From the NCBI GenBank assembly GCA_905178155.1, contig CAJINV010000003.1, positions 10,501,604 through 10,565,603 of the forward strand: a stretch of DNA of 64,000 nt, given 5' to 3'. Source of the DNA: Amoebophrya sp. A120. Its lineage: Eukaryota > Protista > Dinoflagellata. A program made the translations under genes and the position numbers. Under the pieces are notes generated by a model. It was not told the DNA's origin. It saw only the letters and a list, made by a program, of their open reading frames with translations, and did no database searches. This document shows positions 1 to 64,000 of this stretch, piece by piece (the stretch's first letter is position 1; every line of letters starts with the position of its first letter).

Positions 1-220
1 ATATAATTTTCTGTTTTTAGCTTCAACTTCAGAGATGTGATCGAAGTTCCCACTGTTTGGGTTGTTCGCTGAAATGAAATGGCAGAAGTCGAAAAGACTA
101 AGTTTTTTTCTGATAGCAGAGCTGCAGTTGTTTTTACCAAGTAGTTGTTTGTCTTTGTTGTATGAGCAAGACCTACAAATAAAAGAGTACGACATGTAGA
201 GGAGCACTCACCAGCCACCA

Positions 221-494
221 ATCAGCCCATCAACCTCCGCTGTCATTGAATCAGCTCTACTACACAGAAAAGTGTTGATACCGGGGTGTGAGAACAGAGA
301 TAATTATTTTTTTCAAGGTAAAAACTGTTTTCGCCATCGCAGCATCGATTCTTGTTTTCGGAAACGAGGTGAAGATGGAACAGTGGCTCGGAGCTGCGAT
401 TTGTATTTCCGGAGTGCTCCTGTGGCAGAGGAAGGGAAAGCAGATAAACAATATGAGAGCTGACGGCCTGGAAACGTCCAAGAAGGCAAGCTAG
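221..494 (+). CDS. 3' exons of a triose-phosphate/nucleotide-sugar transporter family (TPT/SLC35-like) protein, 5' partial
   Basis: Joining 221-253 to 318-494 across a GC-AG intron (254-317) gives ISPSTSAVIES-VKTVFAIAASILVFGNEVKMEQWLGAAICISGVLLWQRK. This matches the last two TM helices of TPT-family transporters (SPxTxxVxxxxKxV...S.L.F...G..I...G.LL). Confidence 0.7.
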
Positions 495-1869
495 CGAACA
501 GGCGTGGGCTCAGATGAAGACAAGCAGAAAATCTTGTACTGCCACACGAACAAGTAGAGCAGCGTGGTCCCATCCGACCACATGACGCATCATGCAAGCG
601 CAATACATGGTCCAGTTCCGCAGCTCATCAAGGAAAGTGGGCACAAGCGCCAAGAACTACATTGCTAGTGGATTCCTGGCTAAAAATTGCATTTTCAGTG
701 TTGGTGTTCCCTTCCCAGTTCCATTAGTTAATAAAAGATGTTTAAGTTTTTTTTTGCAAGGGTGGTGCATTTTTTGCCATCTTCTTATTCTGCTGTTCAT
801 TGGTCTTCGTTATCATCGGATACTAGCCGAAGATTCCTGGCGTCGAATATGTGTGTTGCGAATTATGCGCACTCGGACTCTCTTGGTCTTCTTGTAAGTT
901 TGCAACTGGAATACTTCGCATTCTTCAATTATATAAGATATATGAGCTGCATCACTTTAACTGCTAGTGGACTTGAGAACACTCGCACACACTTGCACGC
1001 GTTTGCCCCACGGAGCTCCTTGCCAACGTCTACACTTCTCTCCATTGCAAGCAAGCAAGCAAGTGGCGCAAGCCTTTCGCTGCGTTGATGCATCCTGTAG
1101 GTTCAGCCCATTCAGATGCAGCAAGATTCTCTTCCCATTCTCCCCAGATTTCAACACATTCCAGGGACTAGATCCGCGGCGTAGTAGTTAGCTAGCTCAG
1201 TCAGGATCTTTGGCCTGCGCCTGGGTAAAGATTTTACTAACTTAGGACGGCGGGCCTAGATAGAGTTTTGACCAAGGGGCGAAGTCCCAGAGAAAGGGTT
1301 GGCCCGGGCTTGGTACAGGTCGGAAGACCTACCCAAAGCACGGACAACCTGGAGAACCACTTGAGAGGAGGACCACATCACCAGCGGCAGAGCCTTGGTC
1401 AGGATTTTACTTAGGACGGCGGTCCAAGGTAAAACCTTCGCCAGGGATCTATCAAGTGGGAGGCTCGAACGTGATCGAGCTACAGAGCTGCACGAGACCC
1501 ATCATTCTGCCAGAGCCTTCAGCCATTTCGTCATGGGTCAGGCTTCATATGGGGCGATCGTGTTACGTTTGTGCGGGATCGATTTACTCCATGGCGGGCG
1601 TTAGCTCTTCCGTGGAATAGGAGAGCCCAGAAATTCAAACTGTGGAGCTATTCGCTTTCCTTAGATGTCTTCGAAACCGAAAGGAAGAGGAACACGCTGA
1701 GCCGATGAAGAAGATCGGAAACGGAACCCGACCGGCGACCGCAGTAGTCCTTGCAGCATCAGTTGAAGACTGCAAATTGGCGGTCAACTTCAACACACTG
1801 ATATCTACGAGCTCGTAATATGTAATCATATATATAGGGAACTACCTTGACTTGACTTGAAGATGGTAC

Positions 1870-2290
1870 GCCCGGCCGCGCAAGTTCCGCACTTCTGATG
1901 GTGCAGCACAAGCACTGCCGCCAGTTCCGCACTTCTGATGGTGCGCGTCTGGTGTAGCAGCACAGTGCAGCAAGGACTTATGTTCTTAATTCTTATACTC
2001 CTAACGGTGATTGCAGCACCAGGAGCCCGAGCCAGACAGAAGGTACTGAAACCCGGCAACGAGCCCTCTCTCACTCCGGGGAGGTGCGAGCCACCTCGTG
2101 ACAGCCACAAGCGGCGCCACCTAAATGCGGGGACTATCTATTAGACGGACTACCGCCAAAGGCCACGAAAGCTTGTTTAGAAGCCGAGCACGAGATGCGT
2201 TCTACCGCCTGGATTAGCAGACCAGACTCTAGGGGACTTAATGAAAGGCGTGCCGGATCAACTTCCGCAGACAAGCCTTCGGGCCTGTTG
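1870..2290 (-). mobile_element. Diverged copy of SINE-like repeat family (same family as 50690-52035 and 53244-53683)
   Basis: The reverse complement carries the same ordered motifs: GGTCTGCTAATCC, GTAGTCCG.CTAATA, GGGCTCCTGGTGCTGCAATCACC, AACATAAGTCC and two GCACCATCAGAAGTGCGG. Confidence 0.8.
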
Positions 2291-2548
2291 ATCGCATAAG
2301 CTAAATTGTTAGAACTAATTTTTTTCCTTCATCCGGGTAGAGCAATCACTTCGCCGGAACCTCCGCACGGCCGCGCCAAAAACTCCACAGTGGTGCTGAT
2401 GAACAAGCGCGACACCACCTCCACGGCACTGTCGCGTCCGCCCCCCCCCCTGACAAACCCGCTGGCTAGGCGGAAAAAACAAAGCCCCTGCGAGTTCGCG
2501 GGATCCGCAGACTAGCGCTACAAAGGCTACAGCAGTAAGACAACAGGA

Positions 2549-2737
2549 ACAGACTTAGAGGACGAAAGAAGAAAAGTAAAAGGGTAGAGACCTAAACCTA
2601 CGGGGGCGCATGCCAAAGAGGGCAAAGGGAAGGGCAGAAGGAAGACATCAGACTTAGACGAAAAAAGCAAGATAAAAGGGTAGACTCTCAATCCTACAGA
2701 GGCGTATGCAAGAGGGGGCAGAGGGAAGATCAGACTT
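2549..2737. repeat. Imperfect ~100-bp tandem duplication
   Basis: CAGACTTAGA..GA....AAAAGGGTAGA..CT.AA.CCTAC.G.GGCG.ATGC.A.AG.GGGCA.AGGGAAG occurs twice. Confidence 0.7.
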
Positions 2738-3516
2738 CGGCAACGGAATGAGAGTATATATGTTGAAAAAGGGTCCCTATATTGTATGAAACGATTAAAA
2801 GAAGCCTGCCATACGCGTCATCTTCGTAAAGTTTTCGTCGTCGTTGTCCTTTAGATTTAGTGAGTGCGACGCGTCTTCGTGGAAATTCGATCACCTCCAC
2901 GGAGCCCCTTTCGTTTTCACGTCTGGAATCGTGGTTGTTCCACGAAATGTTTCGTGTCTCCGATGCAGTGTCTTGGTGTCAGACGAATGATTCTGTGACT
3001 GTGCAGTGCGTCTGTGCGAGGAAACCGGAGGAGGTCAGGATTTTGCACGACGAAATTACTCTGACCTTATCGAGACTTAGACAAGAGCCGTGGTCACCAT
3101 CCTCAAGAACGAGGACTACCGCTACCCTGGAAGATGAAGGTGCCGCATTTGATGTCAGTCCAGTATCGACGTCGAAGCTCGTATTTCGTCTTTGGCGGGC
3201 AGTACGTACTGCCTCGTCATTTCACACAATGACCACAACGTCTCACTGTTTTCCCCACACTGTCGATGACGAGGGAGATATTGCAACATCTACTACTAGT
3301 AGATCATGTTCGTCAATATTCCCCGTCGCCGTCTCCCGCCCAGCGCTAGCGGATGGGACGAGCAGAAAAGCTGGGAACATGAGTGCTGGTGTCCACGTTG
3401 TAGAAGAAGGGCCGCAGCTTTCGAATGTTGCTTCGGTTGACCCTGGTGTTGTTGCAGCTGTATTTCGTCCAGAAGAGGGCGGCGAGCAGGAACAGCAGGT
3501 GGTTCTACTTCTCGAA

Positions 3517-4313
3517 GTACGAGGCGAAAAATCCGCCCCAGCCCAATTTTCAAAATTTGGCTTGGCCGGTTGCGGTGCTCGGTTGCAGTGGGTGTCGTAG
3601 TTTTCCAGTTGGGCACAGACTCCAGCCTGGGTGTCTTGGGCGGGCCGTGCTTCACCAAGCTAGGGCACCCACAATGTCAATGGAAAGGCTGACGACCTGC
3701 GCCACAAATAGGTGGCGCGGGAATGCGCGAGAAAAAAATAAAGGCGCTGGGGTTGGCAAGGGAAAATGTATATCTCTTGCTTTGATGCGTTTTGGCATTT
3801 CCGACGCGAAAAAGTTCTCCTTTCTCTGGCATTTTTTGGGCCGCCCATAGCATTTGGCCCAGCCGGTTCGCCGGGTGGACTTCAGGCCTTGGGCAAGAAA
3901 TTATACCTTCCGGACTCCGGTCGTGTTTGGCGTCATTATAATTTCTTGCCCAAGGCGTGCAGTCCAGTCGGTGAAACGGCTTGGGCAAGAAATTATAGTT
4001 AGCCAAATGCGGTTGTCCCACAAGGGCTAACGTTTGGCCTCCAGCTGTGAAGCAGTTCCCGAGAATAGCCGGGAGCTGGGGAGGTGGCGGGGTGCCTGCG
4101 TTTGGTTTTGAACGTGTGCCGGGTCTTTTGGTGCGTTGCTGGGCGGAAAATCCGGCAGCCCGTTGGCAGACGACACGCAATAGCAGGCTCTTTGTGGTTT
4201 GATCAACATCGCCGGACTTAGCAGCGTCAATGGCCGATGACTCGACGCGGCTGAAACAGCTGGCAGAGTCAAGTTTTGAAAATTGGGCTGGGGCGGATTT
4301 TTCCGCTTCGTAC
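3517..4313. mobile_element. TIR element (MITE/introner-like) with ~55-bp TIRs and 3-bp target duplication GAA
   Basis: Left end GTACGAGGCGAAAAATCCGCCCCAGCCCAATTTTCAAAATTTG; reverse complement of the right end GTACGAAGCGGAAAAATCCGCCCCAGCCCAATTTTCAAAACTTG. GAA flanks both sides. The internal motif CTTGGGCAAGAAATTATA occurs three times in alternating orientation. Confidence 0.85.
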
Positions 4314-4467
4314 GAATTAGCGAAGAGGGTACGCTATCCAACAACTCGCCCCGCCCCCCCCCGCCCCCTCATCTGTCTCGCGATATAGTACCACGTCCGC
4401 CCACCTCTTGCTTTGCCTTTATTATCTATATCTCATGACTTGCAACCCCTAAAGCAAAACGACATCG

Positions 4468-4985
4468 GAAACTCGCCTCGTTCCGGAACGAGGCGCGCAG
4501 AGTCCGGATTTTTTCAAAAAGTGCGAACGCATTGAGTTTTCGTGTGGGCTCTCGTTTCGGAACGGGAAACGCAGTGAGAATTCACTGAATTGCCACTCCA
4601 GGACTTTCCAAAAAGTGAGAACGCAGCGAATTCTCGCTCGGTTTCTCGTTCCGGCACGAGAAATGGATTGAAAATTCAGTGAGTTTTCACTTTTTGAAGA
4701 ATCCCACTAACGAGGCCTCGTTCCGGAACTCAAAATCGAGTGAAAATTCAGTGGATTTTCACTTTTTGAAAAAAATCACTTTTGGGTCACGAATTTTCTG
4801 GGAGAGAGACTTGAGCTCCCAGAGTGAAAATTTTCCGGAAGTGAAAACTCACTGAATCAATTTTCACTCGATTTTGAGTTCCGGAACGAACTGGGCCTCG
4901 TTCCGGAACGAGGCCCAGTTCCGGAACTCAAAATCGAGTGAAAATTCAGTGAGTTTTCATTTTTTGAACAAAATCACTTTTGGAA
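4468..4985. repeat. Palindromic complex repeat array
   Basis: Recurrent CTCGTTCCGGAAC and GAAAATTCAGTGAGTTTTCAC units. The perfect palindrome GCCTCGTTCCGGAACGAGGC occurs twice, and there is a ~110-bp imperfect palindrome at ~4843-4957. Confidence 0.8.
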
Positions 4986-7489
4986 CATGCATGTTCCTGG
5001 AGAGAACGCTGACCCTTTGCAGCACACATGGCAGAAATAGGGCGAGGGCTACCGATTCAAATTGCAGGACCTTCCGTAAGCGTGTTGCGTTGTCGCTAGT
5101 AGCGCTTGCTGGGTCGCGAAAATTTTTTTACGAGCCTTCTCGTTGCATCGCGCTATTGCCCGCGCCACATCGCCGAGAGGAACGCTCTGCCGCACTGCCT
5201 GCAAGATGCCTGTGGTGTCGTTCGTAAGGCGCGCCTAATTTATTTTGTGGCTCGCAACATCGCCCGACGTTTTGGCTTCAGTATGTTCAAAACGCTCGAA
5301 GTTGTAGCATTTGGGCTCTCGTTCCCCAACGAGGGGAGTTTCCGACGCGAAAGAGGGGGTCTTTGCAAGTCGTGCTATATCTTGGAACAGCTAGCTAGTG
5401 TTCGACTCACCACAGCTCTCGGAAACCACACGCCCCCGCTGTGCGCGACATTTTAGTCTTTTATATTTTAATTTTTTTCTAAAAGCGAGCACTTGCATTT
5501 CGAAGGAGGGTGGGCAGCAGGAGGGGTTGGTGTTGGGTTGTGCACTCTCATAGGAAACCGAGGGCGAGTGGTGGCGGTATCTTACAGTAGACGTATCCGA
5601 CCGAAAGAGCGCCCCCCCGCAATACCAATGCATAGTAATAGAAAGCATAAGCATAACTACACTGCGAGTCGGAGACCTATTTTTTAGTGTTGGTCACTAA
5701 GAAATAGAACCGCATCAAAGGCGTTTTCTTATGGTGCAAGGGCAACGCAGACGAGCCTTCACCTTCTGCAAATAAAATTATGTTCGAATTCGAAATGAAG
5801 ACCGGCGCACATGGTGAAGAAGTAGAATATTTGTCATGCTCCTGAACTCTGCGAGTGCGACTGCGAAAGACAAAAAGATCTTCGAAAATGTGGGACACAA
5901 ATTGAAATTCAAACTCTCTGGAATTCAGATTATCTGGATCGGGTGTGCCTTTCTAGTGGACAAGACGAGATCGGCGAAGAAGCGTTGACAGATGCGGAAA
6001 AGATGCGAGACGAAGCTTCAAATAGCATGGTCACGAACGTGGGCAAAATTGGTGAGCAGAACGCATTTCGGGGCAGTTATTTCGGAAAAAGCGCGTTCTC
6101 TTGGTGAAGCTCGGGCTACTTCTTCAAATAATGTGTATGTGAACATAAAGTGAAGCAGGAAAAACAAAAGAAACGAATGCTGGAGATGAAATTGAAAGCG
6201 TCGCTCTAGCTCCGGGTCCGGTTCCGGCCTGCGTAAGTAGCCGGAGGACCGTGAAAACTTGAATGAAACTAAAGCCATGTAGTTGATGCGCTGCGAAAAG
6301 AATCGCCACCAGACACCCGATCTTGCTGAGTCTTCTTGCTTCCTCATGTATATGATTTGGCGTCCAGTGGATTGATTCTCATTCTACTAGCTGTGTGGTT
6401 CTGCGGCCGCCTCTAGAACAAGCGAAGAGCATCTTATGCTCTTCGCATAAGCCGAGAAGAGTCCAGCCTTTTTTTTGCGTGTTCGGGTGGGGTCGAGATT
6501 TTGATAATAGAGCTGGACTTTTCTCCCCTAATCAATCAATCTTGAAGCGTCCGCCAGGTTTTAAGGGTGCGATTCAGTTAAGCAGTGTTTTAGTCGTGTT
6601 TCAGAGTATAAGCCAGCAGCTCGAAGCTCTGGTAGGCTTGTTTCCAAATGCTTATACGTTTTTCGCTCCACCTTCCGTGCCTGTACTCGTACTTGCCACG
6701 AAAGTCAGCCGCACTTTATCTTCTATCTCTATGTATTCTCCTTATCATTATGGTAAAGGTGTAGATTGGGTGAGTGGGTACCTGAACCTGATCTAAGCTC
6801 GTACCTATCGTTATCGGCCAACGCGCTCTGCATTTCGCGTGTCGTTCGGGGGTCTGGGCAGTCGGTTGCAACGGGAATATCCAGGGGAACGGTTCGTCGG
6901 GCTCGGGATTTGTTTGCAGTTCGTTGATAATCATAATGATAATGATATTAAGGAGACCAAATCGGTTGGCTCATTGTTATTTCGTGCCGATGTCTGCCGT
7001 TGTACATGCAGGTGTGTGGTCGGTATTGTGCATGTGCTGTGGCGGGGTCCGCTTTGGGGTCTGAGGTGGAACGCCACATGATCGTGATCCAGTGATCCTC
7101 TTCATGTTTAGCATCAAGAGTGCGAAGGAGCAGTTTTTTTGTTTCGTTTGCGCACTTTCTATACATCTCTTCCATCTCATTGATCGCATTTGTGTACTTC
7201 GCGTTTGATGTGTGTGATTGCGAAGTAATCATAGTAGTAACTACAACTAGCAGCGCCAGCTTCGCCTGGAAGTAGGCTTAAGTATTAGAAGAAGAAGTGC
7301 AACTGGCATCAAGCGGCATGATCTAGATAAAACAAATCAAAAAGAAAAAAAGCGCCGGCCCCAAAAAAAAGCGCCATCACGCCCAATGTGGTTCGTTGTC
7401 GCGGCTCCGGCGCGCCCTGATTGGTCGCTCCATTTCCGGCGCGCCCAATCTGGTCAACCCGGCCCCGAAGGTGCGTGGACGTGTCTCGA

Positions 7490-7970
7490 TGCCGTCGGGC
7501 AACTTCTGGGCCGTCAGACGACTTTTGGCTGTCCGACGGCCGTCGGACACCTTCTGACCCGTCGAGCGACTTTTGGTTGTCCGGCGGCCGTCGGATGACT
7601 TTTGGGTGTCCGACGGCCGTCGGGCAACTTCTGAGCCGTCGGACGACTTTTGGCTGTCCGACGGTCGTCGGGTGACTTTCGGTTGTGCGACGGCCGTTGG
7701 GCAACTTCTGAGCCGTCGGAGTCGGGTGACTTCTGGCTGTCCGACGGCCGTCGGACGACTTTTGGCTGTCCAACGGCCGTCGGACGGCTTTCGGTTGTCC
7801 GACGGCCGCCGGACAACTTCTGGGCCGCCGGACGACTTTTGGCTGTCCGACGGCCGTCGGACGATTTCTGAGCCGCCGGACCGACGACTTTTGGCTGTCC
7901 GACGGCCGTCGTACTCGTACAACTTCTAACCCGTGGGACGACTTTTGGTTGTCCGACGGTCGTCGGGTGA
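7490..7970. repeat. Minisatellite of ~29/21-bp units built on the palindrome CCGACGGCCGTCGG
   Basis: Repeated GACGACTTTTGGCTGTCCGACGGCCGTCGG and GCAACTTCTGAGCCGTCGG units. Confidence 0.9.
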
Positions 7971-8014
7971 TGGATTGGACAAGATGAGTAGCAGCAGCGC
8001 GGGCCGTTGCGGCC

Positions 8015-8210
8015 AATTCGAACTTATGTCTCAAACTCGAGCTCGAGCCCGTATTTCGAACTCGAGCGCTCTCTCAAACTCAAACTCGAGCATGTATCTC
8101 AAAATCGAACTTGTATCTGAAGCTCAAACTCGACCTTGTCTCTCCAGCTCCTTGTGTCTCAAACTCGACCTTGGTTTTGAAACTCAAGCTCGAGCTCGAT
8201 TCTGAAACTT
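8015..8210. repeat. Degenerate AAACTCGAGCTCGA / TCTCAAACTCG short repeat array
   Basis: Multiple AAACTCGA and GAGCTCGAG units. Confidence 0.65.
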
Positions 8211-8332
8211 AGACTCAATGTTAGAACTCTATCTCTAACTGGCATTTTAATCCATGGTAGTTATCTTCTATACAAGGACAAAACTACTGTACTTGGCTAT
8301 CTTTTCTTGTATACGCAATATTCAATCTCAAC

Positions 8333-11300
8333 ATGGCACCAAGACGAAGTAAAGAACATGGCTTCGTCGGACAAAAGGATTCCGAGTCAACAAGAAGCTC
8401 TTCAGCCGCTTGCGCCACTGCTATCACTGCGCCAGGCGACACAGTTCTGGTCTACAAGGACGCTGCACGAGTGCCGCTGAGCTTTCTTGCGCAGCGCTTG
8501 GGGACGAGACACGACGATGCCCAAGCCACAGCCTTTGCGCACCTGTCAGAAATTCTTGATGCGTTCTTCACTACAAGAGAGGGACACTGCCCCGCTTTCT
8601 TGCTGGTGTCGCTGCGATTACTGGAAGAAAAAACGCGGACGACCCTGAAAGGCGTGAGGCTCTCGACCACGTCGATCAGTTTTGAACACCCACACGCTGA
8701 CGTAAAACAGTTTCGATGCTGGGTATCCTGTGCAAGAGTATCTTCGCACTTGACGTACAAATTGCTTTTGCTGCAGTACTGCATCATGACAAAAATTAAA
8801 ATTTCCTTTCACTTTATAGTTTTAGTCGAGTCAGCATTACTTTTACTACATATGATCTTTGTCCTGGAAATTTGCGAGTTCTACCAGTCAGTGCGATACT
8901 TTTGCAATGCATACTGGGACCGTCTGAACAAGTTGGGAGATCATGGTAGCGTTAAATAATTACTCATCGAATAATTGTCTTTATCATGTCGCATAGGACT
9001 AGTCGATTCTGATTGTTCAAACCCGTCTTTATAGAGTTCTTGTTAGTAGGCTACGGCTACCTAGGTCTTGACTCAAATCAAGAGATATTAATATCCACTT
9101 CGCCTTCCTCCACTTCATATGTGGATGCGCATGTGGCTGCCAACTCCCATGCCAGCAGTGCAGTTGGGATTGAAAAGTGCTACCAAAAGCAGGAAATTGT
9201 GTCTGCGGCTGAAAAATTCAAAAGCTCACCCTTGCGGCGGCGCGAGGCCGCCGGTATTTCTGCCATTGGAAGCGAGACTGTTTCCCGAAATGTTGCGGAG
9301 TTGCGGCTTCCCCTGTTGAAGCAGGACACTTCGTCATCGCGGGGGGGTGGCTAAGGGTATTGAGGGCCTAAGTGAAAGAGAACAACAGAGATTTCCAGAC
9401 ATTCGCTGCCATAATCGGCTCTGTCGATTGGCTGGCGCCTTTAAGGTGGAATCTAATATAATATATGTAACTCTCTTGCGTTTCTCATTCTTTGCTACCT
9501 TTCATCTCTGGACCCCTGAAGCAAGTCAAAAAGGGCAGCCCCGGACTCCGGGCCGGGCCTTCCCGTCTACGGCCAGGGGGGTCACAGAGTTGGGCAATTG
9601 GGGGAGGGTTCAGAAAAATTTCCGCAGAGGCCCAAACCCGATTGGTACTGCGGAAATTTGTCTGCGGTTCCAGCAGGGGGGGGTCCTGACCGACCCCGCT
9701 CTGGTGGGCGGGGGTGCAGACAAATTTCCGCAGAACAGTCGACTTACCGTGGTCAGCCGGAATTCTCAGCACTAAGAGGTCAGAGCAGCTGGAACAGCCG
9801 AGGTTTGGAGGGCCGGGCCTCCCGGGGCAGGAAAGTAGATGAAATGCGAGAAGCGGACCATGGCCAGCTCCCGCGGACGAGTTGCTTTCCGCGGGTGGGT
9901 CCCCTGCTCAGCCCCACCGCAACCTCCGAGGCCGCCTGGATTTGGACAACCCAAATTGTTTTGCCGTTACGCCCAAAAACAAAATTCTTGAACTTTTCAG
10001 CCGCGGACAAAACTCACGCTGGTAAAGTCGTTCACCTAATGAAAATGATCAAGCTTTAATCTATCTTTCCCTCGTCCACCCTTTGTCAGTCTTTTCAACA
10101 AGAACTGTGGGACATTGAATTAGTGACTAAGTACTTTTGTTCTTCAGGCGGAATTCTGTCGCTTGAGAGCGAGTGCCTGGCGCTGGCCCGTGCATTGGAA
10201 TTTTGCGGTATCAGTCTCGTCGAGGTCAAGGCAGTATTGGATATCGTCGCCGATCTTCTCGGGGAAGAGCAGCTGACAGGTAAGTTATATAGGTGCATCA
10301 TGCTTCCTCTTATGGTTATGAAAGAATGACAGGAGTTCGAGGCCATGAATATCGCACAAAATTGAAATAAAAGTTACGATCACATCGAATCACCAGATCA
10401 ATCTAGTTGTAGCACTTAGTTAGAAGTTCGACTTCTATGAAGAAGAAAAAATAAAATTAGTTTGTGCGGCTCGCGACCAGCACGATGTACAGGTGCTGCA
10501 ACGTTTAGTGAATGGACGCAGCAACACCCAGTGCCACTGATCTTTGGCATAGGCAGACCAATGCAAAGGCACTAGTACTTGCCGAACAATCTGAAGTCAA
10601 TTGATTAGCTGCATGAGCATGATGGAAGATGAAGAACCCTCAGCGTTGACACAAATATTAATGACGATGGGACATTTCAAATATCGTGAAATCGGAGCTA
10701 ATGCTAATATGATGTGTAAATACTTAAGCGCAACATCAAGATCAAGTTCTTCAATTTTAATAATGAGCAAAAAGAAAAAGCCTTATACAGAAAAACAAGA
10801 AATAAAGAAGAATCTGAAGGCGACTAAAAAGATTTGACAAAAGGGTGCTATTTGCTAACGTATAATTTAAAACGGTACTAGAATGGATGACTGAAAGCAA
10901 CAAACTTAAACTGCAGGATCGTCGCTGGCGGATCGGTTGCAACTTCCCGCACGGACAGTAGCAGACTTCGTCAGTAGTAAAGACAGAAGGATGCTGTTTG
11001 CGAAACTGCTTTACGACGGGCTAGTGCGTTGCATCGTCAGCGCGTTGAACGACGAACTGAAGTGCAGTCTTGCGTCGAAGGAGCAGGAATATGCAACCGG
11101 GCATGGCCATGGCGGCCGAAACTCGGCTGTCTATTCGACTAAATGTGTCCACCTCGTACAACTCGCATCGGAGTTCGGTAACGAACGCAAAGTGTCATCC
11201 TCATCGTCGTCCGATTCAATCCAGGGAGCGTCTTCGTGGGAGAGTTTCCAAAGTCTGTGGATGCAGTCGGCGCTCTTGAGCCGTGCGAGGACGAGCAATG

Positions 11301-11434
11301 ATCATGATCATCAACATGAACATTATTTGCCCACTGCTGTCGTATCAACTAGGAAAGTGTTCTTCGGCTTTGGAAGAATTTGCCATGCACCTCTTTTTTT
11401 CCGTGTGTTGCGTCATGTGTGTCCATGCAGATGA
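8333..11434 (+). CDS. Multi-exon, highly divergent myosin-motor-like protein (3' boundary uncertain; may continue into the 11682 ORF)
   Basis: Predicted exons 8333-8722, 8918-8945, 9050-~9345, 10148-10279 and 10917-~11300. Motifs occur in myosin order: LSEILDAF, RLLEEKTR, YGYL, ARALEFCGISLVEVKAVLDIVADLL, RRMLFAKLLYDGLVRCIVSALNDELK (cf. RDALAKALYxRLFxWLVxxINxxL) and SWESF. No GESGAGKT P-loop is seen. Confidence 0.45.
8723..8914 (+). mobile_element. Introner, family B; non-canonical in-frame intron
   Basis: TGG[GTAT...ATAC]TGG. Subterminal IR TGCAAGAGTATC..CGCACT vs AGTGCGATACTTTTGCA. Shares the 19-mer AGTGCGATACTTTTGCAAT with the intron at 61400-61600. Confidence 0.8.
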
Positions 11435-11681
11435 CAAGGTGTGGAATATAGGACATGGCATTGCTGGTCATCATAAAAATTTTCATACGCTATTTATCAT
11501 GTCTATGAAGGCTCATGCATGATATTCGGTTTCGGAGCTGTCATGATCTCAACTTGACCTAAACCACGAGGAGTGGACAAGTTCGTTGCGGTGGTCGTGC
11601 ACAAGGACACATTTTTGTACGTGTGTGATTGACCTCCCACAGAGAAAATGACACCAGGTTGCGCCTGCACACGAAGTTAGT

Positions 11682-13907
11682 TTGAGTTTTTTTTCCAGCC
11701 CGAGACATATTTGCAGTGCATACGAAGACACTCTCTACAACGCTAGTGCTACGGAGAACGTGGAACTGCAGCTCGGATGTGATGCGTTGGCGAATTTTTT
11801 TGCTAGTTGCGACCCAGAGCGGAGTAGTGTTTTAGTGGATTGCTTGTACCGGCGAGACCGATCCGAAAAAAGCTTCTCTCCTTTCGTGCTCCTGCAAGGC
11901 GGATTAGGCACAGAAAGAAACCTCCCATCCGCATCCAATTTGTCAACGCGCGAAACATGCGTAATCTTCTGCGGTTGTCATGCAAAAAATGAATGTGGAT
12001 GGGTTTTCTATTTTTTCTGTGGATACAGACAACGGTTACAGCATAGAGGCCACGCCTTTGACGTGTCAGGTTCATGGACAGCCTCGTTCTTTCCGCACAC
12101 TCTGGCTGTGCAGACCTTTAGCGGGGAGATGTTGTCCACGGCTTCGGCCGCGGAATTATCGGAGGATTCGCTGCAACTACTGCACAGCATCGCGTTTTCG
12201 CACCTGCGCGTGGAGCGAAATCCTTTTGCGGACATGCTAACGCTTCGAGAGGACCTCGAAAACATCCTGCGAACTTCCATGCGTGTTTACGTTGTGGCCT
12301 CATCGAAGAACAGTCCAGCTACGCCTTCTCAACAGCGCGCTCATGTGTTGGCTGCGGGCAGCACAGCTACAACACGAGGTGGCAGTGGGAGTTGTACTGC
12401 TACTGGCGCCGCAGCGTCGAGCTCGAGGGCGAGCGGCGATGACAACAGGTTGAAGTTCGTTGTGTCGGGAAGAACAGAGAACTTGAAGCATTTGGCGGTT
12501 TCCACCCGGCCAACTGCAGGCTTCCGCGCCCCCGGCACCGGTGGCGGAGCTACGCGAGGAGCAGCAGCCCCAGAGTCATCCTCTTCGCAATCCGGCATCG
12601 CTTGTCGTTTCCGACAAGACGAAGCGGACGAGGGCTTGCGAGATACTAGTGATGAGCTGTCTGCGAGTCAGCATTTTCAGGTTCGGGATGATGATCTCTT
12701 TACGGGGTACGTGTCCTCAACCGGCGCCACGCAGAGCAGTTACGGAGGCAGGAGAATAATGTTGACAGGAACGTCCTCCTCCGCTTCTTCTTCTTTAACG
12801 ATCAGCAAGAAGAATCCGACGAAACAATTTCTGTTCTACGAAGAGGCGGGTGCGGGCGACTCTGTGGCGGGAGGAGGTGGCGCTACAACTGGCTCCTCGA
12901 GTGCTGCGAATAAAGGAAACAACGCTTCTCCTGGGGCTCCTACGACGGGGGGACCAAATAAAGTCACAACGCCACCGAAAAGCGCTGGGGCTACTTCTTC
13001 GGCAGCCGCCACCGCTGCCTCGGCAACGACCTCGACCACCGCGCCTGCTGGTGGTTTTTCGGGGTTTCACAACTTGACGCCGGAGGGTCAGGAAATCGTG
13101 GCTGCGCAAATCAAGAAAATCATGGGTGGCGCCGCGGAGGGGGTGGTGACGACGGGGTCGTCCGCTACTTCATCTTCTGGAACCAAGAAAAACGCCGATG
13201 CGCTGTCCGTCAAGATGGACCGCGTGCTAGTGGACGAGGCAGGGCAGAACAGTCGCGGGCCCAGCCCCTTTATGGAGCTGGTCGGCCTCGGGCCGGAATC
13301 GCGGGAGGAAAGCTATAGAGAGCTGTGCGTGAACAAGAAGGCCGACATATTGAGAGGAAAAACGTCCCCGTCCCAGAGTCAAGATCAAGCTGGGAAATCT
13401 GCTACACAATTCCCACAGCTTCGGCTGTTGCGCGTGACAAGTTTTGTTTCGTAGTGTGGTCCTGTTTCAGCAGCGTCATAGATCCAGCCTATTGTGCTGG
13501 TTGGAGCATTTGAAATTCCAAAACACAGCTAGAAAATAGATACTTCCTAATATGAGGCTCCGCGTGATAACAAGTAGCTATATATAAGCATTTTGATCAT
13601 GTAGATTTGCATGACAACTATTGGGCGGGGGCGTTTTTACATAGGACGCGACATCTTTGACGCGGTAGCCGCCGGCGATGCGCCGGCGGTGCAGCGCAAT
13701 CTGCAAATCTTCTGGCCCTTGTTTGATAAGTATCTCAGTGGCAGTGTACTACACCTCCCCTCGGTTTCCTCTGTCTTTTTGTTTTGCCTCTCAGTTGCTA
13801 AAAATTATACGATGAAATAGAATCCAAGAAATCTTCCGGTGCTTGTACTTGTAGATATTATATATGAATATAATAATGACGATGCTCCCTTGGCGCTTTG
13901 CATCCGC
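11682..13907 (+). CDS. Ser/Gly/Ala/Thr-rich protein followed by ankyrin-like repeats (probably continues to ~15002)
   Basis: 590-codon ORF. Removing introners 13347-13649 and 13730-13858 (each plus one duplicated triplet) gives ...KKADIFDAVAAGDAPAVQRNLQIFWPLFDKYEYNNDDAPLALCIR. A downstream segment NKNNSLAFALHLALQ is also ankyrin-like. Confidence 0.55.
13347..13649 (+). mobile_element. Introner, family A copy 1; non-canonical intron
   Basis: GAC[ATAT..AAAAACGTCCCC ... GGGGCGTTTTTACATAGGACGC]GAC. The internal sequence is homologous to 20409-20736 and 22024-23478. Confidence 0.85.
13730..13858 (+). mobile_element. Short introner-like intron
   Basis: TAA[GTATCT...AGATAT]TAT. Using the nearest AG (13853-13854) gives an immediate TGA, whereas the TSD-guided junction keeps the frame open. 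Confidence 0.55.
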
Positions 13908-15240
13908 CCCAGTCGTGTTTGCGTTGTAACAGGTTGCCTTATAGGAGCATGACTTGAGTTCAGTGCGAAACTGTAATCGATGCAAGGATGGATTGTTTTG
14001 CATTCGGATTTGCTAAAAGTTGTCGCCGTAATGATTACTGAGGATGCGGAAACCGCCCTCATTAACAGAAGGAAATGGAGGGGGGGGGGGGGTTGTGCAC
14101 GCCTATAACAGTGCCTATGTGGAGTTTGTGCAGAACTGGCTGAAAGCCAAGGGACACGTGGCGGACCTCGATATAGCGTTCTCAAGCGTCACATTCTCAG
14201 CTATTGCGTGAATTTGTGATGCGTATGCATATGCAACAAGAACAACAGCCTTGCCTTTGCGCTTCATCTTGCGTTGCAGATGTGGTGCGGATTTGCATAC
14301 TCATGCTATTTATAATTAATGCGCCGAGAGCTTGTCATGCGAAAAAGCTTGATGTTGATCATGATGCGCAGTGAGTACTGCGCATCACGATCATCGTGAT
14401 GTCATCGAAAGTTGTGCTTCCTCGCCCACCCCCCGGGGAGGGGATCCTTGACCTGTGGCGCTGGGAGCGGGTGTCCACTACATGATGACGATGATGATGA
14501 TGATGATGCAGTGAGTGTGATAGTTTGGATAAATTGAAACTCGTCATGTAACAGCTGAAAACGTAAGTAACGCTTGAGACTCCCATACTGCAGGCGTCGC
14601 CTTTGCAGAATCTCGCGAAGCTGTCCCTGGACCGAATCCACCAGATCGTGTCTGATTGCACCTTCGGGAACGCACTTCAGGACGCACAAACAATATGTAC
14701 CTGTCAGGTGGGAAGTTGTCATGAAGATGAAATTACTTACTTTTGAGTACCAGTACGCTACTAGGGCTAGTAACCACGACCACGACGTGCTCGTGGTTGC
14801 GGTCGGCTTACTTAGTACCGTAGCAAATCGCTTCCGTGTTTTTTGGGCGATTCCCCACGTGGCGCAACCATATGCCAAGGTGGCAGAGCTGAAACAGAAA
14901 GCCAAGGAGGTGCGGTACCGCGGGCCGACCAACCGTCCGGGTGAGGCTGCTCAAAGCGGCGGGAAATACGATGACGCTGGGCTGGCTGCCAGAGGTTCAT
15001 GATATAATTTGTTGATGATGTTGGATGCCTCCGTTTGGTGGTCTTGTTGGGATAAGAATAATAATGCGCTCAAAACGTAATCTCAATCTCTATGTTTATA
15101 TAGCGCAAGCGTTTGCAAAGAACTACTTTTAGTACATCCTCGTCCAACTCCAAGGACGCCAACACTGCGACTTCGAATACTTATGCGTAGATACATGAGA
15201 CTGATCAAAGAAAGAAAAATGAATCGCAACAGCACGCGGC

Positions 15241-16425
15241 ATGAGCGACAGCATGGTGGGTGTAGACGTTCCTGTGATTTACATTCCGAAGGATTTCGAC
15301 TTTCTGCCGATCAGGGAGCGGCAACTCATCCTCCATCAACAAGGAGTTTTGGACAATGAAGTCCTCAAAAACCCCCGGCTCCAAACGCTGGCATCGAGTA
15401 TCAGGCAGCGTTACATCGTCTATTTTTATCCGCGTTCAGAAGTTGCGCTTGCCTCATCTCGTTATTCTACAGCATTTCATATTTCTCTGCTGTATGCGGT
15501 TTAAGATCAAGAATAAGATTACTTTTGCTGATGATATTCATCTCCGTAGCTGCATCGAATCAACAAAAATAAAAAACACAAAACTAAGCTACAAGATACA
15601 AAAATCGAATAAAGCTGATTGCGATTTTTACAATGTCTATCAAACAGCGGAGGTGAGTGCGTACTATGATTTCCGGTCTGCCGAGGGGGATGAGCACGGT
15701 GATTTCCCGTGGACCGACGTGTATTCGGCCGATCCTTCGCAGCCCTTCAACGTCGGAGCGGAAAAAGTGAACGCGGGGAGCAAAGGCTACTTAGCGAGTT
15801 TCCAGGGAGATGGCCCGACGGGTAGTTCCGCGGACGGGGCCGGCGGTAACGCAGCGACCATGGCTGAACAAGGTGGCAGCACACCCTACACAGCCAAGAA
15901 TGGTGTCGCGCTGCATCAAGCGCTATCCGCAATGTCTCTCGAACTGCGGATGTGCCAGGAAACCTTGGCCGCCCACACCAGTGCCAACGATATGGCCGGG
16001 AAAAAGTCCGAAACAGCGTCCTACCAAACGCACATTCTCCAGGAACTCACTGCGGAGAGAGACTACTGGAAAAAGGAATGCGTCATCCTGTGGGAGCAGG
16101 TGCGGCGCTTGGAGGACGATTTGCGCGCGTGGGACCAGGAAGGCGCGTACTTACTTCAACTTGCTCATGCACTTTTATCTAACAAGCATGAATCATGCGC
16201 TTTTCCTTTTTATTGCCTCCATAGTGGAAGGACACATATTAAAATTTATTCTGCAGGAATTGGCAGCACCGAAAGCAGCAGAAGCCGAACGAATTGGACC
16301 TGAACGCTGCAATACGGGGGCAACAAGGCCAGCTCGGCGAGCAGGTAGACCTCCGTTTGGACCAGTCCAAGAAGCTCATGGAGGAGCTCCGAAAACACAT
16401 TGAGGAAGCGGAACAGTCAGCCTAA
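15241..16425 (+). CDS. Hypothetical coiled-coil protein, 3 exons
   Basis: Exons 15241-15409, 15648-16146 and 16257-16425 are joined by GT-AG introns in consistent phase. Coiled-coil-like segment LQELTAERDYWKKECVILWEQVRRLEDDL; ends ...KHIEEAEQSA*. Confidence 0.65.
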
Positions 16426-19400
16426 GAAGGGCTCCTGATCTGCTGGTTAGGAGTTCTTCTTCGACGTCGGAAAACATTAACATATCCCCAAAGTCATACG
16501 TGCCGAGCCCGTTCTCGTGTCGATACAGATCTATCACGAGCAAATACAGTAAGAAAAACAGAGCAATGCTGGACGATGCTTCAATGTCTAGCTTTTGCGT
16601 TATATTCTATTTTGTTATATTATATTCTATTTATTTCTAAGGAATTAATATTAAATTAAACTGAATGCTGAAGATCATATATGTACCTAAATAGTTTAGC
16701 ATCATCATCGGCATAATTATGAATAAAACTCTGAGAAGATCCGAGTTAGTGACGCGGCCTCGCGACTAGCTCGGGTGTGTAGGCTGGGCGGAGTACCAAC
16801 AAGTAAGCCAGCAACTGTTGTTGTATATGTATTGTTACCTAGTAAGTTTACATATGTTTTGATAGACAGTCGCAGAATGGAAGCAACACCGCCGAAGATA
16901 TTCACTCTGGTCTGTTACAGCATTTTTCCTTAGTACCGCTGCGATGCAACAACAACTCAACGAAACCACTGCATAGCAACTTTCTATATTGGTACTGCTA
17001 CTGAGACTGAATTATTTGCAACAATCCCACCCCTGGAGGGAAGGGAAGTCGTGATAAGGGCCTGGCGCCCAGATGTGCTACTAGAGGTAGACGCGGCAAG
17101 TCTCGCAAACTACACGGCAAAACGCCGCTGCTCCTGGTGAGTGATGAAGGGCGGCGCCCGCAATCCAGCGCGTGACCCCTCGCTCCTGGTGCTGGGTGTT
17201 CTCTCCTTGAGGAAGAGCCCAGCTCTGGAAGCTGGTGCGCCTTGTAGTATCATGCTCCTGGCGAGCACTAGGCGCGGCGCCTCGTGGTCTTTGGTGAGTG
17301 AGACGGCGGAGGGCTGTCCGCGTGCTTAACCTGAACAACACAGCGCCAAACCCTGCCCGGCCATTCCGAGGCGGGCCCCCCCTCTAGCGTGTTGCCGCGT
17401 CGTGTGCAAAGATGCCCGGCATGGCGTGCCCCCCCCGGCCTTGTGCCGACCGTATTAGTGGCGCGCACCGCCGTAAGCCCTAACGCCCTACGTAGCGCAC
17501 AGGACGCAGCTGGCGGCACTTGCCGAAGATCGGTGGAATCGGTGGGGCCTGCGCTATTCTGGAAAGCTTGGGCGGGCACCCTCAGCCCCCTGGTGGGGCC
17601 GCGAGACCGTTCGCGGGAGGCGGCGCAAGAGGCGGCGGGGGCTCCGCCTGCGTGAGCCGCCACCGTCACAGCTTGCGCCCTACATTCTGCCCGCCCGGCA
17701 ATAGCCGGATGTCAGTGGAGCCGCTCTGAAAGCGCGCGCCGCTACGCACGTAGCGTCATGATTCCGCGTCGGCGCGCCCTGTCCCTGTGTGCACCTTTGA
17801 ATAGTGCTGCTAACTATAAAAAGGAGCCAGTGCTCGAAGCAGGTCCGCACAAAGCGCCCGCTTCCCTTCATGCGCGCTGCTCTCCTTCTGCTTCCACGGC
17901 TTGAGGTCGTGCGTCGCGTTGAAGGGTCTTCCCCCGTCTGGCTCCCACAACCGCGTTGTCGGGCGGATCATTGCGAGTTGAGTATAGCATGGTCAAAGAG
18001 CGAGCGCCGCTCCCGCTTCTGTTGGAAACAAGAAGCGGATCAAATCCAATTGCAATTATTTATATTTGCAACAAAAAAGAAAAAGAAATAGGAAGAGAAG
18101 AAAACGACTATAACTGTATGAAACCATCAGACGAGACCGGAGCAGGGTCTCGATTTCCAGCGCGCGACTATAATTAAGCTCTGCGAAGAACAACGAGTCG
18201 ATACATTCCCATTCGTGCCCTCATCTCTTTGTACCTGCAAGAACAAAACATCGCCTTCTACTATTTGTATTTGTTAATAATTCTTGTTTTCTTTTGTTTC
18301 CAGATGCAGATGTGCCGTCGTGTTCAGTTCGTTCGCTGTTGTGTTTTGTCGTTGAACGGGAGGGCGAGAAGTGGCGCTGCTTGTTGTAGCGGCCGTGGGA
18401 TTTCAATCCGCGGTATCGTAGCCAGAACAAGACAACCGCAGGGAGGTGTTCAGTTACACTTTGGGGCTACTAATTCTATGGGTTCTTTTTTATGTGAGCG
18501 TCAGCATGACCATGAGCTCGATAGCACTAGTAGGAGTCACACAGATAACAGGAAAGATCGTGCTGACTACATCACTTCGGTTCTTGTGTGCAACGTAAGT
18601 AATCATGCGAATGCCCGACTTTCATCATGTATTAGTATTTGTATGCCAACACCAGCACCATGGCTTCTGTTCAATGTTCCACAAACTACAGGACCTCTAC
18701 TCTTGTTTTATTCGCATACTTCCCTATCCCTTCGCAGTAAGGTTGGTCTCAAATAATCTTTTTTTTTCCGTGGTAGATGAACATGTTGTCCTTGGAGTTG
18801 GAAGTCCAACGAAGCTGCCCTCGCCGGATTGAATATAGTAGATGAAGGCAAGGCAATGCAATGGAAATAAGTAGTTTGAAAGCTGTTGTCTAAATAGAAG
18901 TATTAAAGCCGACACGCAGAAACGTAGGCAGGCTCTACAACATGATACATACCTAGGCTTTCGCTTGCTGCGGCTCTCTTCTGTGGTTGGTGTTGTTTTT
19001 GAAACCTGCTTACACGAGCGACGTACATCGAAAGCTGCAACAAGTTCCAAAGAGCTTTGAAATAAGAAATACGCAAAGAAGTAGATATGTTGTTGGGCCT
19101 ACTTCTCTCACAATTATAAAGATCGATGTGACCGCTACGTATCAACACGCACATCCCTAGTTGATCTATATATTGCTTCTGCTACCCCTACCGCCTACTT
19201 CTGCTGATCTTTTAAAAAAGAAAGGAGACCCGAGCCGCCTCCTTGTCGTTTTTGTTCCGAAGCAAAGTATTTGAAGCCCGCGTCTCGATGCGCCCTAGGT
19301 TTCTACTCTTGCGCGCTTTTATTTATATGCAGCATGATCCGGTACTCAGACTCACGCATTACGAATTAATATACTGATAGTGCACGCACGGCTGGCAGCT

Positions 19401-19682
19401 GCGCGCTTTATCTTCAAAATTTCAATTTTACAGTTCCGATGGGGGTCTTACCCGGAAAATGCTTCCTGCGTCGCAGGCTATCTGCGAGCTTAGGCCTCGG
19501 CCCTCCGGCAGCTAACCGGACCAGCACACAAATTTGGCACAGCATAGTACTCAAGCAGAAAAAGCAACTATGACTTATCATTATGGAAAAGCAACATGAG
19601 AATTACTCAAGATTTAAATGTCTTCCCTTAGAATTACAAGTGCTTCTTTGTCTCGTCAAGTATTTTGATTTACATTGTTATA

Positions 19683-22600
19683 ATGTGGAGCTTTGGTGCG
19701 GCCAGTACGTTTTTCGGGAACACTGGGAATGGTGGGGGGGCGGGAGGCGGTCCACCTCCTCCTTCTCAAAGTACGAACAACAACAACGCGAATGCAAATT
19801 CTACCGCCGGCGCGGCAAGCGGAAACGTACCAAATTCGGATGGTGTCTCTGGTGGCTTTTTCTCCTCGGGCTTCAATATGACCTTCGGCTCACCCTTCCA
19901 CGGCGGAGGCGGAATGAGTTTTGGCCCAAGCATACTATTAGCTAAAATCCCGCCTCCCTATACTCGAAGATGCCGAAGCTCGTGATGCCCACTTGCGGGC
20001 ACAAGGAAGTCAACGCTTACGCCCTTGAGTTGTTGAATAGGGTTGAGCGGAACGCGAGCAGTCTACTTCGCAATCCGCTGACATGCGCTTCCGCCCAAGG
20101 TAAGCTGACGACGAGACACCTATCTCTCATGCGCCATACCTACAGCACGACTGTTACACACCCAAAGTTGTAGAAGATGTTTAAGAGTGAGGGGCCTGCG
20201 GTGCACTGCGACGAGACAAAGCTGCTATGTGTCCGCACATGGGCTTGGCAAATTTTTCATTTCAGTATGGAGAGGAAGGATTAGTTTTTCATTCTGATAA
20301 ATTTCACCGGACCCGGGCGGCAGCGGTGTTTCGCCTCCTGGGCCCTTTCCTTTTCCAGGATTTCCTCCCGGCTTCAATATGAATGTAGGCGGACCTCCTC
20401 CGCAGACGCTATCCTGTACAGAAACGTTTCCACCCCATAGTCAAGATGGCAAATCTGCTAGACAAATCAGCAAGCTTTGGCTGTTCTTGCGCGTCGAGCT
20501 TTGGCTGTTTCGCATAACAAGTTTGGCCTCGTTGTAGTGTGATCCTGTTGATGATGATGAGCTAGGTAAGCAGCTTCATCACAGACGGACCTAGCACATC
20601 GGGCTGGTCGGAGCCTGACAAATTCCGAAGCACGACAGTGAAATGCTTCTCATGGGGCTCCGCATGAGAAACATTTTCAGCATCATGCAGATTCATTTAT
20701 ATGAGAGTGGGGCGCGGACGTTTTTACACAGGATAGACGCACCATTTTCAGCAACATCATCAGCAACACCAGCAAGCGCAGGCTAAGGCGGCCCGACAGC
20801 ACCATAGCATGCGCACTTCTAACAACGGTGACGACAATAGGTCCTCCGGGGGATCCACTTTCACTCAAACATGGTCATGGAGCAATGGAAATGGAGGAAA
20901 TTACGGAAATAACGGACCACCACCCGCTCCCGCACCGTCGTCTGCAGCTCCTCCAGGTATTACATCTGGATGAAAATTGAACAACTTAAACTTTTCTTCC
21001 TCTGATCGTTTTCTGATTTTTAATCTTTATGCGATATTCAATTACGACCCAAGTGCAAGTGCATAAAGCTTGAAGTTGTTACTTTCGATTATTTCTGCGT
21101 CAAGATATCAACCCCGACCAAAAAACTCCCCACCACCGAAGGGTCTTCTTCGACACCTTCGCACTCTGCGCGGCAGGAGCGACACCGCGGTAATGCGTAC
21201 CAGCATCAGCAAGAAGCTACGAGGACCACTAGCAGATCCAACGCTAGCTCCTCAGCTTCGTCAAACAGCTCCGCTGCGCGGGGGCGCAGCGGAGCAGAGC
21301 CACGCGCACAAGGTGGTCCCGGTCGCCCGCCACCGAACCGCCAACCCCCGCCTCCCGCCCGGGGGTCCGCCTCAGGAGTCGGAGCGACTTCCGTAAGCCC
21401 GTCGAAGGTGGAACGGCTACCGCCGCCCCGGATCACCGTTCCGGTGGCGATGCGCTCGGAAAGTTGTCCCATCTGTCTGTGTGACTTTCACGAGCAGCCC
21501 CCAGAGAAGGCGGAACCAGGGTCGAGCAATAGTGGGTTGCCGGCAACGCTCGCGGTTCGATTGCCGTGCCTGCACTATAATAGGGAAGTGAGTTATGATC
21601 CAAGGGCTTCTGCTAGCCTTCACCTTCAGAAAAGTCGCAGTGCCGCGCATCCGTATGATGCGGATTTGCTGGGCTCCTCCGTCCGAAAAGCAACAGAAGC
21701 ACGCGACGCGATGAGTGGGATCTTTTAGAGTGATTCTGTTTTTTTTGGTAGGCGTAGTTTGTTTTGCATGATAACTTCCCAGGCAGATTCGCAGGATAGA
21801 AAGCGAAAGACAACTGCGGTTTTTTTTAATACGTAGCCCGCGGGCCGCACTGCTCATCTCTAAGATCGCTCATTTCTCCCCCATAGGGACATGTTTCATC
21901 CCGAGTGTGCGGAGCAGTACCTAGAGGAGCACCAGACCTGTCCAGTCTGCAAACTCGACTTGCACCCGACACACGTGCACCGGAAGCTACGTCTCCGGGT
22001 TGAGGACGTGGGTTCGATGCAAGTTATCATGAGGAAAAACGTCCCTAAATCTGCTTAGAGAATATAGACAAGTCAGCTGCGAGTTTTGGCTGTTGCGCAT
22101 GACAGGTTAGGCGTCCTATTGTATATAGTGAGGTCACCGAACGGCTCTAGCCAGGGAGTTTTTCTGCAACCAGTGCAAGACCGAAAAGGTCAGCACTCAC
22201 GAAACCCGACCGAGTTACGATCTTACTACGTGCAACGAGGGCGGAGCAACGTCGGGGCTACGTCGTGCTTGTGCGAATGCGGGCGCTATAGTCCATGTAG
22301 TTCCTTTCTTCCTTCGTGTTACTGGGGTAACACTACAAAACTTTAGGGAAAGACTCAGAATGAGTTCGCGCCACACCATGCGGATTCATCTCCGCATGTG
22401 GAGGCTTGTAAAGCTCTGACGATGGTAGTACCATCGGGAAATGGAACATTTGCAGTGCTGAATGATTGATCATCTTCGTGGATCTTCAGTGTGTTTCACA
22501 CACGACATCAGCGCCGTCGTCATCTTCGATTCGTGCCGTTAGGTCGTGACTTTAATGCTGGATATCTGCGATCCACAACCAGACAGCAAAACGACCGGCA

Positions 22601-23893
22601 GTTTTCTGTCGGCCGGATGTGTTTTGGAACATAAAAAGTTTTTATTTATCAATCGGGCGGGGCCTTGCTCACAACTAAGCCAGAGCGGAGTCTATCGATT
22701 GCCGATTGATGGAACGACGCAAGGGAGCCGGCAAAAGTAGCGCCCTTCTGAGGCGCCCAGCGCACCCATTTTCGTCGATTTGGGGCGCCCAAAAAGGGGC
22801 GCCGGAAAAATGTAGAAAAAAGGAAAACCGCAAAGCCTCATGGTATAGGCGTCATCTTTGCCTAGTTTTGGCCCTCGTGAAAGCCGCGAACAAAACCAGG
22901 CATAGCAGAGGGGGACGAGGGGCAAAAAGCTGCGCTTTTTAAAACAAAAAAAAACAAAGGCCGGCAAAAGCTGAAAGCCAGTCCCCATGCTATGGGCCCG
23001 ATTTAGGGGGCTCATAGGGCCGCCCCTGGAGGAGGCCCAGGGGGGGCATAGCGTGCGGGGAAGCTCTTTCTCTTTGAAAGCAGGAGGGGCGCGACTGTCG
23101 GTCGTGTTTTTAGTGGTGCGGCGTGCCATGCGGAGTAATGTTATGCGCGACGCTATGATGGACACAAAAAGTAAAAGAGCCATCTTTTTTTTACACTCAA
23201 GGAAGGGCGCCGGTCCGAGAGGACGGTCGCGCCCAGTCAAAAAAACCCAGCGTGACCTCACTACCCCCGCCTCGGCGGCCATAATTGGTGGTCCTGTGTA
23301 GGTAGTTCAGCAGCCTGGCAGATCTTGCGCATGTTGATGCTGGATGGATCATCACAAATTCCGAAACACGACTAGAGAGCGCTCCTTCTCTACTTGGGGC
23401 TCCGCATGAGAAGTATTTTCAGCGCGCAGACTTGCATTACAGCGAGCTATGGGGAGGGGACGTTTTTACATCGGATACAGGTCAAGGAGCTGCGCTACCT
23501 CTACGACTACATCGGGATCAAGCCGGACAAGAGTTTGGTGGAAAAGCCCGACATCGTTGCCCACATTCTTCGCTCAGGCTGTGTCACAGTCATCACACCG
23601 CCGCGTGTAGGTACGGATTTTGCGATTTTTGCTGCGACGCGGTCAACGTCAGTCTCGATGGTTGTAACGGGTGATCTCCACTGACTTGTCATTTCATCAA
23701 AATAAAAATATGTAATAATTGCTCTCTTTCTTCAATGCTTCGCCGAATGACCTTGACAGATCAACTACCCGTGAAAGAGTTGAAAGTGATGATGCGCACG
23801 CTCGGCATTCCCGCCTCTGGGTGCATCACAAAGGAGGATCTCGTTACTGCAATCCGGAGGCACCCCTGGGTCGTTTTTGACGCAAATGACTAG
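19683..23893 (+). CDS. RING-H2 E3 ubiquitin ligase with Gly/Pro-rich N-terminus and two C-terminal SAP/ARMET-C-like modules
   Basis: Predicted exons 19683-19931, 20301-20408, 20740-20955, 21111-21574, 21890-22022, 23481-23610 and 23760-23893. RING: CPICLCDF...LPCLHMFHPECAEQYLEEHQTCPVCK. Repeats MQVKELRYLYDYIGIKPDKSLVEKPDIV and LPVKELKVMMRTLGIPASGCITKEDLV. Confidence 0.85.
19935..20300 (+). mobile_element. Introner-like non-canonical intron
   Basis: ATA[CTAT...ATAA]ATT. Subterminal IR AATCCCGCCTCCCTATACT / AGTATGGAGAGGAAGGATT. Removal joins SFGPS to ISPDPGGSG in frame. Confidence 0.7.
20409..20736 (+). mobile_element. Introner, family A copy 2; no GT donor
   Basis: ACG[CTATCCTGTACAGAAACGT ... 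ACGTTTTTACACAGGATAG]ACG, with a perfect 3-nt duplication. Removal joins PPPQT to HHFQQHHQQ. Confidence 0.9.
20957..21108 (+). mobile_element. Introner-like non-canonical intron
   Basis: CAG[GTAT...ATAT]CAA. IR AACAACTTAAACTTT / AAAGCTTGAAGTTGTT. The TSD-guided junction, unlike the nearest GT-AG, reaches the RING reading frame. Confidence 0.7.
21575..21886 (+). mobile_element. Introner splitting the RING domain; non-canonical intron
   Basis: GCA[CTATAATAGGGAAGTGAG ... CTCATTTCTCCCCCATAG]GGA. The junction must restore C-L-H-M-F-H. Confidence 0.8.
22024..23478 (+). mobile_element. Introner, family A copy 3, with a ~1.15-kb nested insertion; spliceable as GT-AG (22023-23480)
   Basis: AAG[TTATCATGAGGAAAAACGTCCC ... 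GGGGACGTTTTTACATCGGATAC]AGG. Family homology stops at ~22130 and resumes at ~23288. Confidence 0.85.
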
Positions 23894-26204
23894 TAAGGGC
23901 CATCATGGCATAGTAGCGAGCTCCTGCGTGCAACTTGACATGTGACTACCTGTACAAGTTCAGACACAAGTCCTTCTCGCTGGTATCGTCCACATCGCGC
24001 TCAGAGAAACTACACCCTGCCTGATAACATCACTCCATTGGCCACGACGATATCGTCCAGCACATAACGCTAGACTCCATTGTCGGTGTTCATCCAGCAC
24101 ATAACGCTAGACTGGCGCGCGGCGTTGGTGGTTTTGCATTCATTTTTCGCGGAGATAAAATATTTGAAAAGCACGGCCTAGGCACGAACTCGCTTCACAG
24201 TCGTACGCTTTTTTTTTGCCATCACTTCAGCCGAATGGTCGCCGCTAGTGGTCTTGTCGTCCGTTGTGAGTGTCGGGCTACTATGTGTCGTCCGTTGTGA
24301 GTGTCGGCAGTATGAATCCCAGGCGGTTTTATTATTTTCTTCCGGACCACGGACGACATCCACATCACCTCCGCATTTACACTTCCTTTCCGCACTTCAT
24401 TACCCCGGCCTAGGTACCGTGGCGTCAGCTTCCGCCCTGCATGGTTTATGCGAACTACATCGTGTGTCGGACTAGCCGACTTGCGACCACCTGCCAGGTT
24501 TTCGCACCATCAGAAGTGCGTAACCCGGTCGACCTGCGAAAAAAAAATTACAGAAGCCGACACGATTATTTTTCCGCTCGTGATGATGATCTGCCACAAC
24601 TTCCGCGTGTCGTTTCTGCGAGCAAATATGTGGCGGATTTGTTTCACGACTTCGCTTCCACGCAATGAAATTGCTACAATGAAACTAACAAGTTTGCTTG
24701 GATACGACCGAAGCTGATACATTTAAGTACATGCATCGATTTTTCTTGTTCCGACGAGACGGAGACCGACGAGTAACGAAGCTACCTCTTCTGATAACAA
24801 TGAAAAGCGATGGAGAAAAAGTAAATAAATATAGCAATAGATCACCTTCGCGAAAAAGCAAGAGATTTGCGAAAGAACCAAATCGAAATCTAAACTGAGC
24901 ATGTCCAAATTAATTTTTTCAGAATTTTGTTGATACTTACCAGCGCAGCGTGAAAGAAGGGGTGTGCAAGACTTTCAGTTCCTCTCGTCTGATGTATTTT
25001 TGAGGTAAGCACCGCGCACAGGAGCAAACCAAAACGCAGCGGAGCCGAGGATGAAGTCGAAGTAAATAACGACTATGTTGGGGTTGAGGGAATGATTCTG
25101 TTCGCGCACGAACAAACCACAGGAAGCATATTATTCCCCACCCTGCTGATGTTGTATTAATTTATTCTCGTTGCGTTTCCATGATCTTGATCGCTTCTTC
25201 AATAGCTTTTCGTCGGTGACTGAGAAGTCCTTCGCGTTCGGTTTCGGTCTTCGTCTTCTGCTTTCCCGCGCCGCAAAATTTTTGTTCGTAGTCCTGATGT
25301 CGTCGGTGTGACTGTGACCTCGTATGAGCACTTGCTTTGATTGTCGGTGCATCGTGCCTTGAGCTTGACGATGAATGGTGCTAAAGAGTATCCTTCGCAA
25401 CGTACTACGTAACTCACAGCGTCTCGCTCGGTAGACCGCCGACCTCGTTTCTGTGGCCTTTCATCTCGTCCTCCTCGCGTCGCTTACGCTTTCGACTCGT
25501 ACAAATTCGTGATTTATTATTCATCTTTGTCTTAGTCTTCAATACAGCGTGACGAAAGCACTGACTTCAAGACAGATGCAATATATATGTGCATTAATTG
25601 CAAAAGTAAAACTAAAAGCAATGATGGAAGCCATCTACTACGTACATCACAGTTCCAAGAAGTTCATAATTCCCCGGGTGGATCTAGCTTCGAAACTCGA
25701 CAAAACTAAAACTACTACCACTTGAAGCATATTTGCGTTGTTTCCTTCGTCAGCTATTCCTTTTTTTGAACTAAAAAATAAACGTCCGCGTACTACTTTT
25801 TTGCGAGCCTACGACTTCACCTCCCAAGAAAGTTTTACCACGACTGCAAATACCGCAGCTGCAAGAAGCAAACAAAGTGAAACTGAGGCGACTTTCACTT
25901 TTGCGTGCAATCCAAATACGTGCCAAGGAGGCGTGAAGACTCTCTTACAAGGATTCCAGTAAAAGCCCGTCGCCACAAATAGTAATAGCGTTTTATTATA
26001 TATTTGATCATTCATTCACGTTCACCGAGTTGCAGCTCCGCCTCCGTCTTCTTGCCGTGTTTTCGACCAGCTCGAGCTCCAGCGGCGCACTTTCGAGCAC
26101 TGGGACGTCCCATAACAGTCGACGAGGAGGACGATTGATTCCATTTGTTATAGTAGATCTCGACTTCTCTCCGACACTCGAGTCGTCTTCCAGCAGGCAC
26201 AGCA

Positions 26205-27757
26205 TGTCAAGCGGACCGACTGGTACCACACGGCGCTCCCGAGCGCAACGCCGGAAGCAGCTGCAACGCGAGGAGCTGCAGCAGGCCCAAACTTCTACCG
26301 CTACTGAAGAAGTGCGCGGCAGTGCTACGACCACGTCTACGTCTTCCGGAGCGCCCGGCACCTCCGGGGGCTCGAGCTCTTCCTCTGAAGAAACGGGCAA
26401 CATGAAGATCAACAACACGACCACGACAATTCGCGGGGATCCCCCTGCGCCTGGGCCCAAGCACGAATGGAACGAAACGAAGACTCCGTTGACCGGTCCT
26501 TCTTGCTCGACACCGTTGCAGCTTCAGGGCGGCGCGATGACAAGTGCAGGAAAGAACGATCGTGGGTGGTCTTCTTCCTCAGAGCAGGACGGCTCGTCCT
26601 CGACGACCGCTTTGTTGCCGAAAAATGCGTGTGCTTATCCTGTCGTGCAAAGGTGTCGTATAATTTGTACGTAATTGCTCTTGTTGATAAGTTTGTACTA
26701 CTGCCTGACAAGAAGAAAGCTAAGCAAGACAAACCCAGGTGCTGTCGCTTCTTACTCTTGACGAATGCATCTTCAGCAGTACAACATACCGAATGCTAGT
26801 TGCTTATGCTGGAAAAATTTGCATAAAATACTATGCAACTAGATGAACTTTGTTCTACGTACTACTACCTCGATAGTGCTTTTGCAATGCATAGCGGTGA
26901 TGATGGTGCTCTTTTCGCCGAAGCCCATGCCGACACGGGAAACACAAACGCCGAGGCGTGCGAGGTTCTTGCTGGTGCGGAAACGACCAGTGACAAGATG
27001 GCCTCGAAAACCTTTTCCAGCGGCGCAGATGAAGTGACTGGTATCGACGAGGAAAGCACGACACCCATACATAGCACGAGAAAAAATCGAAGTCCAATTT
27101 GTGTTGCTGTTGCTACATTTGCGCCAAGCAAAATTGGATGCTAATATAGGCTGCCGCAACAGCTTGGATGCTATTTTTTTGTCATGCACAATAAAAGAGA
27201 ATACCAATACACATGCAGTTTCAGTTGCGCTTAGAAGTCACGGGATGGATAGTATGACGGGAAGGAAAGGACTCCTTTCAAAGGAGTTGGGCATCAAAAT
27301 AGTTTCTCTTGCTCAGCATTCCGGATATCGATGCATAACACTACACAGGAATTCGAGATGTTAGAAATGCATGAGCAGCACTTTCGCTGTATTTTTTTTC
27401 CTCCTTTTGTGATATGAGACGGGTGTATTTTTTTGTAGGATAAAAAAAACGGGGGGCCAAATTATACGCAAACGCGTTATTGACAAGAACGCCGACTTGG
27501 GGCCATTGCTGAGCGGGCGCTACGCTTTCTTTATGCTGATTTTGTTGTGTCTCATCGCGCTTTTGGCTACTTCATTCGCCATTTGGGAAATGTGCACCTT
27601 CCGCTTCAATGGTACTGGTATATATTATTATGGCCACCCTGCTGCTGCTCACCTGTTCTCAAGGCTTGAGATAGAAGAGGCTCTTGCACGTCTACTAATA
27701 TTTGTTTGTTTTATTGTATGCCAGGATCAGGAGCAGCGTACTCTTCTTCACGTATAG
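26205..27757 (+). CDS. Hypothetical multi-exon protein, Ser/Thr-rich N-terminus and a predicted TM helix
   Basis: Co-oriented ORFs 26030-26674, 26833-27144 and 27497-27757. Hydrophobic segment YAFFMLILLCLIALLATSFAIW. Exon junctions not resolved. Confidence 0.4.
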
Positions 27758-29060
27758 GAATTATTTTTTTGACTATACTCAATTGGCGCCGTTCATCCTG
27801 TTCGTTCATATAGAAAATTTCAAATTTTCGCTGCTTTCGACACACAAAAGTCAAAAGAAAACAGAAACACCCGGACGCAGAAGAGCATCTTTGGCTATAC
27901 TGCATCTCTAAATCCAGAGTTTTACTGACGTTTCTGCAATCGAATAAGATAGAAGATCAAGATGCAGAGATGAGAGTGCCGGCACAATGTATGAAGACTC
28001 ATAGACAAGACCCGCCGCGACTACTCCTGTAGTAACCCGCGGCACAGCCCGAAAACTACATGAGGCTATGACTTTTGTGAACGTCCACCACATTTATGTC
28101 ACGAATAATATATGTATGCCCGGGCAGCAGCAGGCTAGCGAGCCTGTGAGTCTAGGCTGAGGATGGTCGGGCGGTATTTTATGCCCTGTCCGCCCTCAGC
28201 CCTTTAGTGTGCGGTAGCCAGGACTTGAGAAGATTAGTCAGGACAACCCACCGACTTTCGGGGTGGTATTTGTTTCGCCTGCCCTCCCTCCCAGTTGTTT
28301 CAAGGTGGTTGCGTTACCACGGATGGGCCGCTAAGACCTCGCGCCGCCCTTTTCTTACGGGGTGTGACAGAGGTCCATGTCTTCCATCGCGGGTCAGGTG
28401 CTCCATCTCCCTGGGCGCCTCGGCGACGCGGTGGGGGACTGCTCCCACCGAGCGGTCATCCATTGGGTGGCCCGTCTGCGGTAACTGCATAAAATTACTC
28501 ATCCCATTAACATTATCTCCATCCCATCTTCGCAGGTGACGGAGTGAGCATCCCTTTTCCGAGGCAGAAAAGCGTCGAGACACTTCTAGCTCGCCGTGCT
28601 GCCAACATTCTTCGTGAAAAGGCTGCGCAGCCTCAACCGCAGTATGACTCGCTCGGTGGTGGCGATCTTACCTGTTGCAAGAAATCTGACAGGAACAACT
28701 TGTCAAGAGCATTACGCTACTTAACAAGCCACATTTAAATTAAGACACGAAGATGCAAAGGACCTACGGAAATATGCGTCTAACAGGAGGACTTCTAATC
28801 TAATGATTAGCTGCTTGTGCTGTTTTGTGAGTCATCAATGACATTGACAATGACACGCAGCAGCTGCATCCACAAGAGTGCTGCAGATAGCCAGCAAAAA
28901 TGACGTGCGACGTAGACCAGCGAAAGTAGGAGCGTCAATGCATTCATCATTTTTAATAAACATAGGACAACATCAAACCTCACCAGACAACAGTTGAGAT
29001 TGTAAACACACCTTAGCCAGCCATACGCAGCCCACTGCCGCTGGTGGTTCCGCCCTGGAC

Positions 29061-30044
29061 GTGGCATCGATCGAAAGCGGTGACTCTGCCGTCGTCCACG
29101 ACGAGGACCGTGGCACGACCGGGGACGGGGGGCTGGCTTTTCTGCAGCGTGGCAGAGGCACGACCGCTGAGGACGCGCAGCACGCAACCGCATCATCTCC
29201 AACGGCCTTGGCCTCCTCGACGGGGGAGCACAAGCTCCCTTTGCTCGCCAGGGTGCGCACGCGGCTGGTAAACCTGCTCCCGGAACAGCGCACAAGCGGG
29301 GAGCCGCCGCGCTCCTTCCTGCAGCTGCGGGCTGGAAACGAGATCTTTGAGGACTCGTCCTCTGGGGGGCGCGGTGTGGTCTATGCCTCATCTTCTTCAC
29401 CTGCTTCCTCCGAACAAGTAGCGGCGACTTTGCCGCAGATCAAACCCGTCGCCTTCTTGAGCAGGAGCAACCGGAGAACCACTGCCCTGCCACTAGCCGG
29501 CAGCAGCGACGAAAATTCGGACGCTGCAGGCGCTTACTCTCCTGGAGGTCGTGGGGCTGTCGCCGTTTCCGTTTCGTTTCTACGGAAGGGCCGGGGCGGG
29601 CACGACGTTGCTTCCACGAGCGGGCGCTCCGGAGAGGCCTTCCTGGCGCGCGGCCGTGGCAAGAGGACCAAAGCAGTCACGCCGGAAAAGCCACGGGATC
29701 TCAGCTCCACGACGTCGAAGGTGCAGCATCAACAGCCGCACACCTCTTTCTTGGGCCGAAAGGAGCACAAGCAGGCTCAATGGTCCTCCCATATTGAAAT
29801 TGCGACCGACGGCGACGTGACATTCACGAAAACCGAGCGACCTCTCAGATTTTTAGAGCGCGGCCGCGCGGCAGCCACTCGGGTGGATCAGCAGCACGAG
29901 CAGCTGCAGCAGGGTTCCTTTTTACAAAACAAGAATGTCGCAGAGGAGACGCCGCGGCGCAGCCTCCTCTCGCGCGGCCGGACGGGAAGAGCGACAGCAT
30001 CCAGGAGCATCGAGCCGAAAGGAGGCGTCCTCGCGGAGGAGTGA
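29061..30044 (+). CDS. Hypothetical protein with repeated [AS]FLx(R)(GRG) motifs (probably an internal exon)
   Basis: 327-codon ORF containing AFLQRGRG, SFLQLRAG, AFLSRS, SFLRKGRG, AFLARGRG, SFLGRK, RFLERGR, SFLQNK and SLLSRGR. Confidence 0.6.
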   Translation: MASIESGDSAVVHDEDRGTTGDGGLAFLQRGRGTTAEDAQHATASSPTALASSTGEHKLPLLARVRTRLVNLLPEQRTSGEPPRSFLQLRAGNEIFEDSSSGGRGVVYASSSSPASSEQVAATLPQIKPVAFLSRSNRRTTALPLAGSSDENSDAAGAYSPGGRGAVAVSVSFLRKGRGGHDVASTSGRSGEAFLARGRGKRTKAVTPEKPRDLSSTTSKVQHQQPHTSFLGRKEHKQAQWSSHIEIATDGDVTFTKTERPLRFLERGRAAATRVDQQHEQLQQGSFLQNKNVAEETPRRSLLSRGRTGRATASRSIEPKGGVLAEE

Positions 30045-33000
30045 CCTTGCTTCAAACAAGATGGAAAAATTGGAAGCGCACCTGCAGAGCGGAGATATGG
30101 ATATGGTACGAGCTGCTGCTGCAGCCGGAGAAGACGACGACGAGCCACACGTGCAACACCCACGCAAGAACATTCGTGCGGCGACGTCGATGCAGAAGCT
30201 TTTTCCACCAGCACAACAACGGCGATCAAAACCTCGAAAATGAACTGGAGCATCACGATCAACATGAACAACATTGTATCTATATCAATTTCAATCAGTT
30301 TTATGTTAGTTTTACCCGGTGTTATTCTTATTTTTCCTTCCCCACATAAACGAAAACGAAGCCTGAAGACCATTGACATACCTAATGAAGCACTAGTACA
30401 CGAGGTTTGAGACTAGTTCTTTGCAACGAAGATTTTTGCAGTTTTTATTGTTTACGCCCCCAAGTTCCACTTACTTCATATTTCTACAGCTAGATTTTCT
30501 TTTTCAGTTTTAAGAACCAACCCAGTTTTTCTCCCTACCTAGCGAGCGGGGCGATCGTGCCCAATTCTTTATTTCTCGTTCTACCTAAAGATCGGTATCT
30601 CATTTGCCGTGTTGATTGTTTTCTATTCTTTGGCACTTTACTTTTTGCTTTTTCTACTTTATATATTTTTTGTTATTTTTGTGTACATACTGTCTTTGCT
30701 TTTGCGTCTTACACCTACTTACATTTTCGATTTATTTTGAGTTTTTCACATAGCGACCGCATTTCTCCTTCCACCTTACTAACGAGCGGGTAGCAGACAA
30801 GCAAATGAGCCGAGCTCTTTGTCTGCTCCAGAATATTCTATAGCCCAGAGAGAGGCCTTTTCTCGAGCGACCGCAATGCCTTATCACGCACTTCTGCTCT
30901 AAATACGACATTAGTTGCTGGTCTGAAGCCGTCCTGCGACCGAAACGGAGTGGATGAATCACAACCACCAGGAATGTGTTGTTGCAAGTCGCGTTGGTTA
31001 TGTTTCCGTCTCGTAAGAGCGGGCTGCTGACAAAGCTTGAATAAAAGAAGAAGGCGATCCTGGAAATGACTCTGAGCGTTCGTCGTGAGCGAATAAAAGT
31101 GCTGTCGAGCAGAAAGACTGGGAGGTCAAACAGAGACACCGGCGATAACACGCACTTCTGAGTCTTGCCTCTTGCCAGATCCAACGTGTTTGGCCGTGGT
31201 CTGTAATGTGTTGATTGATTGCCACCCAACCTCAACCATCGAAACAGAGAACAGCACGGACGCTCTCCTACTTACTTTCACCTGTCATTAACATTATCAT
31301 TGGAGGTCATTATCTTCATGAAGACACTATACTATACATCACTATCCGCCCGGACTCCTTGATGAAGTTCCTCACATTGCATCTGGGGTGACTGCAGCTA
31401 GACGGCTGTGTCAGGTGCTAGTCCTTTCTTGCATTCTCAATCTCATTGCTGGGGAAAAAATAAGAACGACTGGCCATGGGTGTCTACTCGCTGGGACGTC
31501 GAGGAGAGCGAGGAGCGGGAGCGGTGTTAGTCAATTAGTGATTGCAAGTGCAATGCAGAGAAGGTAGAAGTATCCTCGTTAGATACCTGCGCCTTGCCGT
31601 GCTGCTTTCGGAGGTGTTGTATATATGAGATACAAGTAGGTATTAGAGAGTCTGAAGCTGCTCATGGTCATGCTCATGGTGCAACTACTTACTCTTTCAA
31701 AATAGCACAATAGGGGTGCATGTGACAAAGGTCCGGCTTGAAGATAACGAGCTTCCTTCGGCCAACAAGTTGTCAGTCACTTCAACAGGAGGGGCTCCTG
31801 TTGCGGTAATCTACATGAATGAATCATTCCATTGCGCCACTGCTGCTGCAGCAGAAGTCGGGTAGACAAATCATGACACCGCACTTGCTGCCTATGGATT
31901 ATGAGTCAGCGGGGAAATCCTCAAAATGTAAACGGGATGTAATGCATGCGCGAGCAGACTGCGACTGGTCAGGTCAGGGTGCGAACTAGTAGCGAAGATG
32001 AAGAAATGCGGACGCGGAGGAATACAAGAAAATCTGAAACTACTTGGCATTTATTTTGACATCTAAAAGTGAACACCGCAACTACACGGCATTTTTGACA
32101 GAAGGATAAGAAAGGTGTAAACTCGAAAAATTTAAAATGAAAGACCACGCATAGAATAGGCGGCCATGTTGAAAGGGGGAGTCGGCGATGGTGTCAGATA
32201 CTGATACCCCGCATGTTGCAACGCGTACTGCGTCGCGCGGAAGTTGCAACATAGGTTGCCGTTTAGATCGGTTTAGCAGCGCAACCGATTTGTATTCATT
32301 TCGATGATTTTCCTACTTTTGGCAGCACTTTCATACTGCCTTTCGACTGTCTGTACCCACAGGACGCGGTAAATGCGTTATTTAAGAAATTGAGAACTCC
32401 GTCGTCCTCGTCTTCGTTAGGAACAGGCAGTGGCGACAAGAAAGGAAGCGCAATTGCGGAGAATTTCGTACGGGAAAGCTCATTCTTCAAGTCGTGCTGC
32501 GACACACTGCCGAAAAGTGATACGGACAATACGGCACTCGATCCAGTGGTCTTCGCTCCCATAAGTATCAGAGATGGGCTTTGGCTATGCCTATGCTTTT
32601 CTTCTCTACTATACTTTTTTGCTTGGTCGTTCTAGAAAAGAAGTTGGATTCCATTACCATTTGAAGGATATCCCGAAAAAGCAGACGAGAAAGCGAATTT
32701 GCCCAAAGGGAGTGCATTCAATTTTTGCATCTTTCTTGCGCCTGCTCTCACTTGTTGCTACGGAGCTTGCACTTCCTTGGCGAGCTGCATGTGAAGCGTC
32801 TAGGTCCACATGATTCGCTTTACCTAATAAAACCCAGATTAGCAGCTGCAGCATTGAAATAGTATGAGGAGTTGAAGATGTGTCGTCCTCCGATACTAGG
32901 TGCTACAACGCACGGGCGTTTGCTATTGCTTCGGAAGTGCCATGATAAAATATGCTCAACAGTCAACCTGCACCAAACCCAAACACCAGATGAGTGCGCA

Positions 33001-33159
33001 TTGGAGGCGATGTTGCAGTATCACAGCGCATGCCTTCGCTACTGCTACGACGTCGGCTTTTCGAGCATCGCAGCGAACTTCGTTTGCTCTTTGTTGGCGT
33101 TTCTGCTGCGGCTCTCCGCGAGGGGACGATCAAGATTGAGTATATCCCATGAACAAAAT

Positions 33160-34261
33160 CCCCCTACCCCGGTTTTTCATCGTTTTTCAAACTATTGAGC
33201 AGGTCTGAAAAAAAAAAAAACGCGACCCGGTCACATGACCCGAGCGTGTGGACCTGAGCGACAGACTCTGTGCACTAGCTAGGGAAAAGGTGGACGATGA
33301 GAAGTGACCTTGTGCACACCAGCCACTTTATCCGAACCATGTGAGATAGCTAGCAACTTTTAGTTTATCAGACATGAGCCATCCGAAATTTGCATATACC
33401 AAAATAGTGCTCATGTCCGAAATCCGTGGATCTCGGATCTCGAGATCAAGTCGAGACCCGAGATCCGCGGACTCTGCGGATCCGAAAACTATTGAGCAGG
33501 TCGAAAAAAGTAAAAACCCGAGCTGCCCAATAGTTTTACTTACAAATGCAAAAACATGACCTCCCTAAACGTGGACCATACCGCGCAAGTTCATACTGCG
33601 CCCCCGAACAAACTTGGGGACTCTGCTGCCATCATGCAGCAGATAGCTTGGTCGAGCCGGTTGCTGAGCATACCACGCATCTTCGTACTGAACCCCCGAC
33701 GGAGAACCGAAATCAACCCAAACCGAAAACCATAGCGATCATTTGTCGTTTTTGTGCTGCGAAAAATGCAGGAAAATCGTCGGGGTAGCTGCCCGAACAT
33801 GCAGCGGAGTGCGATTTTTTTCAAATCAGGCCCATTGCGCCAAAGTGCGCCGCTTTTGTTGATTTTTGCAAATTGTGGGCCGGCTCGTGATTTTTCATTC
33901 CACTTCTAGGGCTGGCCCACCAGAATACTCAGAGCCGGGGCTTCAGAAGTTTGCTGAGCCTTTGGACCCAGATAGTGCAATATTACTAATGGCAGTACTT
34001 TCATACACATGCGCGCTGCGCGAAATTCGGATGGCTCGCGCTTGATAGTTTCCAACTTTCTAGCTATCTCACATGTTTCAAATTAATTAGCTCTTAGTGC
34101 GCAAAGGGTGCTGCTTCATGGTCCACCTCTTCCGCAGCTAGTGCACAGACACAGAGTCTGATGCTCGGGAACCGACGTCGGCATGTGTGAGCAGGTGCCG
34201 AAAAAGAAAAAATCAAACCTGCTCAATAGTTGAAAAAGCGACGAAGTTCCGGGGTAGGGGG
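33160..34261. mobile_element. Non-autonomous long-TIR (foldback/MITE-like) element
   Basis: ~230-bp imperfect TIRs: CCCCCTACCCCGG...TTTTTCAACTATTGAGCAGGT...CAGACTCTGTG...CATGTGAGATAGCTAG...GAGCCATCCGAA, mirrored at 34020-34261. No clear TSD. Confidence 0.85.
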
Positions 34262-34781
34262 AGAAATTTCGTCGAATAGAGTACAGCCCTGCTTTCATTC
34301 ATGTGATTTTATAACAGGTGAGATGCAAGCCTTTACGCCTGTTGTTGCGGTGCACACGCAGAGCGGAAAGCGCAGCAAAGCCAAATGCATCCTGACCACG
34401 CGCATTTGCATTTCTGCACTTGCTTTATGCTCCGACCGATTTTGTACGCATTCTGCCTCTACTAGAGGCACGAGGAAAGATGCGCGAAGAAGACATTGAA
34501 AAAAGAGAAAGAGCTACTAGTTGATCATGCGCATTCTGACAGCGACCGCGCACCCCAAAAGCACTGAAATTCTTTTAATTACAGTATTACAGTGCGTGCA
34601 TCGTCATCATTTTTATTTTTTGCTGCATTAATCAGGTGACGAAAAAACCTAGCCTAAGCCAACGACGTTACCACTAGGGTACCAGGGCAGGCTATTCCTG
34701 CCGCGCGTCGGAGGAGGGAGTTGCGCCGAGCCCCGCTCGAACTAATCACCATCATCATCATCAGGTGACTTCAGTGGAGAT

Positions 34782-37016
34782 TTGCCACTGCAGAAGGAAG
34801 TACTCGTTGCGTATCGCGATGGTCTGCTGGCTTTGTACCGTGACGGAATATTAATTGCGCTTGGAGAGAGCTTGCCGCATATGAGCCTCAGTACATGTTC
34901 TTGTAGACATAGTCGCAGTCGGAGTCGACTCACACGTCTCTTTGTTCAGAACGAATCAAGCGAGACTACAGACTGCAAGTCGCTAGTAAGGGTTTTTAAT
35001 TATGACAAGTGCTCTGTGCAGCTTGTCTAGCACTAGCACTTCAGCTGGGCCGCACGCGGTTCGATATTGTGCACCCAGTCTAGAAACGAATAAACCGACT
35101 GGGTGAGGTCGTGGAGCCCATACATTCTCATTCATCGATAGACGAGAGGAAGGTGGTCTCTTGATATGATGAAATGCGCTCAATGGATTACGATTGGGTG
35201 GGTGGGGCTCCCGAAATGCGCGGCGCGCACTAGCTCTGGAGGGCGGGTGGATTACTCATTTCAGCACGACTTTTCCGAACTGCGGAAGCTCTGCCAGTCC
35301 TGGGCCAGATAACTTAGTTTCTTGCCCTTGTCAAGTTCTCGCTCTTTGGCTCCTCCTTTAGATGATGGCGGGGAACAGATGGAACGACCACAAACCTGAT
35401 ACTTGTGATTAGTGCCTGCGCGCATTTTTCTCCGGAGAACTGCGCTGCAGGGTAGCATCGCTTGCGCGCTCCTCGCGTTCTTCTTTTTCCTCATGCGCAC
35501 ACGACTTGCCAAAGAATTTCAATTTCTGCGCCATGAGCCCAAAAGATGCCTGCAAAGAGCCGCAGACTTGTCCGACTTTTTCACACGTCTGGAGGCGATG
35601 TGTGTGCCTGCGTGTCCTCCGCGGAGGTCCGCTTTCCGTTGATGAGCTTGAGCTCAGCTCTCGGACTCGGGAGCATTTTCAATCTGGTACTGCGCGCGAC
35701 AAGAACATCGAGACTGACTTGCATGGTCATGGAGAGGCGGATATGACTATGAGGAAAAGGGGTGAGTTGTGTCATAGCGTAATTTTAGCGACTCTGGTGC
35801 GGTAAGTTTTTTACGGAATCAAATCTGCGGGGGAGTCCGAGCTTGTTACCACCTATGCTATGCGGAGCCTATTCAAGCACTACAAACTTTACCAGTAGTA
35901 TGAAATTGCGCATCAGTTTTGTTTCGTGATTCGTCCACAGCTCCTACTTTTAGAAGCTCTTGCGTGAGCCGCGCTTAATTCTTACGGTGGCCGCCCACCA
36001 CTGCGACGCACAGTTTGAGGACTTGTCTGGATAATATTTTTTCATCTTCATGCTTATCTTCCACTCCTTCCATTGGTCGTCAGCGTTCGCGATGGAGACA
36101 TGTGGAGGCGTCATGACACCGTCACTGGGTCTTCATGCATAAAAGTGTGTTTGCTTACGCAGTCGATCGCAAGGTATTTTACGTGCCATCAACAATATTT
36201 TGGACTTTTTCGATGCGTGCGCGTCTGAGTCTTCAGATCGAGAGGTCACAAAGCATTGATTTCAATTTAAAGTATTTCGCAGGTGACCACTATGCAAGGT
36301 ATTTCAGCTTCAGTGCGTTGTACGATATGCGAGGGCAAGATGGAGGCCTTCGCCTTCCTATCTTTCGATACTCGCTGCAAAAAAAAGGGTCACTGTGGTG
36401 CAACAACTGCGTCGACGTGAAGGCTCCGTTGCGTAAAGAATGAGCTGGTAGTACGTAGGTGTGCTTATGTGGAGGTAGGTGAAAAGAGATATACTTAACA
36501 CAAAGGATGCAGCTCTCAACAGTTGAAGTTGTTTCAAGGCGTCGCGCAGAAGAATGAGAGTTTCCTCCCAGGGCCAACAGCGTGCGCGCACTGAACAAGG
36601 CGCTACTTTTCATACGTGAGAGCGAGATGACTCTGGAATTTTTTCGTGCGGACCAGCTCCCTGCTAGTGGACCTTGGGAACAGCTGACGGGTCTTCCTAA
36701 CCCCGCAGCAGTACATGCAGCCAACGGCTACCCTGCAGCAGCGTCAGTGGCGGGGCAGCAGGACGAAGTTCAAGTTGGGGAACAAGATGGCGGCGCTGGA
36801 ACGGAAGCCGATCTGAACGCAGCAGGCGCCACGCCTTGTGGGGACAATACGGGAACTTCGCCTCTCGAGAACGCCCGACTGGAGCGGGCTATTCAGCGCG
36901 AACTCAGTGAGATACAGCGTCGCTCGGACAAGATGCTGGCGTTCATAAACGAAACGAAGGAGAATCAGCCGGCTGGTGCTGCGGCGAAGGGTACTTCAGA
37001 TACCAGCGCACAATGA
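34782..37016 (+). CDS. Possible CLAMP-domain (CFAP119/flagellar C1a-like) protein, multi-exon
   Basis: Segments DFFTRLEAMCVPACPPRRSAF and LVTTYAMRSLFKHYKLYQ (cf. YxxxTYFRHYKLYxY), and a C-terminal helix LERAIQRELSEIQRR. Junctions and start unresolved. Confidence 0.45.
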
Positions 37017-37874
37017 CAATCGCGATGAATGAAGAGGAGCATCGGCATCAATTCTGATGAAGAAAGATCGGCAAATATTTGTGCCTGCAGAAACGTTGAA
37101 GAGTGTCCTGGGGTGAGTAACGTAGTTGACCGTTCTGAAGAGCGAAGCCAATAAGAGAGAGGGAGAGCGCAACTAAATTATACCCGCCATCTTGCTGTCT
37201 TTCGATAGCTTGGCGACGATGAAATGTTGTTCACAATTTGAATTTATTAGATTTGTAATCCTCCGCATAGATTGAATGACTATAGCACCTTGGGTACATA
37301 GATTGTGTAGATCATGGCCCCGTGCTTCAGATTCGGAATCAACGCTGTGAAATTTTGTTCTGAGGATAAAGCTGGAAGTGCTACGATCGCGATCTAATGG
37401 TTCTGCAGATCATGTGCCGAGCTTTAAATCTCCGGCAGACTAGGGTCTATCTCCAAGCCTCAGAGCTACTGTCTGGAGAGAGTCAGGATCTTCTCGAAAA
37501 TTCTGATCAATTTATTTATTTCGCAGTCTGTGGATCATGATCGCAAACATTCGCTCTGACATTGTGTATGTGGAGGAAAATTCAAATAGAAACGCGATCT
37601 AAAAAACCGGAGGTCAGAAATGATCGTGAGGCCAGGTTCAGGCGATCTGTGTCGTGTCAGGCGCCGGGAAGCGAATTTTCGGATTAGATCATCATATGAG
37701 CAGTGCTCGGAAAAATCCACCGAGCGCTAGCCCGATGTGCCTACTTGATCTTTGGAAAGCGACATTTTCTTTTGAAGCTGAATTTAAACATTTCTGTTGC
37801 ATATCACTTTTCTTTCAGGGAAACGAAAAGTAAAAGCAGACTTGCATTAGTCATCAACAACATCCTCTTCCAAA

Positions 37875-38851
37875 ATGGGTCGCGTGCGCACGAGAACTGT
37901 TAAGCGGTCTGCCCGCGTGATCGTCGAGAAGTATTTCCTTTTGATTTATTGTTGATGATGATTAAGATTAGCTGACGAGGGTTTATTCCCGCCCCTGTGT
38001 GGTTGTGGCTTAGCTCATCCACAATCGACGAATTATAGAACGACCGGCAAACCGACATACGCCAGCACCAAAAGTTTAGATAAGCTGCGAAATGAACTTG
38101 ATCGTCGATAGAGTGATATTTTATTGTGGTCGAAGACTCGGACGCAGCTGCTCAACCCGATTACTTAAATTCGAAACAGGTACTACGCCAAGCTGACTCT
38201 GGATTTCCAGATGAACAAGAAGATTGCTGAGGAGGTCGCCATTATTCCGTCCAAGCGCATGCGCAACAAGATTGCGGGTTTCGCCACGCACTTGATGAAG
38301 CGTATTACTTTCATCTTTTTTTTTAGTGTGCGCCAGTTGTAGACTGTCGGACGCGCAGTCGTGCACCTATTGCCCAGACCTCATCTCAATGCTCGAGGTC
38401 GTTGCTCCCCTCGGACCTTATGCGGGCGAAGTGCACTACGCGGAGTTTTATATCTGTCGTGTAGGAATGATTTTGATTTCAATATTCTCGAGTCCTTCCA
38501 CTATATGTCGTGTCGACGTGACGTACATTCGCATTCTGTAGAAGGACATTACGGCATCGAACAGGAGTAGAGTCTAAAATCGCTCGACGTCGCTCAACAA
38601 TTTACATGACACACATACCCACACAAACAGGCATCCAGAAGGGTCCAGTTCGTGGCATCTCTCTGAAGTTGCAGGAGGAGGAGCGGGAGCGTCGCATGGA
38701 CTTCGTTCCGGAGAAGTCTGAGGTTGACGTGGACCGCATCGTTGTGGATCCGGATACCAAGGACATGCTGAAATCCCTGAATATGGAGCATCTGACGAAC
38801 ATCCAGACCACCCAGAACGCCTACGTGTCTGGCGCCGTCCGCCGTATGTGA
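37875..38851 (+). CDS. RPS17: 40S ribosomal protein S17 (eS17)
   Basis: Exons 37875-37930, 38180-38301 and 38631-38851 with GT-AG introns give [90 protein letters not shown]... Confidence 0.98.
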
Positions 38852-40727
38852 GACCTTATTTGCGGTGGAGTCACGAGTTGATGCTTAGCATCGTGCGCAG
38901 TAGTGGATGAACATAAACACACTGAAGGAGAAACTGTCGCAATATTAAATCCTCGATGTTGTTGATGGCAAGTGAACTGCATCTCATGCTTGACTGAGAA
39001 CAATTTCGCAAGTCGTTTCTGATGTGCTGGGCGCGCGGGTCTGCGCCTCGGCAGGTAGATGCTGCGCAAGACAGACTTCTGGTAGCGATGCACTTCCGTG
39101 TTTAGCTTTGGTCATTTTCGGGCGTGTGGAGGAAAAGCCTAGAGCGGAGTGATGCAAGTTGAGCGACGCTGCTTTCCTTTATGCCGAGCCGCAGATATTG
39201 ATGTTTATAATTACTTGGTCAATTTGTGACCGTGAGTGAAAGCGATACCATTACACCATTGCCGTAATCCAAAGACTATTCGTCGTTGCTTGGTCGCGAC
39301 CGCGGCAACCTTCGATCTGCGTGTATTGAGGTGTGCGCCAGTCCTCGATGGTCCAGTCTTGGACTATTTGTGAGTTGTCGGACAGATGATATCACGACTT
39401 TTCCGCGGTCGATAAATAACGCTCTACACGAGGCTGCGGACCAAAGTGGGGACACCTAAGTACCATACTAAGGAATCTTTTTCGGACAATCAGCTTCGTC
39501 TCTCTCCAACAGTTTAGCGCGTAAGAACAGTTTTGGCTGCGCGTCTCACTTAAACCTATGGTCGCTCCGTTCCGCTGGTTGTGTCTACAGCATCACAATT
39601 AGCTTTTTACGCAGACCAAAATTGAAACCCATCTCTCCGCCGACGTGATCTGTCGTGGTCGCGCCGGATCGAATGAAGGGCACACTGTAGAAGCTAACTT
39701 CGGCCTGAAAGTGTGAGTATGCGGTTGGGTCTAGAACCTTGTGCTATGTTCTTAAGTAATTGTAACACGCTGTGACGCGGCGTGTAGTGCAGCAAGCGTG
39801 ATGTTGGTACGATACAGGTTCGGGACTCTATTTTTTTCGTGCGCTCCATGAAAAGCTGCCTTTTTTTCCGGACAACAATCGTCCGCCTTTTTCGACCTTC
39901 CGATAGAATCATCTAGGAATGGGAGACACTGAGCTTGATAAGCCCCGCTTTCTTGCCAGGCTCGTCACCAAGGGTGTTTCCAACAGCTCGAACTTGGCGC
40001 AACGCTCTGCGCGCAGGAAGTTTTTTTATTCACTCAAGGATGAGTTAGTCAGCACTGGGGGGCACGCTTGTTAAGCACGCATGCCTCACGTTTTTGCATG
40101 GTATGAGTGCTGAACCGCGCTGCTATAATATTCAGGTCTCCATCCGGGGACCTTTGCCCGTCCTCATGTCCTGGGAGTGCAACTATCTTCGTGTGGACTT
40201 GTAGGACTTGAAAAGCACCCGGCTGTGTGTGTGTGTGTGATGCGGCGATATGACCATAATTTTCTTGCAGGCGCTGCTTCGATGTTGTCGTTTTATTTGC
40301 ATCCACCATGTATTCCTAATATATATTCACATTCACGTTTTTTATTTTTGCACCATTTGCATTTCCATGTGGAACCGTCCCCGTACCATCTAAATACGCA
40401 TGAACACTATATCATTTTTTAGGTTTCGTAGTGCCACAACGATGCTGCTCGATGGACTAGAATTGCTGCGTCGTACCGCCGTGGGGTGTTACATTCATCA
40501 TTATCGCAGCACCGCCTTGGCTTGCGGCGCAACTCGAAGCCGACTCTATTTCACATAGGCTGTCCGTTGTTGCGATAGTTTGCACCGGCCGGGGGTCCAG
40601 CGGGTGAGAGCAATCATCCGAGAAGTGTTTATTACAAGATAAAGACAACCTTAATATTGGTGGAAGTTTTCTTCACTGCAACCGGCGAGTATTCTCAACA
40701 GCAACGTACTACACCCCACTTCTCAGC

Positions 40728-41756
40728 ATGGTTGGTCCGGGAGTTACCTTGTCAAGTTCGGCAACCTTTCGTCAAGTCGCTGCGCGGGGAAGTGTGCGGT
40801 TGCAAGAAGCTGTCCTGGGACGGTTCGCTACAGCAGTGCCGCTTCTTGGAAAGAAGGTTGCGGCTGCGCCGGCGTGGCAGCGGCCGGCGGCGAGTTTCTT
40901 CGAGATCTGGCCAAAATTGCGGACCTGCATTCCGAAGTACCAGGAATTTGTGAAGAGTTGTGACGCGAAGGACCTGAAGGATGCTCATGTCTTCATGAAT
41001 GAGGGCGCCTCGAAAGAGCTCGTGGAGTACTACCTGTGTTGCGCCCTGATGCTGCAAAGAGAGGCGGTGGAGAAGGCGGCGTCCGACTCTCAGGCTCTTC
41101 TAGCGTTGGCGGAGAAGGTCGCCCGTGAGCATGTAGAGCCGGTTATCCAAGACGCCCAGCGTCTTGCTCTTGAATACCGAGAGGACGTGCACCGGAACCT
41201 CGAGGAGCTCACCGTTTGGCGTGAAGTTGATGAGTCGCTTTACTGGCACCACTCCTTGAAGACGCTGCTTCCTCAGCAGTATGATGATTATTGCAAAGCA
41301 ACGACGCAGGGACTGGCTGCCACTTTGGCAGAGCGACAGGGACAGCTCCTGCGCGCGCATCACAAGCAGGACCAGCAAGTCACCACCGAAACCCGAAGCA
41401 GCAGCGGGACTGTAGCGCCGGGTGAGGAGGTGGAGGGCGACAGAGCACCTGCTTGCGGCCCTGCGGGAGGCGGCGCTTTTCGCACAGTGGATGAGAAAGC
41501 GTCGCACGGCATGAAGATAAAAGCTTGCTCGTCCTCCGCCGAGATAAGAGGAACGGACGAGGAGGAGGCGGGAGCACTTGCACTTCCCACCGCGGAGCAG
41601 GTCGCATCTGAGCTCGAAGCCTCTTCGGAAGCACGTGCCTTGGCGTTAGCCCTGTACACTGGCTGGATTGACTTGGCTGGGATGCCGGTGCGTGGAGCGA
41701 TACGAAATTGCCTAGTGTATCCTGGCCTGTTGATCAGATGTTGCGCGCCCATGTAG
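40728..41756 (+). CDS. Hypothetical helical protein (large exon; probably further exons to ~42270)
   Basis: 342-codon ORF with protein-like composition. No family recognised. Confidence 0.6.
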   Translation: MVGPGVTLSSSATFRQVAARGSVRLQEAVLGRFATAVPLLGKKVAAAPAWQRPAASFFEIWPKLRTCIPKYQEFVKSCDAKDLKDAHVFMNEGASKELVEYYLCCALMLQREAVEKAASDSQALLALAEKVAREHVEPVIQDAQRLALEYREDVHRNLEELTVWREVDESLYWHHSLKTLLPQQYDDYCKATTQGLAATLAERQGQLLRAHHKQDQQVTTETRSSSGTVAPGEEVEGDRAPACGPAGGGAFRTVDEKASHGMKIKACSSSAEIRGTDEEEAGALALPTAEQVASELEASSEARALALALYTGWIDLAGMPVRGAIRNCLVYPGLLIRCCAPM

Positions 41757-43833
41757 TGCGCAGCACCAGGCGCGTTTGTCATGCTTGCACTGTGACGAGC
41801 TTTGTTTCCGTCACCTTTTGCTTTTTCAGATGGAGAGTCAGTAATAGCTTCGCATGAAATTTAAATTATTGAAGCTTGACGTCGCTCCGGGAGCCTCCAC
41901 AGGAAAGTCTACTTCATACATATATATTGATATGCATCTAATTTATAGATTTTGCATCGCAGCACGCATGACAAACTTCAAACGGCTCGCATTGCAGTAC
42001 TAGCATCTGCATCGATTCAAGATGTGAAAGCCCAGGATAACTTGCCATGATGCTAGCAGCAAACTGCGTGGCTTGTACCGTTTAGTGGCAGTAGCTCTTG
42101 CACTTGCTAGTAGTTTTCTAGATAAAATTAGAATTTGAAAAAGCGACGCTCTCGTCGGATGTATCGCAGCTTTCAAGAGTGCAACATCTGACGAGGCCAT
42201 ATATTGGATCACTCGCTTTTGCACGGAGTGCCACGGGCGTGGGACGGCGCAGGATTGGTCCCGCAGATGAAGCATGCGGGCGAATTTTCCAGGAACCGAA
42301 AGCGCGTGAGAGAGCACGACTTCTCATCTGATTCCGGCCGCGAACCCGAGACCTAGCAATTCCAAGTGCCGACCGTGGCCCGAGGGCCTTGCGCTCCGTG
42401 GACTTTTTTCAGTAGGCGCCCACTCATCGCAGCTTTGTATGTTGTCATCGTGCTGTTCGGGCTGCTGCGGAAAGCGCGTAGGGAGAGATGACTGTGGTGC
42501 CGGCACTTTTCATTTTCTTCTCATCCGTTCCTGGACAGCAACAGCACGGATCGATCCGTGACTCTCCAGACTTGTGTGCTACTCGTGGCCCAGCGTGCGG
42601 TGCGTGTCGAAGCAAATAGAGATAGACGCTATGATCTGCGTGTCTGTTCGCACAGTAGCCCAACCATTGATCCTTTTTTCGCAAGCAGAGCGATCAACAT
42701 CAAGACATGGACAGAAAAGTAAGCAGTAACCACCCTGCGGGGGTCGCCGCGGCCGAGCCGGAAGGCGTAACGCAAGTGCCTGTCCTTGTTGCTTCATATC
42801 CAAGCGCCTGCAGTGCTGCGTCGAAACATGAGCGGAAAAAATGGAGGCGCGTCGATGGGACAAGAACGAGAAGTAGGTCTCCTTTAACTTCTGTTCTCTA
42901 CTTCAGTAATTGAAATGGGTTGGGTATAATCAAATTGTTGCGATGAAATTTGTTATCTGGCTCGGGTATGGAAGTGAATCAAGAAAAAGAGGAGCCGCGC
43001 GAGGCAGGTACTTCCAAGCTCGGAGCTGCGCTGTAGCGCGGCAGAAACAGTGTTGACCTGTAATACAACTGCTAGGGCTTGATGTTGATAATGATAATGA
43101 TAATAATTACTCCTGCTATCGCTTAGTGGGGAGGTTAGGCTTCATCTAGTAGCAGTAGCTTCTAGCCCTGTTGCCGCCGATCCAGAGCCATAGAAAGATA
43201 GCGACCTGCCACCCACCCACCTGGGTGCCTGGATATGATATTGGCATCAACTAAAATAAATGGTGCGGCGAGCACTGATTGATTCCGAGTGGATGGGTTC
43301 CCTCCGTATGACCACCACTCACGGAAAGACTGCGCTTCATCATCGTCGTGCTGCGCTTTTCATTGGCCAATGCTGTTCCAGAGCAAGCTGCTGGCGCTGG
43401 TTCTTTTTCCTTGACCCTACTGCTATTCTTTTTCTTTTTCTTATTTATCGCTGTCCTCTGACGGGGCGTTTTTTTTCTTCACCCCGGAACATTAGTTCGG
43501 ATTGTTTCTTCACAGTGACAGCTGGACGAATGTTCTTCTTCGGATATTTCTTTCGACTAGTAAAGTAATTGCGCTGGTTCTGTGTCTGCTACTCTCCGGA
43601 GAGATGAAATTGGTTGAGCTGCTCAAAAGTGCTTGGACCTAGATTTTCGTCGATGATCGCCGTCGACGCATAATGCGTTGGTGTCGTCATTTTCGTCGTA
43701 AAATTTTCCATTGCCAACTTTTGAGTCCGGGGCATGCGAGTGCACCTGAGCCAAGTCCTTTGGTTAGGTTTTCATCTTCTAGCTTCCTAGATGGAGCGGA
43801 TTGAGATCATCCGAAACACTCGCGATGTGTATT

Positions 43834-44469
43834 AGAACGGGGTCACAAAATGTCCGATTAAGTCCTCGGGGGACCTGCGACCCACCCAGCCGGGTGGGCC
43901 TTAGGTCCCCTGTCCCAATAATTAAGTTATCTATGACTCCGCCACAGCTCGCGTCCGCCCATATTGTTTTCTCGCCGTTTGTAGTGGGTGTAAATCTGTA
44001 TTAGAGTCTTGCACTATTGTACTTGTGCCTCCGTTTGTCGCTATTTATCCCAGAAAAGAGCTTATTTGGTGGGTGTAAATCTGTGATGCAGAAAATGCAA
44101 AACTGTTTCACAGGAAACTGCAGAAACACTTTTGCATTTTCCGCATCACAGGTCCCTTTTGCGTAAAAACAGCTTTGCATTTTCTGCATTATAGACTTAA
44201 CCCACAACAAAGCTTTTTTCTTGGATAAATGCAGTGCACAAATCTTTTTTCTTGGATAAGTGCAGTGCACAAATACAATAATACATAAGCTACTGCGTCA
44301 CAGATTGACACCCACAAAAAAGAACGGCGAGAAAACTGGAACGGGCGGACGCGAGCTGTGGCGGATTCGCAACTTAATTCTATATTGGGACAGGGGACCT
44401 AAGGCCCACCCGGCTGGGTGGGTCGCAGGTCCCCCGAGGACTTAGTCGGACATTTTGTGACCCCGTTCT
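43834..44469. mobile_element. MITE with ~170-bp TIRs and 4-bp TSD TATT
   Basis: TATT[AGAACGGGGTCACAAAATGTCCGA...TCGGACATTTTGTGACCCCGTTCT]TATT. The outer ~85 bp are nearly perfectly inverted. Confidence 0.92.
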
Positions 44470-44721
44470 TATTTTTGATTCCTCTGATTTGATCGATGCA
44501 CCAGTCAGGACGAGGACGAAAACGAAATAAAGTACATCTACATGATGTTGATCCATGAGATAAATTTAGATGAAGTGAAAAACAAGTAGAAGAAAAATTG
44601 TAGGCGTCGAAGATGTTTGTTCCGCTACTAGTGTTACTGCTTTATTAGTAACTAATCGTTTGCTTGTATTTGGTTTCTCTTTTATGTCCGCAGCAAGCGA
44701 GAAAAGACGGAGATCAACAAC

Positions 44722-47700
44722 ATGGCTAAAAAGTCGAATCTGTTTTCTTTGCTACACTTTGGCAGCAAGAACAGTGGTCACCGAGACGCGCAGAGACGTG
44801 AGCATCTTCAAAACGTATCACCTCCTAGTGATGTTGAGCAACAACATGTCGAAGTTGATGCGCACGACGTCGATACCGATGAACAGTCTTCGAGTACTCC
44901 CGAGCCCGCACAACTACGGGTTGCCGTTTTGAACAGGACGCCCAGCACCCCTCCGGGGTCTCCGCCACAGCTCTTGGAGGCGGGTGAGGAGCAGGACGTG
45001 ATGCTAGTACCGGAAAAATGCGATATTGATGTAGTACGGCCAGGTAGTAGTTGTAGGAAAACCACGGCTACTGACAAGAAGGGAGGTGTAAATTCAAAAT
45101 CTGATCAAGTCGGTTCTTCCAGTCCGCTGGGAACCGATCACGTCGCCCGGTGTGGTACAATGAAGCAAGGACAAGCACTAGGCCCAGGAGAGGGACGAGG
45201 GTTGGAATTGCAGGCAGCGAACTTCGCGAACCACGAAGGTGGCGCGTGCAACACAAAACACGAAAATGACCATGGTGCTGGGACGCTTGCAGGTGGGAAT
45301 GACCCGGGCATCACGTCCTCGAGGAGCCAGCCGCGGGAGAAAAACTCGTCCGGTGCAAAGATGACATCTGCGCCCCGAAGGCCTAAGTCCTTCGCCCAGG
45401 TCTTTCAGGAGCATGCCCTCACCACGAATTGGAATAATTCAACGACCTCCAGCAGCTCGAGCGCCTGTTATTTTGACTCCGCGTTGCATATGGGAGCGTC
45501 AATTGAATTGCTTCGAAAATCATGAAAAAAATTGTTTTAGGTAGTGACTCATCTAGCTAGTAACGACTTGCTTATACACCTCATTGATTGCTAATGTTGT
45601 CGTGACGCAATATCCAAACAAAAGCCGCATTATTGCATTAGCTAGAAAGGGAGCCTGCCGCCCTGTCGCCTCACGGATCTGCCCAGATCCGTGAAGCGAC
45701 CAGGCATCGGGCTCCCTTTCTAGCTAGCAGGAGAACTAAGCTCATTCATTAATACAGTACAGGTTAATAATGATGCATAGTTATTTTGGGCCCATTTTAA
45801 ACTAACTAGCTAGCTACATGGAAGTTATATATGAAGAAAAAATGACCACTATTTCGGAAGCAATTCAATCAATTGACGCCTCCATATTGCATCAAGTGCA
45901 GCTACTCACGACGATGGATAGCAAAAACGAGGAGCAGAATCTTTTAGCATCCGGCAGTAGCAGCTGTGCCATGGAGCAGGGCGAAGGCGGTGCCGGTCCA
46001 CGCAGACGCACAGATCGTGGTTGCGTGAGCGAGGAGCAGGCTTCGATAGAAGAAAAAACTGAAACAAGCACGAGTAAGGGCACCGCTGTGGACCAGCACG
46101 CGCGACGCTTCGCCGTCGTTCACCATCAAGTATCAGACGATGTTGAAGGCCGACGAGAGCGAACGAAGATACCGTTGGAAAACGGTCCCAGCACTGGACA
46201 TCAACGAACACGACCACAGCAAGGAGAAACGCATGCGCCCCGGGACATCTCGATCTGCAGTCCATCAGACGACCCGACCGGTGCGGTTGTGGCCGCGCGA
46301 CGCCGGCGACGCAGCGGCAGTTCCTGCAGCAAGCAGAGTCGTGATCAACCCGAGGGTCGTGGCGGCTGCGGTGGTCATGGAGGTCAGCGCGAGGAGACCA
46401 CTCCAACTCCGCCAGTAAAAGATTATAAATTCCTCGCCGAGGAGAGTCGTACAGGAGCATCTAATTCCAAATCTTCATCGAACATCGCAGCCGATGGCGC
46501 GGAAAGATCGCAGCAAGTCAGCGAGACCTGTGTGAGGCTTGAGCTAGACCAGTGCCGTCAGAAATGTCGGTCCATGCAAGAAGCTCTGCTGACGGCTATC
46601 CAGGCGGATGAGAACAGGGACGCGCACTTTGCGGCCCTGAGCACGGAGTGGGACCGCAGAAAGCGCGACATCGGTAATATTCAATGAAGAAAGTGCACAT
46701 CTTCGATGTACTTCTACTTGGTGAATGATGATGCCTGATATTTTTGCTTGTGCGATGTCGATGATTGAAAGCAAGAATGGCGTCGGTGGAACAAAGTCAA
46801 AGAACCTGCAGCCACTTACAATTTAAATCCTTACCGTAAGGATTTAAATTGTAAGTAGCTGCAGGTAGTACTGGAACTACAGCGAGCTCTGGCCCTCTTT
46901 CGCTCATCTGTCAGATCATGCATTGCATGTATGACTACGAGATTGATGTAGAATATCAGATATGCATGTATGACACAGATTCAATATCTGTGTGCCTCAT
47001 ACTCGAGCTTGTTCATTGTGTTACAAGACCAAGATGAAATAAGAATGCGTCACAATAAATACTCAGATGCCTGGCTGGCAGCGCAGGGTATTGAAGTGTT
47101 TGTGCCTGAGGCTGAGCCAATCTCTCCGGAGACCGCGCGACGACGAGAAGCAATCGCATCAAGTTCAAACTTTCGCGAAGACGTGGAGAAAATTGAAATG
47201 GGAAGCAGCAAGAGAGCGGCCCTTGGTAAGATGTCTCAAAGAGGGAAGCACGGAGGGTTACTCAACACGTTTGACGAGATAGTAGGTTTGGCCGCGCGGT
47301 CGATATCTCGGGGCAACGCGATCACGGACGAACTAGGCCCTTCCAGTTCCAGTTCGACGAGTGCAACAAGAGATCATGGACTTCCTGGCTGCGGTACCAC
47401 CACCGTTGCCGCGAGTTACGCAGTGGGATCTTGCTCAAGAACGTCTAGTACCGCGCGATCAACCACATCGAAGCTGTTGGAGTTCAAATGCCCCGTTTTT
47501 CAGACGAAACCGATCCCAGTAGGCATTCCGGAGACTCCGAAATTCCCCACGCGACCAATGCCGGTACGCACGCCGGGGTTCACTCTTGTCCTACCGACTA
47601 TGGGAGCGTCAGCTTGGAAACCGTCAAACTGGAAATGCTGATGTTCTTTTATTTAAGTATCGTTGATGCAAGTTTTTTTTTTCGTTACAAATCGGAGGCA

Positions 47701-48815
47701 ACTGAGGCGGAAGCAGACTGTAACCTTGAGAAGGTTTTCTTATGAAGGGCGCCAGCGCTGCTGCGCCAGCAGGCATGGAAAGAAGCAGTCACTAAGGACA
47801 TGAGCATGCGCATGCCTGTTTTCTTCGATTGAAAAGCGCAACAGATTGGCTCCTTTTCCTTCACTAACGCCAGTCGGGCGCGGATTTGTCATGCGCCACT
47901 TCGCAGACACTTGAGACTGACCCACAGCAGTTCCACCAGTCGCCATGATTTAGTTGGTTTGCTACAGATGAGGAGGGTTCTTAGCGGAAGTGCGAGGTCC
48001 GCAGGGCCCCGAGGGGTGAAGGCGCCTCTGGAAAGATGAAATCGGCGAGACATTCGTGATGTGGAGCCTTCAGCCATGCAGCCACGCATTATTTTTTATA
48101 CATGCCATGCTCCATTTCCACTTTGTTTGGAAACTGGTGCTGGCGCAGCAACCATTTCCATTTTTTCGACTTCCGCCCCGACACTCCGATAGTACCCGGG
48201 GCGGTGTCCACCGTCGCAGCCATCGCCACGAGCGACGACCTGCTGTTGCGCTCTCAACCGGCGCACCAGGTCGGCGAGCCGACCACCGGATTCTCCTGTA
48301 CGAGGAGTGTCTCCGCGGGTGAGGCAGCAGCAGCAACTTCACGCGAAGGAGCCCAAGCCCTCGCCAAGAAAAACCACTCATCAGAAGTAGCAACTCCCTC
48401 CGGCGCCGGCGTCTTTTCAAAGGGCTATTACGCACCGCACCTTCATCGCGAACAGAGACACTATTTGCATCAGGATCCTGATCATTATGAGGATCTGCAT
48501 GTGTCCCCTGGTCGACGTGCTCACCTTTTTCAGCAGGAAGACGTCAGCCGTGCCACAGGGTCGCAATCGCGAAGCGGGCAGCCGGATAAAGTAGATTTAG
48601 AAGGTGGCGCTCCGATGAGCCGAATTACAGTCGAACAAGTACAGGAACAGGACCAGAAAGCTACAAACAGAAACAAGAAACTGAACGATGCTGCTCCTGT
48701 GCGAAAGCCGCCAGCATTGCCACGACAGCGCACGGCCGCGGCTCCGGGTTCCAAATTGCACAATGATGCAGCTTCCGCTGTATTTCTACTTGATGTTTGC
48801 TGTCGTATGTTTTGA
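44722..48815 (+). CDS. Hypothetical low-complexity/coiled-coil protein, multi-exon
   Basis: Co-oriented long ORFs 44722-45525, 45818-46687, 46970-47641 and 48102-48815. A GT-AG intron at ~46674-47027 joins two of them in phase. May be more than one gene. Confidence 0.55.
45639..45726. repeat. ~88-nt hairpin (mini foldback element)
   Basis: TAGCTAGAAAGGGAGCC...TCACGGATCTG CC CAGATCCGTGA...GGCTCCCTTTCTAGCTA. Confidence 0.8.
46804..46866. repeat. 63-bp near-perfect palindrome inside a predicted intron
   Basis: ACCTGCAGCCACTTACAATTTAAATCCTTAC-C-GTAAGGATTTAAATTGTAAGTAGCTGCAGGT, with one mismatch. Confidence 0.9.
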
Positions 48816-49630
48816 TAATCAGCAGGATGAAGCATTTCCAAGAACAACAAGATCGCTGAGCAGCTAGGGGACGACCTAATTGTGATTCTCATTCGTATTT
48901 TGATGTTTTAGCGTACTTCATCAGATTTACAACCTCGCCTGGGGCTAAACGTGCTGAGGCTGATCCGAATTATGGAGGAGTTGCCATCGTTTTCGTCCCC
49001 CTATCGCTTGCGGTTGTTTTCGTTTATTTTTACAATGCACCAATCAAACTAGTAGCATGCCGTAGTGTAGCCGTGCCCGGGACCGAAAACTAGTTTTGAC
49101 CCCCAAACTAAAACCACCGTCCAGTTGTATATATAATAGCAACGTATGCCTCGCCTGTAGAAATGTGAAACAAAATTCAACTACTCCGCTAGATCGAAAG
49201 CCAAAAAATACAACCAGGACAGGAGTTCGACAGTGCGGCTTTAAACCGTGTTTGCGCCTGCAGCTACAGCTGTGAGCAGTTCTTGCGGTTGGAGTGGTTT
49301 TTGCGCCACTTTTCTACGTACACGTTGCGGCTTTCGTTCTTCGTGCCAAATTGTGGATAGGTCTCCACAAGGACAGGCAAGGAGAGTCGTTTGCTTTTCG
49401 ACGCGATGCAGGCACTGAGCGCAGAGATCGTTTCGCTTAGGTCTATTTATTTGCTTCCCACCATCCAGCTGCTCAAGACTTTGAGAACCTGGGATGTTGT
49501 TGCTCCTTCCAGCGCCGAGCGCGCTTTTTTCAGCCAGCTTTGATGACCTTGCCTGCCATTTTTGTTGCTTAAGCAATAAGCGCAAAAGCTTTTTGCTGTT
49601 GCTTTTGCTTTTGCTTTTGCTTTAGTTTAG

Positions 49631-49795
49631 TTTTTGCTTTTTGCTTTTTGCTTTTTGCTTTTTGCTTTTTGCTTTTTGCTTTTTGCTTTTTGCTTTTTGC
49701 TTTTTGCTTTTTGCTTTTTGCTTTTTGCTTTTTGCTTTTTGCTTTTTGCTTTTTGCTTTTTGCTTTTTGCTTTTTGCTTTTTGCTTTTTGCTTTT
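49631..49795. repeat. (GCTTTTT)n heptamer tandem repeat, ~23 copies
   Basis: Directly visible, preceded by GCTTTT hexamer variants. Confidence 0.97.
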
Positions 49796-50689
49796 AGCTT
49801 TTTGGCATTTAATTTCTGGAGTAATAGTTTGGCCATCACACCCCTACCCTTAGCAAGGGATAGACTATAGCAGTGCTCCCGGTCCCGTGCCAAAACTAAA
49901 GGCACGCTTCTACTTGGAATTGTAAGGCGGAGACTGACGCTATATCTATAATTATAATATCAATATGAAAATTTAAATTAAGCATAAGCACGAAAACAAA
50001 AAACAGGCACCAACGGGAGCAGCTGTCGCGCGATTGATGTCCTCTACATTGCCATCCCGTGGCCAGCTGGTACGTCTTTGCAAAGTTTGAGTCAGTTGTC
50101 AGTTGTCATGCTTCTCAGATGATGCCGCATAAAGATAAACATGTAAATATGTAACGTTCGTAAAGTTGAGCACAAGGCGAAGACTTTGACTTCTTCTAGG
50201 CGGCCGCGGTGTCAGTTTTTTATTTTTTCTTGCTATCAAGTTATAGTTTATGCTCCATTGTTCGCGCGCATCGTCATCATATGATCACTAGCTCTAGCAA
50301 TAGCTACGGCAGTGAAACTATTCTTGCCTGCGTGCTCATTGTGTCTTTCCAAAATGCTGGGCGTGCCGTGCAGCATTCGGGTCGCACTGACTCGCAGCGT
50401 CTCCGTTGTGTCGAAGGTGTGCACGGCATTAAAAAACTGATGTCGTGATCACGTCGACAGTTGACGCGACAGAGCTGGTCAAATAGCTCGCCCGAGCTAT
50501 TGTTTTCCATGGCTTTACTTTGCGCGCGCCGTTTTTTTCTTCCCAACTCAAAGCGCGAGGAACTGTCTGCGCTTATGAAGAGTGTTTGTATTTCGTGGCG
50601 GTGTGCTCTACTTGTAGTTTTTGTTATTTGAGTGCGTATCTATTCAGTCTCAAACTGTAACTGAGCCGCCTGCGTTAGCTGTATGAACT

Positions 50690-52035
50690 AAAAACATACG
50701 TCCGGCCACATTGCTGGCCTTGCCTCACGCGTACCATCAGAAGTGCGGCGCTGGCGGTTTGTTGGTGCTGCACCATCAGAAGCGCGGAACTTACGGACGG
50801 GCGCCACCCGTCTACAAATTCTACAACTCTTCGCGGAGATCAATAAGGCACGCCGTCCATTATGTCGTTGTGCTCGGTCTGCTAACCCAAGTGCGTAGAT
50901 TCGTCCCGTGCTTGGTCTCTCAACATTTTTCGGCGTCCTCCCGAAGGCAGTCCGCCTAATAACTTAGAGCCTGCAGATAGGGTTCCCGCTTGTGAGGGCC
51001 GGGTCGGCTCGCGGCTCAGCCGAGTGAGCGACTCCTATTCCAGGCTCTAACCCTTTCGGATTGCTTGGGCTCCTGGTGCTGCAGTCACCACTTGGGAGCA
51101 TAAAAAGCAAAAACATAAGCCCGGCCGCACTGGTGGCCTTGCCTCACGCGCACCATCAGAAGTGCGGGATAGGCAGTTTGCTGGTGCTGCACCATCAGAA
51201 GTGCGGAACTTGCGAGCGGGCGAGCCCTTTCCAAAACTATCCAAAAAAAAAACCATAGCTAGGGTTCCCGCTTGTGGGGGCCGGGCCGGCTCGCGGCTCT
51301 TTGTGTAAGAGATGTTTCGCTGAGCTCTAACCCCTTCGGATTGCTCAGGCTCCTGGTGCTGCAGTCACCACTTGGGAGCATAACAACTAAAAACATAAGT
51401 CCGGCCACACTGGTGGCTTTGCCTCAAGTGCACCATCAGAAGTGTAGCATTGGTAGTTTGCTGGTGCTGCACCATCAGAAGTGCGGAGCTTGCGAATGGG
51501 CGACCCCTTTCCCGAAACTTGCAACCACCGCTTGGGAGTATAAGAATGAAAACATAAGTCCAGCCGCACTGGCGGCTCTGCCTCACGTGCACCATCAGAA
51601 GTGCAGTATTGGTGGTCGTTGGTGCTGCACCATCAGAAGTGTAGAACGGGCGAACGGGCGAACCCTTTCCCGAAACTTTCCCGAAAAAACAAATTTCGTG
51701 CTTGGTCTCTAAACAAATTTCGGTGTCCCCCCGGTGGTAGTCCGCCTAATAACTTAATAACCATATTTAGGGTTCCCGCTTGTGGGAGCCGGGTCGGCTC
51801 GCGGCTCATTGTGTGAGAGAAGTTTTGCTGAGCTCTAACCCCTTCGGATTGCTCAGGCTCCTGGTGCTGCTATCACCATTTGGGAGTATAAGAAAGAAAA
51901 ACATAAGTCCAGCCGCACTGGCGGCCCTGCCTCACGTGCACCATCAGAAGTGTAGTATTGGTGGTTGTTGGTGCTGCACCATCAGAAGTGCGGAACTGAT
52001 GATCGGGCGACCCCTTAGAAGAAGAAGAAGAAAAA
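50690..52035 (+). mobile_element. Head-to-tail cluster of five SINE-like copies with variable 5' truncation
   Basis: Copies at ~50690-50810, ~50830-51252, 51253-51520, 51520-51690 and 51691-52035. All end after 2x GCACCATCAGAAGTG...GGGCG.(.)CCC, most with an A-rich tail. Confidence 0.8.
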
Positions 52036-53243
52036 CAGGCCGCGGCCAATCAGCGAGGAGCAGGCATTGGTTTTGCTGAGCAAATTGAGAAACAAAGTAG
52101 GTGGTAGTGGTAGTACTCCCGTATTTCAACTGTCACTTCTGTTGAGGTAGAGTCCGTCGCGCTGCACAACAAATATTTTGACGCACTTTGTAATTGCCGC
52201 ATCTTCGTCATTCACTTTATTCCCATTTTCATTTACGGTAGCATTTGAGCCTGGAATACGCCAAAACTAAAGATGCGCCTGGTGGTACTCCAATAGCACC
52301 GGCGGTGCTATTGGTTTTATCCGCGACCGCCATCCCCCCCCTGCCACGCCGACAGAAAAACTACATTTCGGACCCAACTGCGCCTAATCACACTACCATC
52401 AGACTCCCCGAGACTATATACCTTCTTCGCGATGTTGATTGATCGTGTGTCCGCCGATCTGGCCTGCGCTCTCGGGTTTTGCATGTTGAGTTTGTGCGAT
52501 CTGTTTGCTTTTTTTTTGCAAAATTCCGATAGGAACTTTGCTTTCTGCTTCGCACATTCACGCTGTGATGCGCCCCCACGGGCACTGATGTCTGATCGTA
52601 GTATTTCTTGGAGGCTCCGCTGCGGTTGGGATCCCACATGGAAAATGTAGTTTTGATCTGTCACGCATCGGTGCAGCCGGGTAGTTTCTGCAGACCTCGC
52701 ACAGCGCCATTTTACCGCCGCCCGCATGTACACTGCACCACCATCGCGGCCAGGAATCCGCCCGGCTCTGCCCCCGATTCCCGATGGCGTCCTGCCCTTT
52801 ACCTACTAGCTCCACCTATCTGCTGTTCTGCGTCATACCGTCGGCGCTCCCGCCCGAAGCCACACGACACGAACTACCACCCACGATCCGTAGCTGGTCA
52901 GCGGGATTTTGTGCCTCCGCTCGTGGCCGACAAGTTGCGCGACTTTCACGGAACCTGCTGCAGCTTGCACTACGGTACTGCCACCAAGGACTTGTTGCTG
53001 TCCTTCCACAACCCGACACCTGCTCGCCGGCCGTCCTTTGATAAACTTCTTCCCGCACTACCTACTGCTACTCCGATGTGACGAAAGGTATTTTCAAACT
53101 GGTACTCCGGCTGCAGGTAGTACTTGGTCCCCGCCCCACCTGCCGCACTACATCTGCATTCCGATGGGCGCCATGAAGATTTGATGTTGATGAGGAAGGC
53201 TCTTGGCACTTAGCAATAGAAAAAAACTTTATCCACCTAGATA

Positions 53244-53683
53244 CAATAGGCCCGCTTTTTTGTCTGCGGGGATCAGTTCAGCACGCTTTCCATTATGTTG
53301 TAATGCCCGGTCTGCTAATCCGGGTGCGTAGATTCATTTCGTGCGTGATCCCTAAACAATTCAGTGGTGACCTCCCGGTGGTAGTCCGCCTAATAGCTTA
53401 ATGCGATAAGTTAGGGCCCCCGCTTGTGGGGGTCGAGTCGGCTCGCGGCTCCGTGCAGGATGTTCGTAATCCAAGCTCTAACCCCTTCGGATTGCTTGGG
53501 CTCCTGGTGCTGCAATCACCTCGTGGGAGCATAACAATTATTAACATAAGTCCGGCCACACTGGTGGCTTCACCTCACGCGCACCATTAGAAGTGCGGGA
53601 TTGGTAGTTTGCGGGTGCTGCACCATCAGAAGTGCGGAATTTGCGAACGGGCGAGCCCTTTCCCGAAACTTTCCCGAAAAAAA
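53244..53683 (+). mobile_element. Long copy of the SINE-like family
   Basis: Aligns with the 1870-2290 copy from CAA.AGGCCCG onward and ends TTTCCCGAAACTTTCCCGAAAAAAAA. Confidence 0.8.
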
Positions 53684-55231
53684 ATTCGCTATTGACTCTC
53701 TCAGTGAGTGTGTGCGTCGCTGTGAGATTGGACGGGTCAGGCCACGACTCTGTCACCAAGCAATAGCGCCATCTCTTAGCGGCTCAAGACGGCTCCTATT
53801 GTGACTCAAACTTGTTTCTTCTGTGCATAGGAAGAGCCTAATCTTCCTTTTATGCCTTCCGCGTCTACTGCGGAGCAAAGCCCTTCGCCTTTTCATTGTT
53901 TGTCCCCGATCTATCAGACTGACGACAACAGAGGTTTCGCACCATGCTGGCAGTCACTTCTTTTGTAAGTAAGAAGCTCCACTCGATCCCGGGGACAGAA
54001 ATAAATTACCGAGGCATGTAGTTCTAGTTTTTTCTCTTACCAGCCAAGAAATAGACTTGCAGCAACTCGACGAAGTCTACCGCTATTGATAGGCGGATGG
54101 AGTTGAAGTTGAAGACGTAGCACAGAAGCTCTTGCATCTGTGCAGTGTCCCCTTCATTTAGTTGTAGTGGTGTGCCTTGAGTACCGCTGCAGCGTTTGGC
54201 AGAGCAAAGCAAGCATCTTGATTTTGCGTCTCTGTGATGGTTGTGGTCCTGCTGCCTCCATGGTGGGAAACAAATGCATTCACATGGAGATATTTGGAAC
54301 CATTCGCAGTGGCATTTTGGATTCGTCTGGAGGACTTCATGTCGGCGGAGCTAGTTGTTTGGTATTCAAATATTGATCATCATCATTCACTGACATTCAT
54401 CTAGTACCAGCTGTACGACCTTACCTTCTACCTCCCGAAATTAACAAAGTTTTTAAAGCGTCGTCACCAGCAGTATCTCTTTATCAAGGGATGCATGATC
54501 ATGACGGACACGGACGCGAGGAGGAGTTAAATTGATCGTATTGTGTAATATAAATATAAGCCCGAGACAGGTACTCCTACCTATTGCTAGGACTCACTGC
54601 AATCGTATTCTCATCGTGGTTTCCACACTGCGTCATGTACTTTAGTGATGTGCGACGACGTGTTGCAGTTGCCGTCGACACCGCGCTCGGATTATTATTG
54701 TTCCACCAGTTTCAGTCTCAGTGTGCCGCGGATTTAGATGCTTCTTGATCTTGATAACGGAGGACCGCCACCGGCCACAGTGCTAGAAAGGTCTTTTGGA
54801 AAACCACACAATAGGCACCTGCAGCCGCAGGCGTGACAAGTGGAGTCACTCGACCTGCCAGCTGTGACGTGAACGTCCGCCCATCAATCTTTCCTGGGGA
54901 AGTAGAAATCTGTTGTCGTAGTCACAGGTGAATTCGCTTCTACGTGCAATTAAAGCGACGGCCAAAACTTTTTCGGCTCTTGCTGACGAACGAAGTAGTG
55001 ACCATCTTTTTTATTTGTGTCTTCCTTTGGTCTACGAGAAACATGACAGCAATGGGCTCCGATCAAGAACAAACACACTGCACCGATCGGATTTTGATCC
55101 TATGCACTATTCCGTAAATTTTGCGGTATGTACATGTAATAGAAGAGACCTGTCCTGCAGTAGTCGTTCTGTGCCAGCGTAATTGGCTGAGCTGCAGCTG
55201 CACGACCGCAGTGAGCTAGAAGCGCAGGGCC

Positions 55232-56929
55232 GTGTGCCTGCCAGACGAACTGAATGCCGAAGCCACGATCACAGATTTTAGCTTTATAAGTTTGCATACT
55301 CGTCCATCAAACTTTGCTCGGAACGAGATCGCGCTTCATCGAAGGTCTAGCACTACCGCCGCTCCCGCACGGGAACTAGAGCTGCTTCCTGTGGTTCCGC
55401 CCAGGCGTGCTGGTACTACTTCCCCCACAACCTGTTTGCAGCCGCCCGCCGGCCTTCACATTGCCTTGGTACAACAAGAACCGCAGGTGGTACGGGCGCG
55501 GGGACCTGATGTTCTCGGTGAGATAGCGGGCGTACCAGCTGCAGCTGACGCAGTGGCGGGCTCTCCTCCTGGCGGATCTACGACAAACGGACGTGGCGCA
55601 ATAGCCGGTGCTCCTGGTTCGACAAATGCAAATGGGCCGGTCTGGCGTCGCACTGGTGTTGCTGTCAGCGCGGCGGCAGTTACGCGCGAACTCAGTATCG
55701 GAAGCAGCCCTGGCCGCTTTCCCACCCCAGTTGACCAGGACCATCCAGATCGGTGCATAAGTGGAATAAATGTTGCACCACCCTCGTGGTCCAGTCGCCA
55801 ACCTCCTGCCGACCACAGTCTCGCTTTGGTGCCGCACCGCGATCAACATGGAGATGCTAGTCATCTACTATTCCCGCCCGGCGTTCTTGCTCCCGCACCA
55901 AGTTGGAGAATGAAAACGAATTCAACTTCTACTTCAAAAGACGCACGCGCAACGCCAGTGACTGACGGCACAGGAGGGGCCACTTCGTCAGCTTCTGAGC
56001 ATCTTGGTCATGATGGAAGTGCGCCTGTCTTGGCAAAGGGGATCATGACAAAGCAAGCTGTTGTTCTTGCGCGAAACAATAATGACTTCGCTCGTCCTTC
56101 TGGTGAAGTTGTAGATCTTCCTGGCCCCGCTGCGTTTCTTATCCGCTCGCGTTCAGGTAGCCGCACCAGTTGCAAGGAAGACGACGCGGAACTGTTCAAG
56201 TCACGATTTTCTCCAGCGGCCAAAAGGAATTCGCAACTGGAAACGCTAAACCTCTCGGCGCAGGATTTGCGTGACCTGGAACTGAGTCTGCGTGTAAGTG
56301 CGAGTACCGCAGCCGAGTCCGCTGCTGTAGCCTTCGGAGAGGGTGGCCGGTGCAGCAAGCCGATATCAACAGCACCGATGAGCAGCCAGACTAACCGGCC
56401 CTGCATCGATTTCAGTCCGAAGCTGGACACCATTGCGACGCCGATATCCCTCGCAAGTCATGGGCGGACCACTACCTCGACAGTGCAAAGGCGGGGCTTC
56501 GGGGGGGTGCTCGCTGCTGCATGCGATGCGCAGCCCCGTGCGGGTCTTCTTGCGCGCAGAGACGCGAATGGTACCGATAGAAGTAGCGCCATTAGAAATG
56601 GAATAAATGCAGCTGATCAAGAACGGGTGTTCAATATGCCTGCTCGACCTCGAGGGAGCGGCGTCATTGCTGCGTCGTCGCCATTCGCGAACAGCAGAAG
56701 CACTCCAGAGGCGAGCTCAAGATCAAGGCCACTACTTTGCCAGAATTCCGTGAGTGTAAAGGGGCTCAAAGCAGATGAAGGTGGAAGCACCGGTGTATTT
56801 TTTGAGGATGCGACAGCAGTAACAGATGTAGGTAAAGATGAGCAAGAGCAAAATCATCAATCAGGACGCACACCAGTGGACACGGGCGGAATGAAAATGG
56901 ATGATCTGGTATCCAGCGAAAGAAAATGA
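55232..56929 (+). CDS. Hypothetical disordered Pro/Ser/Ala-rich protein (terminal exon; upstream exons likely)
   Basis: 565-codon ORF. No domain recognised. Confidence 0.6.
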   Translation: MCLPDELNAEATITDFSFISLHTRPSNFARNEIALHRRSSTTAAPARELELLPVVPPRRAGTTSPTTCLQPPAGLHIALVQQEPQVVRARGPDVLGEIAGVPAAADAVAGSPPGGSTTNGRGAIAGAPGSTNANGPVWRRTGVAVSAAAVTRELSIGSSPGRFPTPVDQDHPDRCISGINVAPPSWSSRQPPADHSLALVPHRDQHGDASHLLFPPGVLAPAPSWRMKTNSTSTSKDARATPVTDGTGGATSSASEHLGHDGSAPVLAKGIMTKQAVVLARNNNDFARPSGEVVDLPGPAAFLIRSRSGSRTSCKEDDAELFKSRFSPAAKRNSQLETLNLSAQDLRDLELSLRVSASTAAESAAVAFGEGGRCSKPISTAPMSSQTNRPCIDFSPKLDTIATPISLASHGRTTTSTVQRRGFGGVLAAACDAQPRAGLLARRDANGTDRSSAIRNGINAADQERVFNMPARPRGSGVIAASSPFANSRSTPEASSRSRPLLCQNSVSVKGLKADEGGSTGVFFEDATAVTDVGKDEQEQNHQSGRTPVDTGGMKMDDLVSSERK

Positions 56930-59176
56930 AGAAGTAGTCCCGTGTGCGAGACTATGCAGTGGAGTATGACAATGATAATGCATGCGAGCGCAAGAAGATC
57001 AATGCAAAAAATAAGAATAACAACAATACCGATGCATGAGAAGAACAAGAAGTCTACTTCCACTTCGCTTAGAGAAACAAACGACAGGGCTCTTTGCATA
57101 AACGCAGTATTTCAACAGATGGCGCGTATGCCCTCATACATATTATGTATGTGTCCTGCCTTGTCCGATATTATGTCATAATATCGGACAAGGCAGGACA
57201 ATGAAAGAGTTCGTTTGCTGTGACAGCGCGGAAGTGCGCGCAAATCTATGTCTATCACCCTTGTAGCACTATTTCTTTGTTGTATGCTCTTGCTCGTCTC
57301 CAGACGAGGAACGCATTCGCACATTCTTTCGTGCGATACGTAGACGCCCTAGTGCAACGCATTCGGACGAACAAGATTACCAAGAGTAACGGCAAGGCCC
57401 AGCAAAAAGAAGGGAACACGCAGACAGGTGTCGATAGCACGCGGTTTGTCCCGAAGTTTCGTCCAGTTGCAGGGCAGGATCAGATGAAAGCGTGTGCGTG
57501 AATGTCTCGGGGGGCACAGGTTCGGGACGTTCGTAGCGAAATAAGAACTCATTTTTCAGGGACCTCAATTCTGCGATCGGAAACGTTTGCGGGCTGACAG
57601 CCTCTGAGAACTCGTGGAGAACCGCCCGACTGCACGCGGTGTTGCCCTAATAGTTTTGGTTTTGCTTCCATTTCGTTTTTCGGTCGGTGGATGCTTCAAA
57701 ATGTCAACAGTTTAATGATGCCTGTGCCTGCTCGTGGTGAAAGATCGTTCTTCTGCTGCAGCGTTGCGCTTGCAGCCGGAACGAAGTTGTTGATCGAGCA
57801 TCTTCGTGCATGGGGACGGCAGTGTTTAACGGTTGCGCGAATACGAGGACAACTGTACTACAACTTACATCGATCATCACTTGTGTACCAGAGCAAAAAA
57901 CCCATTGTTACTGCAGGTTTGACTAGTGCCACATATTTCAAGTCTCCTTTTGGCTGCTCAGTTTGGCAGACAAAGACACTTTTGGTACGCATGGAATTGC
58001 TAACTAGCAGTGCGAAAAACTGAATATCGCATGCCTCCAGCGGATCCTCTTACCTCAACGACAACGGTCGATAGACAGTCGCGGGCTAGGTACCTTGAAC
58101 TTTGTGGCGCGAGATGCGGGCTTTCTCCCTCTGCAGTGGCGATAGCTTTTTACGCGGCAACCGTAAGCCTGTGAAAAGTATTTCGCTCACGAGCTGCAGC
58201 ATGAAAATGCCGCCGGTACAGAAGGATTAGCAATGCAGAGCTCTATCATGGCTTGGCAGCGGTCTGCTGTGAGGCAGCTTTCAGTATGTCTATGTGCAGG
58301 TCTATGTCAGATGCGATGCAGTTCAATTGTTGATCTCGTTGACGTTTAGGTGCACACGCACAGTTAATTAAAAGCACATGCGCATCGTGGAGCGCTAGTG
58401 CGGCTGCATAAGATGCGCCCTCTACTTTTTTTCAAGTTTTTGTTGTAATGTTCATCACCCACCTGAAGCTGAAGCTGCGGCTGCCTTCCTACTTCGTTAC
58501 TCGTAAACGCAATCACTTTGCATGTGGCGATGCTTGCTGAAGACCGGAAAAACCAAGTAGCGCGCTCTTTAAGCGATGTCACGTACCATCCATTGTTCCG
58601 ACTGCGACTGTAGTCGATGAGCGTAGACGAGGAAGACAATGAGGATGAGGGAAATCAGTTGCGCATCAAGAACCAACATGATGTCGTAACACTAGCTAAG
58701 AAGGTGAAGGGCAAAAGCGTAGTACTTGAGTTTGCACGTATCCTCCACTCGATGCAGTTCCCCGACCCACTTTTTTATTCTTGATTTTTCAAATTCGAGG
58801 TGAAGATGAAGCAGCAGGAGGGGGATACTTGTTGAATGATTCGCACTTGTTTCCACATCTTCCCATTCCCAAAATTAGGAAATAGTCACCTGCTCTTTGC
58901 ACCATTTTTTTAAATTGTCCATAGTCGTACTCGTAGCCACAGGCACAGTTGTCGCTCAGATAGAAGTTGTTTGAGGTTTCTAGGTCTTGCTCCCCCCGTT
59001 TTTCCTCCAGCGTGTGGCAGCTTCAGAAAACACTGGAAGTCGTTTTCGGCCCATGAACATGATCTGGAGCGACCAGCTGCTTCTTTGTCATTGTTTTAGT
59101 TACAGTTATTTTAGGTTATTTTCCACCAAGTAGTAGCAATAGCGTCATCATACAAGAAGAAGAATTGATCAAAGCC

Positions 59177-62100
59177 ATGGTTGCGCTCGGGAAGTATTTT
59201 CCAATCAAGATTCCCAAGGTAGTGTCGATCCAAAATGGGAAGCTATCTTGCTTTCAACTCGTTGTGCAGGTGGTGGTGGTGTCGTTGTTATTGTACCAGT
59301 TTATCGGGGAGCGGATGTATTTGGTAGTGAAAATTCCGCAGGGCTTTCCGAATGCTTGGGTGCAAGTTGCAGATGCCACCCTCCCGGCCGTGCAGCGGGA
59401 CTATCAGGGTCAAATCTGCCAGGGGTCTGCGGAGTTTCTGTACAAGTACTCGACTGCGTTCACGCACGGCTCCTACCAGTGCTTGGAGACTGCCGCTACG
59501 GAAGCGGGGTACAAGATCGGCAAGCGGGAAATCTACTTCCCTACGTATTATCGCGAAACCCGAGGTCGCCAGAGCTCCGGGACCGGTTGCGATAGCCTGT
59601 GCCCAGGCGCGTTGGCCTGCAACGATACGTCGTACACCCAGCCACCGCGGTACGATTTCGGCTACGAGTATCCAGGAAAAAAGACCCATCCCCATCCAAT
59701 TTGTCGTGCAAAACATGCACAGAGTCAAAGAAGTCCAGGGTTTATCATGATGTGGGAAATGGATGGGGATGGGTGTTTGTTCCACCTGGATAGCGAGTGC
59801 ATCGCCGAGAAGCGCGCGACTATTCCCGTCTGGAATTCCACGACGGACATTTTCAGCACGCAATCCGTGCGCACTTGTACGTGCTCGACGCGCGCTATCA
59901 TGGAAGCGTCTTCCTATATTGAGATCGACAAAGTCGTGAAAGTAATCAGCTTGCAATTAGCTGCAGCTTGCAATCAGAATCATGCATAAAGTTTTAATAT
60001 TAGTTTTAGTAAAATCGATACAGGTACAGCGCAAAAGCGGAGAACTGAGCAAAGTTCTCAACTTAACTGCCGAGCCCTATCGGCGCCACCAAGAGCGCGA
60101 ATGGGTTGCGAGACGTGGAGACTGACCCAAAACGACGAGAAGGCCCTGGACACTTGGCGGAGCAAAAAGCTTCGCCACTGTCTACCTAGGGGCGACCAAG
60201 TTCGACCACATCGCAACAGCCACCAGCCGCGCACGACTGAGCGCGCGACCGCTGTCGCAGGCAGCAGATATATAAATATGGGAGCGCCGGCTTTCTTCGA
60301 TATTTCGGCTACGCACCTCGCCCGATTCCCACCGATCCGACGCGAGTGGCCCACGTCATGTTGTCCGCCACAGTGCAAAAGCGAAAACACGGACAGGGAG
60401 CGGCAGAAACTTGGCGAACAGAAATCCGCACCGACATGACAAAAATGCGCGCAGCGGTTTCAGATTCATTGGCTCGGTCGAAATCTTTGGCGACAGATCA
60501 CAAAAGGGCTGCAAGCGGGCTCTGCTAGTAGTCACGGCATGCACTTCGCCTTCTTCCGCTGCGTCTTTCGAAGAGCAGACTACTCCGATTCAGCAAATAA
60601 GAAGACTGCAGGGACGAAAAGGATAAGGAACAGGAGTAGGGCGCGAGACAATTATCTAAGACTTAGAGTCGAACAGATTACAATCATCAGTAAGTCGATG
60701 CATTTACTACATACCAGCTGTTGACGCGCTTGCGTATGCGTTGGGTGGCGCGCTCGCGAAAAATCTTTGGAAGCTTGGTTTTCCAATATTCGTATTCCAT
60801 GCTGGTTTGAAAAAACAAGGTCAAGGCTGTTGTTGTGATTCTCCTCTGCAGCTCTATCTCTGCCCCTAAACAGTCTTGTAATCGGCCTCGCTTGTTGCTT
60901 GCCTGCTGTGCATTTTTGCAGGTATTTTGTGGCTTTCATATGTGATTTTATCTTTATGCTCCATGAGTAGAAAAATCTCATTCGCAACTTTGTCGATTTG
61001 GAGCCTGGCACTTTCATACGCGCACACTATCTGGTCGCTGGGGTTTCTTCCCGGGCGATGGGTTTCGAGCACATTTTCAAAGTTTCGGACCAGGAAACCG
61101 AGGTATCCGGCGCGTCAGGGGGATCCAAAGCGGTCGCGGACGCAGACGAGAATAAGCTGCCCGTGCTCACGATTATCATGACCAAGAAGGACGATGGTAA
61201 GTACGAAGAGTTTGACTGCTTCGAGGAGAAAAAACGCCGGGACGCTAGCGTGTCGGGTGACATGAGCGGCAGATGCCGCTTCTTTGAGAACGACGCAGTC
61301 TGGATGACCTTGGAAGACTGGGTGACGGCGGCGTCCGGCGGGAAAATCAATCTTGCCGACCCGGATGCACGGAACAGCCACATTGCTGCAAACCTGGCAC
61401 TATCCCCCGCAAAAGTTTCGTATTCGTACTAAAAATCGACGCAATCATACAAGTACATACAAACCTTCTACTTCCCACCAAGCTAAATGAGTGAGCGTGC
61501 CAAGTTGGTTCTCTTTGTCATGCTAAGCTATAATTAATTTGTGTTGCAACATTTGCAGTAACTTTTTCTAGTTCTAGTGCGATACTTTTGCAATTGATAG
61601 GTACCCGGGTACAGTTCGGGGGACCGGCGCATGGCCGCCTTCCGCCTCACCGGGGTGGAAGTGTTGGTCAGCCTCGAGTACGTTGGCCCGGAGTTTCACG
61701 GAAACATTCCGGAGTCCGTGGACCTTGACGGGTTCGAAGACTACATGGTTGCCCTCGTGAAACTGTCTGTGAACGATGCCATGTGGACGGGGCTGCCGCA
61801 GACCGCCTACGGCTCGCCTGCTCCCTCCGCGGTGGCCGCGACCGATTTCCACACGGGCTCGTTTCGCGAGCGCTACCACTACGGGATCCGGTTCTTGTTC
61901 ATGACCAGCACCAGCTCCGCGTATGGGGCCTTTTCGATGATGGATTTACTCACTGGCCTAGCTGTATTCAAGGTGTACTTCGGGGCTGCGGGTGCCGTGG
62001 TGGCTTTGTTTGCCCTGTACGCCCTCGGCCAGCTGTCGGTGCAGTACAAGCGAGCCGTCGAGCAGCCTTTGGACGTGAAGAAAGAAGCCGCCACCATCGT

Positions 62101-62605
62101 GCCAGCCAAGCTCCTGATCGCGGTCGCGGCGTACCGGGCACTGGAGCGTGCTGGTAGTGCAGAGCAACAAGCGGGAGGCGGCGCCGTGCAGAAGAGCCCC
62201 CGACACAGCCTAACGGCAGGCGGAGCAGGCAGCCCTGGCGACGAAGGCACCCTGGCGGCCTACGGCGCGGCCGCCGGCGCCAGCACGTCTCCGCGTCCCA
62301 GCCCGCGGACAGGAAGTCGATCGAACAGGACCAACAACAAGTTCGATGAGCGCGTTCTCCGTCAGTGTCTGGTCGACGTGTTCGGCTCGGGGGAGCATGT
62401 TCTCCGCGGATCCGGCATTGATGCCCTGGTGGAAACGGTCCTGCTTGCGCTCGGCGACTACAACAAGAATATGGACCTGGAAAGCTTCGTGGAGGCTTTC
62501 CTCGCGCACGACGCACTTGATCTGAATCAGTTCCAAAACATGTTCGACGCACATCGCAAGGTGGGCCGGTTGGAGCAGTACTTCTCCACGCCGTTGGATC
62601 TCACG
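59177..62605 (+). CDS. Divergent P2X-receptor-like ion channel with possible C-terminal EF-hand-like region
   Basis: Predicted exons 59177-59667, 59794-59895, 61024-61399 and 61601-62605, with a possible further exon from 63878. IPKVVSIQNGKLSCFQLVVQVVVVSLLLYQFIGERMY (N-terminus/TM1), a Cys-rich ectodomain, FRLTGVEVLV and HYGIRFLF...YGAFSMMDLLTGLAVFKVYFGAAGAVVALFALY (TM2). Confidence 0.8.
59668..59793 (+). mobile_element. Introner with GT-AG ends, 126 nt, stop-free and in frame
   Basis: CGA[GTATCCAGG..ACCCATCCCCATCCA ... TGGATGGGGATGGGT..CCTGGATAG]CGA. Confidence 0.88.
59895..61019 (+). mobile_element. 1.1-kb introner; non-canonical intron
   Basis: GCG[CTAT..ATCGACAAAGT ... ACTTTGTCGAT..ATAC]GCG. 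Removal joins TCTCSTR to AHYLVAGV in frame, and no sliding position gives a terminal AG. Confidence 0.75.
61400..61600 (+). mobile_element. Introner, family B
   Basis: GCA[CTATC..GCAAAAGTTTCG ... CGATACTTTTGCAATTGATAG]GTA. Spliceable as CT-AG or as GC-AG (61397-61600). Confidence 0.82.
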
Positions 62606-63639
62606 GTATGGCGACGCAATATACTACTACTTCAGGCCCAAACGATTTTTAGTTTGTTTTTTTTTTTTGCCTCACCTGTAAAAAGGAAAAGCTACTTACT
62701 TCGCGCATCTAGTTCTAGTTTATGTTTGTTATAACAACAGCATGACTTCTTCCAACCAGCCAGATTCTTTGCGTGGCGGATTAGCTACAAGGAAACAACT
62801 TATGTCGCGCAGTGGGAGGGTGAACGAGTGGACGGGGGGGAAAGAAAAACGCCAGAGGGGCAAGGGAAAAGATTTTTGATGCAGGGCGGGGCCAGGCATC
62901 TGCGCCGCTTCTTGCTGAAAGAACGAAGGCGGAGCGCCATGGCGCCCGTGGTTCCCGTCGTTGTGCGAGCGCGAGGGCCCGCCCGCCCGCACTGGGCGCG
63001 CGTTTGCTTGGCGGCAAGCCTTAGGCCCAAGTAACAACGCAAAGCGTGGCAGCAGGCGGCCGCCAGTGGACGGGGGAACAGGCCGCGCCATGCGAGGCGT
63101 TGGCGCGTGACGCCCCGCCCGCGCGTTTGCGGTGTGGCCCGTTCGTGCCGCCTGCCTGTGTGCCCCGCCCCTGTGCGCCTTGGTGCCCCCCGCCCTTCTC
63201 CCGCGCGCAGCCTTGCAGAACGGGGGCGCGCTGGGGCCCCTGCCGCGCGCGTGGATGGAGGACGGGCGCCGGGGCGGGGCATTCATACACTGCCCTCCAG
63301 GCGCAGGGGCCCACCACCCTCCCCCAGCACCCCCGGACAACAACGGCGCCCCCCGTGTTAGCCCGCATGCAATCTGTTGCGCCCCCGCCTGCTTCCCTCG
63401 CGCGCACCCTCCAAGACAGAGACGGCGGATGGTGGCGCCCTCTGCCGGCCTCTTCGTGAACAGAGGGAGGACGCCGGGGAAGGGTGGTGGGCAGCTGCTC
63501 GCCTGCAAGCCTGGCGCTGGGGCGCGACTTTCCCTTCGCGAACAGAGCAGGGAGGGCGCCGGGGGAGGGTGGTGGGCAGCTGCTCGCCTGGTGATTGGCC
63601 GCCGGTGGCGTTCCCCACCCAACGGCGGCGCACGCTTTT

Positions 63640-63855
63640 TCAGTGCGTTTCCAGCTGGAAATCCAGCTGGAAACATTTGGAAAAGGCATCTGCAGCGCAT
63701 TTCCACCTGGAAATGCAGCTGCAGACGCCCTTTCAATGCATTTCCCACCTGGCCTGTTCAAAGTGTTTCCAGCTGGATTTCCAGCTGAAGAGGCCTGCTC
63801 CATACATTTCTATCTGGGAGTCCAGCTGGAAACACTTTGAGAAGGCATCTGCAGC
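63640..63855. repeat. Array of palindromic TTTCCAGCTGGAAA units following a GC-rich block
   Basis: Several TCCA(G/C)CTGG cores. AAGGCATCTGCAGCGC occurs twice. Confidence 0.75.
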
Positions 63856-64000
63856 GCGGGTTTTGCTGCAATTTCAGGCGAAGCAAGACACCTCAAGGCA
63901 TATCCAGGTGGAAGCTCGGGCGGAGATGTCTAAGGGCATTTCCAGGGGGGACGTCGGGGCTTTTCGGTTTTTTTCCCCGAGTTGCTGTGTTTAGCACAGC

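Follow-up and report, generated by a model that had tools for sequence, protein, structure and literature searches.

One cut position across unrelated inverted-repeat introner families in a window of the Amoebophrya sp. A120 genome

Introners of Amoebophrya sp. A120, as described by Farhat et al. 2021 (PMC7789003; this and the other papers below are cited from the parts available), carry inverted repeats composed of TAT, seven looser bases and a run of A's, together with 3–5-nt direct repeats over their junctions (5 bp in the legend of Fig. S19) and non-canonical ends, for which an alternative splicing mechanism was proposed. Non-GT-AG introns make up more than 60% of Amoebophrya introns, and how they are removed has been a question since 2021. 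A later survey (Gozashti et al. 2025; PMC12130899) tabulates 58 A120 families, most of them ‘Unknown’, with target-site duplications (TSDs) ranging from 2 to 11; family 38 is classed as TIR DNA/Ginger with ‘5-bp TSD, TA/TA Termini’ and integrase-related homology, and several other rows give a TSD of 5. A shared end rule or fixed cut was not found in the available parts of that paper.

Related traits occur in other systems. In SOS splicing (PMC12779559), DNA transposons are excised from mRNA through pairing of their terminal repeats, mostly at sites other than GU-AG, by a route that needs AKAP17A, CAAP1 and RTCB; the name Amoebophrya has 0 occurrences in the available text. Non-canonical introns of MITE origin in Fritillaria borealis, in euglenids and in hemistasiid diplonemids (PMC11282704, PMC12621601) combine paired ends, direct repeats and loss of GT-AG, and an adapted U2 spliceosome is believed to process those of Fritillaria.

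Here, we report an analysis of introners in a 64,000-nt stretch of A120 DNA (the window). Apart from an ordinary intron at 20957..21141, the eleven segments listed in a preliminary description of the window are transposon-derived inverted-repeat introners of A120, a general system already published (PMC7789003). That description was partly confirmed: its observation is real, yet mostly known and partly misread. What we add is a single cut rule spanning unrelated families, with intron starts 1 nt upstream of TAT and intron ends 4 nt downstream of ATA. For repeat length and splice-site position relative to the hairpin, both called variable in PMC7789003, a 5-bp duplication and a single cut position fit across the families of the window; no statement of such a rule was found in the A120 introner literature as available, and the logos of PMC7789003 may partly show it. 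The other published traits are present as well, namely removal from RNA largely without GT-AG, the TAT-N7-A-tract inverted repeat (not at 20957), a junction repeat and, for the family of element 59669 and the group 13348/20410/22025, repetition in the genome. Paired ends, direct repeats and GT-AG loss are shared with the MITE-derived introns above; motifs and registers differ, being AG-AC/AG-AT in Fritillaria, CAG/CTG at +4..6 and -8..-6 in euglenids and G/C-rich ends in diplonemids.

RNA joints and reading frames

All eleven segments are skipped in contigs of runs X4 and/or X1, whose identity as RNA is a guess. The U2-type combination of a GT/GC donor with an AG acceptor is absent from 15 of the 22 joints counted (8 further joints lie outside this count), with T at +2 and A at +3 kept. 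As the preliminary description had held, excision proceeds largely without GT-AG: eight of the eleven segments (8723, 13347, 19932, 20409, 21575, 59668, 59895 and 61400) have no GT/GC-AG reading in any equivalent cut, and one is possible for 13730, 20957 and 22024. Set aside before counting were a joint between repeat copies (22163-22575), a joint of run X6 in a repeat (54426-59668) and loci L004, L013 and L017, which have no TAT near the core. The joints are carried by contigs alone, from which rare variants drop out, so their precision holds for the dominant joint. Raw RNA runs X9–X11 contribute 0–2 reads over 8250–24500, and metatranscriptome X5 four short pieces without a joint.

Spliced at these joints, gene 1 has a stop-free frame of 907 amino acids so far (267 nt between 14880 and 15647 lack a unique placement), gene 2 one of 466 and gene 3 one of 656, which agrees at every residue with the start of annotated P0001, a protein 100% identical to one that its source assigns to A120. 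The gene 3 product matches a paralogue and an A25 orthologue across its junctions, and all the joints restore long frames, which argues against an artefact or a DNA-level origin, such as empty alleles, excised elements or template switching at hairpins. Reverse transcriptase can jump hairpins lying between direct repeats, and the guessed nature of X1 and X4 likewise favours such an origin; we nevertheless consider it improbable, since the same contigs also skip ordinary GT-AG introns, the DNA run X6, covering the third locus only, skips none of its three segments (59668, 59895 and 61400), and repeat-free joints, which allow a single possible cut, hold the same register as the others.

Element ends, duplication and cut position

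The cut rule describes 13 of the 15 counted joints without GT/GC-AG (at most one mismatch). The next best offsets, neighbours within the repeat, account for 9 and 8, the mirror offset for 4, and the null maximum was 3 in 300 trials. What is removed is the element with exactly 5 additional nt, and nearby AGs are ignored; four GT-starting introns skip an AG 1 or 3 nt away. Across 18 introns of this register, T occupies +2 in all 18, A +3 in 17 and A -7 in all 18, with +1 and the last four bases free. Where an introner-type joint allows one cut only, T stands at +2 (4/4) and ATA at -7..-5 (3/4). The rule is based on one window and four genes, all on the + strand; a minus-strand test case was sought and none was found.

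The introns below are on the + strand and defined by RNA joints unless stated, with hyphens marking the edges of the element. Perfect duplications flank 8723..8917 (G-TAT...ATA-CTGG; 195 nt skipped, element 8724-8913, CTGGG/CTGGG), 20409..20739 (C-TAT...ATA-GACG; GACGC/GACGC), 59895..61022 (C-TAT...ATA-CGCG; CGCGC/CGCGC) and 13347..13652 (A-TAT...ACG-CGAC; 306 nt skipped, CGACA/CGACA), the last with a degenerate 3′ triplet. The repeat is retained at 4/5 in 61400..61603 (C-TAT...ATA-GGTA) and at 3/5 in 21575..21889 (C-TAT...ATA-GGGA). Intron 59668..59796 (G-TAT...ATA-GCGA) contains element 59669-59792 of a multi-copy family, to which 11904..12029 (T-TAG...ATA-CAGA), absent from the preliminary list, also belongs. 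Nested in intron 22024..23481 (T-TAT...ATA-CAGG) is an insertion of about 1.15 kb, and a shift of this intron by one base leftwards gives a GT-AG reading; 56909..57342 (G-TAT...ATA-CGTA) leaves an AG ending 1 nt later unused. Single possible cuts define 13730..14111 (G-TAT...ATA-ACAG), which is GT-AG in the same register, 19932..20303 (A-TAC...ATA-AATT; 372 nt skipped), 17012..18032 (T-TAT...AAA-CAAG), an introner-type intron with the weakest end pairing that probably lies in the 3′ UTR of gene 1, and 54894..55292 (C-TGG...ATA-AGTT), introner-type with a degenerate 5′ triplet. This last and 53911..54294 (C-TAT...AGA-TATT), also introner-type, in which the exact ATA is only 2 nt from the cut, fit the rule imperfectly. 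The joint of 14171..14591 (A-TAT...ATA-CTGC) is inferred from a 59-nt exon side, an inverted repeat of 15/20 and an open frame.

An introner intron with GT..AA ends at 11342..11726 (385 nt skipped, two equivalent cuts, duplication decayed to 2/5) is likewise missing from the preliminary list; an AG ending 1 nt later is unused. In the long introner-type intron 50070..53833 (G-TAC...ATA-GGAA), located through a 29-nt loose end of an X1 contig that maps to 50041-50069, AGs at offsets -3, +1 and +3 are unused.

Three further candidate elements were recognized from sequence, each with a perfect duplication: 28643..29025 (TAT...ATA; CGCAG) and 33143..34278 (TAT...ATA with long nested inverted repeats; GAGTA), both without assigned strand, and 45489..45886 on the + strand (TTGCA), where, of removals of the element with 0, 3 or 5 extra nt, only that with 5 leaves the frame open.

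The preliminary list began each segment with xTAT, which is present at all eleven coordinates; one intron start has moved from 19935 to 19932 (A-TAC). It ended ten of the eleven with ATAx, and RNA-defined ends give nine, 13347 ending ACG at 13648 and 20957 ending ACC; ending 13347 at the ATAG at 13644 instead would bring a stop at residue 829. The segment at 20957..21141 is an ordinary GT-AG intron with a chance GTAT start. It has no inverted repeat (3/20; 87% of swapped ends pair as well), so the claim of inverted repeats in all eleven fails there.

The duplication is 5 bp long. Among 15 young related copies of the 59669 family, 12 have a perfect 5-bp repeat, other lengths are perfect in 0–1 of 15, and a 3-bp repeat directly outside TAT/ATA is perfect in one. 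The element is therefore TAT...ATA, and both ‘N’s of the preliminary NTAT...ATAN are part of the duplication: they differ among copies, yet as positions 1 and 5 of the repeat they agree between the two sides of the element (13/15 each). In the window these positions match in 11/18 and 12/18 (P 0.001 and 0.0002), and the positions just outside in 3/18 and 2/18. Contigs of DNA run X6 diverge just upstream of 59669 in 46 cases and of 59668 in 23. An open-frame test on the 15 copies does not discriminate (10/15 open for +5 nt, 8/15 for other lengths).

The 3-bp duplication of the preliminary description, tolerated as frame-neutral and made by a 3-bp-TSD transposase type, is accordingly very improbable. 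Within the 5-bp repeat, the inner 3 nt do match with at most one mismatch in 9 of the 11 segments (two mismatches at 13730, TAA/CAG, and 19932, AGC/ATT), and the removed length is arithmetically equal (element with both N, plus 3); against it stand the behaviour of the N's and the loss from RNA of one full duplication copy, so that neutrality is never needed. With both 5-nt copies kept, the gene 3 frame would meet a stop at residue 243; insertions do no harm, since splicing takes out exactly 5 nt along with the element.

Pairing of element ends outlasts the duplication. The 5-bp repeat is retained at 3/5 or better in 10 of the 18 register-type introns and decayed in 8; in these old copies it is near random (13/40), TAT/ATA is kept at 42/48, and 7/8 keep specific end pairing when 35-nt ends are compared, 5/8 pairing no better than swapped ends at 20 nt. 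Own-end pairing beats at least 93% of swapped ends in 17/18 introners versus 0/6 ordinary introns, so pairing appears to matter, as the preliminary idea of end pairing as guide had supposed. A lies at +12..+15 in 11–14 of the 18 and T at -15..-18 in 11–15. Enrichment of TAT/ATA is weak in the window for the NTAT/ATAN motif alone (1932 pairs versus 1211–1577 in 5 shuffles), and is found where the pair also has an inverted repeat scoring 14/20 or better (21 versus a null mean of 6.05 and maximum of 13 in 20 shuffles). A flank-blind inverted-repeat scan of the window is noisy (5-bp identity 0.28–0.48) and serves as supporting evidence only.

Removal from RNA

Our preferred explanation, whose chances we judge about even, is that these are non-coding TAT...ATA inverted-repeat transposons with 5-bp duplications, likely removed by a modified U2-type spliceosome guided by end pairing. 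On the DNA, an integrase-like DDE transposase acting in trans would recognize TAT-N7-AAAA ends and make a 5-nt staggered cut. In the RNA, the two element ends would pair, the 5′ site would be read as N-U-A, which corresponds at +2/+3 to the ordinary GUA donors of this genome, and distance from the stem base, not AG, would set the 3′ site. Cutting occurs after position 4 of each duplication copy and restores the target exactly, whatever its sequence and, given the symmetric ends, presumably in either orientation.

A modified spliceosome is suggested because all five plain GT-AG joints counted start GTA, because the published predominant splice sites invariably begin with NT in A120 and with TT in A25, because GT-AG arises within the same register (13730, and locus L008 in reverse) and because nearly all spliceosomal proteins are reported present in A120 (PMC7789003). 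A spliceosomal role, predicted from joint positions, is likely; the failure to find U1 snRNA in A120, reported in the same paper, counts against it. A long stem over both ends should also hinder snRNA pairing. The second spliceosomal step normally needs a terminal G..G pair. A branch-point motif was looked for in these introns and none was seen. Published genome-wide boundaries have 5′ NT in 68–71% and 3′ AN in 65–69%, and the latter is not predicted by the cut rule and counts against the preferred explanation; if half the boundaries were placed as mirror images, NT and AN would each come to about 64%.

The same rule could arise outside the spliceosome, a tentative alternative, if a structure-measuring endonuclease cut at 1 and 4 nt beyond the paired ends and the exons were then joined by an RtcB-type ligase, as a precise cousin of SOS splicing. 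The free first and last intron bases, the ignored AGs, the end pairing retained in old copies and the failure to find U1 snRNA would fit, and SOS splicing is itself triggered by terminal-repeat pairing and uses RTCB (PMC12779559). SOS splicing is, however, imprecise, with multiple sites and indels, whereas the dominant joints here are exact, in one register and frame-keeping (contigs hide rare variants); the invariant +2 U and the +3 A, placed as in an ordinary donor, and the GT-AG versions in the same register also speak against it. It is possible, with similarly limited probability, that such a precise activity measures 1 and 4 nt from the TAT/ATA stem, distances matched to the 5-nt stagger that a single integrase-like transposase makes. 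Each exon insertion would then be born as a scarless intron, and A120 would have two general mRNA splicing systems, the second of them acting on tens of thousands of introns. We rejected a bulge-helix-bulge (tRNA endonuclease) geometry, since the flanks are direct repeats, not complementary.

Doubtful, and less probable again, are hybrid routes in which the spliceosome cuts at N-UA, a stem-binding factor or second activity sets the 3′ end, and 13730 and 22024 have moved to plain GT-AG. A donor-like 5′ end with a 3′ end lacking an acceptor signal would suit this, as would the same repeats in 15% of canonical A120 introns (PMC7789003) and SOS–spliceosome hybrid events described in animals (PMC12779559); yet one register covers both GT-AG and non-GT-AG cases without a second route.

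The cut rule, with the 5-bp duplication restored to a single copy, gives exact substrates in place of ‘variable splice sites’ and accounts for the zero protein cost of insertions. It points to positions for branch points and cut ends, to minigene design and to the ends and TSD expected of an autonomous transposase, and about 30,000 junctions could be re-annotated under it.

Families and mobiliser

A Pfam search of 174 window ORFs (36 long and 138 shorter, the latter being 138 of the 153 listed inside elements, with the other 15 wholly or largely within the long-ORF search) found no transposase, and an Rfam search gave no match. No copy of the 59669 family core was present in the viral contigs searched, and no transposase was found in A120 according to the available text of PMC7789003. 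The 5-bp duplication points to integrase-like transposases and away from 3-bp-TSD superfamilies, such as those considered for Micromonas introners. Because A120 family 38 is tabulated as Ginger, an integrase-like (Ginger-type) mobiliser is our best guess from sequence. Ginger2/TDD-4/5 and GingerRoot (PMC2836005, PMC6839031) have terminal inverted repeats, as here; the termini are unlike the TG...CA of Ginger1/2 and like the TA...TA of GingerRoot, and the TSD is 4 bp in Ginger1/2, 5 in TDD-4/5 and 6 in GingerRoot, so that TA...TA with 5 bp corresponds to neither named group. A single transposase for all families is plausible; the published tables contain A120 introners with different ends, in at least one Mutator-like family.

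Unrelated families share the end rule, as the preliminary description proposed, and several of the interiors it assigned to different families are related. Elements 13348, 20410 and 22025 form one interior family and 11905 and 59669 another, the latter multi-copy, about 109 bp long with 30-bp terminal inverted repeats, and represented in many X6 contigs and by 15 copies in related records; a 19-nt arm is common to 8724 and 61401.

Introns defined by RNA joints and a single cut rule

All 11 segments beginning xTAT that the preliminary description listed as introns are skipped by contigs of two public runs, X4 and X1, whose RNA status is a guess and whose contigs also skip ordinary GT-AG introns. 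At the third locus, contigs of the DNA run X6 are also available, and none of these joints appears in them. Joining at the RNA joints yields open frames in three genes. In gene 3, at the third locus, the spliced product is identical to residues 1–656 of the annotated protein P0001, and the homologue alignment runs across all three junctions; one exon of this locus matches a 698-aa Amoebophrya sp. A120 protein at 100%, while identity to a paralogue in A120 and an orthologue in A25 is 50%. The test draws on public runs, a single pattern scan of metagenome data and published work. Because raw reads gave zero coverage and the joints come from contigs, only the dominant joint is visible at each site. 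A contig that keeps the 59895 intron unspliced (59866–61048) also occurs in both RNA-type runs and may represent a retained intron, pre-mRNA or DNA carry-over.

The analysis covers 22 joints: 14 out of 15 displayed for the stretch with the first two loci, one from the piece table of that stretch, 6 of 7 from the stretch around the third locus, and one from a loose end. Two rows that join repeat copies were excluded, and 8 joints of the first stretch fall outside the displayed set. In 15 of the 22, a GT/GC-AG reading is impossible at any equivalent cut. Of 120 offset pairs scanned, the best puts the 5′ cut 1 nt before TAT and the 3′ cut 4 nt after ATA (a 1/4 cut): 13 of these 15 non-canonical joints agree with it at no more than one mismatch. 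Neighbouring pairs score 9 and 8, the mirror pair 4 and random positions at most 3. The remaining two, 13347 and 54894, fit with two mismatches, and the diverged 5-mers leave the cut after position 4 as the only one common to all joints. All four genes behind this rule lie on the + strand. Across 18 introns, T occupies +2 in 18, A occupies +3 in 17 and A occupies −7 in 18, with +1 and the last four bases free; registers were picked by best fit, which somewhat inflates these counts. Four GT-starting introns pass over a nearby AG, 1 or 3 nt away.

RNA-defined ends revise several details of the original list. The 20957 intron is GT-AG, ends at 21141 and carries no inverted repeat; the intron placed at 19935 starts at 19932; and the 13347 intron ends at 13652 with ACG standing for ATA. 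With the revised ends, ATAx closes 9 of the 11 introns rather than 10, and the inner 3-nt repeat with at most one mismatch, claimed for all, holds for 9 of 11. Beyond this list, seven more introns of the TAT/ATA type have RNA support, one further intron (14171) has an inferred joint, and three additional candidate elements carry perfect 5-bp repeats.

A 5-bp target-site duplication

The target-site duplication had been read as 3 nt, but it measures 5 bp. Repeats in the window reach one base further on each side (CTGGG, CGACA, GACGC, CGCGC): the two copies agree at repeat position 1 in 11 of 18 cases and at position 5 in 12, against 3 and 2 of 18 for the positions just outside. A scan with the 20-nt core of the 59669 family found, in a single record series, 18 loci, of which 15 are true copies of 109–119 bp. 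With copy ends set blind to the flanks, 12 of the 15 are bordered by a 5-bp duplication without mismatch, its sequence varying from copy to copy, and a perfect match at other lengths occurs in 0–1 of 15. In X6, divergence sets in immediately before 59669 in 46 contigs and before 59668 in 23, the pattern expected of an element starting at TAT. Since the duplication is 5 bp and not 3, the argument that insertion is frame-neutral falls; leaving both 5-nt copies in place brings a stop at residue 243 of gene 3. The preliminary description correctly spotted a known system and erred on its duplication and in the frame argument.

At the DNA level, the mobiliser would be an integrase-like transposase acting on terminal-inverted-repeat elements with TA...TA ends and a 5-bp duplication. 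TDD-4/5 transposons generate 5-bp duplications and GingerRoot elements end in TA...TA, and A120 family 38 is tabulated with the integrase-like type, TA...TA ends and a 5-bp duplication in Gozashti 2025 (PMC12130899). Copies of family 3 are listed with PF00665. No open reading frame for an integrase-like transposase was found within the window.

The introner system itself is already known. Farhat 2021 (PMC7789003) describes TAT-N7-AAA repeats, direct repeats of 3–5 nt, hairpins and more than 60% non-canonical introns, and proposes an alternative splicing mechanism; splice sites there vary relative to the hairpin, in contrast to the fixed cut position here. Likewise, duplication calls are mixed across all 58 A120 family rows of Gozashti 2025, whereas a single 5-bp length holds here. 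In openly accessible article text, neither a fixed 1/4 cut nor a shared 5-bp rule was found. The corrected end rule is apparently a useful refinement without earlier statement, and it renders the open question of splicing testable. For three large families with full counts, published figures are 68–71% NT at the 5′ end and 65–69% AN at the 3′ end; A occupies −2 in 5 of our 18 introns. The cut rule predicts the 5′ NT excess but not the 3′ AN excess; placing half of the annotated boundaries in the mirror register would bring the two figures to about 64% each.

End pairing and the route of removal

Taking 35-nt ends, the pairing between an intron's own two ends surpasses that of at least 93% of swapped ends in 17 of 18 introns, compared with 0 of 6 ordinary introns; folding z-scores for two examples are −5.6 and −2.7. 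Eight copies have near-random duplications (13/40) and keep TAT/ATA at 42 of 48 positions; own-end pairing persists in 7 of the 8 with 35-nt ends and in 3 of 8 with 20-nt ends. We infer that, at the RNA level, the ends and stem are under selection and the duplication is not. In four cases (13730, 22024 and two family loci outside the window, L008 in the same register and L011 one base off) the duplication has decayed and GT-AG is readable; these are possibly introners drifting towards canonical ends.

At the RNA level, a modified U2 spliceosome would remove the introners. We favour this route, with about even confidence, because the constant U and A fall at donor positions +2/+3, GTA starts all five plain GT-AG joints, the predominant published splice sites begin NT in A120 and TT in A25, and GT-AG forms occur within the same register as TAT/ATA introns. 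Terminal dinucleotides free at both intron ends, the reported lack of U1 snRNA and the fact that no lariat was observed leave room for removal by an endonuclease and ligase, which seems unlikely, or by a hybrid route, which seems less likely again; a U1-70K protein is reported from A25. One strain of the genus is described as having U1 and GT-AG introns, which shows that only part of the genus carries the non-canonical trait.

Other features of the window

X1 and X4 contigs follow the window sequence up to 62605 and then continue with 28 different letters; the point of departure begins G-TAT. An intron probably starts there and P0001 reads on into it, which likely makes the final 42 residues of P0001 incorrect. 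For this 698-aa host protein (59177–62605), a Pfam search gave no match and a length-restricted homologue search returned only the A120 paralogue and A25 orthologue; its two hydrophobic stretches and YGIRF motif may resemble those of P2X receptors. In gene 2, a RING-like Cys/His pattern (21890–22023), in a translation read by eye, is interrupted by the 21575 intron.

Nested within the 22025 element lies an insertion about 1.15 kb long (about 22132–23294), a second transposon type with ends CACC...GGTG and a 2-bp repeat, or ACC...GGT and a 4-bp GGTC repeat. A tandemly repeated family of 280–500 bp with a doubled 21-nt motif (50686–53683) fills a 3.76-kb intron, with further copies at 1879–2043 (inverted) and 24504 (a fragment); an Rfam search gave no match for it. 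Long inverted-repeat elements outside the TAT...ATA and 5-bp rule lie at 43831–44472 and 3526–4303 (arms of 130 and 47 nt). A small gene at 37878–38850, read by eye, presumably encodes a protein resembling ribosomal protein S17, and its introns look ordinary. This agrees with the reported avoidance of ribosomal genes by introners. Simple and short tandem repeat arrays occupy 49563–49860, 7434–7973 and 8023–8214.

Follow-up and report, generated by a model that had tools for sequence, protein, structure and literature searches.

By what rule does Amoebophrya sp. A120 remove the more than 60% of its introns that lack GT-AG ends, apparently without U1? This question was posed in PMC7789003, according to whose text non-canonical introns form the majority class. 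At the locus described here, within a 64-kb stretch of the A120 genome (the window), a predicted RING-H2 motif is split by an insertion, and a duplication that has diverged within a strictly conserved zinc ligand acts as a natural reporter of where the cut falls. The intron concerned, intron 4, is no one-off, since it falls into the majority class (PMC7789003) and intron 1 of the same gene is also non-GT-AG; taken alone, it is ordinary for A120. Position, and not GT-AG, likely determines where it is cut, one base ahead of TAT and four bases past ATA. It is probable, in our view, that a 310-base element is removed together with five flanking bases in the register N-TA(T/C)…ATA-N4, and we propose the spliceosome as the agent.

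The public model of the gene (Table 1), P0001 (472 aa) of Amoebophrya sp. A120, is 100% identical to the window; it was the single protein returned when part of exon 4 was used as a protein query, and a Pfam search with exon 4 alone gave no match. The motif is cut after C-L-H (21567-21575) and resumes at M-F-H (21891), and the insertion reads into a stop codon. Once joined at the main junction, the product has the arrangement C-x2-C … C-x-H-x2-H-x2-C … C-x2-C, with all eight ligands at the usual spacing of the Pfam zf-RING_2 RING-H2 (C3H2C3) domain and nothing odd about it. The zf-RING_2 model (PF13639, cut-off 27.3) gives 27.4 bits for P0001 and 33.9 bits for P0006, the homologue from Amoebophrya AT5.2. 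Ligase activity is putative. Elsewhere in the gene, GT-AG is impossible in any register of intron 1 (19932-20303) and absent from all registers of intron 2, 20404-20734 included, whereas intron 5 can alternatively be read as GT-AG at 22023-23480.

Table 1. Coordinates of the RING-H2 gene, its introns and the parts of the intron 4 insertion (positions in the window)
Feature	Positions	Strand	Evidence or remark
Whole gene, predicted RING-H2 protein, 7 coding exons	19683..23893	+	466 aa with main junction
Intron 1, AT..TT, A-TAC ... ATA-AATT, non-slidable	19932..20303	+	joint in X1 (359.7) and X2 (27.5), slide 0 in both
Intron 2, TAT...ATA element, perfect GACGC flanks, slidable by 6	20409..20739	+	joint in X1 (541) and X2 (27.5)
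Intron 3, canonical GT-AG, begins GTAT	20957..21141	+	joints and protein mapping
Exon 4: RING ligands C-P-I-C and C-L-H, preceded by a low-complexity region	21142..21574	+
Upstream 5-nt flank TGCAC, inferred TSD copy, contains His codon CAC	21571..21575	+
Intron 4, 315 nt, non-canonical, CT..GA in inferred register	21575..21889	+	slidable 21574-21888 to 21576-21890
TAT...ATA element, 310 nt, likely non-autonomous TIR transposon relic	21576..21885	.	sequence; element + 5 = intron length
5′ arm, predicted terminal stem	21576..21593	+	TAT pairs with ATA; 21583-21593 with 21868-21878 (MFE and centroid fold)
Alternative excision of 310 nt, A-TAG donor shifted 5 nt downstream	21580..21889	+	X2 joint 21578->21889
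297-nt excision of public model, donor T-TAT, inserts YNREVS in RING	21593..21889	+	annotation only
3′ arm, predicted terminal stem	21868..21885	+	reverse complement TAT-N7-AAA
AG acceptor of exon skip from GT donor at 20957; unused in main junction	21885..21886	+	X1 joint
Downstream 5-nt flank GGGAC, inferred diverged TSD copy	21886..21890	+
Exon 5: M-F-H-P-E-C ... C-P-V-C, second RING-H2 half	21890..22023	+
Intron 5, 1458 nt, TAT...ATA ends, flanks CAAGT/CAGGT	22024..23481	+	X1/X2 loose ends behind 22024 match 23483 onward
Intron 6, canonical GT-AG, begins GTAC	23611..23759	+	P0001 mapping only

The insertion is a candidate introner element; we leave its membership at that grade because its repeats are worn and its copies were looked for in the 64-kb window only, where a self-BLAST found no second one. 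The flanks had been called target-site duplications in an earlier reading made from the sequence alone. Five-base copies can indeed be placed on both sides, but they are degenerate and not exact, TGCAC and GGGAC being alike at three of five positions with AC exact. Amoebophrya introner elements are recognised by an inverted repeat of 8-20 nt joining the ends and a direct border repeat of 3-5 nt. Here the predicted terminal stem is interrupted, with 3 bp followed by 11 bp that include G-U pairs. The A120 inverted-repeat motif TAT-N7-AAA reported in PMC7789003 is exact on the 3′ arm (TAT-GGGGGAG-AAA) and has two of its three final A on the 5′ arm (TAT-AATAGGG-AAG). The end duplex of intron 4 is predicted at -18.9 kcal/mol, a value reached by 3.5% of 3000 random pairs, and the whole intron folds no better than its shuffles (z 0.12). 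Ungapped scans for terminal inverted repeats (14 of 20 positions) were not used as counts, since most of their 13 and 17 candidates had no matching flanks and the element itself escaped them. A reading of CACTATA at 21573 as a CACTA or Transib end, families which we take to have such ends, was rejected: the opposite end is CATAGGG, and the neighbouring elements define TAT…ATA ends.

Other repeats lie in the window. Three related copies of one element family (13345-13650, 20410-20735 and 22025-23477) are 65-83% alike over 27-189 nt, and many loose ends of the RNA-like contigs match this family; the last of them seems to make up the 1458-nt intron 5, with some 1.1 kb of other sequence in its interior. 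Further TAT…ATA elements at 8724-8913 (flanks CTGGG/CTGGG), 14172-14587 (CTCGA/CTGCA), 45489-45886 (TTGCA/TTGCA) and 56910-57338 (TCTGG/CGTAG) are likely candidate introns. Excisions are predicted at 8723-8917 and 14171-14591 and for the copy at 13.3 kb. Large palindromic MITE-like elements occupy 43831-44472, 33159-34262 and 3526-4303, with arms of 47-130 nt that are 74-91% complementary. A dispersed repeat family is represented by four copies (120-220 nt) at 50686-53683 and by one in inverted orientation at about 1880-2040, and 49590-49804 holds an array of about 200 nt with a 7-base T-rich unit.

The sequence-only reading had stated that the zinc ligand can be restored only by a non-canonical splice, and recomputation reproduced its arithmetic exactly. 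The available GC-AG junction, 21572-21886, yields C-L-D-M-F-H and loses the first His, while the junctions 21574-21888 (AC..GG), 21575-21889 (CT..GA) and 21576-21890 (TA..AC) all yield C-L-H-M-F-H. With donors at 21480-21759 and acceptors up to 21934 there are 104 GT/GC-AG options in frame, and none of them keeps C-x-H-x-F-H; eleven of them keep both histidines, with at least 14 residues added between them. Against a profile of 119 homologous RINGs, which was built from C-x-H-x-x-H rows and is therefore biased to His, the scores are 53.2 bits for the His form, 48.4 for the Asp form, best of the canonical options, and 41.7 for the public model. The product seen in the contigs described below differs from that of GC-AG and is given by none of the 104 options, so that intron 4 does not behave as a U2-type GT/GC-AG intron. 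Ends AC..GG, CT..GA or TA..AC do not place it in the U12 type either, and minor-spliceosome snRNAs are reported absent from A120. A strong-looking GT donor at 21588 (GTGAGT) was discarded: its frame does not match that of the AG at 21886, and no joint uses it.

Homologues speak for the His form. A comparison with related strains had been suggested as a check, and P0006 agrees: it reads RLPCLHMFHPEC at the motif, and over the aligned region AIRLPCLHMFHPECA as against AVRLPCLHMFHPECA for the His product. This protein passes the RING site without an insert and thus constitutes a protein-level empty site in AT5.2, where 99.98% of introns are reported as canonical. C-x-H-x-F-H is kept in all seven aligned homologues, chosen from 151, and C333, H335, F343, H344, C358 and C361 are invariant in the eight rows of the alignment. 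Among the 151, found with a profile that itself contained His, 126 have C-x-H-x-hydrophobic-H and the other 25 give no match to this pattern; a different residue at the position was seen in none.

The public model reads C-L-H-Y-N-R-E-V-S-M-F-H, which corresponds to a third junction (21593-21889 or 21594-21890). Since the A120 annotation pipeline worked from transcript alignments and retained the longest ORF (PMC7789003), we suppose that the YNREVS form is likely a real minor isoform and the wrong main model, and that the public gene model is likely wrong in the RING.

Of nine listed runs, four were examined over 19400-22400. Two of raw reads, X7 and X8, have 1 and 0 reads there and provide no test of the junction; X1 and X2 are contig sets that we only guess to be RNA and that may share their source with the public annotation. 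Introns 1, 2 and 3 are missing from both sets; a single X2 contig of 1245 nt lacks all three, the GT-AG intron 3 included, and is therefore mRNA-like. At intron 4, an X2 joint, 21573->21889, skips 315 nt with AC..GG ends, is slidable by 2 and gives the His product at depth 15.7; no GT-AG occurs among its three registers, and it is carried by one contig of one run with a short side of 28 letters. Also in X2, one contig stops at 21575 and the next starts at 21889, as the His junction requires. Two other X2 paths exist, a joint 21578->21889 that skips 310 nt and leads to a frameshift and an early stop (depth 8.7), and a contig that retains the intron (6.66); the His joint is the deepest of the three, contig depth being a poor proxy for share. 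X1, about 20 times deeper than X2, has no His joint among the joints listed at intron 4, but retention (154.2) and a skip of exon 4 (208.3) and nothing else. The skip joint, 20954->21885, is GT..AG with the cut shifted by +2, causes a frameshift and has bin depths (323.6 and 418.7) that exactly fit a contig of 26+30 nt. Like the His joint and the 310-nt joint, it is flagged 'between: not known'. The X1 contig of exon 5 has a depth of 550.2 against 362.5 summed over the retention and skip paths, a shortfall that would fit junction paths lost by the assembler.

In X1 the frameshifted skip is deeper than the path through exon 4, and it is absent from the X2 joints listed; stage-dependent or error-prone splicing could account for this difference. 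Splicing at intron 4 looks sloppy, with a 5-base donor shift, retention and exon skipping besides the main junction, yet the His junction is very probably the working form. The observation of the sequence-only reading is confirmed and its interpretation supported: protein conservation had been taken to argue for a non-canonical excision, the RNA-like X2 contig carries the predicted product and the homologues agree with it.

Where precisely are the cuts? We define r as the count of downstream flank bases inside the intron; flank copies that differ reveal which bases are kept in the mRNA. Nine introns were mapped in two genes, seven with TAT/TAC…ATA ends and the other two plain GT-AG. Intron length equals the element plus five bases in all seven TAT/TAC…ATA introns, two of which have perfect five-base flanks. 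Intron 1, with flanks AAGCA/AATTT and zero slide in both X1 and X2, allows only r = 4; introns 4 and 5 and the intron at 61400 allow r = 3-5, the intron at 59668 r = 1-5, and two introns any r. Register 4 is therefore allowed in seven of seven, a count in which intron 5 is equally readable as GT-AG and three introns come from annotation only. For the four partly informative introns, the chance probability of fitting r = 4 is roughly 1 in 10 (3/6 x 3/6 x 3/6 x 5/6). What pins the exact value is the single non-slidable intron, whose 5′ end is TAC and not TAT, together with the two minor junctions of intron 4, one of which is known from annotation only. These allow r {3,4} and {4,5}, both begin one base before TA, and at r = 4 so do all three donors of intron 4, C-TAT, A-TAG and T-TAT. 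The three junctions intersect at r = 4, which leaves one possible acceptor, 21889|21890, and makes the main intron 21575-21889 with ends CT..GA. The earlier proposal that excision keeps the upstream copy of the duplication thus probably holds for only four bases, the fifth coming from the downstream copy.

This rule had been set down before the P0003 gene was examined, and three introns of that gene fit it. The gene (698 aa, 59177-62734) has three TAT…ATA introns, and P0003 is an A120 protein 100% identical to the window; a Pfam search at E 0.01 gave no match, and its start resembles, as we take it, P2X receptors. At 61400-61603, a TAT…ATA element with flanks GGCAC/GGTAC, the P0003 model has the Ala of the upstream flank and not the Val of the available in-frame GC-AG, a second case of the same choice against GC-AG. 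The nine commonest non-canonical sites in Table S4 of PMC7789003 (GT-AC, CT-AG, AT-AG, GT-CG, GT-AA, CT-AC, AT-AT, AT-AC and TT-AG), which sum to about 20% only, all begin N-T and have mixed 3′ ends. Locally, a fixed register seems to us rather probable. The CT-AC and AT-AC classes may reflect aligner preferences. We are somewhat inclined to extend the register to all 'signal-free' introns of A120, which number tens of thousands: they would follow one code, N-TAY…ATA-N4, in which the register equals the 5-base duplication, introns are born clean, and the 3′ end is cut at the AG or at +4 according to the donor partner.

A mechanism can be proposed on this basis. A TAT…ATA transposon would have inserted into the RING-H2 motif, duplicating 5 bases of the target, and excision at +1/-4 would rebuild the target from four bases of the left copy and one base of the right. 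Since such a register removes the element and one duplication's worth of bases, a new insertion could be excised without protein change in any target sequence, and exact restoration of the target would free the element from any need for a host GT or AG. The flank bases that have become intronic would drift afterwards, as from TGCAC to GGGAC. The cutting may be done by a U2/U5/U6 spliceosome without U1, the donor resembling GTA except that its first base is free (N-T-A-Y), with the splice sites brought together by the paired element ends. The terminal ATA would be the reference point for locating the acceptor, its first A, at position -7, being a candidate branch point, and loose donor choice would let frameshifted and longer products leak.

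The same junction could also be cut by a non-spliceosomal nuclease guided by the stem and sealed by a ligase, as suspected for the nonconventional introns of Euglena. The pairing of TAT with ATA and the fixed unpaired spacers do parallel the Euglena arrangement N3CDG…CHG-N5-6|R (PMC12501133). End duplexes are strong in five of the seven introns (reached by 0.7-3.5% of random pairs), and the AG three bases upstream of the acceptor is used by the distant GT donor and ignored by the near donors, which hints that acceptors are chosen here in two ways. However, the duplex is weak at the 297-nt junction (-7.8) and in intron 1, whose value of -6.2 is one that 77% of random pairs reach, so that a strong stem is not required. 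We therefore consider a nuclease and ligase unlikely, if the most serious of the alternatives, and modestly prefer the spliceosome, because 83 of its 89 protein subunits and U2, U4, U5 and U6 are found in A120, with no U1 detected (PMC7789003), and because the donors are GTA-like with a free first base, as the canonical introns begin GTAT and GTAC.

Less probable still is a non-canonical junction in no fixed register, the cuts falling anywhere in the 5-base duplication and only the exonic flank bases being conserved. The legends of Fig. 3 and S23 in PMC7789003 describe sites as variable, 1-5 nt from the repeats, and most introns here slide over at least three positions; but slidable alignment by itself would make sites look variable, the non-slidable intron 1 is identical in two runs, the three junctions of intron 4 meet in one acceptor, and all nine top sites of Table S4 begin N-T. 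We return to the fixed register as the preferred reading.

That intron 4 is spliced as GC-AG at 21572-21886, with Asp for His or with a G-to-C editing that restores His, is very improbable. Both dinucleotides are present and in frame, the Asp form still scores well in the profile, the AG at 21885-21886 is usable, as the exon skip shows, and editing near 2-4% of boundaries is compatible with PMC7789003. Yet GC-AG accounts for just 1% of A120 introns, the X2 contig breaks at 21575 and 21889 match the His junction, and editing explains neither intron 1 nor the two shifted donors. The sequence reading CTG GAC ATG, which the earlier reading had named as the sign of GC-AG splicing with a variant RING, is not among the 11 listed joints, from which, being contigs, absence cannot be proved. 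It is equally hard to believe that the joints are artefacts of template switching by reverse transcriptase, for which a hairpin with microhomology is a known setting and which may well explain the minor 310-nt joint, or that they come from DNA without the insertion, since retention hits a stop before the second RING half, intron 1 is removed in both runs with zero microhomology, and introns 1 and 2 are missing from the 1245-nt contig along with the GT-AG intron 3.

Amongst known systems, the introner elements of A120 (PMC7789003) are the closest. They share with intron 4 the non-GT-AG ends and TAT-N7-AAA on the 3′ arm and, in putative form, the TAT terminal inverted repeat, 5-nt direct repeats and a hairpin, whereas the repeats of intron 4 are degenerate and it is single in the window. 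Repeat-flanked non-canonical introns of A120 also appear in PMC12130899, PMC12005148 and PMC11453091. The intron class is thus already known, and what is new here is the probable fixed register shared by these introns. In the published text searched such a register was not found, and the figures of PMC7789003 may show part of it; its text describes the border as 'unknown' and the sites, with respect to the hairpin, as 'variable', while our data favour a single register. Nor does that text describe an intron that combines three donors with retention and skipping. If the register holds, it would account for the flooding of coding sequence by a transposon family at low cost, predict the branch point and allow gene models to be corrected.

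Introners derived from TIR transposons in other eukaryotes (PMC12130899) are also non-autonomous TIR elements with a target duplication that leave the protein unchanged, and in Micromonas and Aureococcus the TIR element and duplication are likewise excised (PMC7789003). These other TIR introners keep canonical splice motifs, whereas intron 4 bypasses an in-frame GC-AG. The introns of Fritillaria borealis, as described in PMC7789003, are linked to transposons and escape GT-AG too, but their ends are mostly AG-A(N), while the 3′ dinucleotide is free in the class of intron 4. In the nonconventional introns of Euglena (PMC12501133), paired trinucleotides also stand at fixed distances from both cuts. 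The codes themselves differ: that of Euglena, an unrelated lineage, is N3-CDG…CHG-N5-6|R and was tested by knock-in, that proposed for A120 is N1-TAY…ATA-N4, and positions +4 to +6 of intron 4 read ATA, TAA or AAT where Euglena has CDG, with CHG 5-6 nt before the acceptor. There, too, junction repeats make most introns slidable, and it was the non-slidable ones that exposed the code; the same approach suits the fixed register proposed here, on existing RNA-seq.
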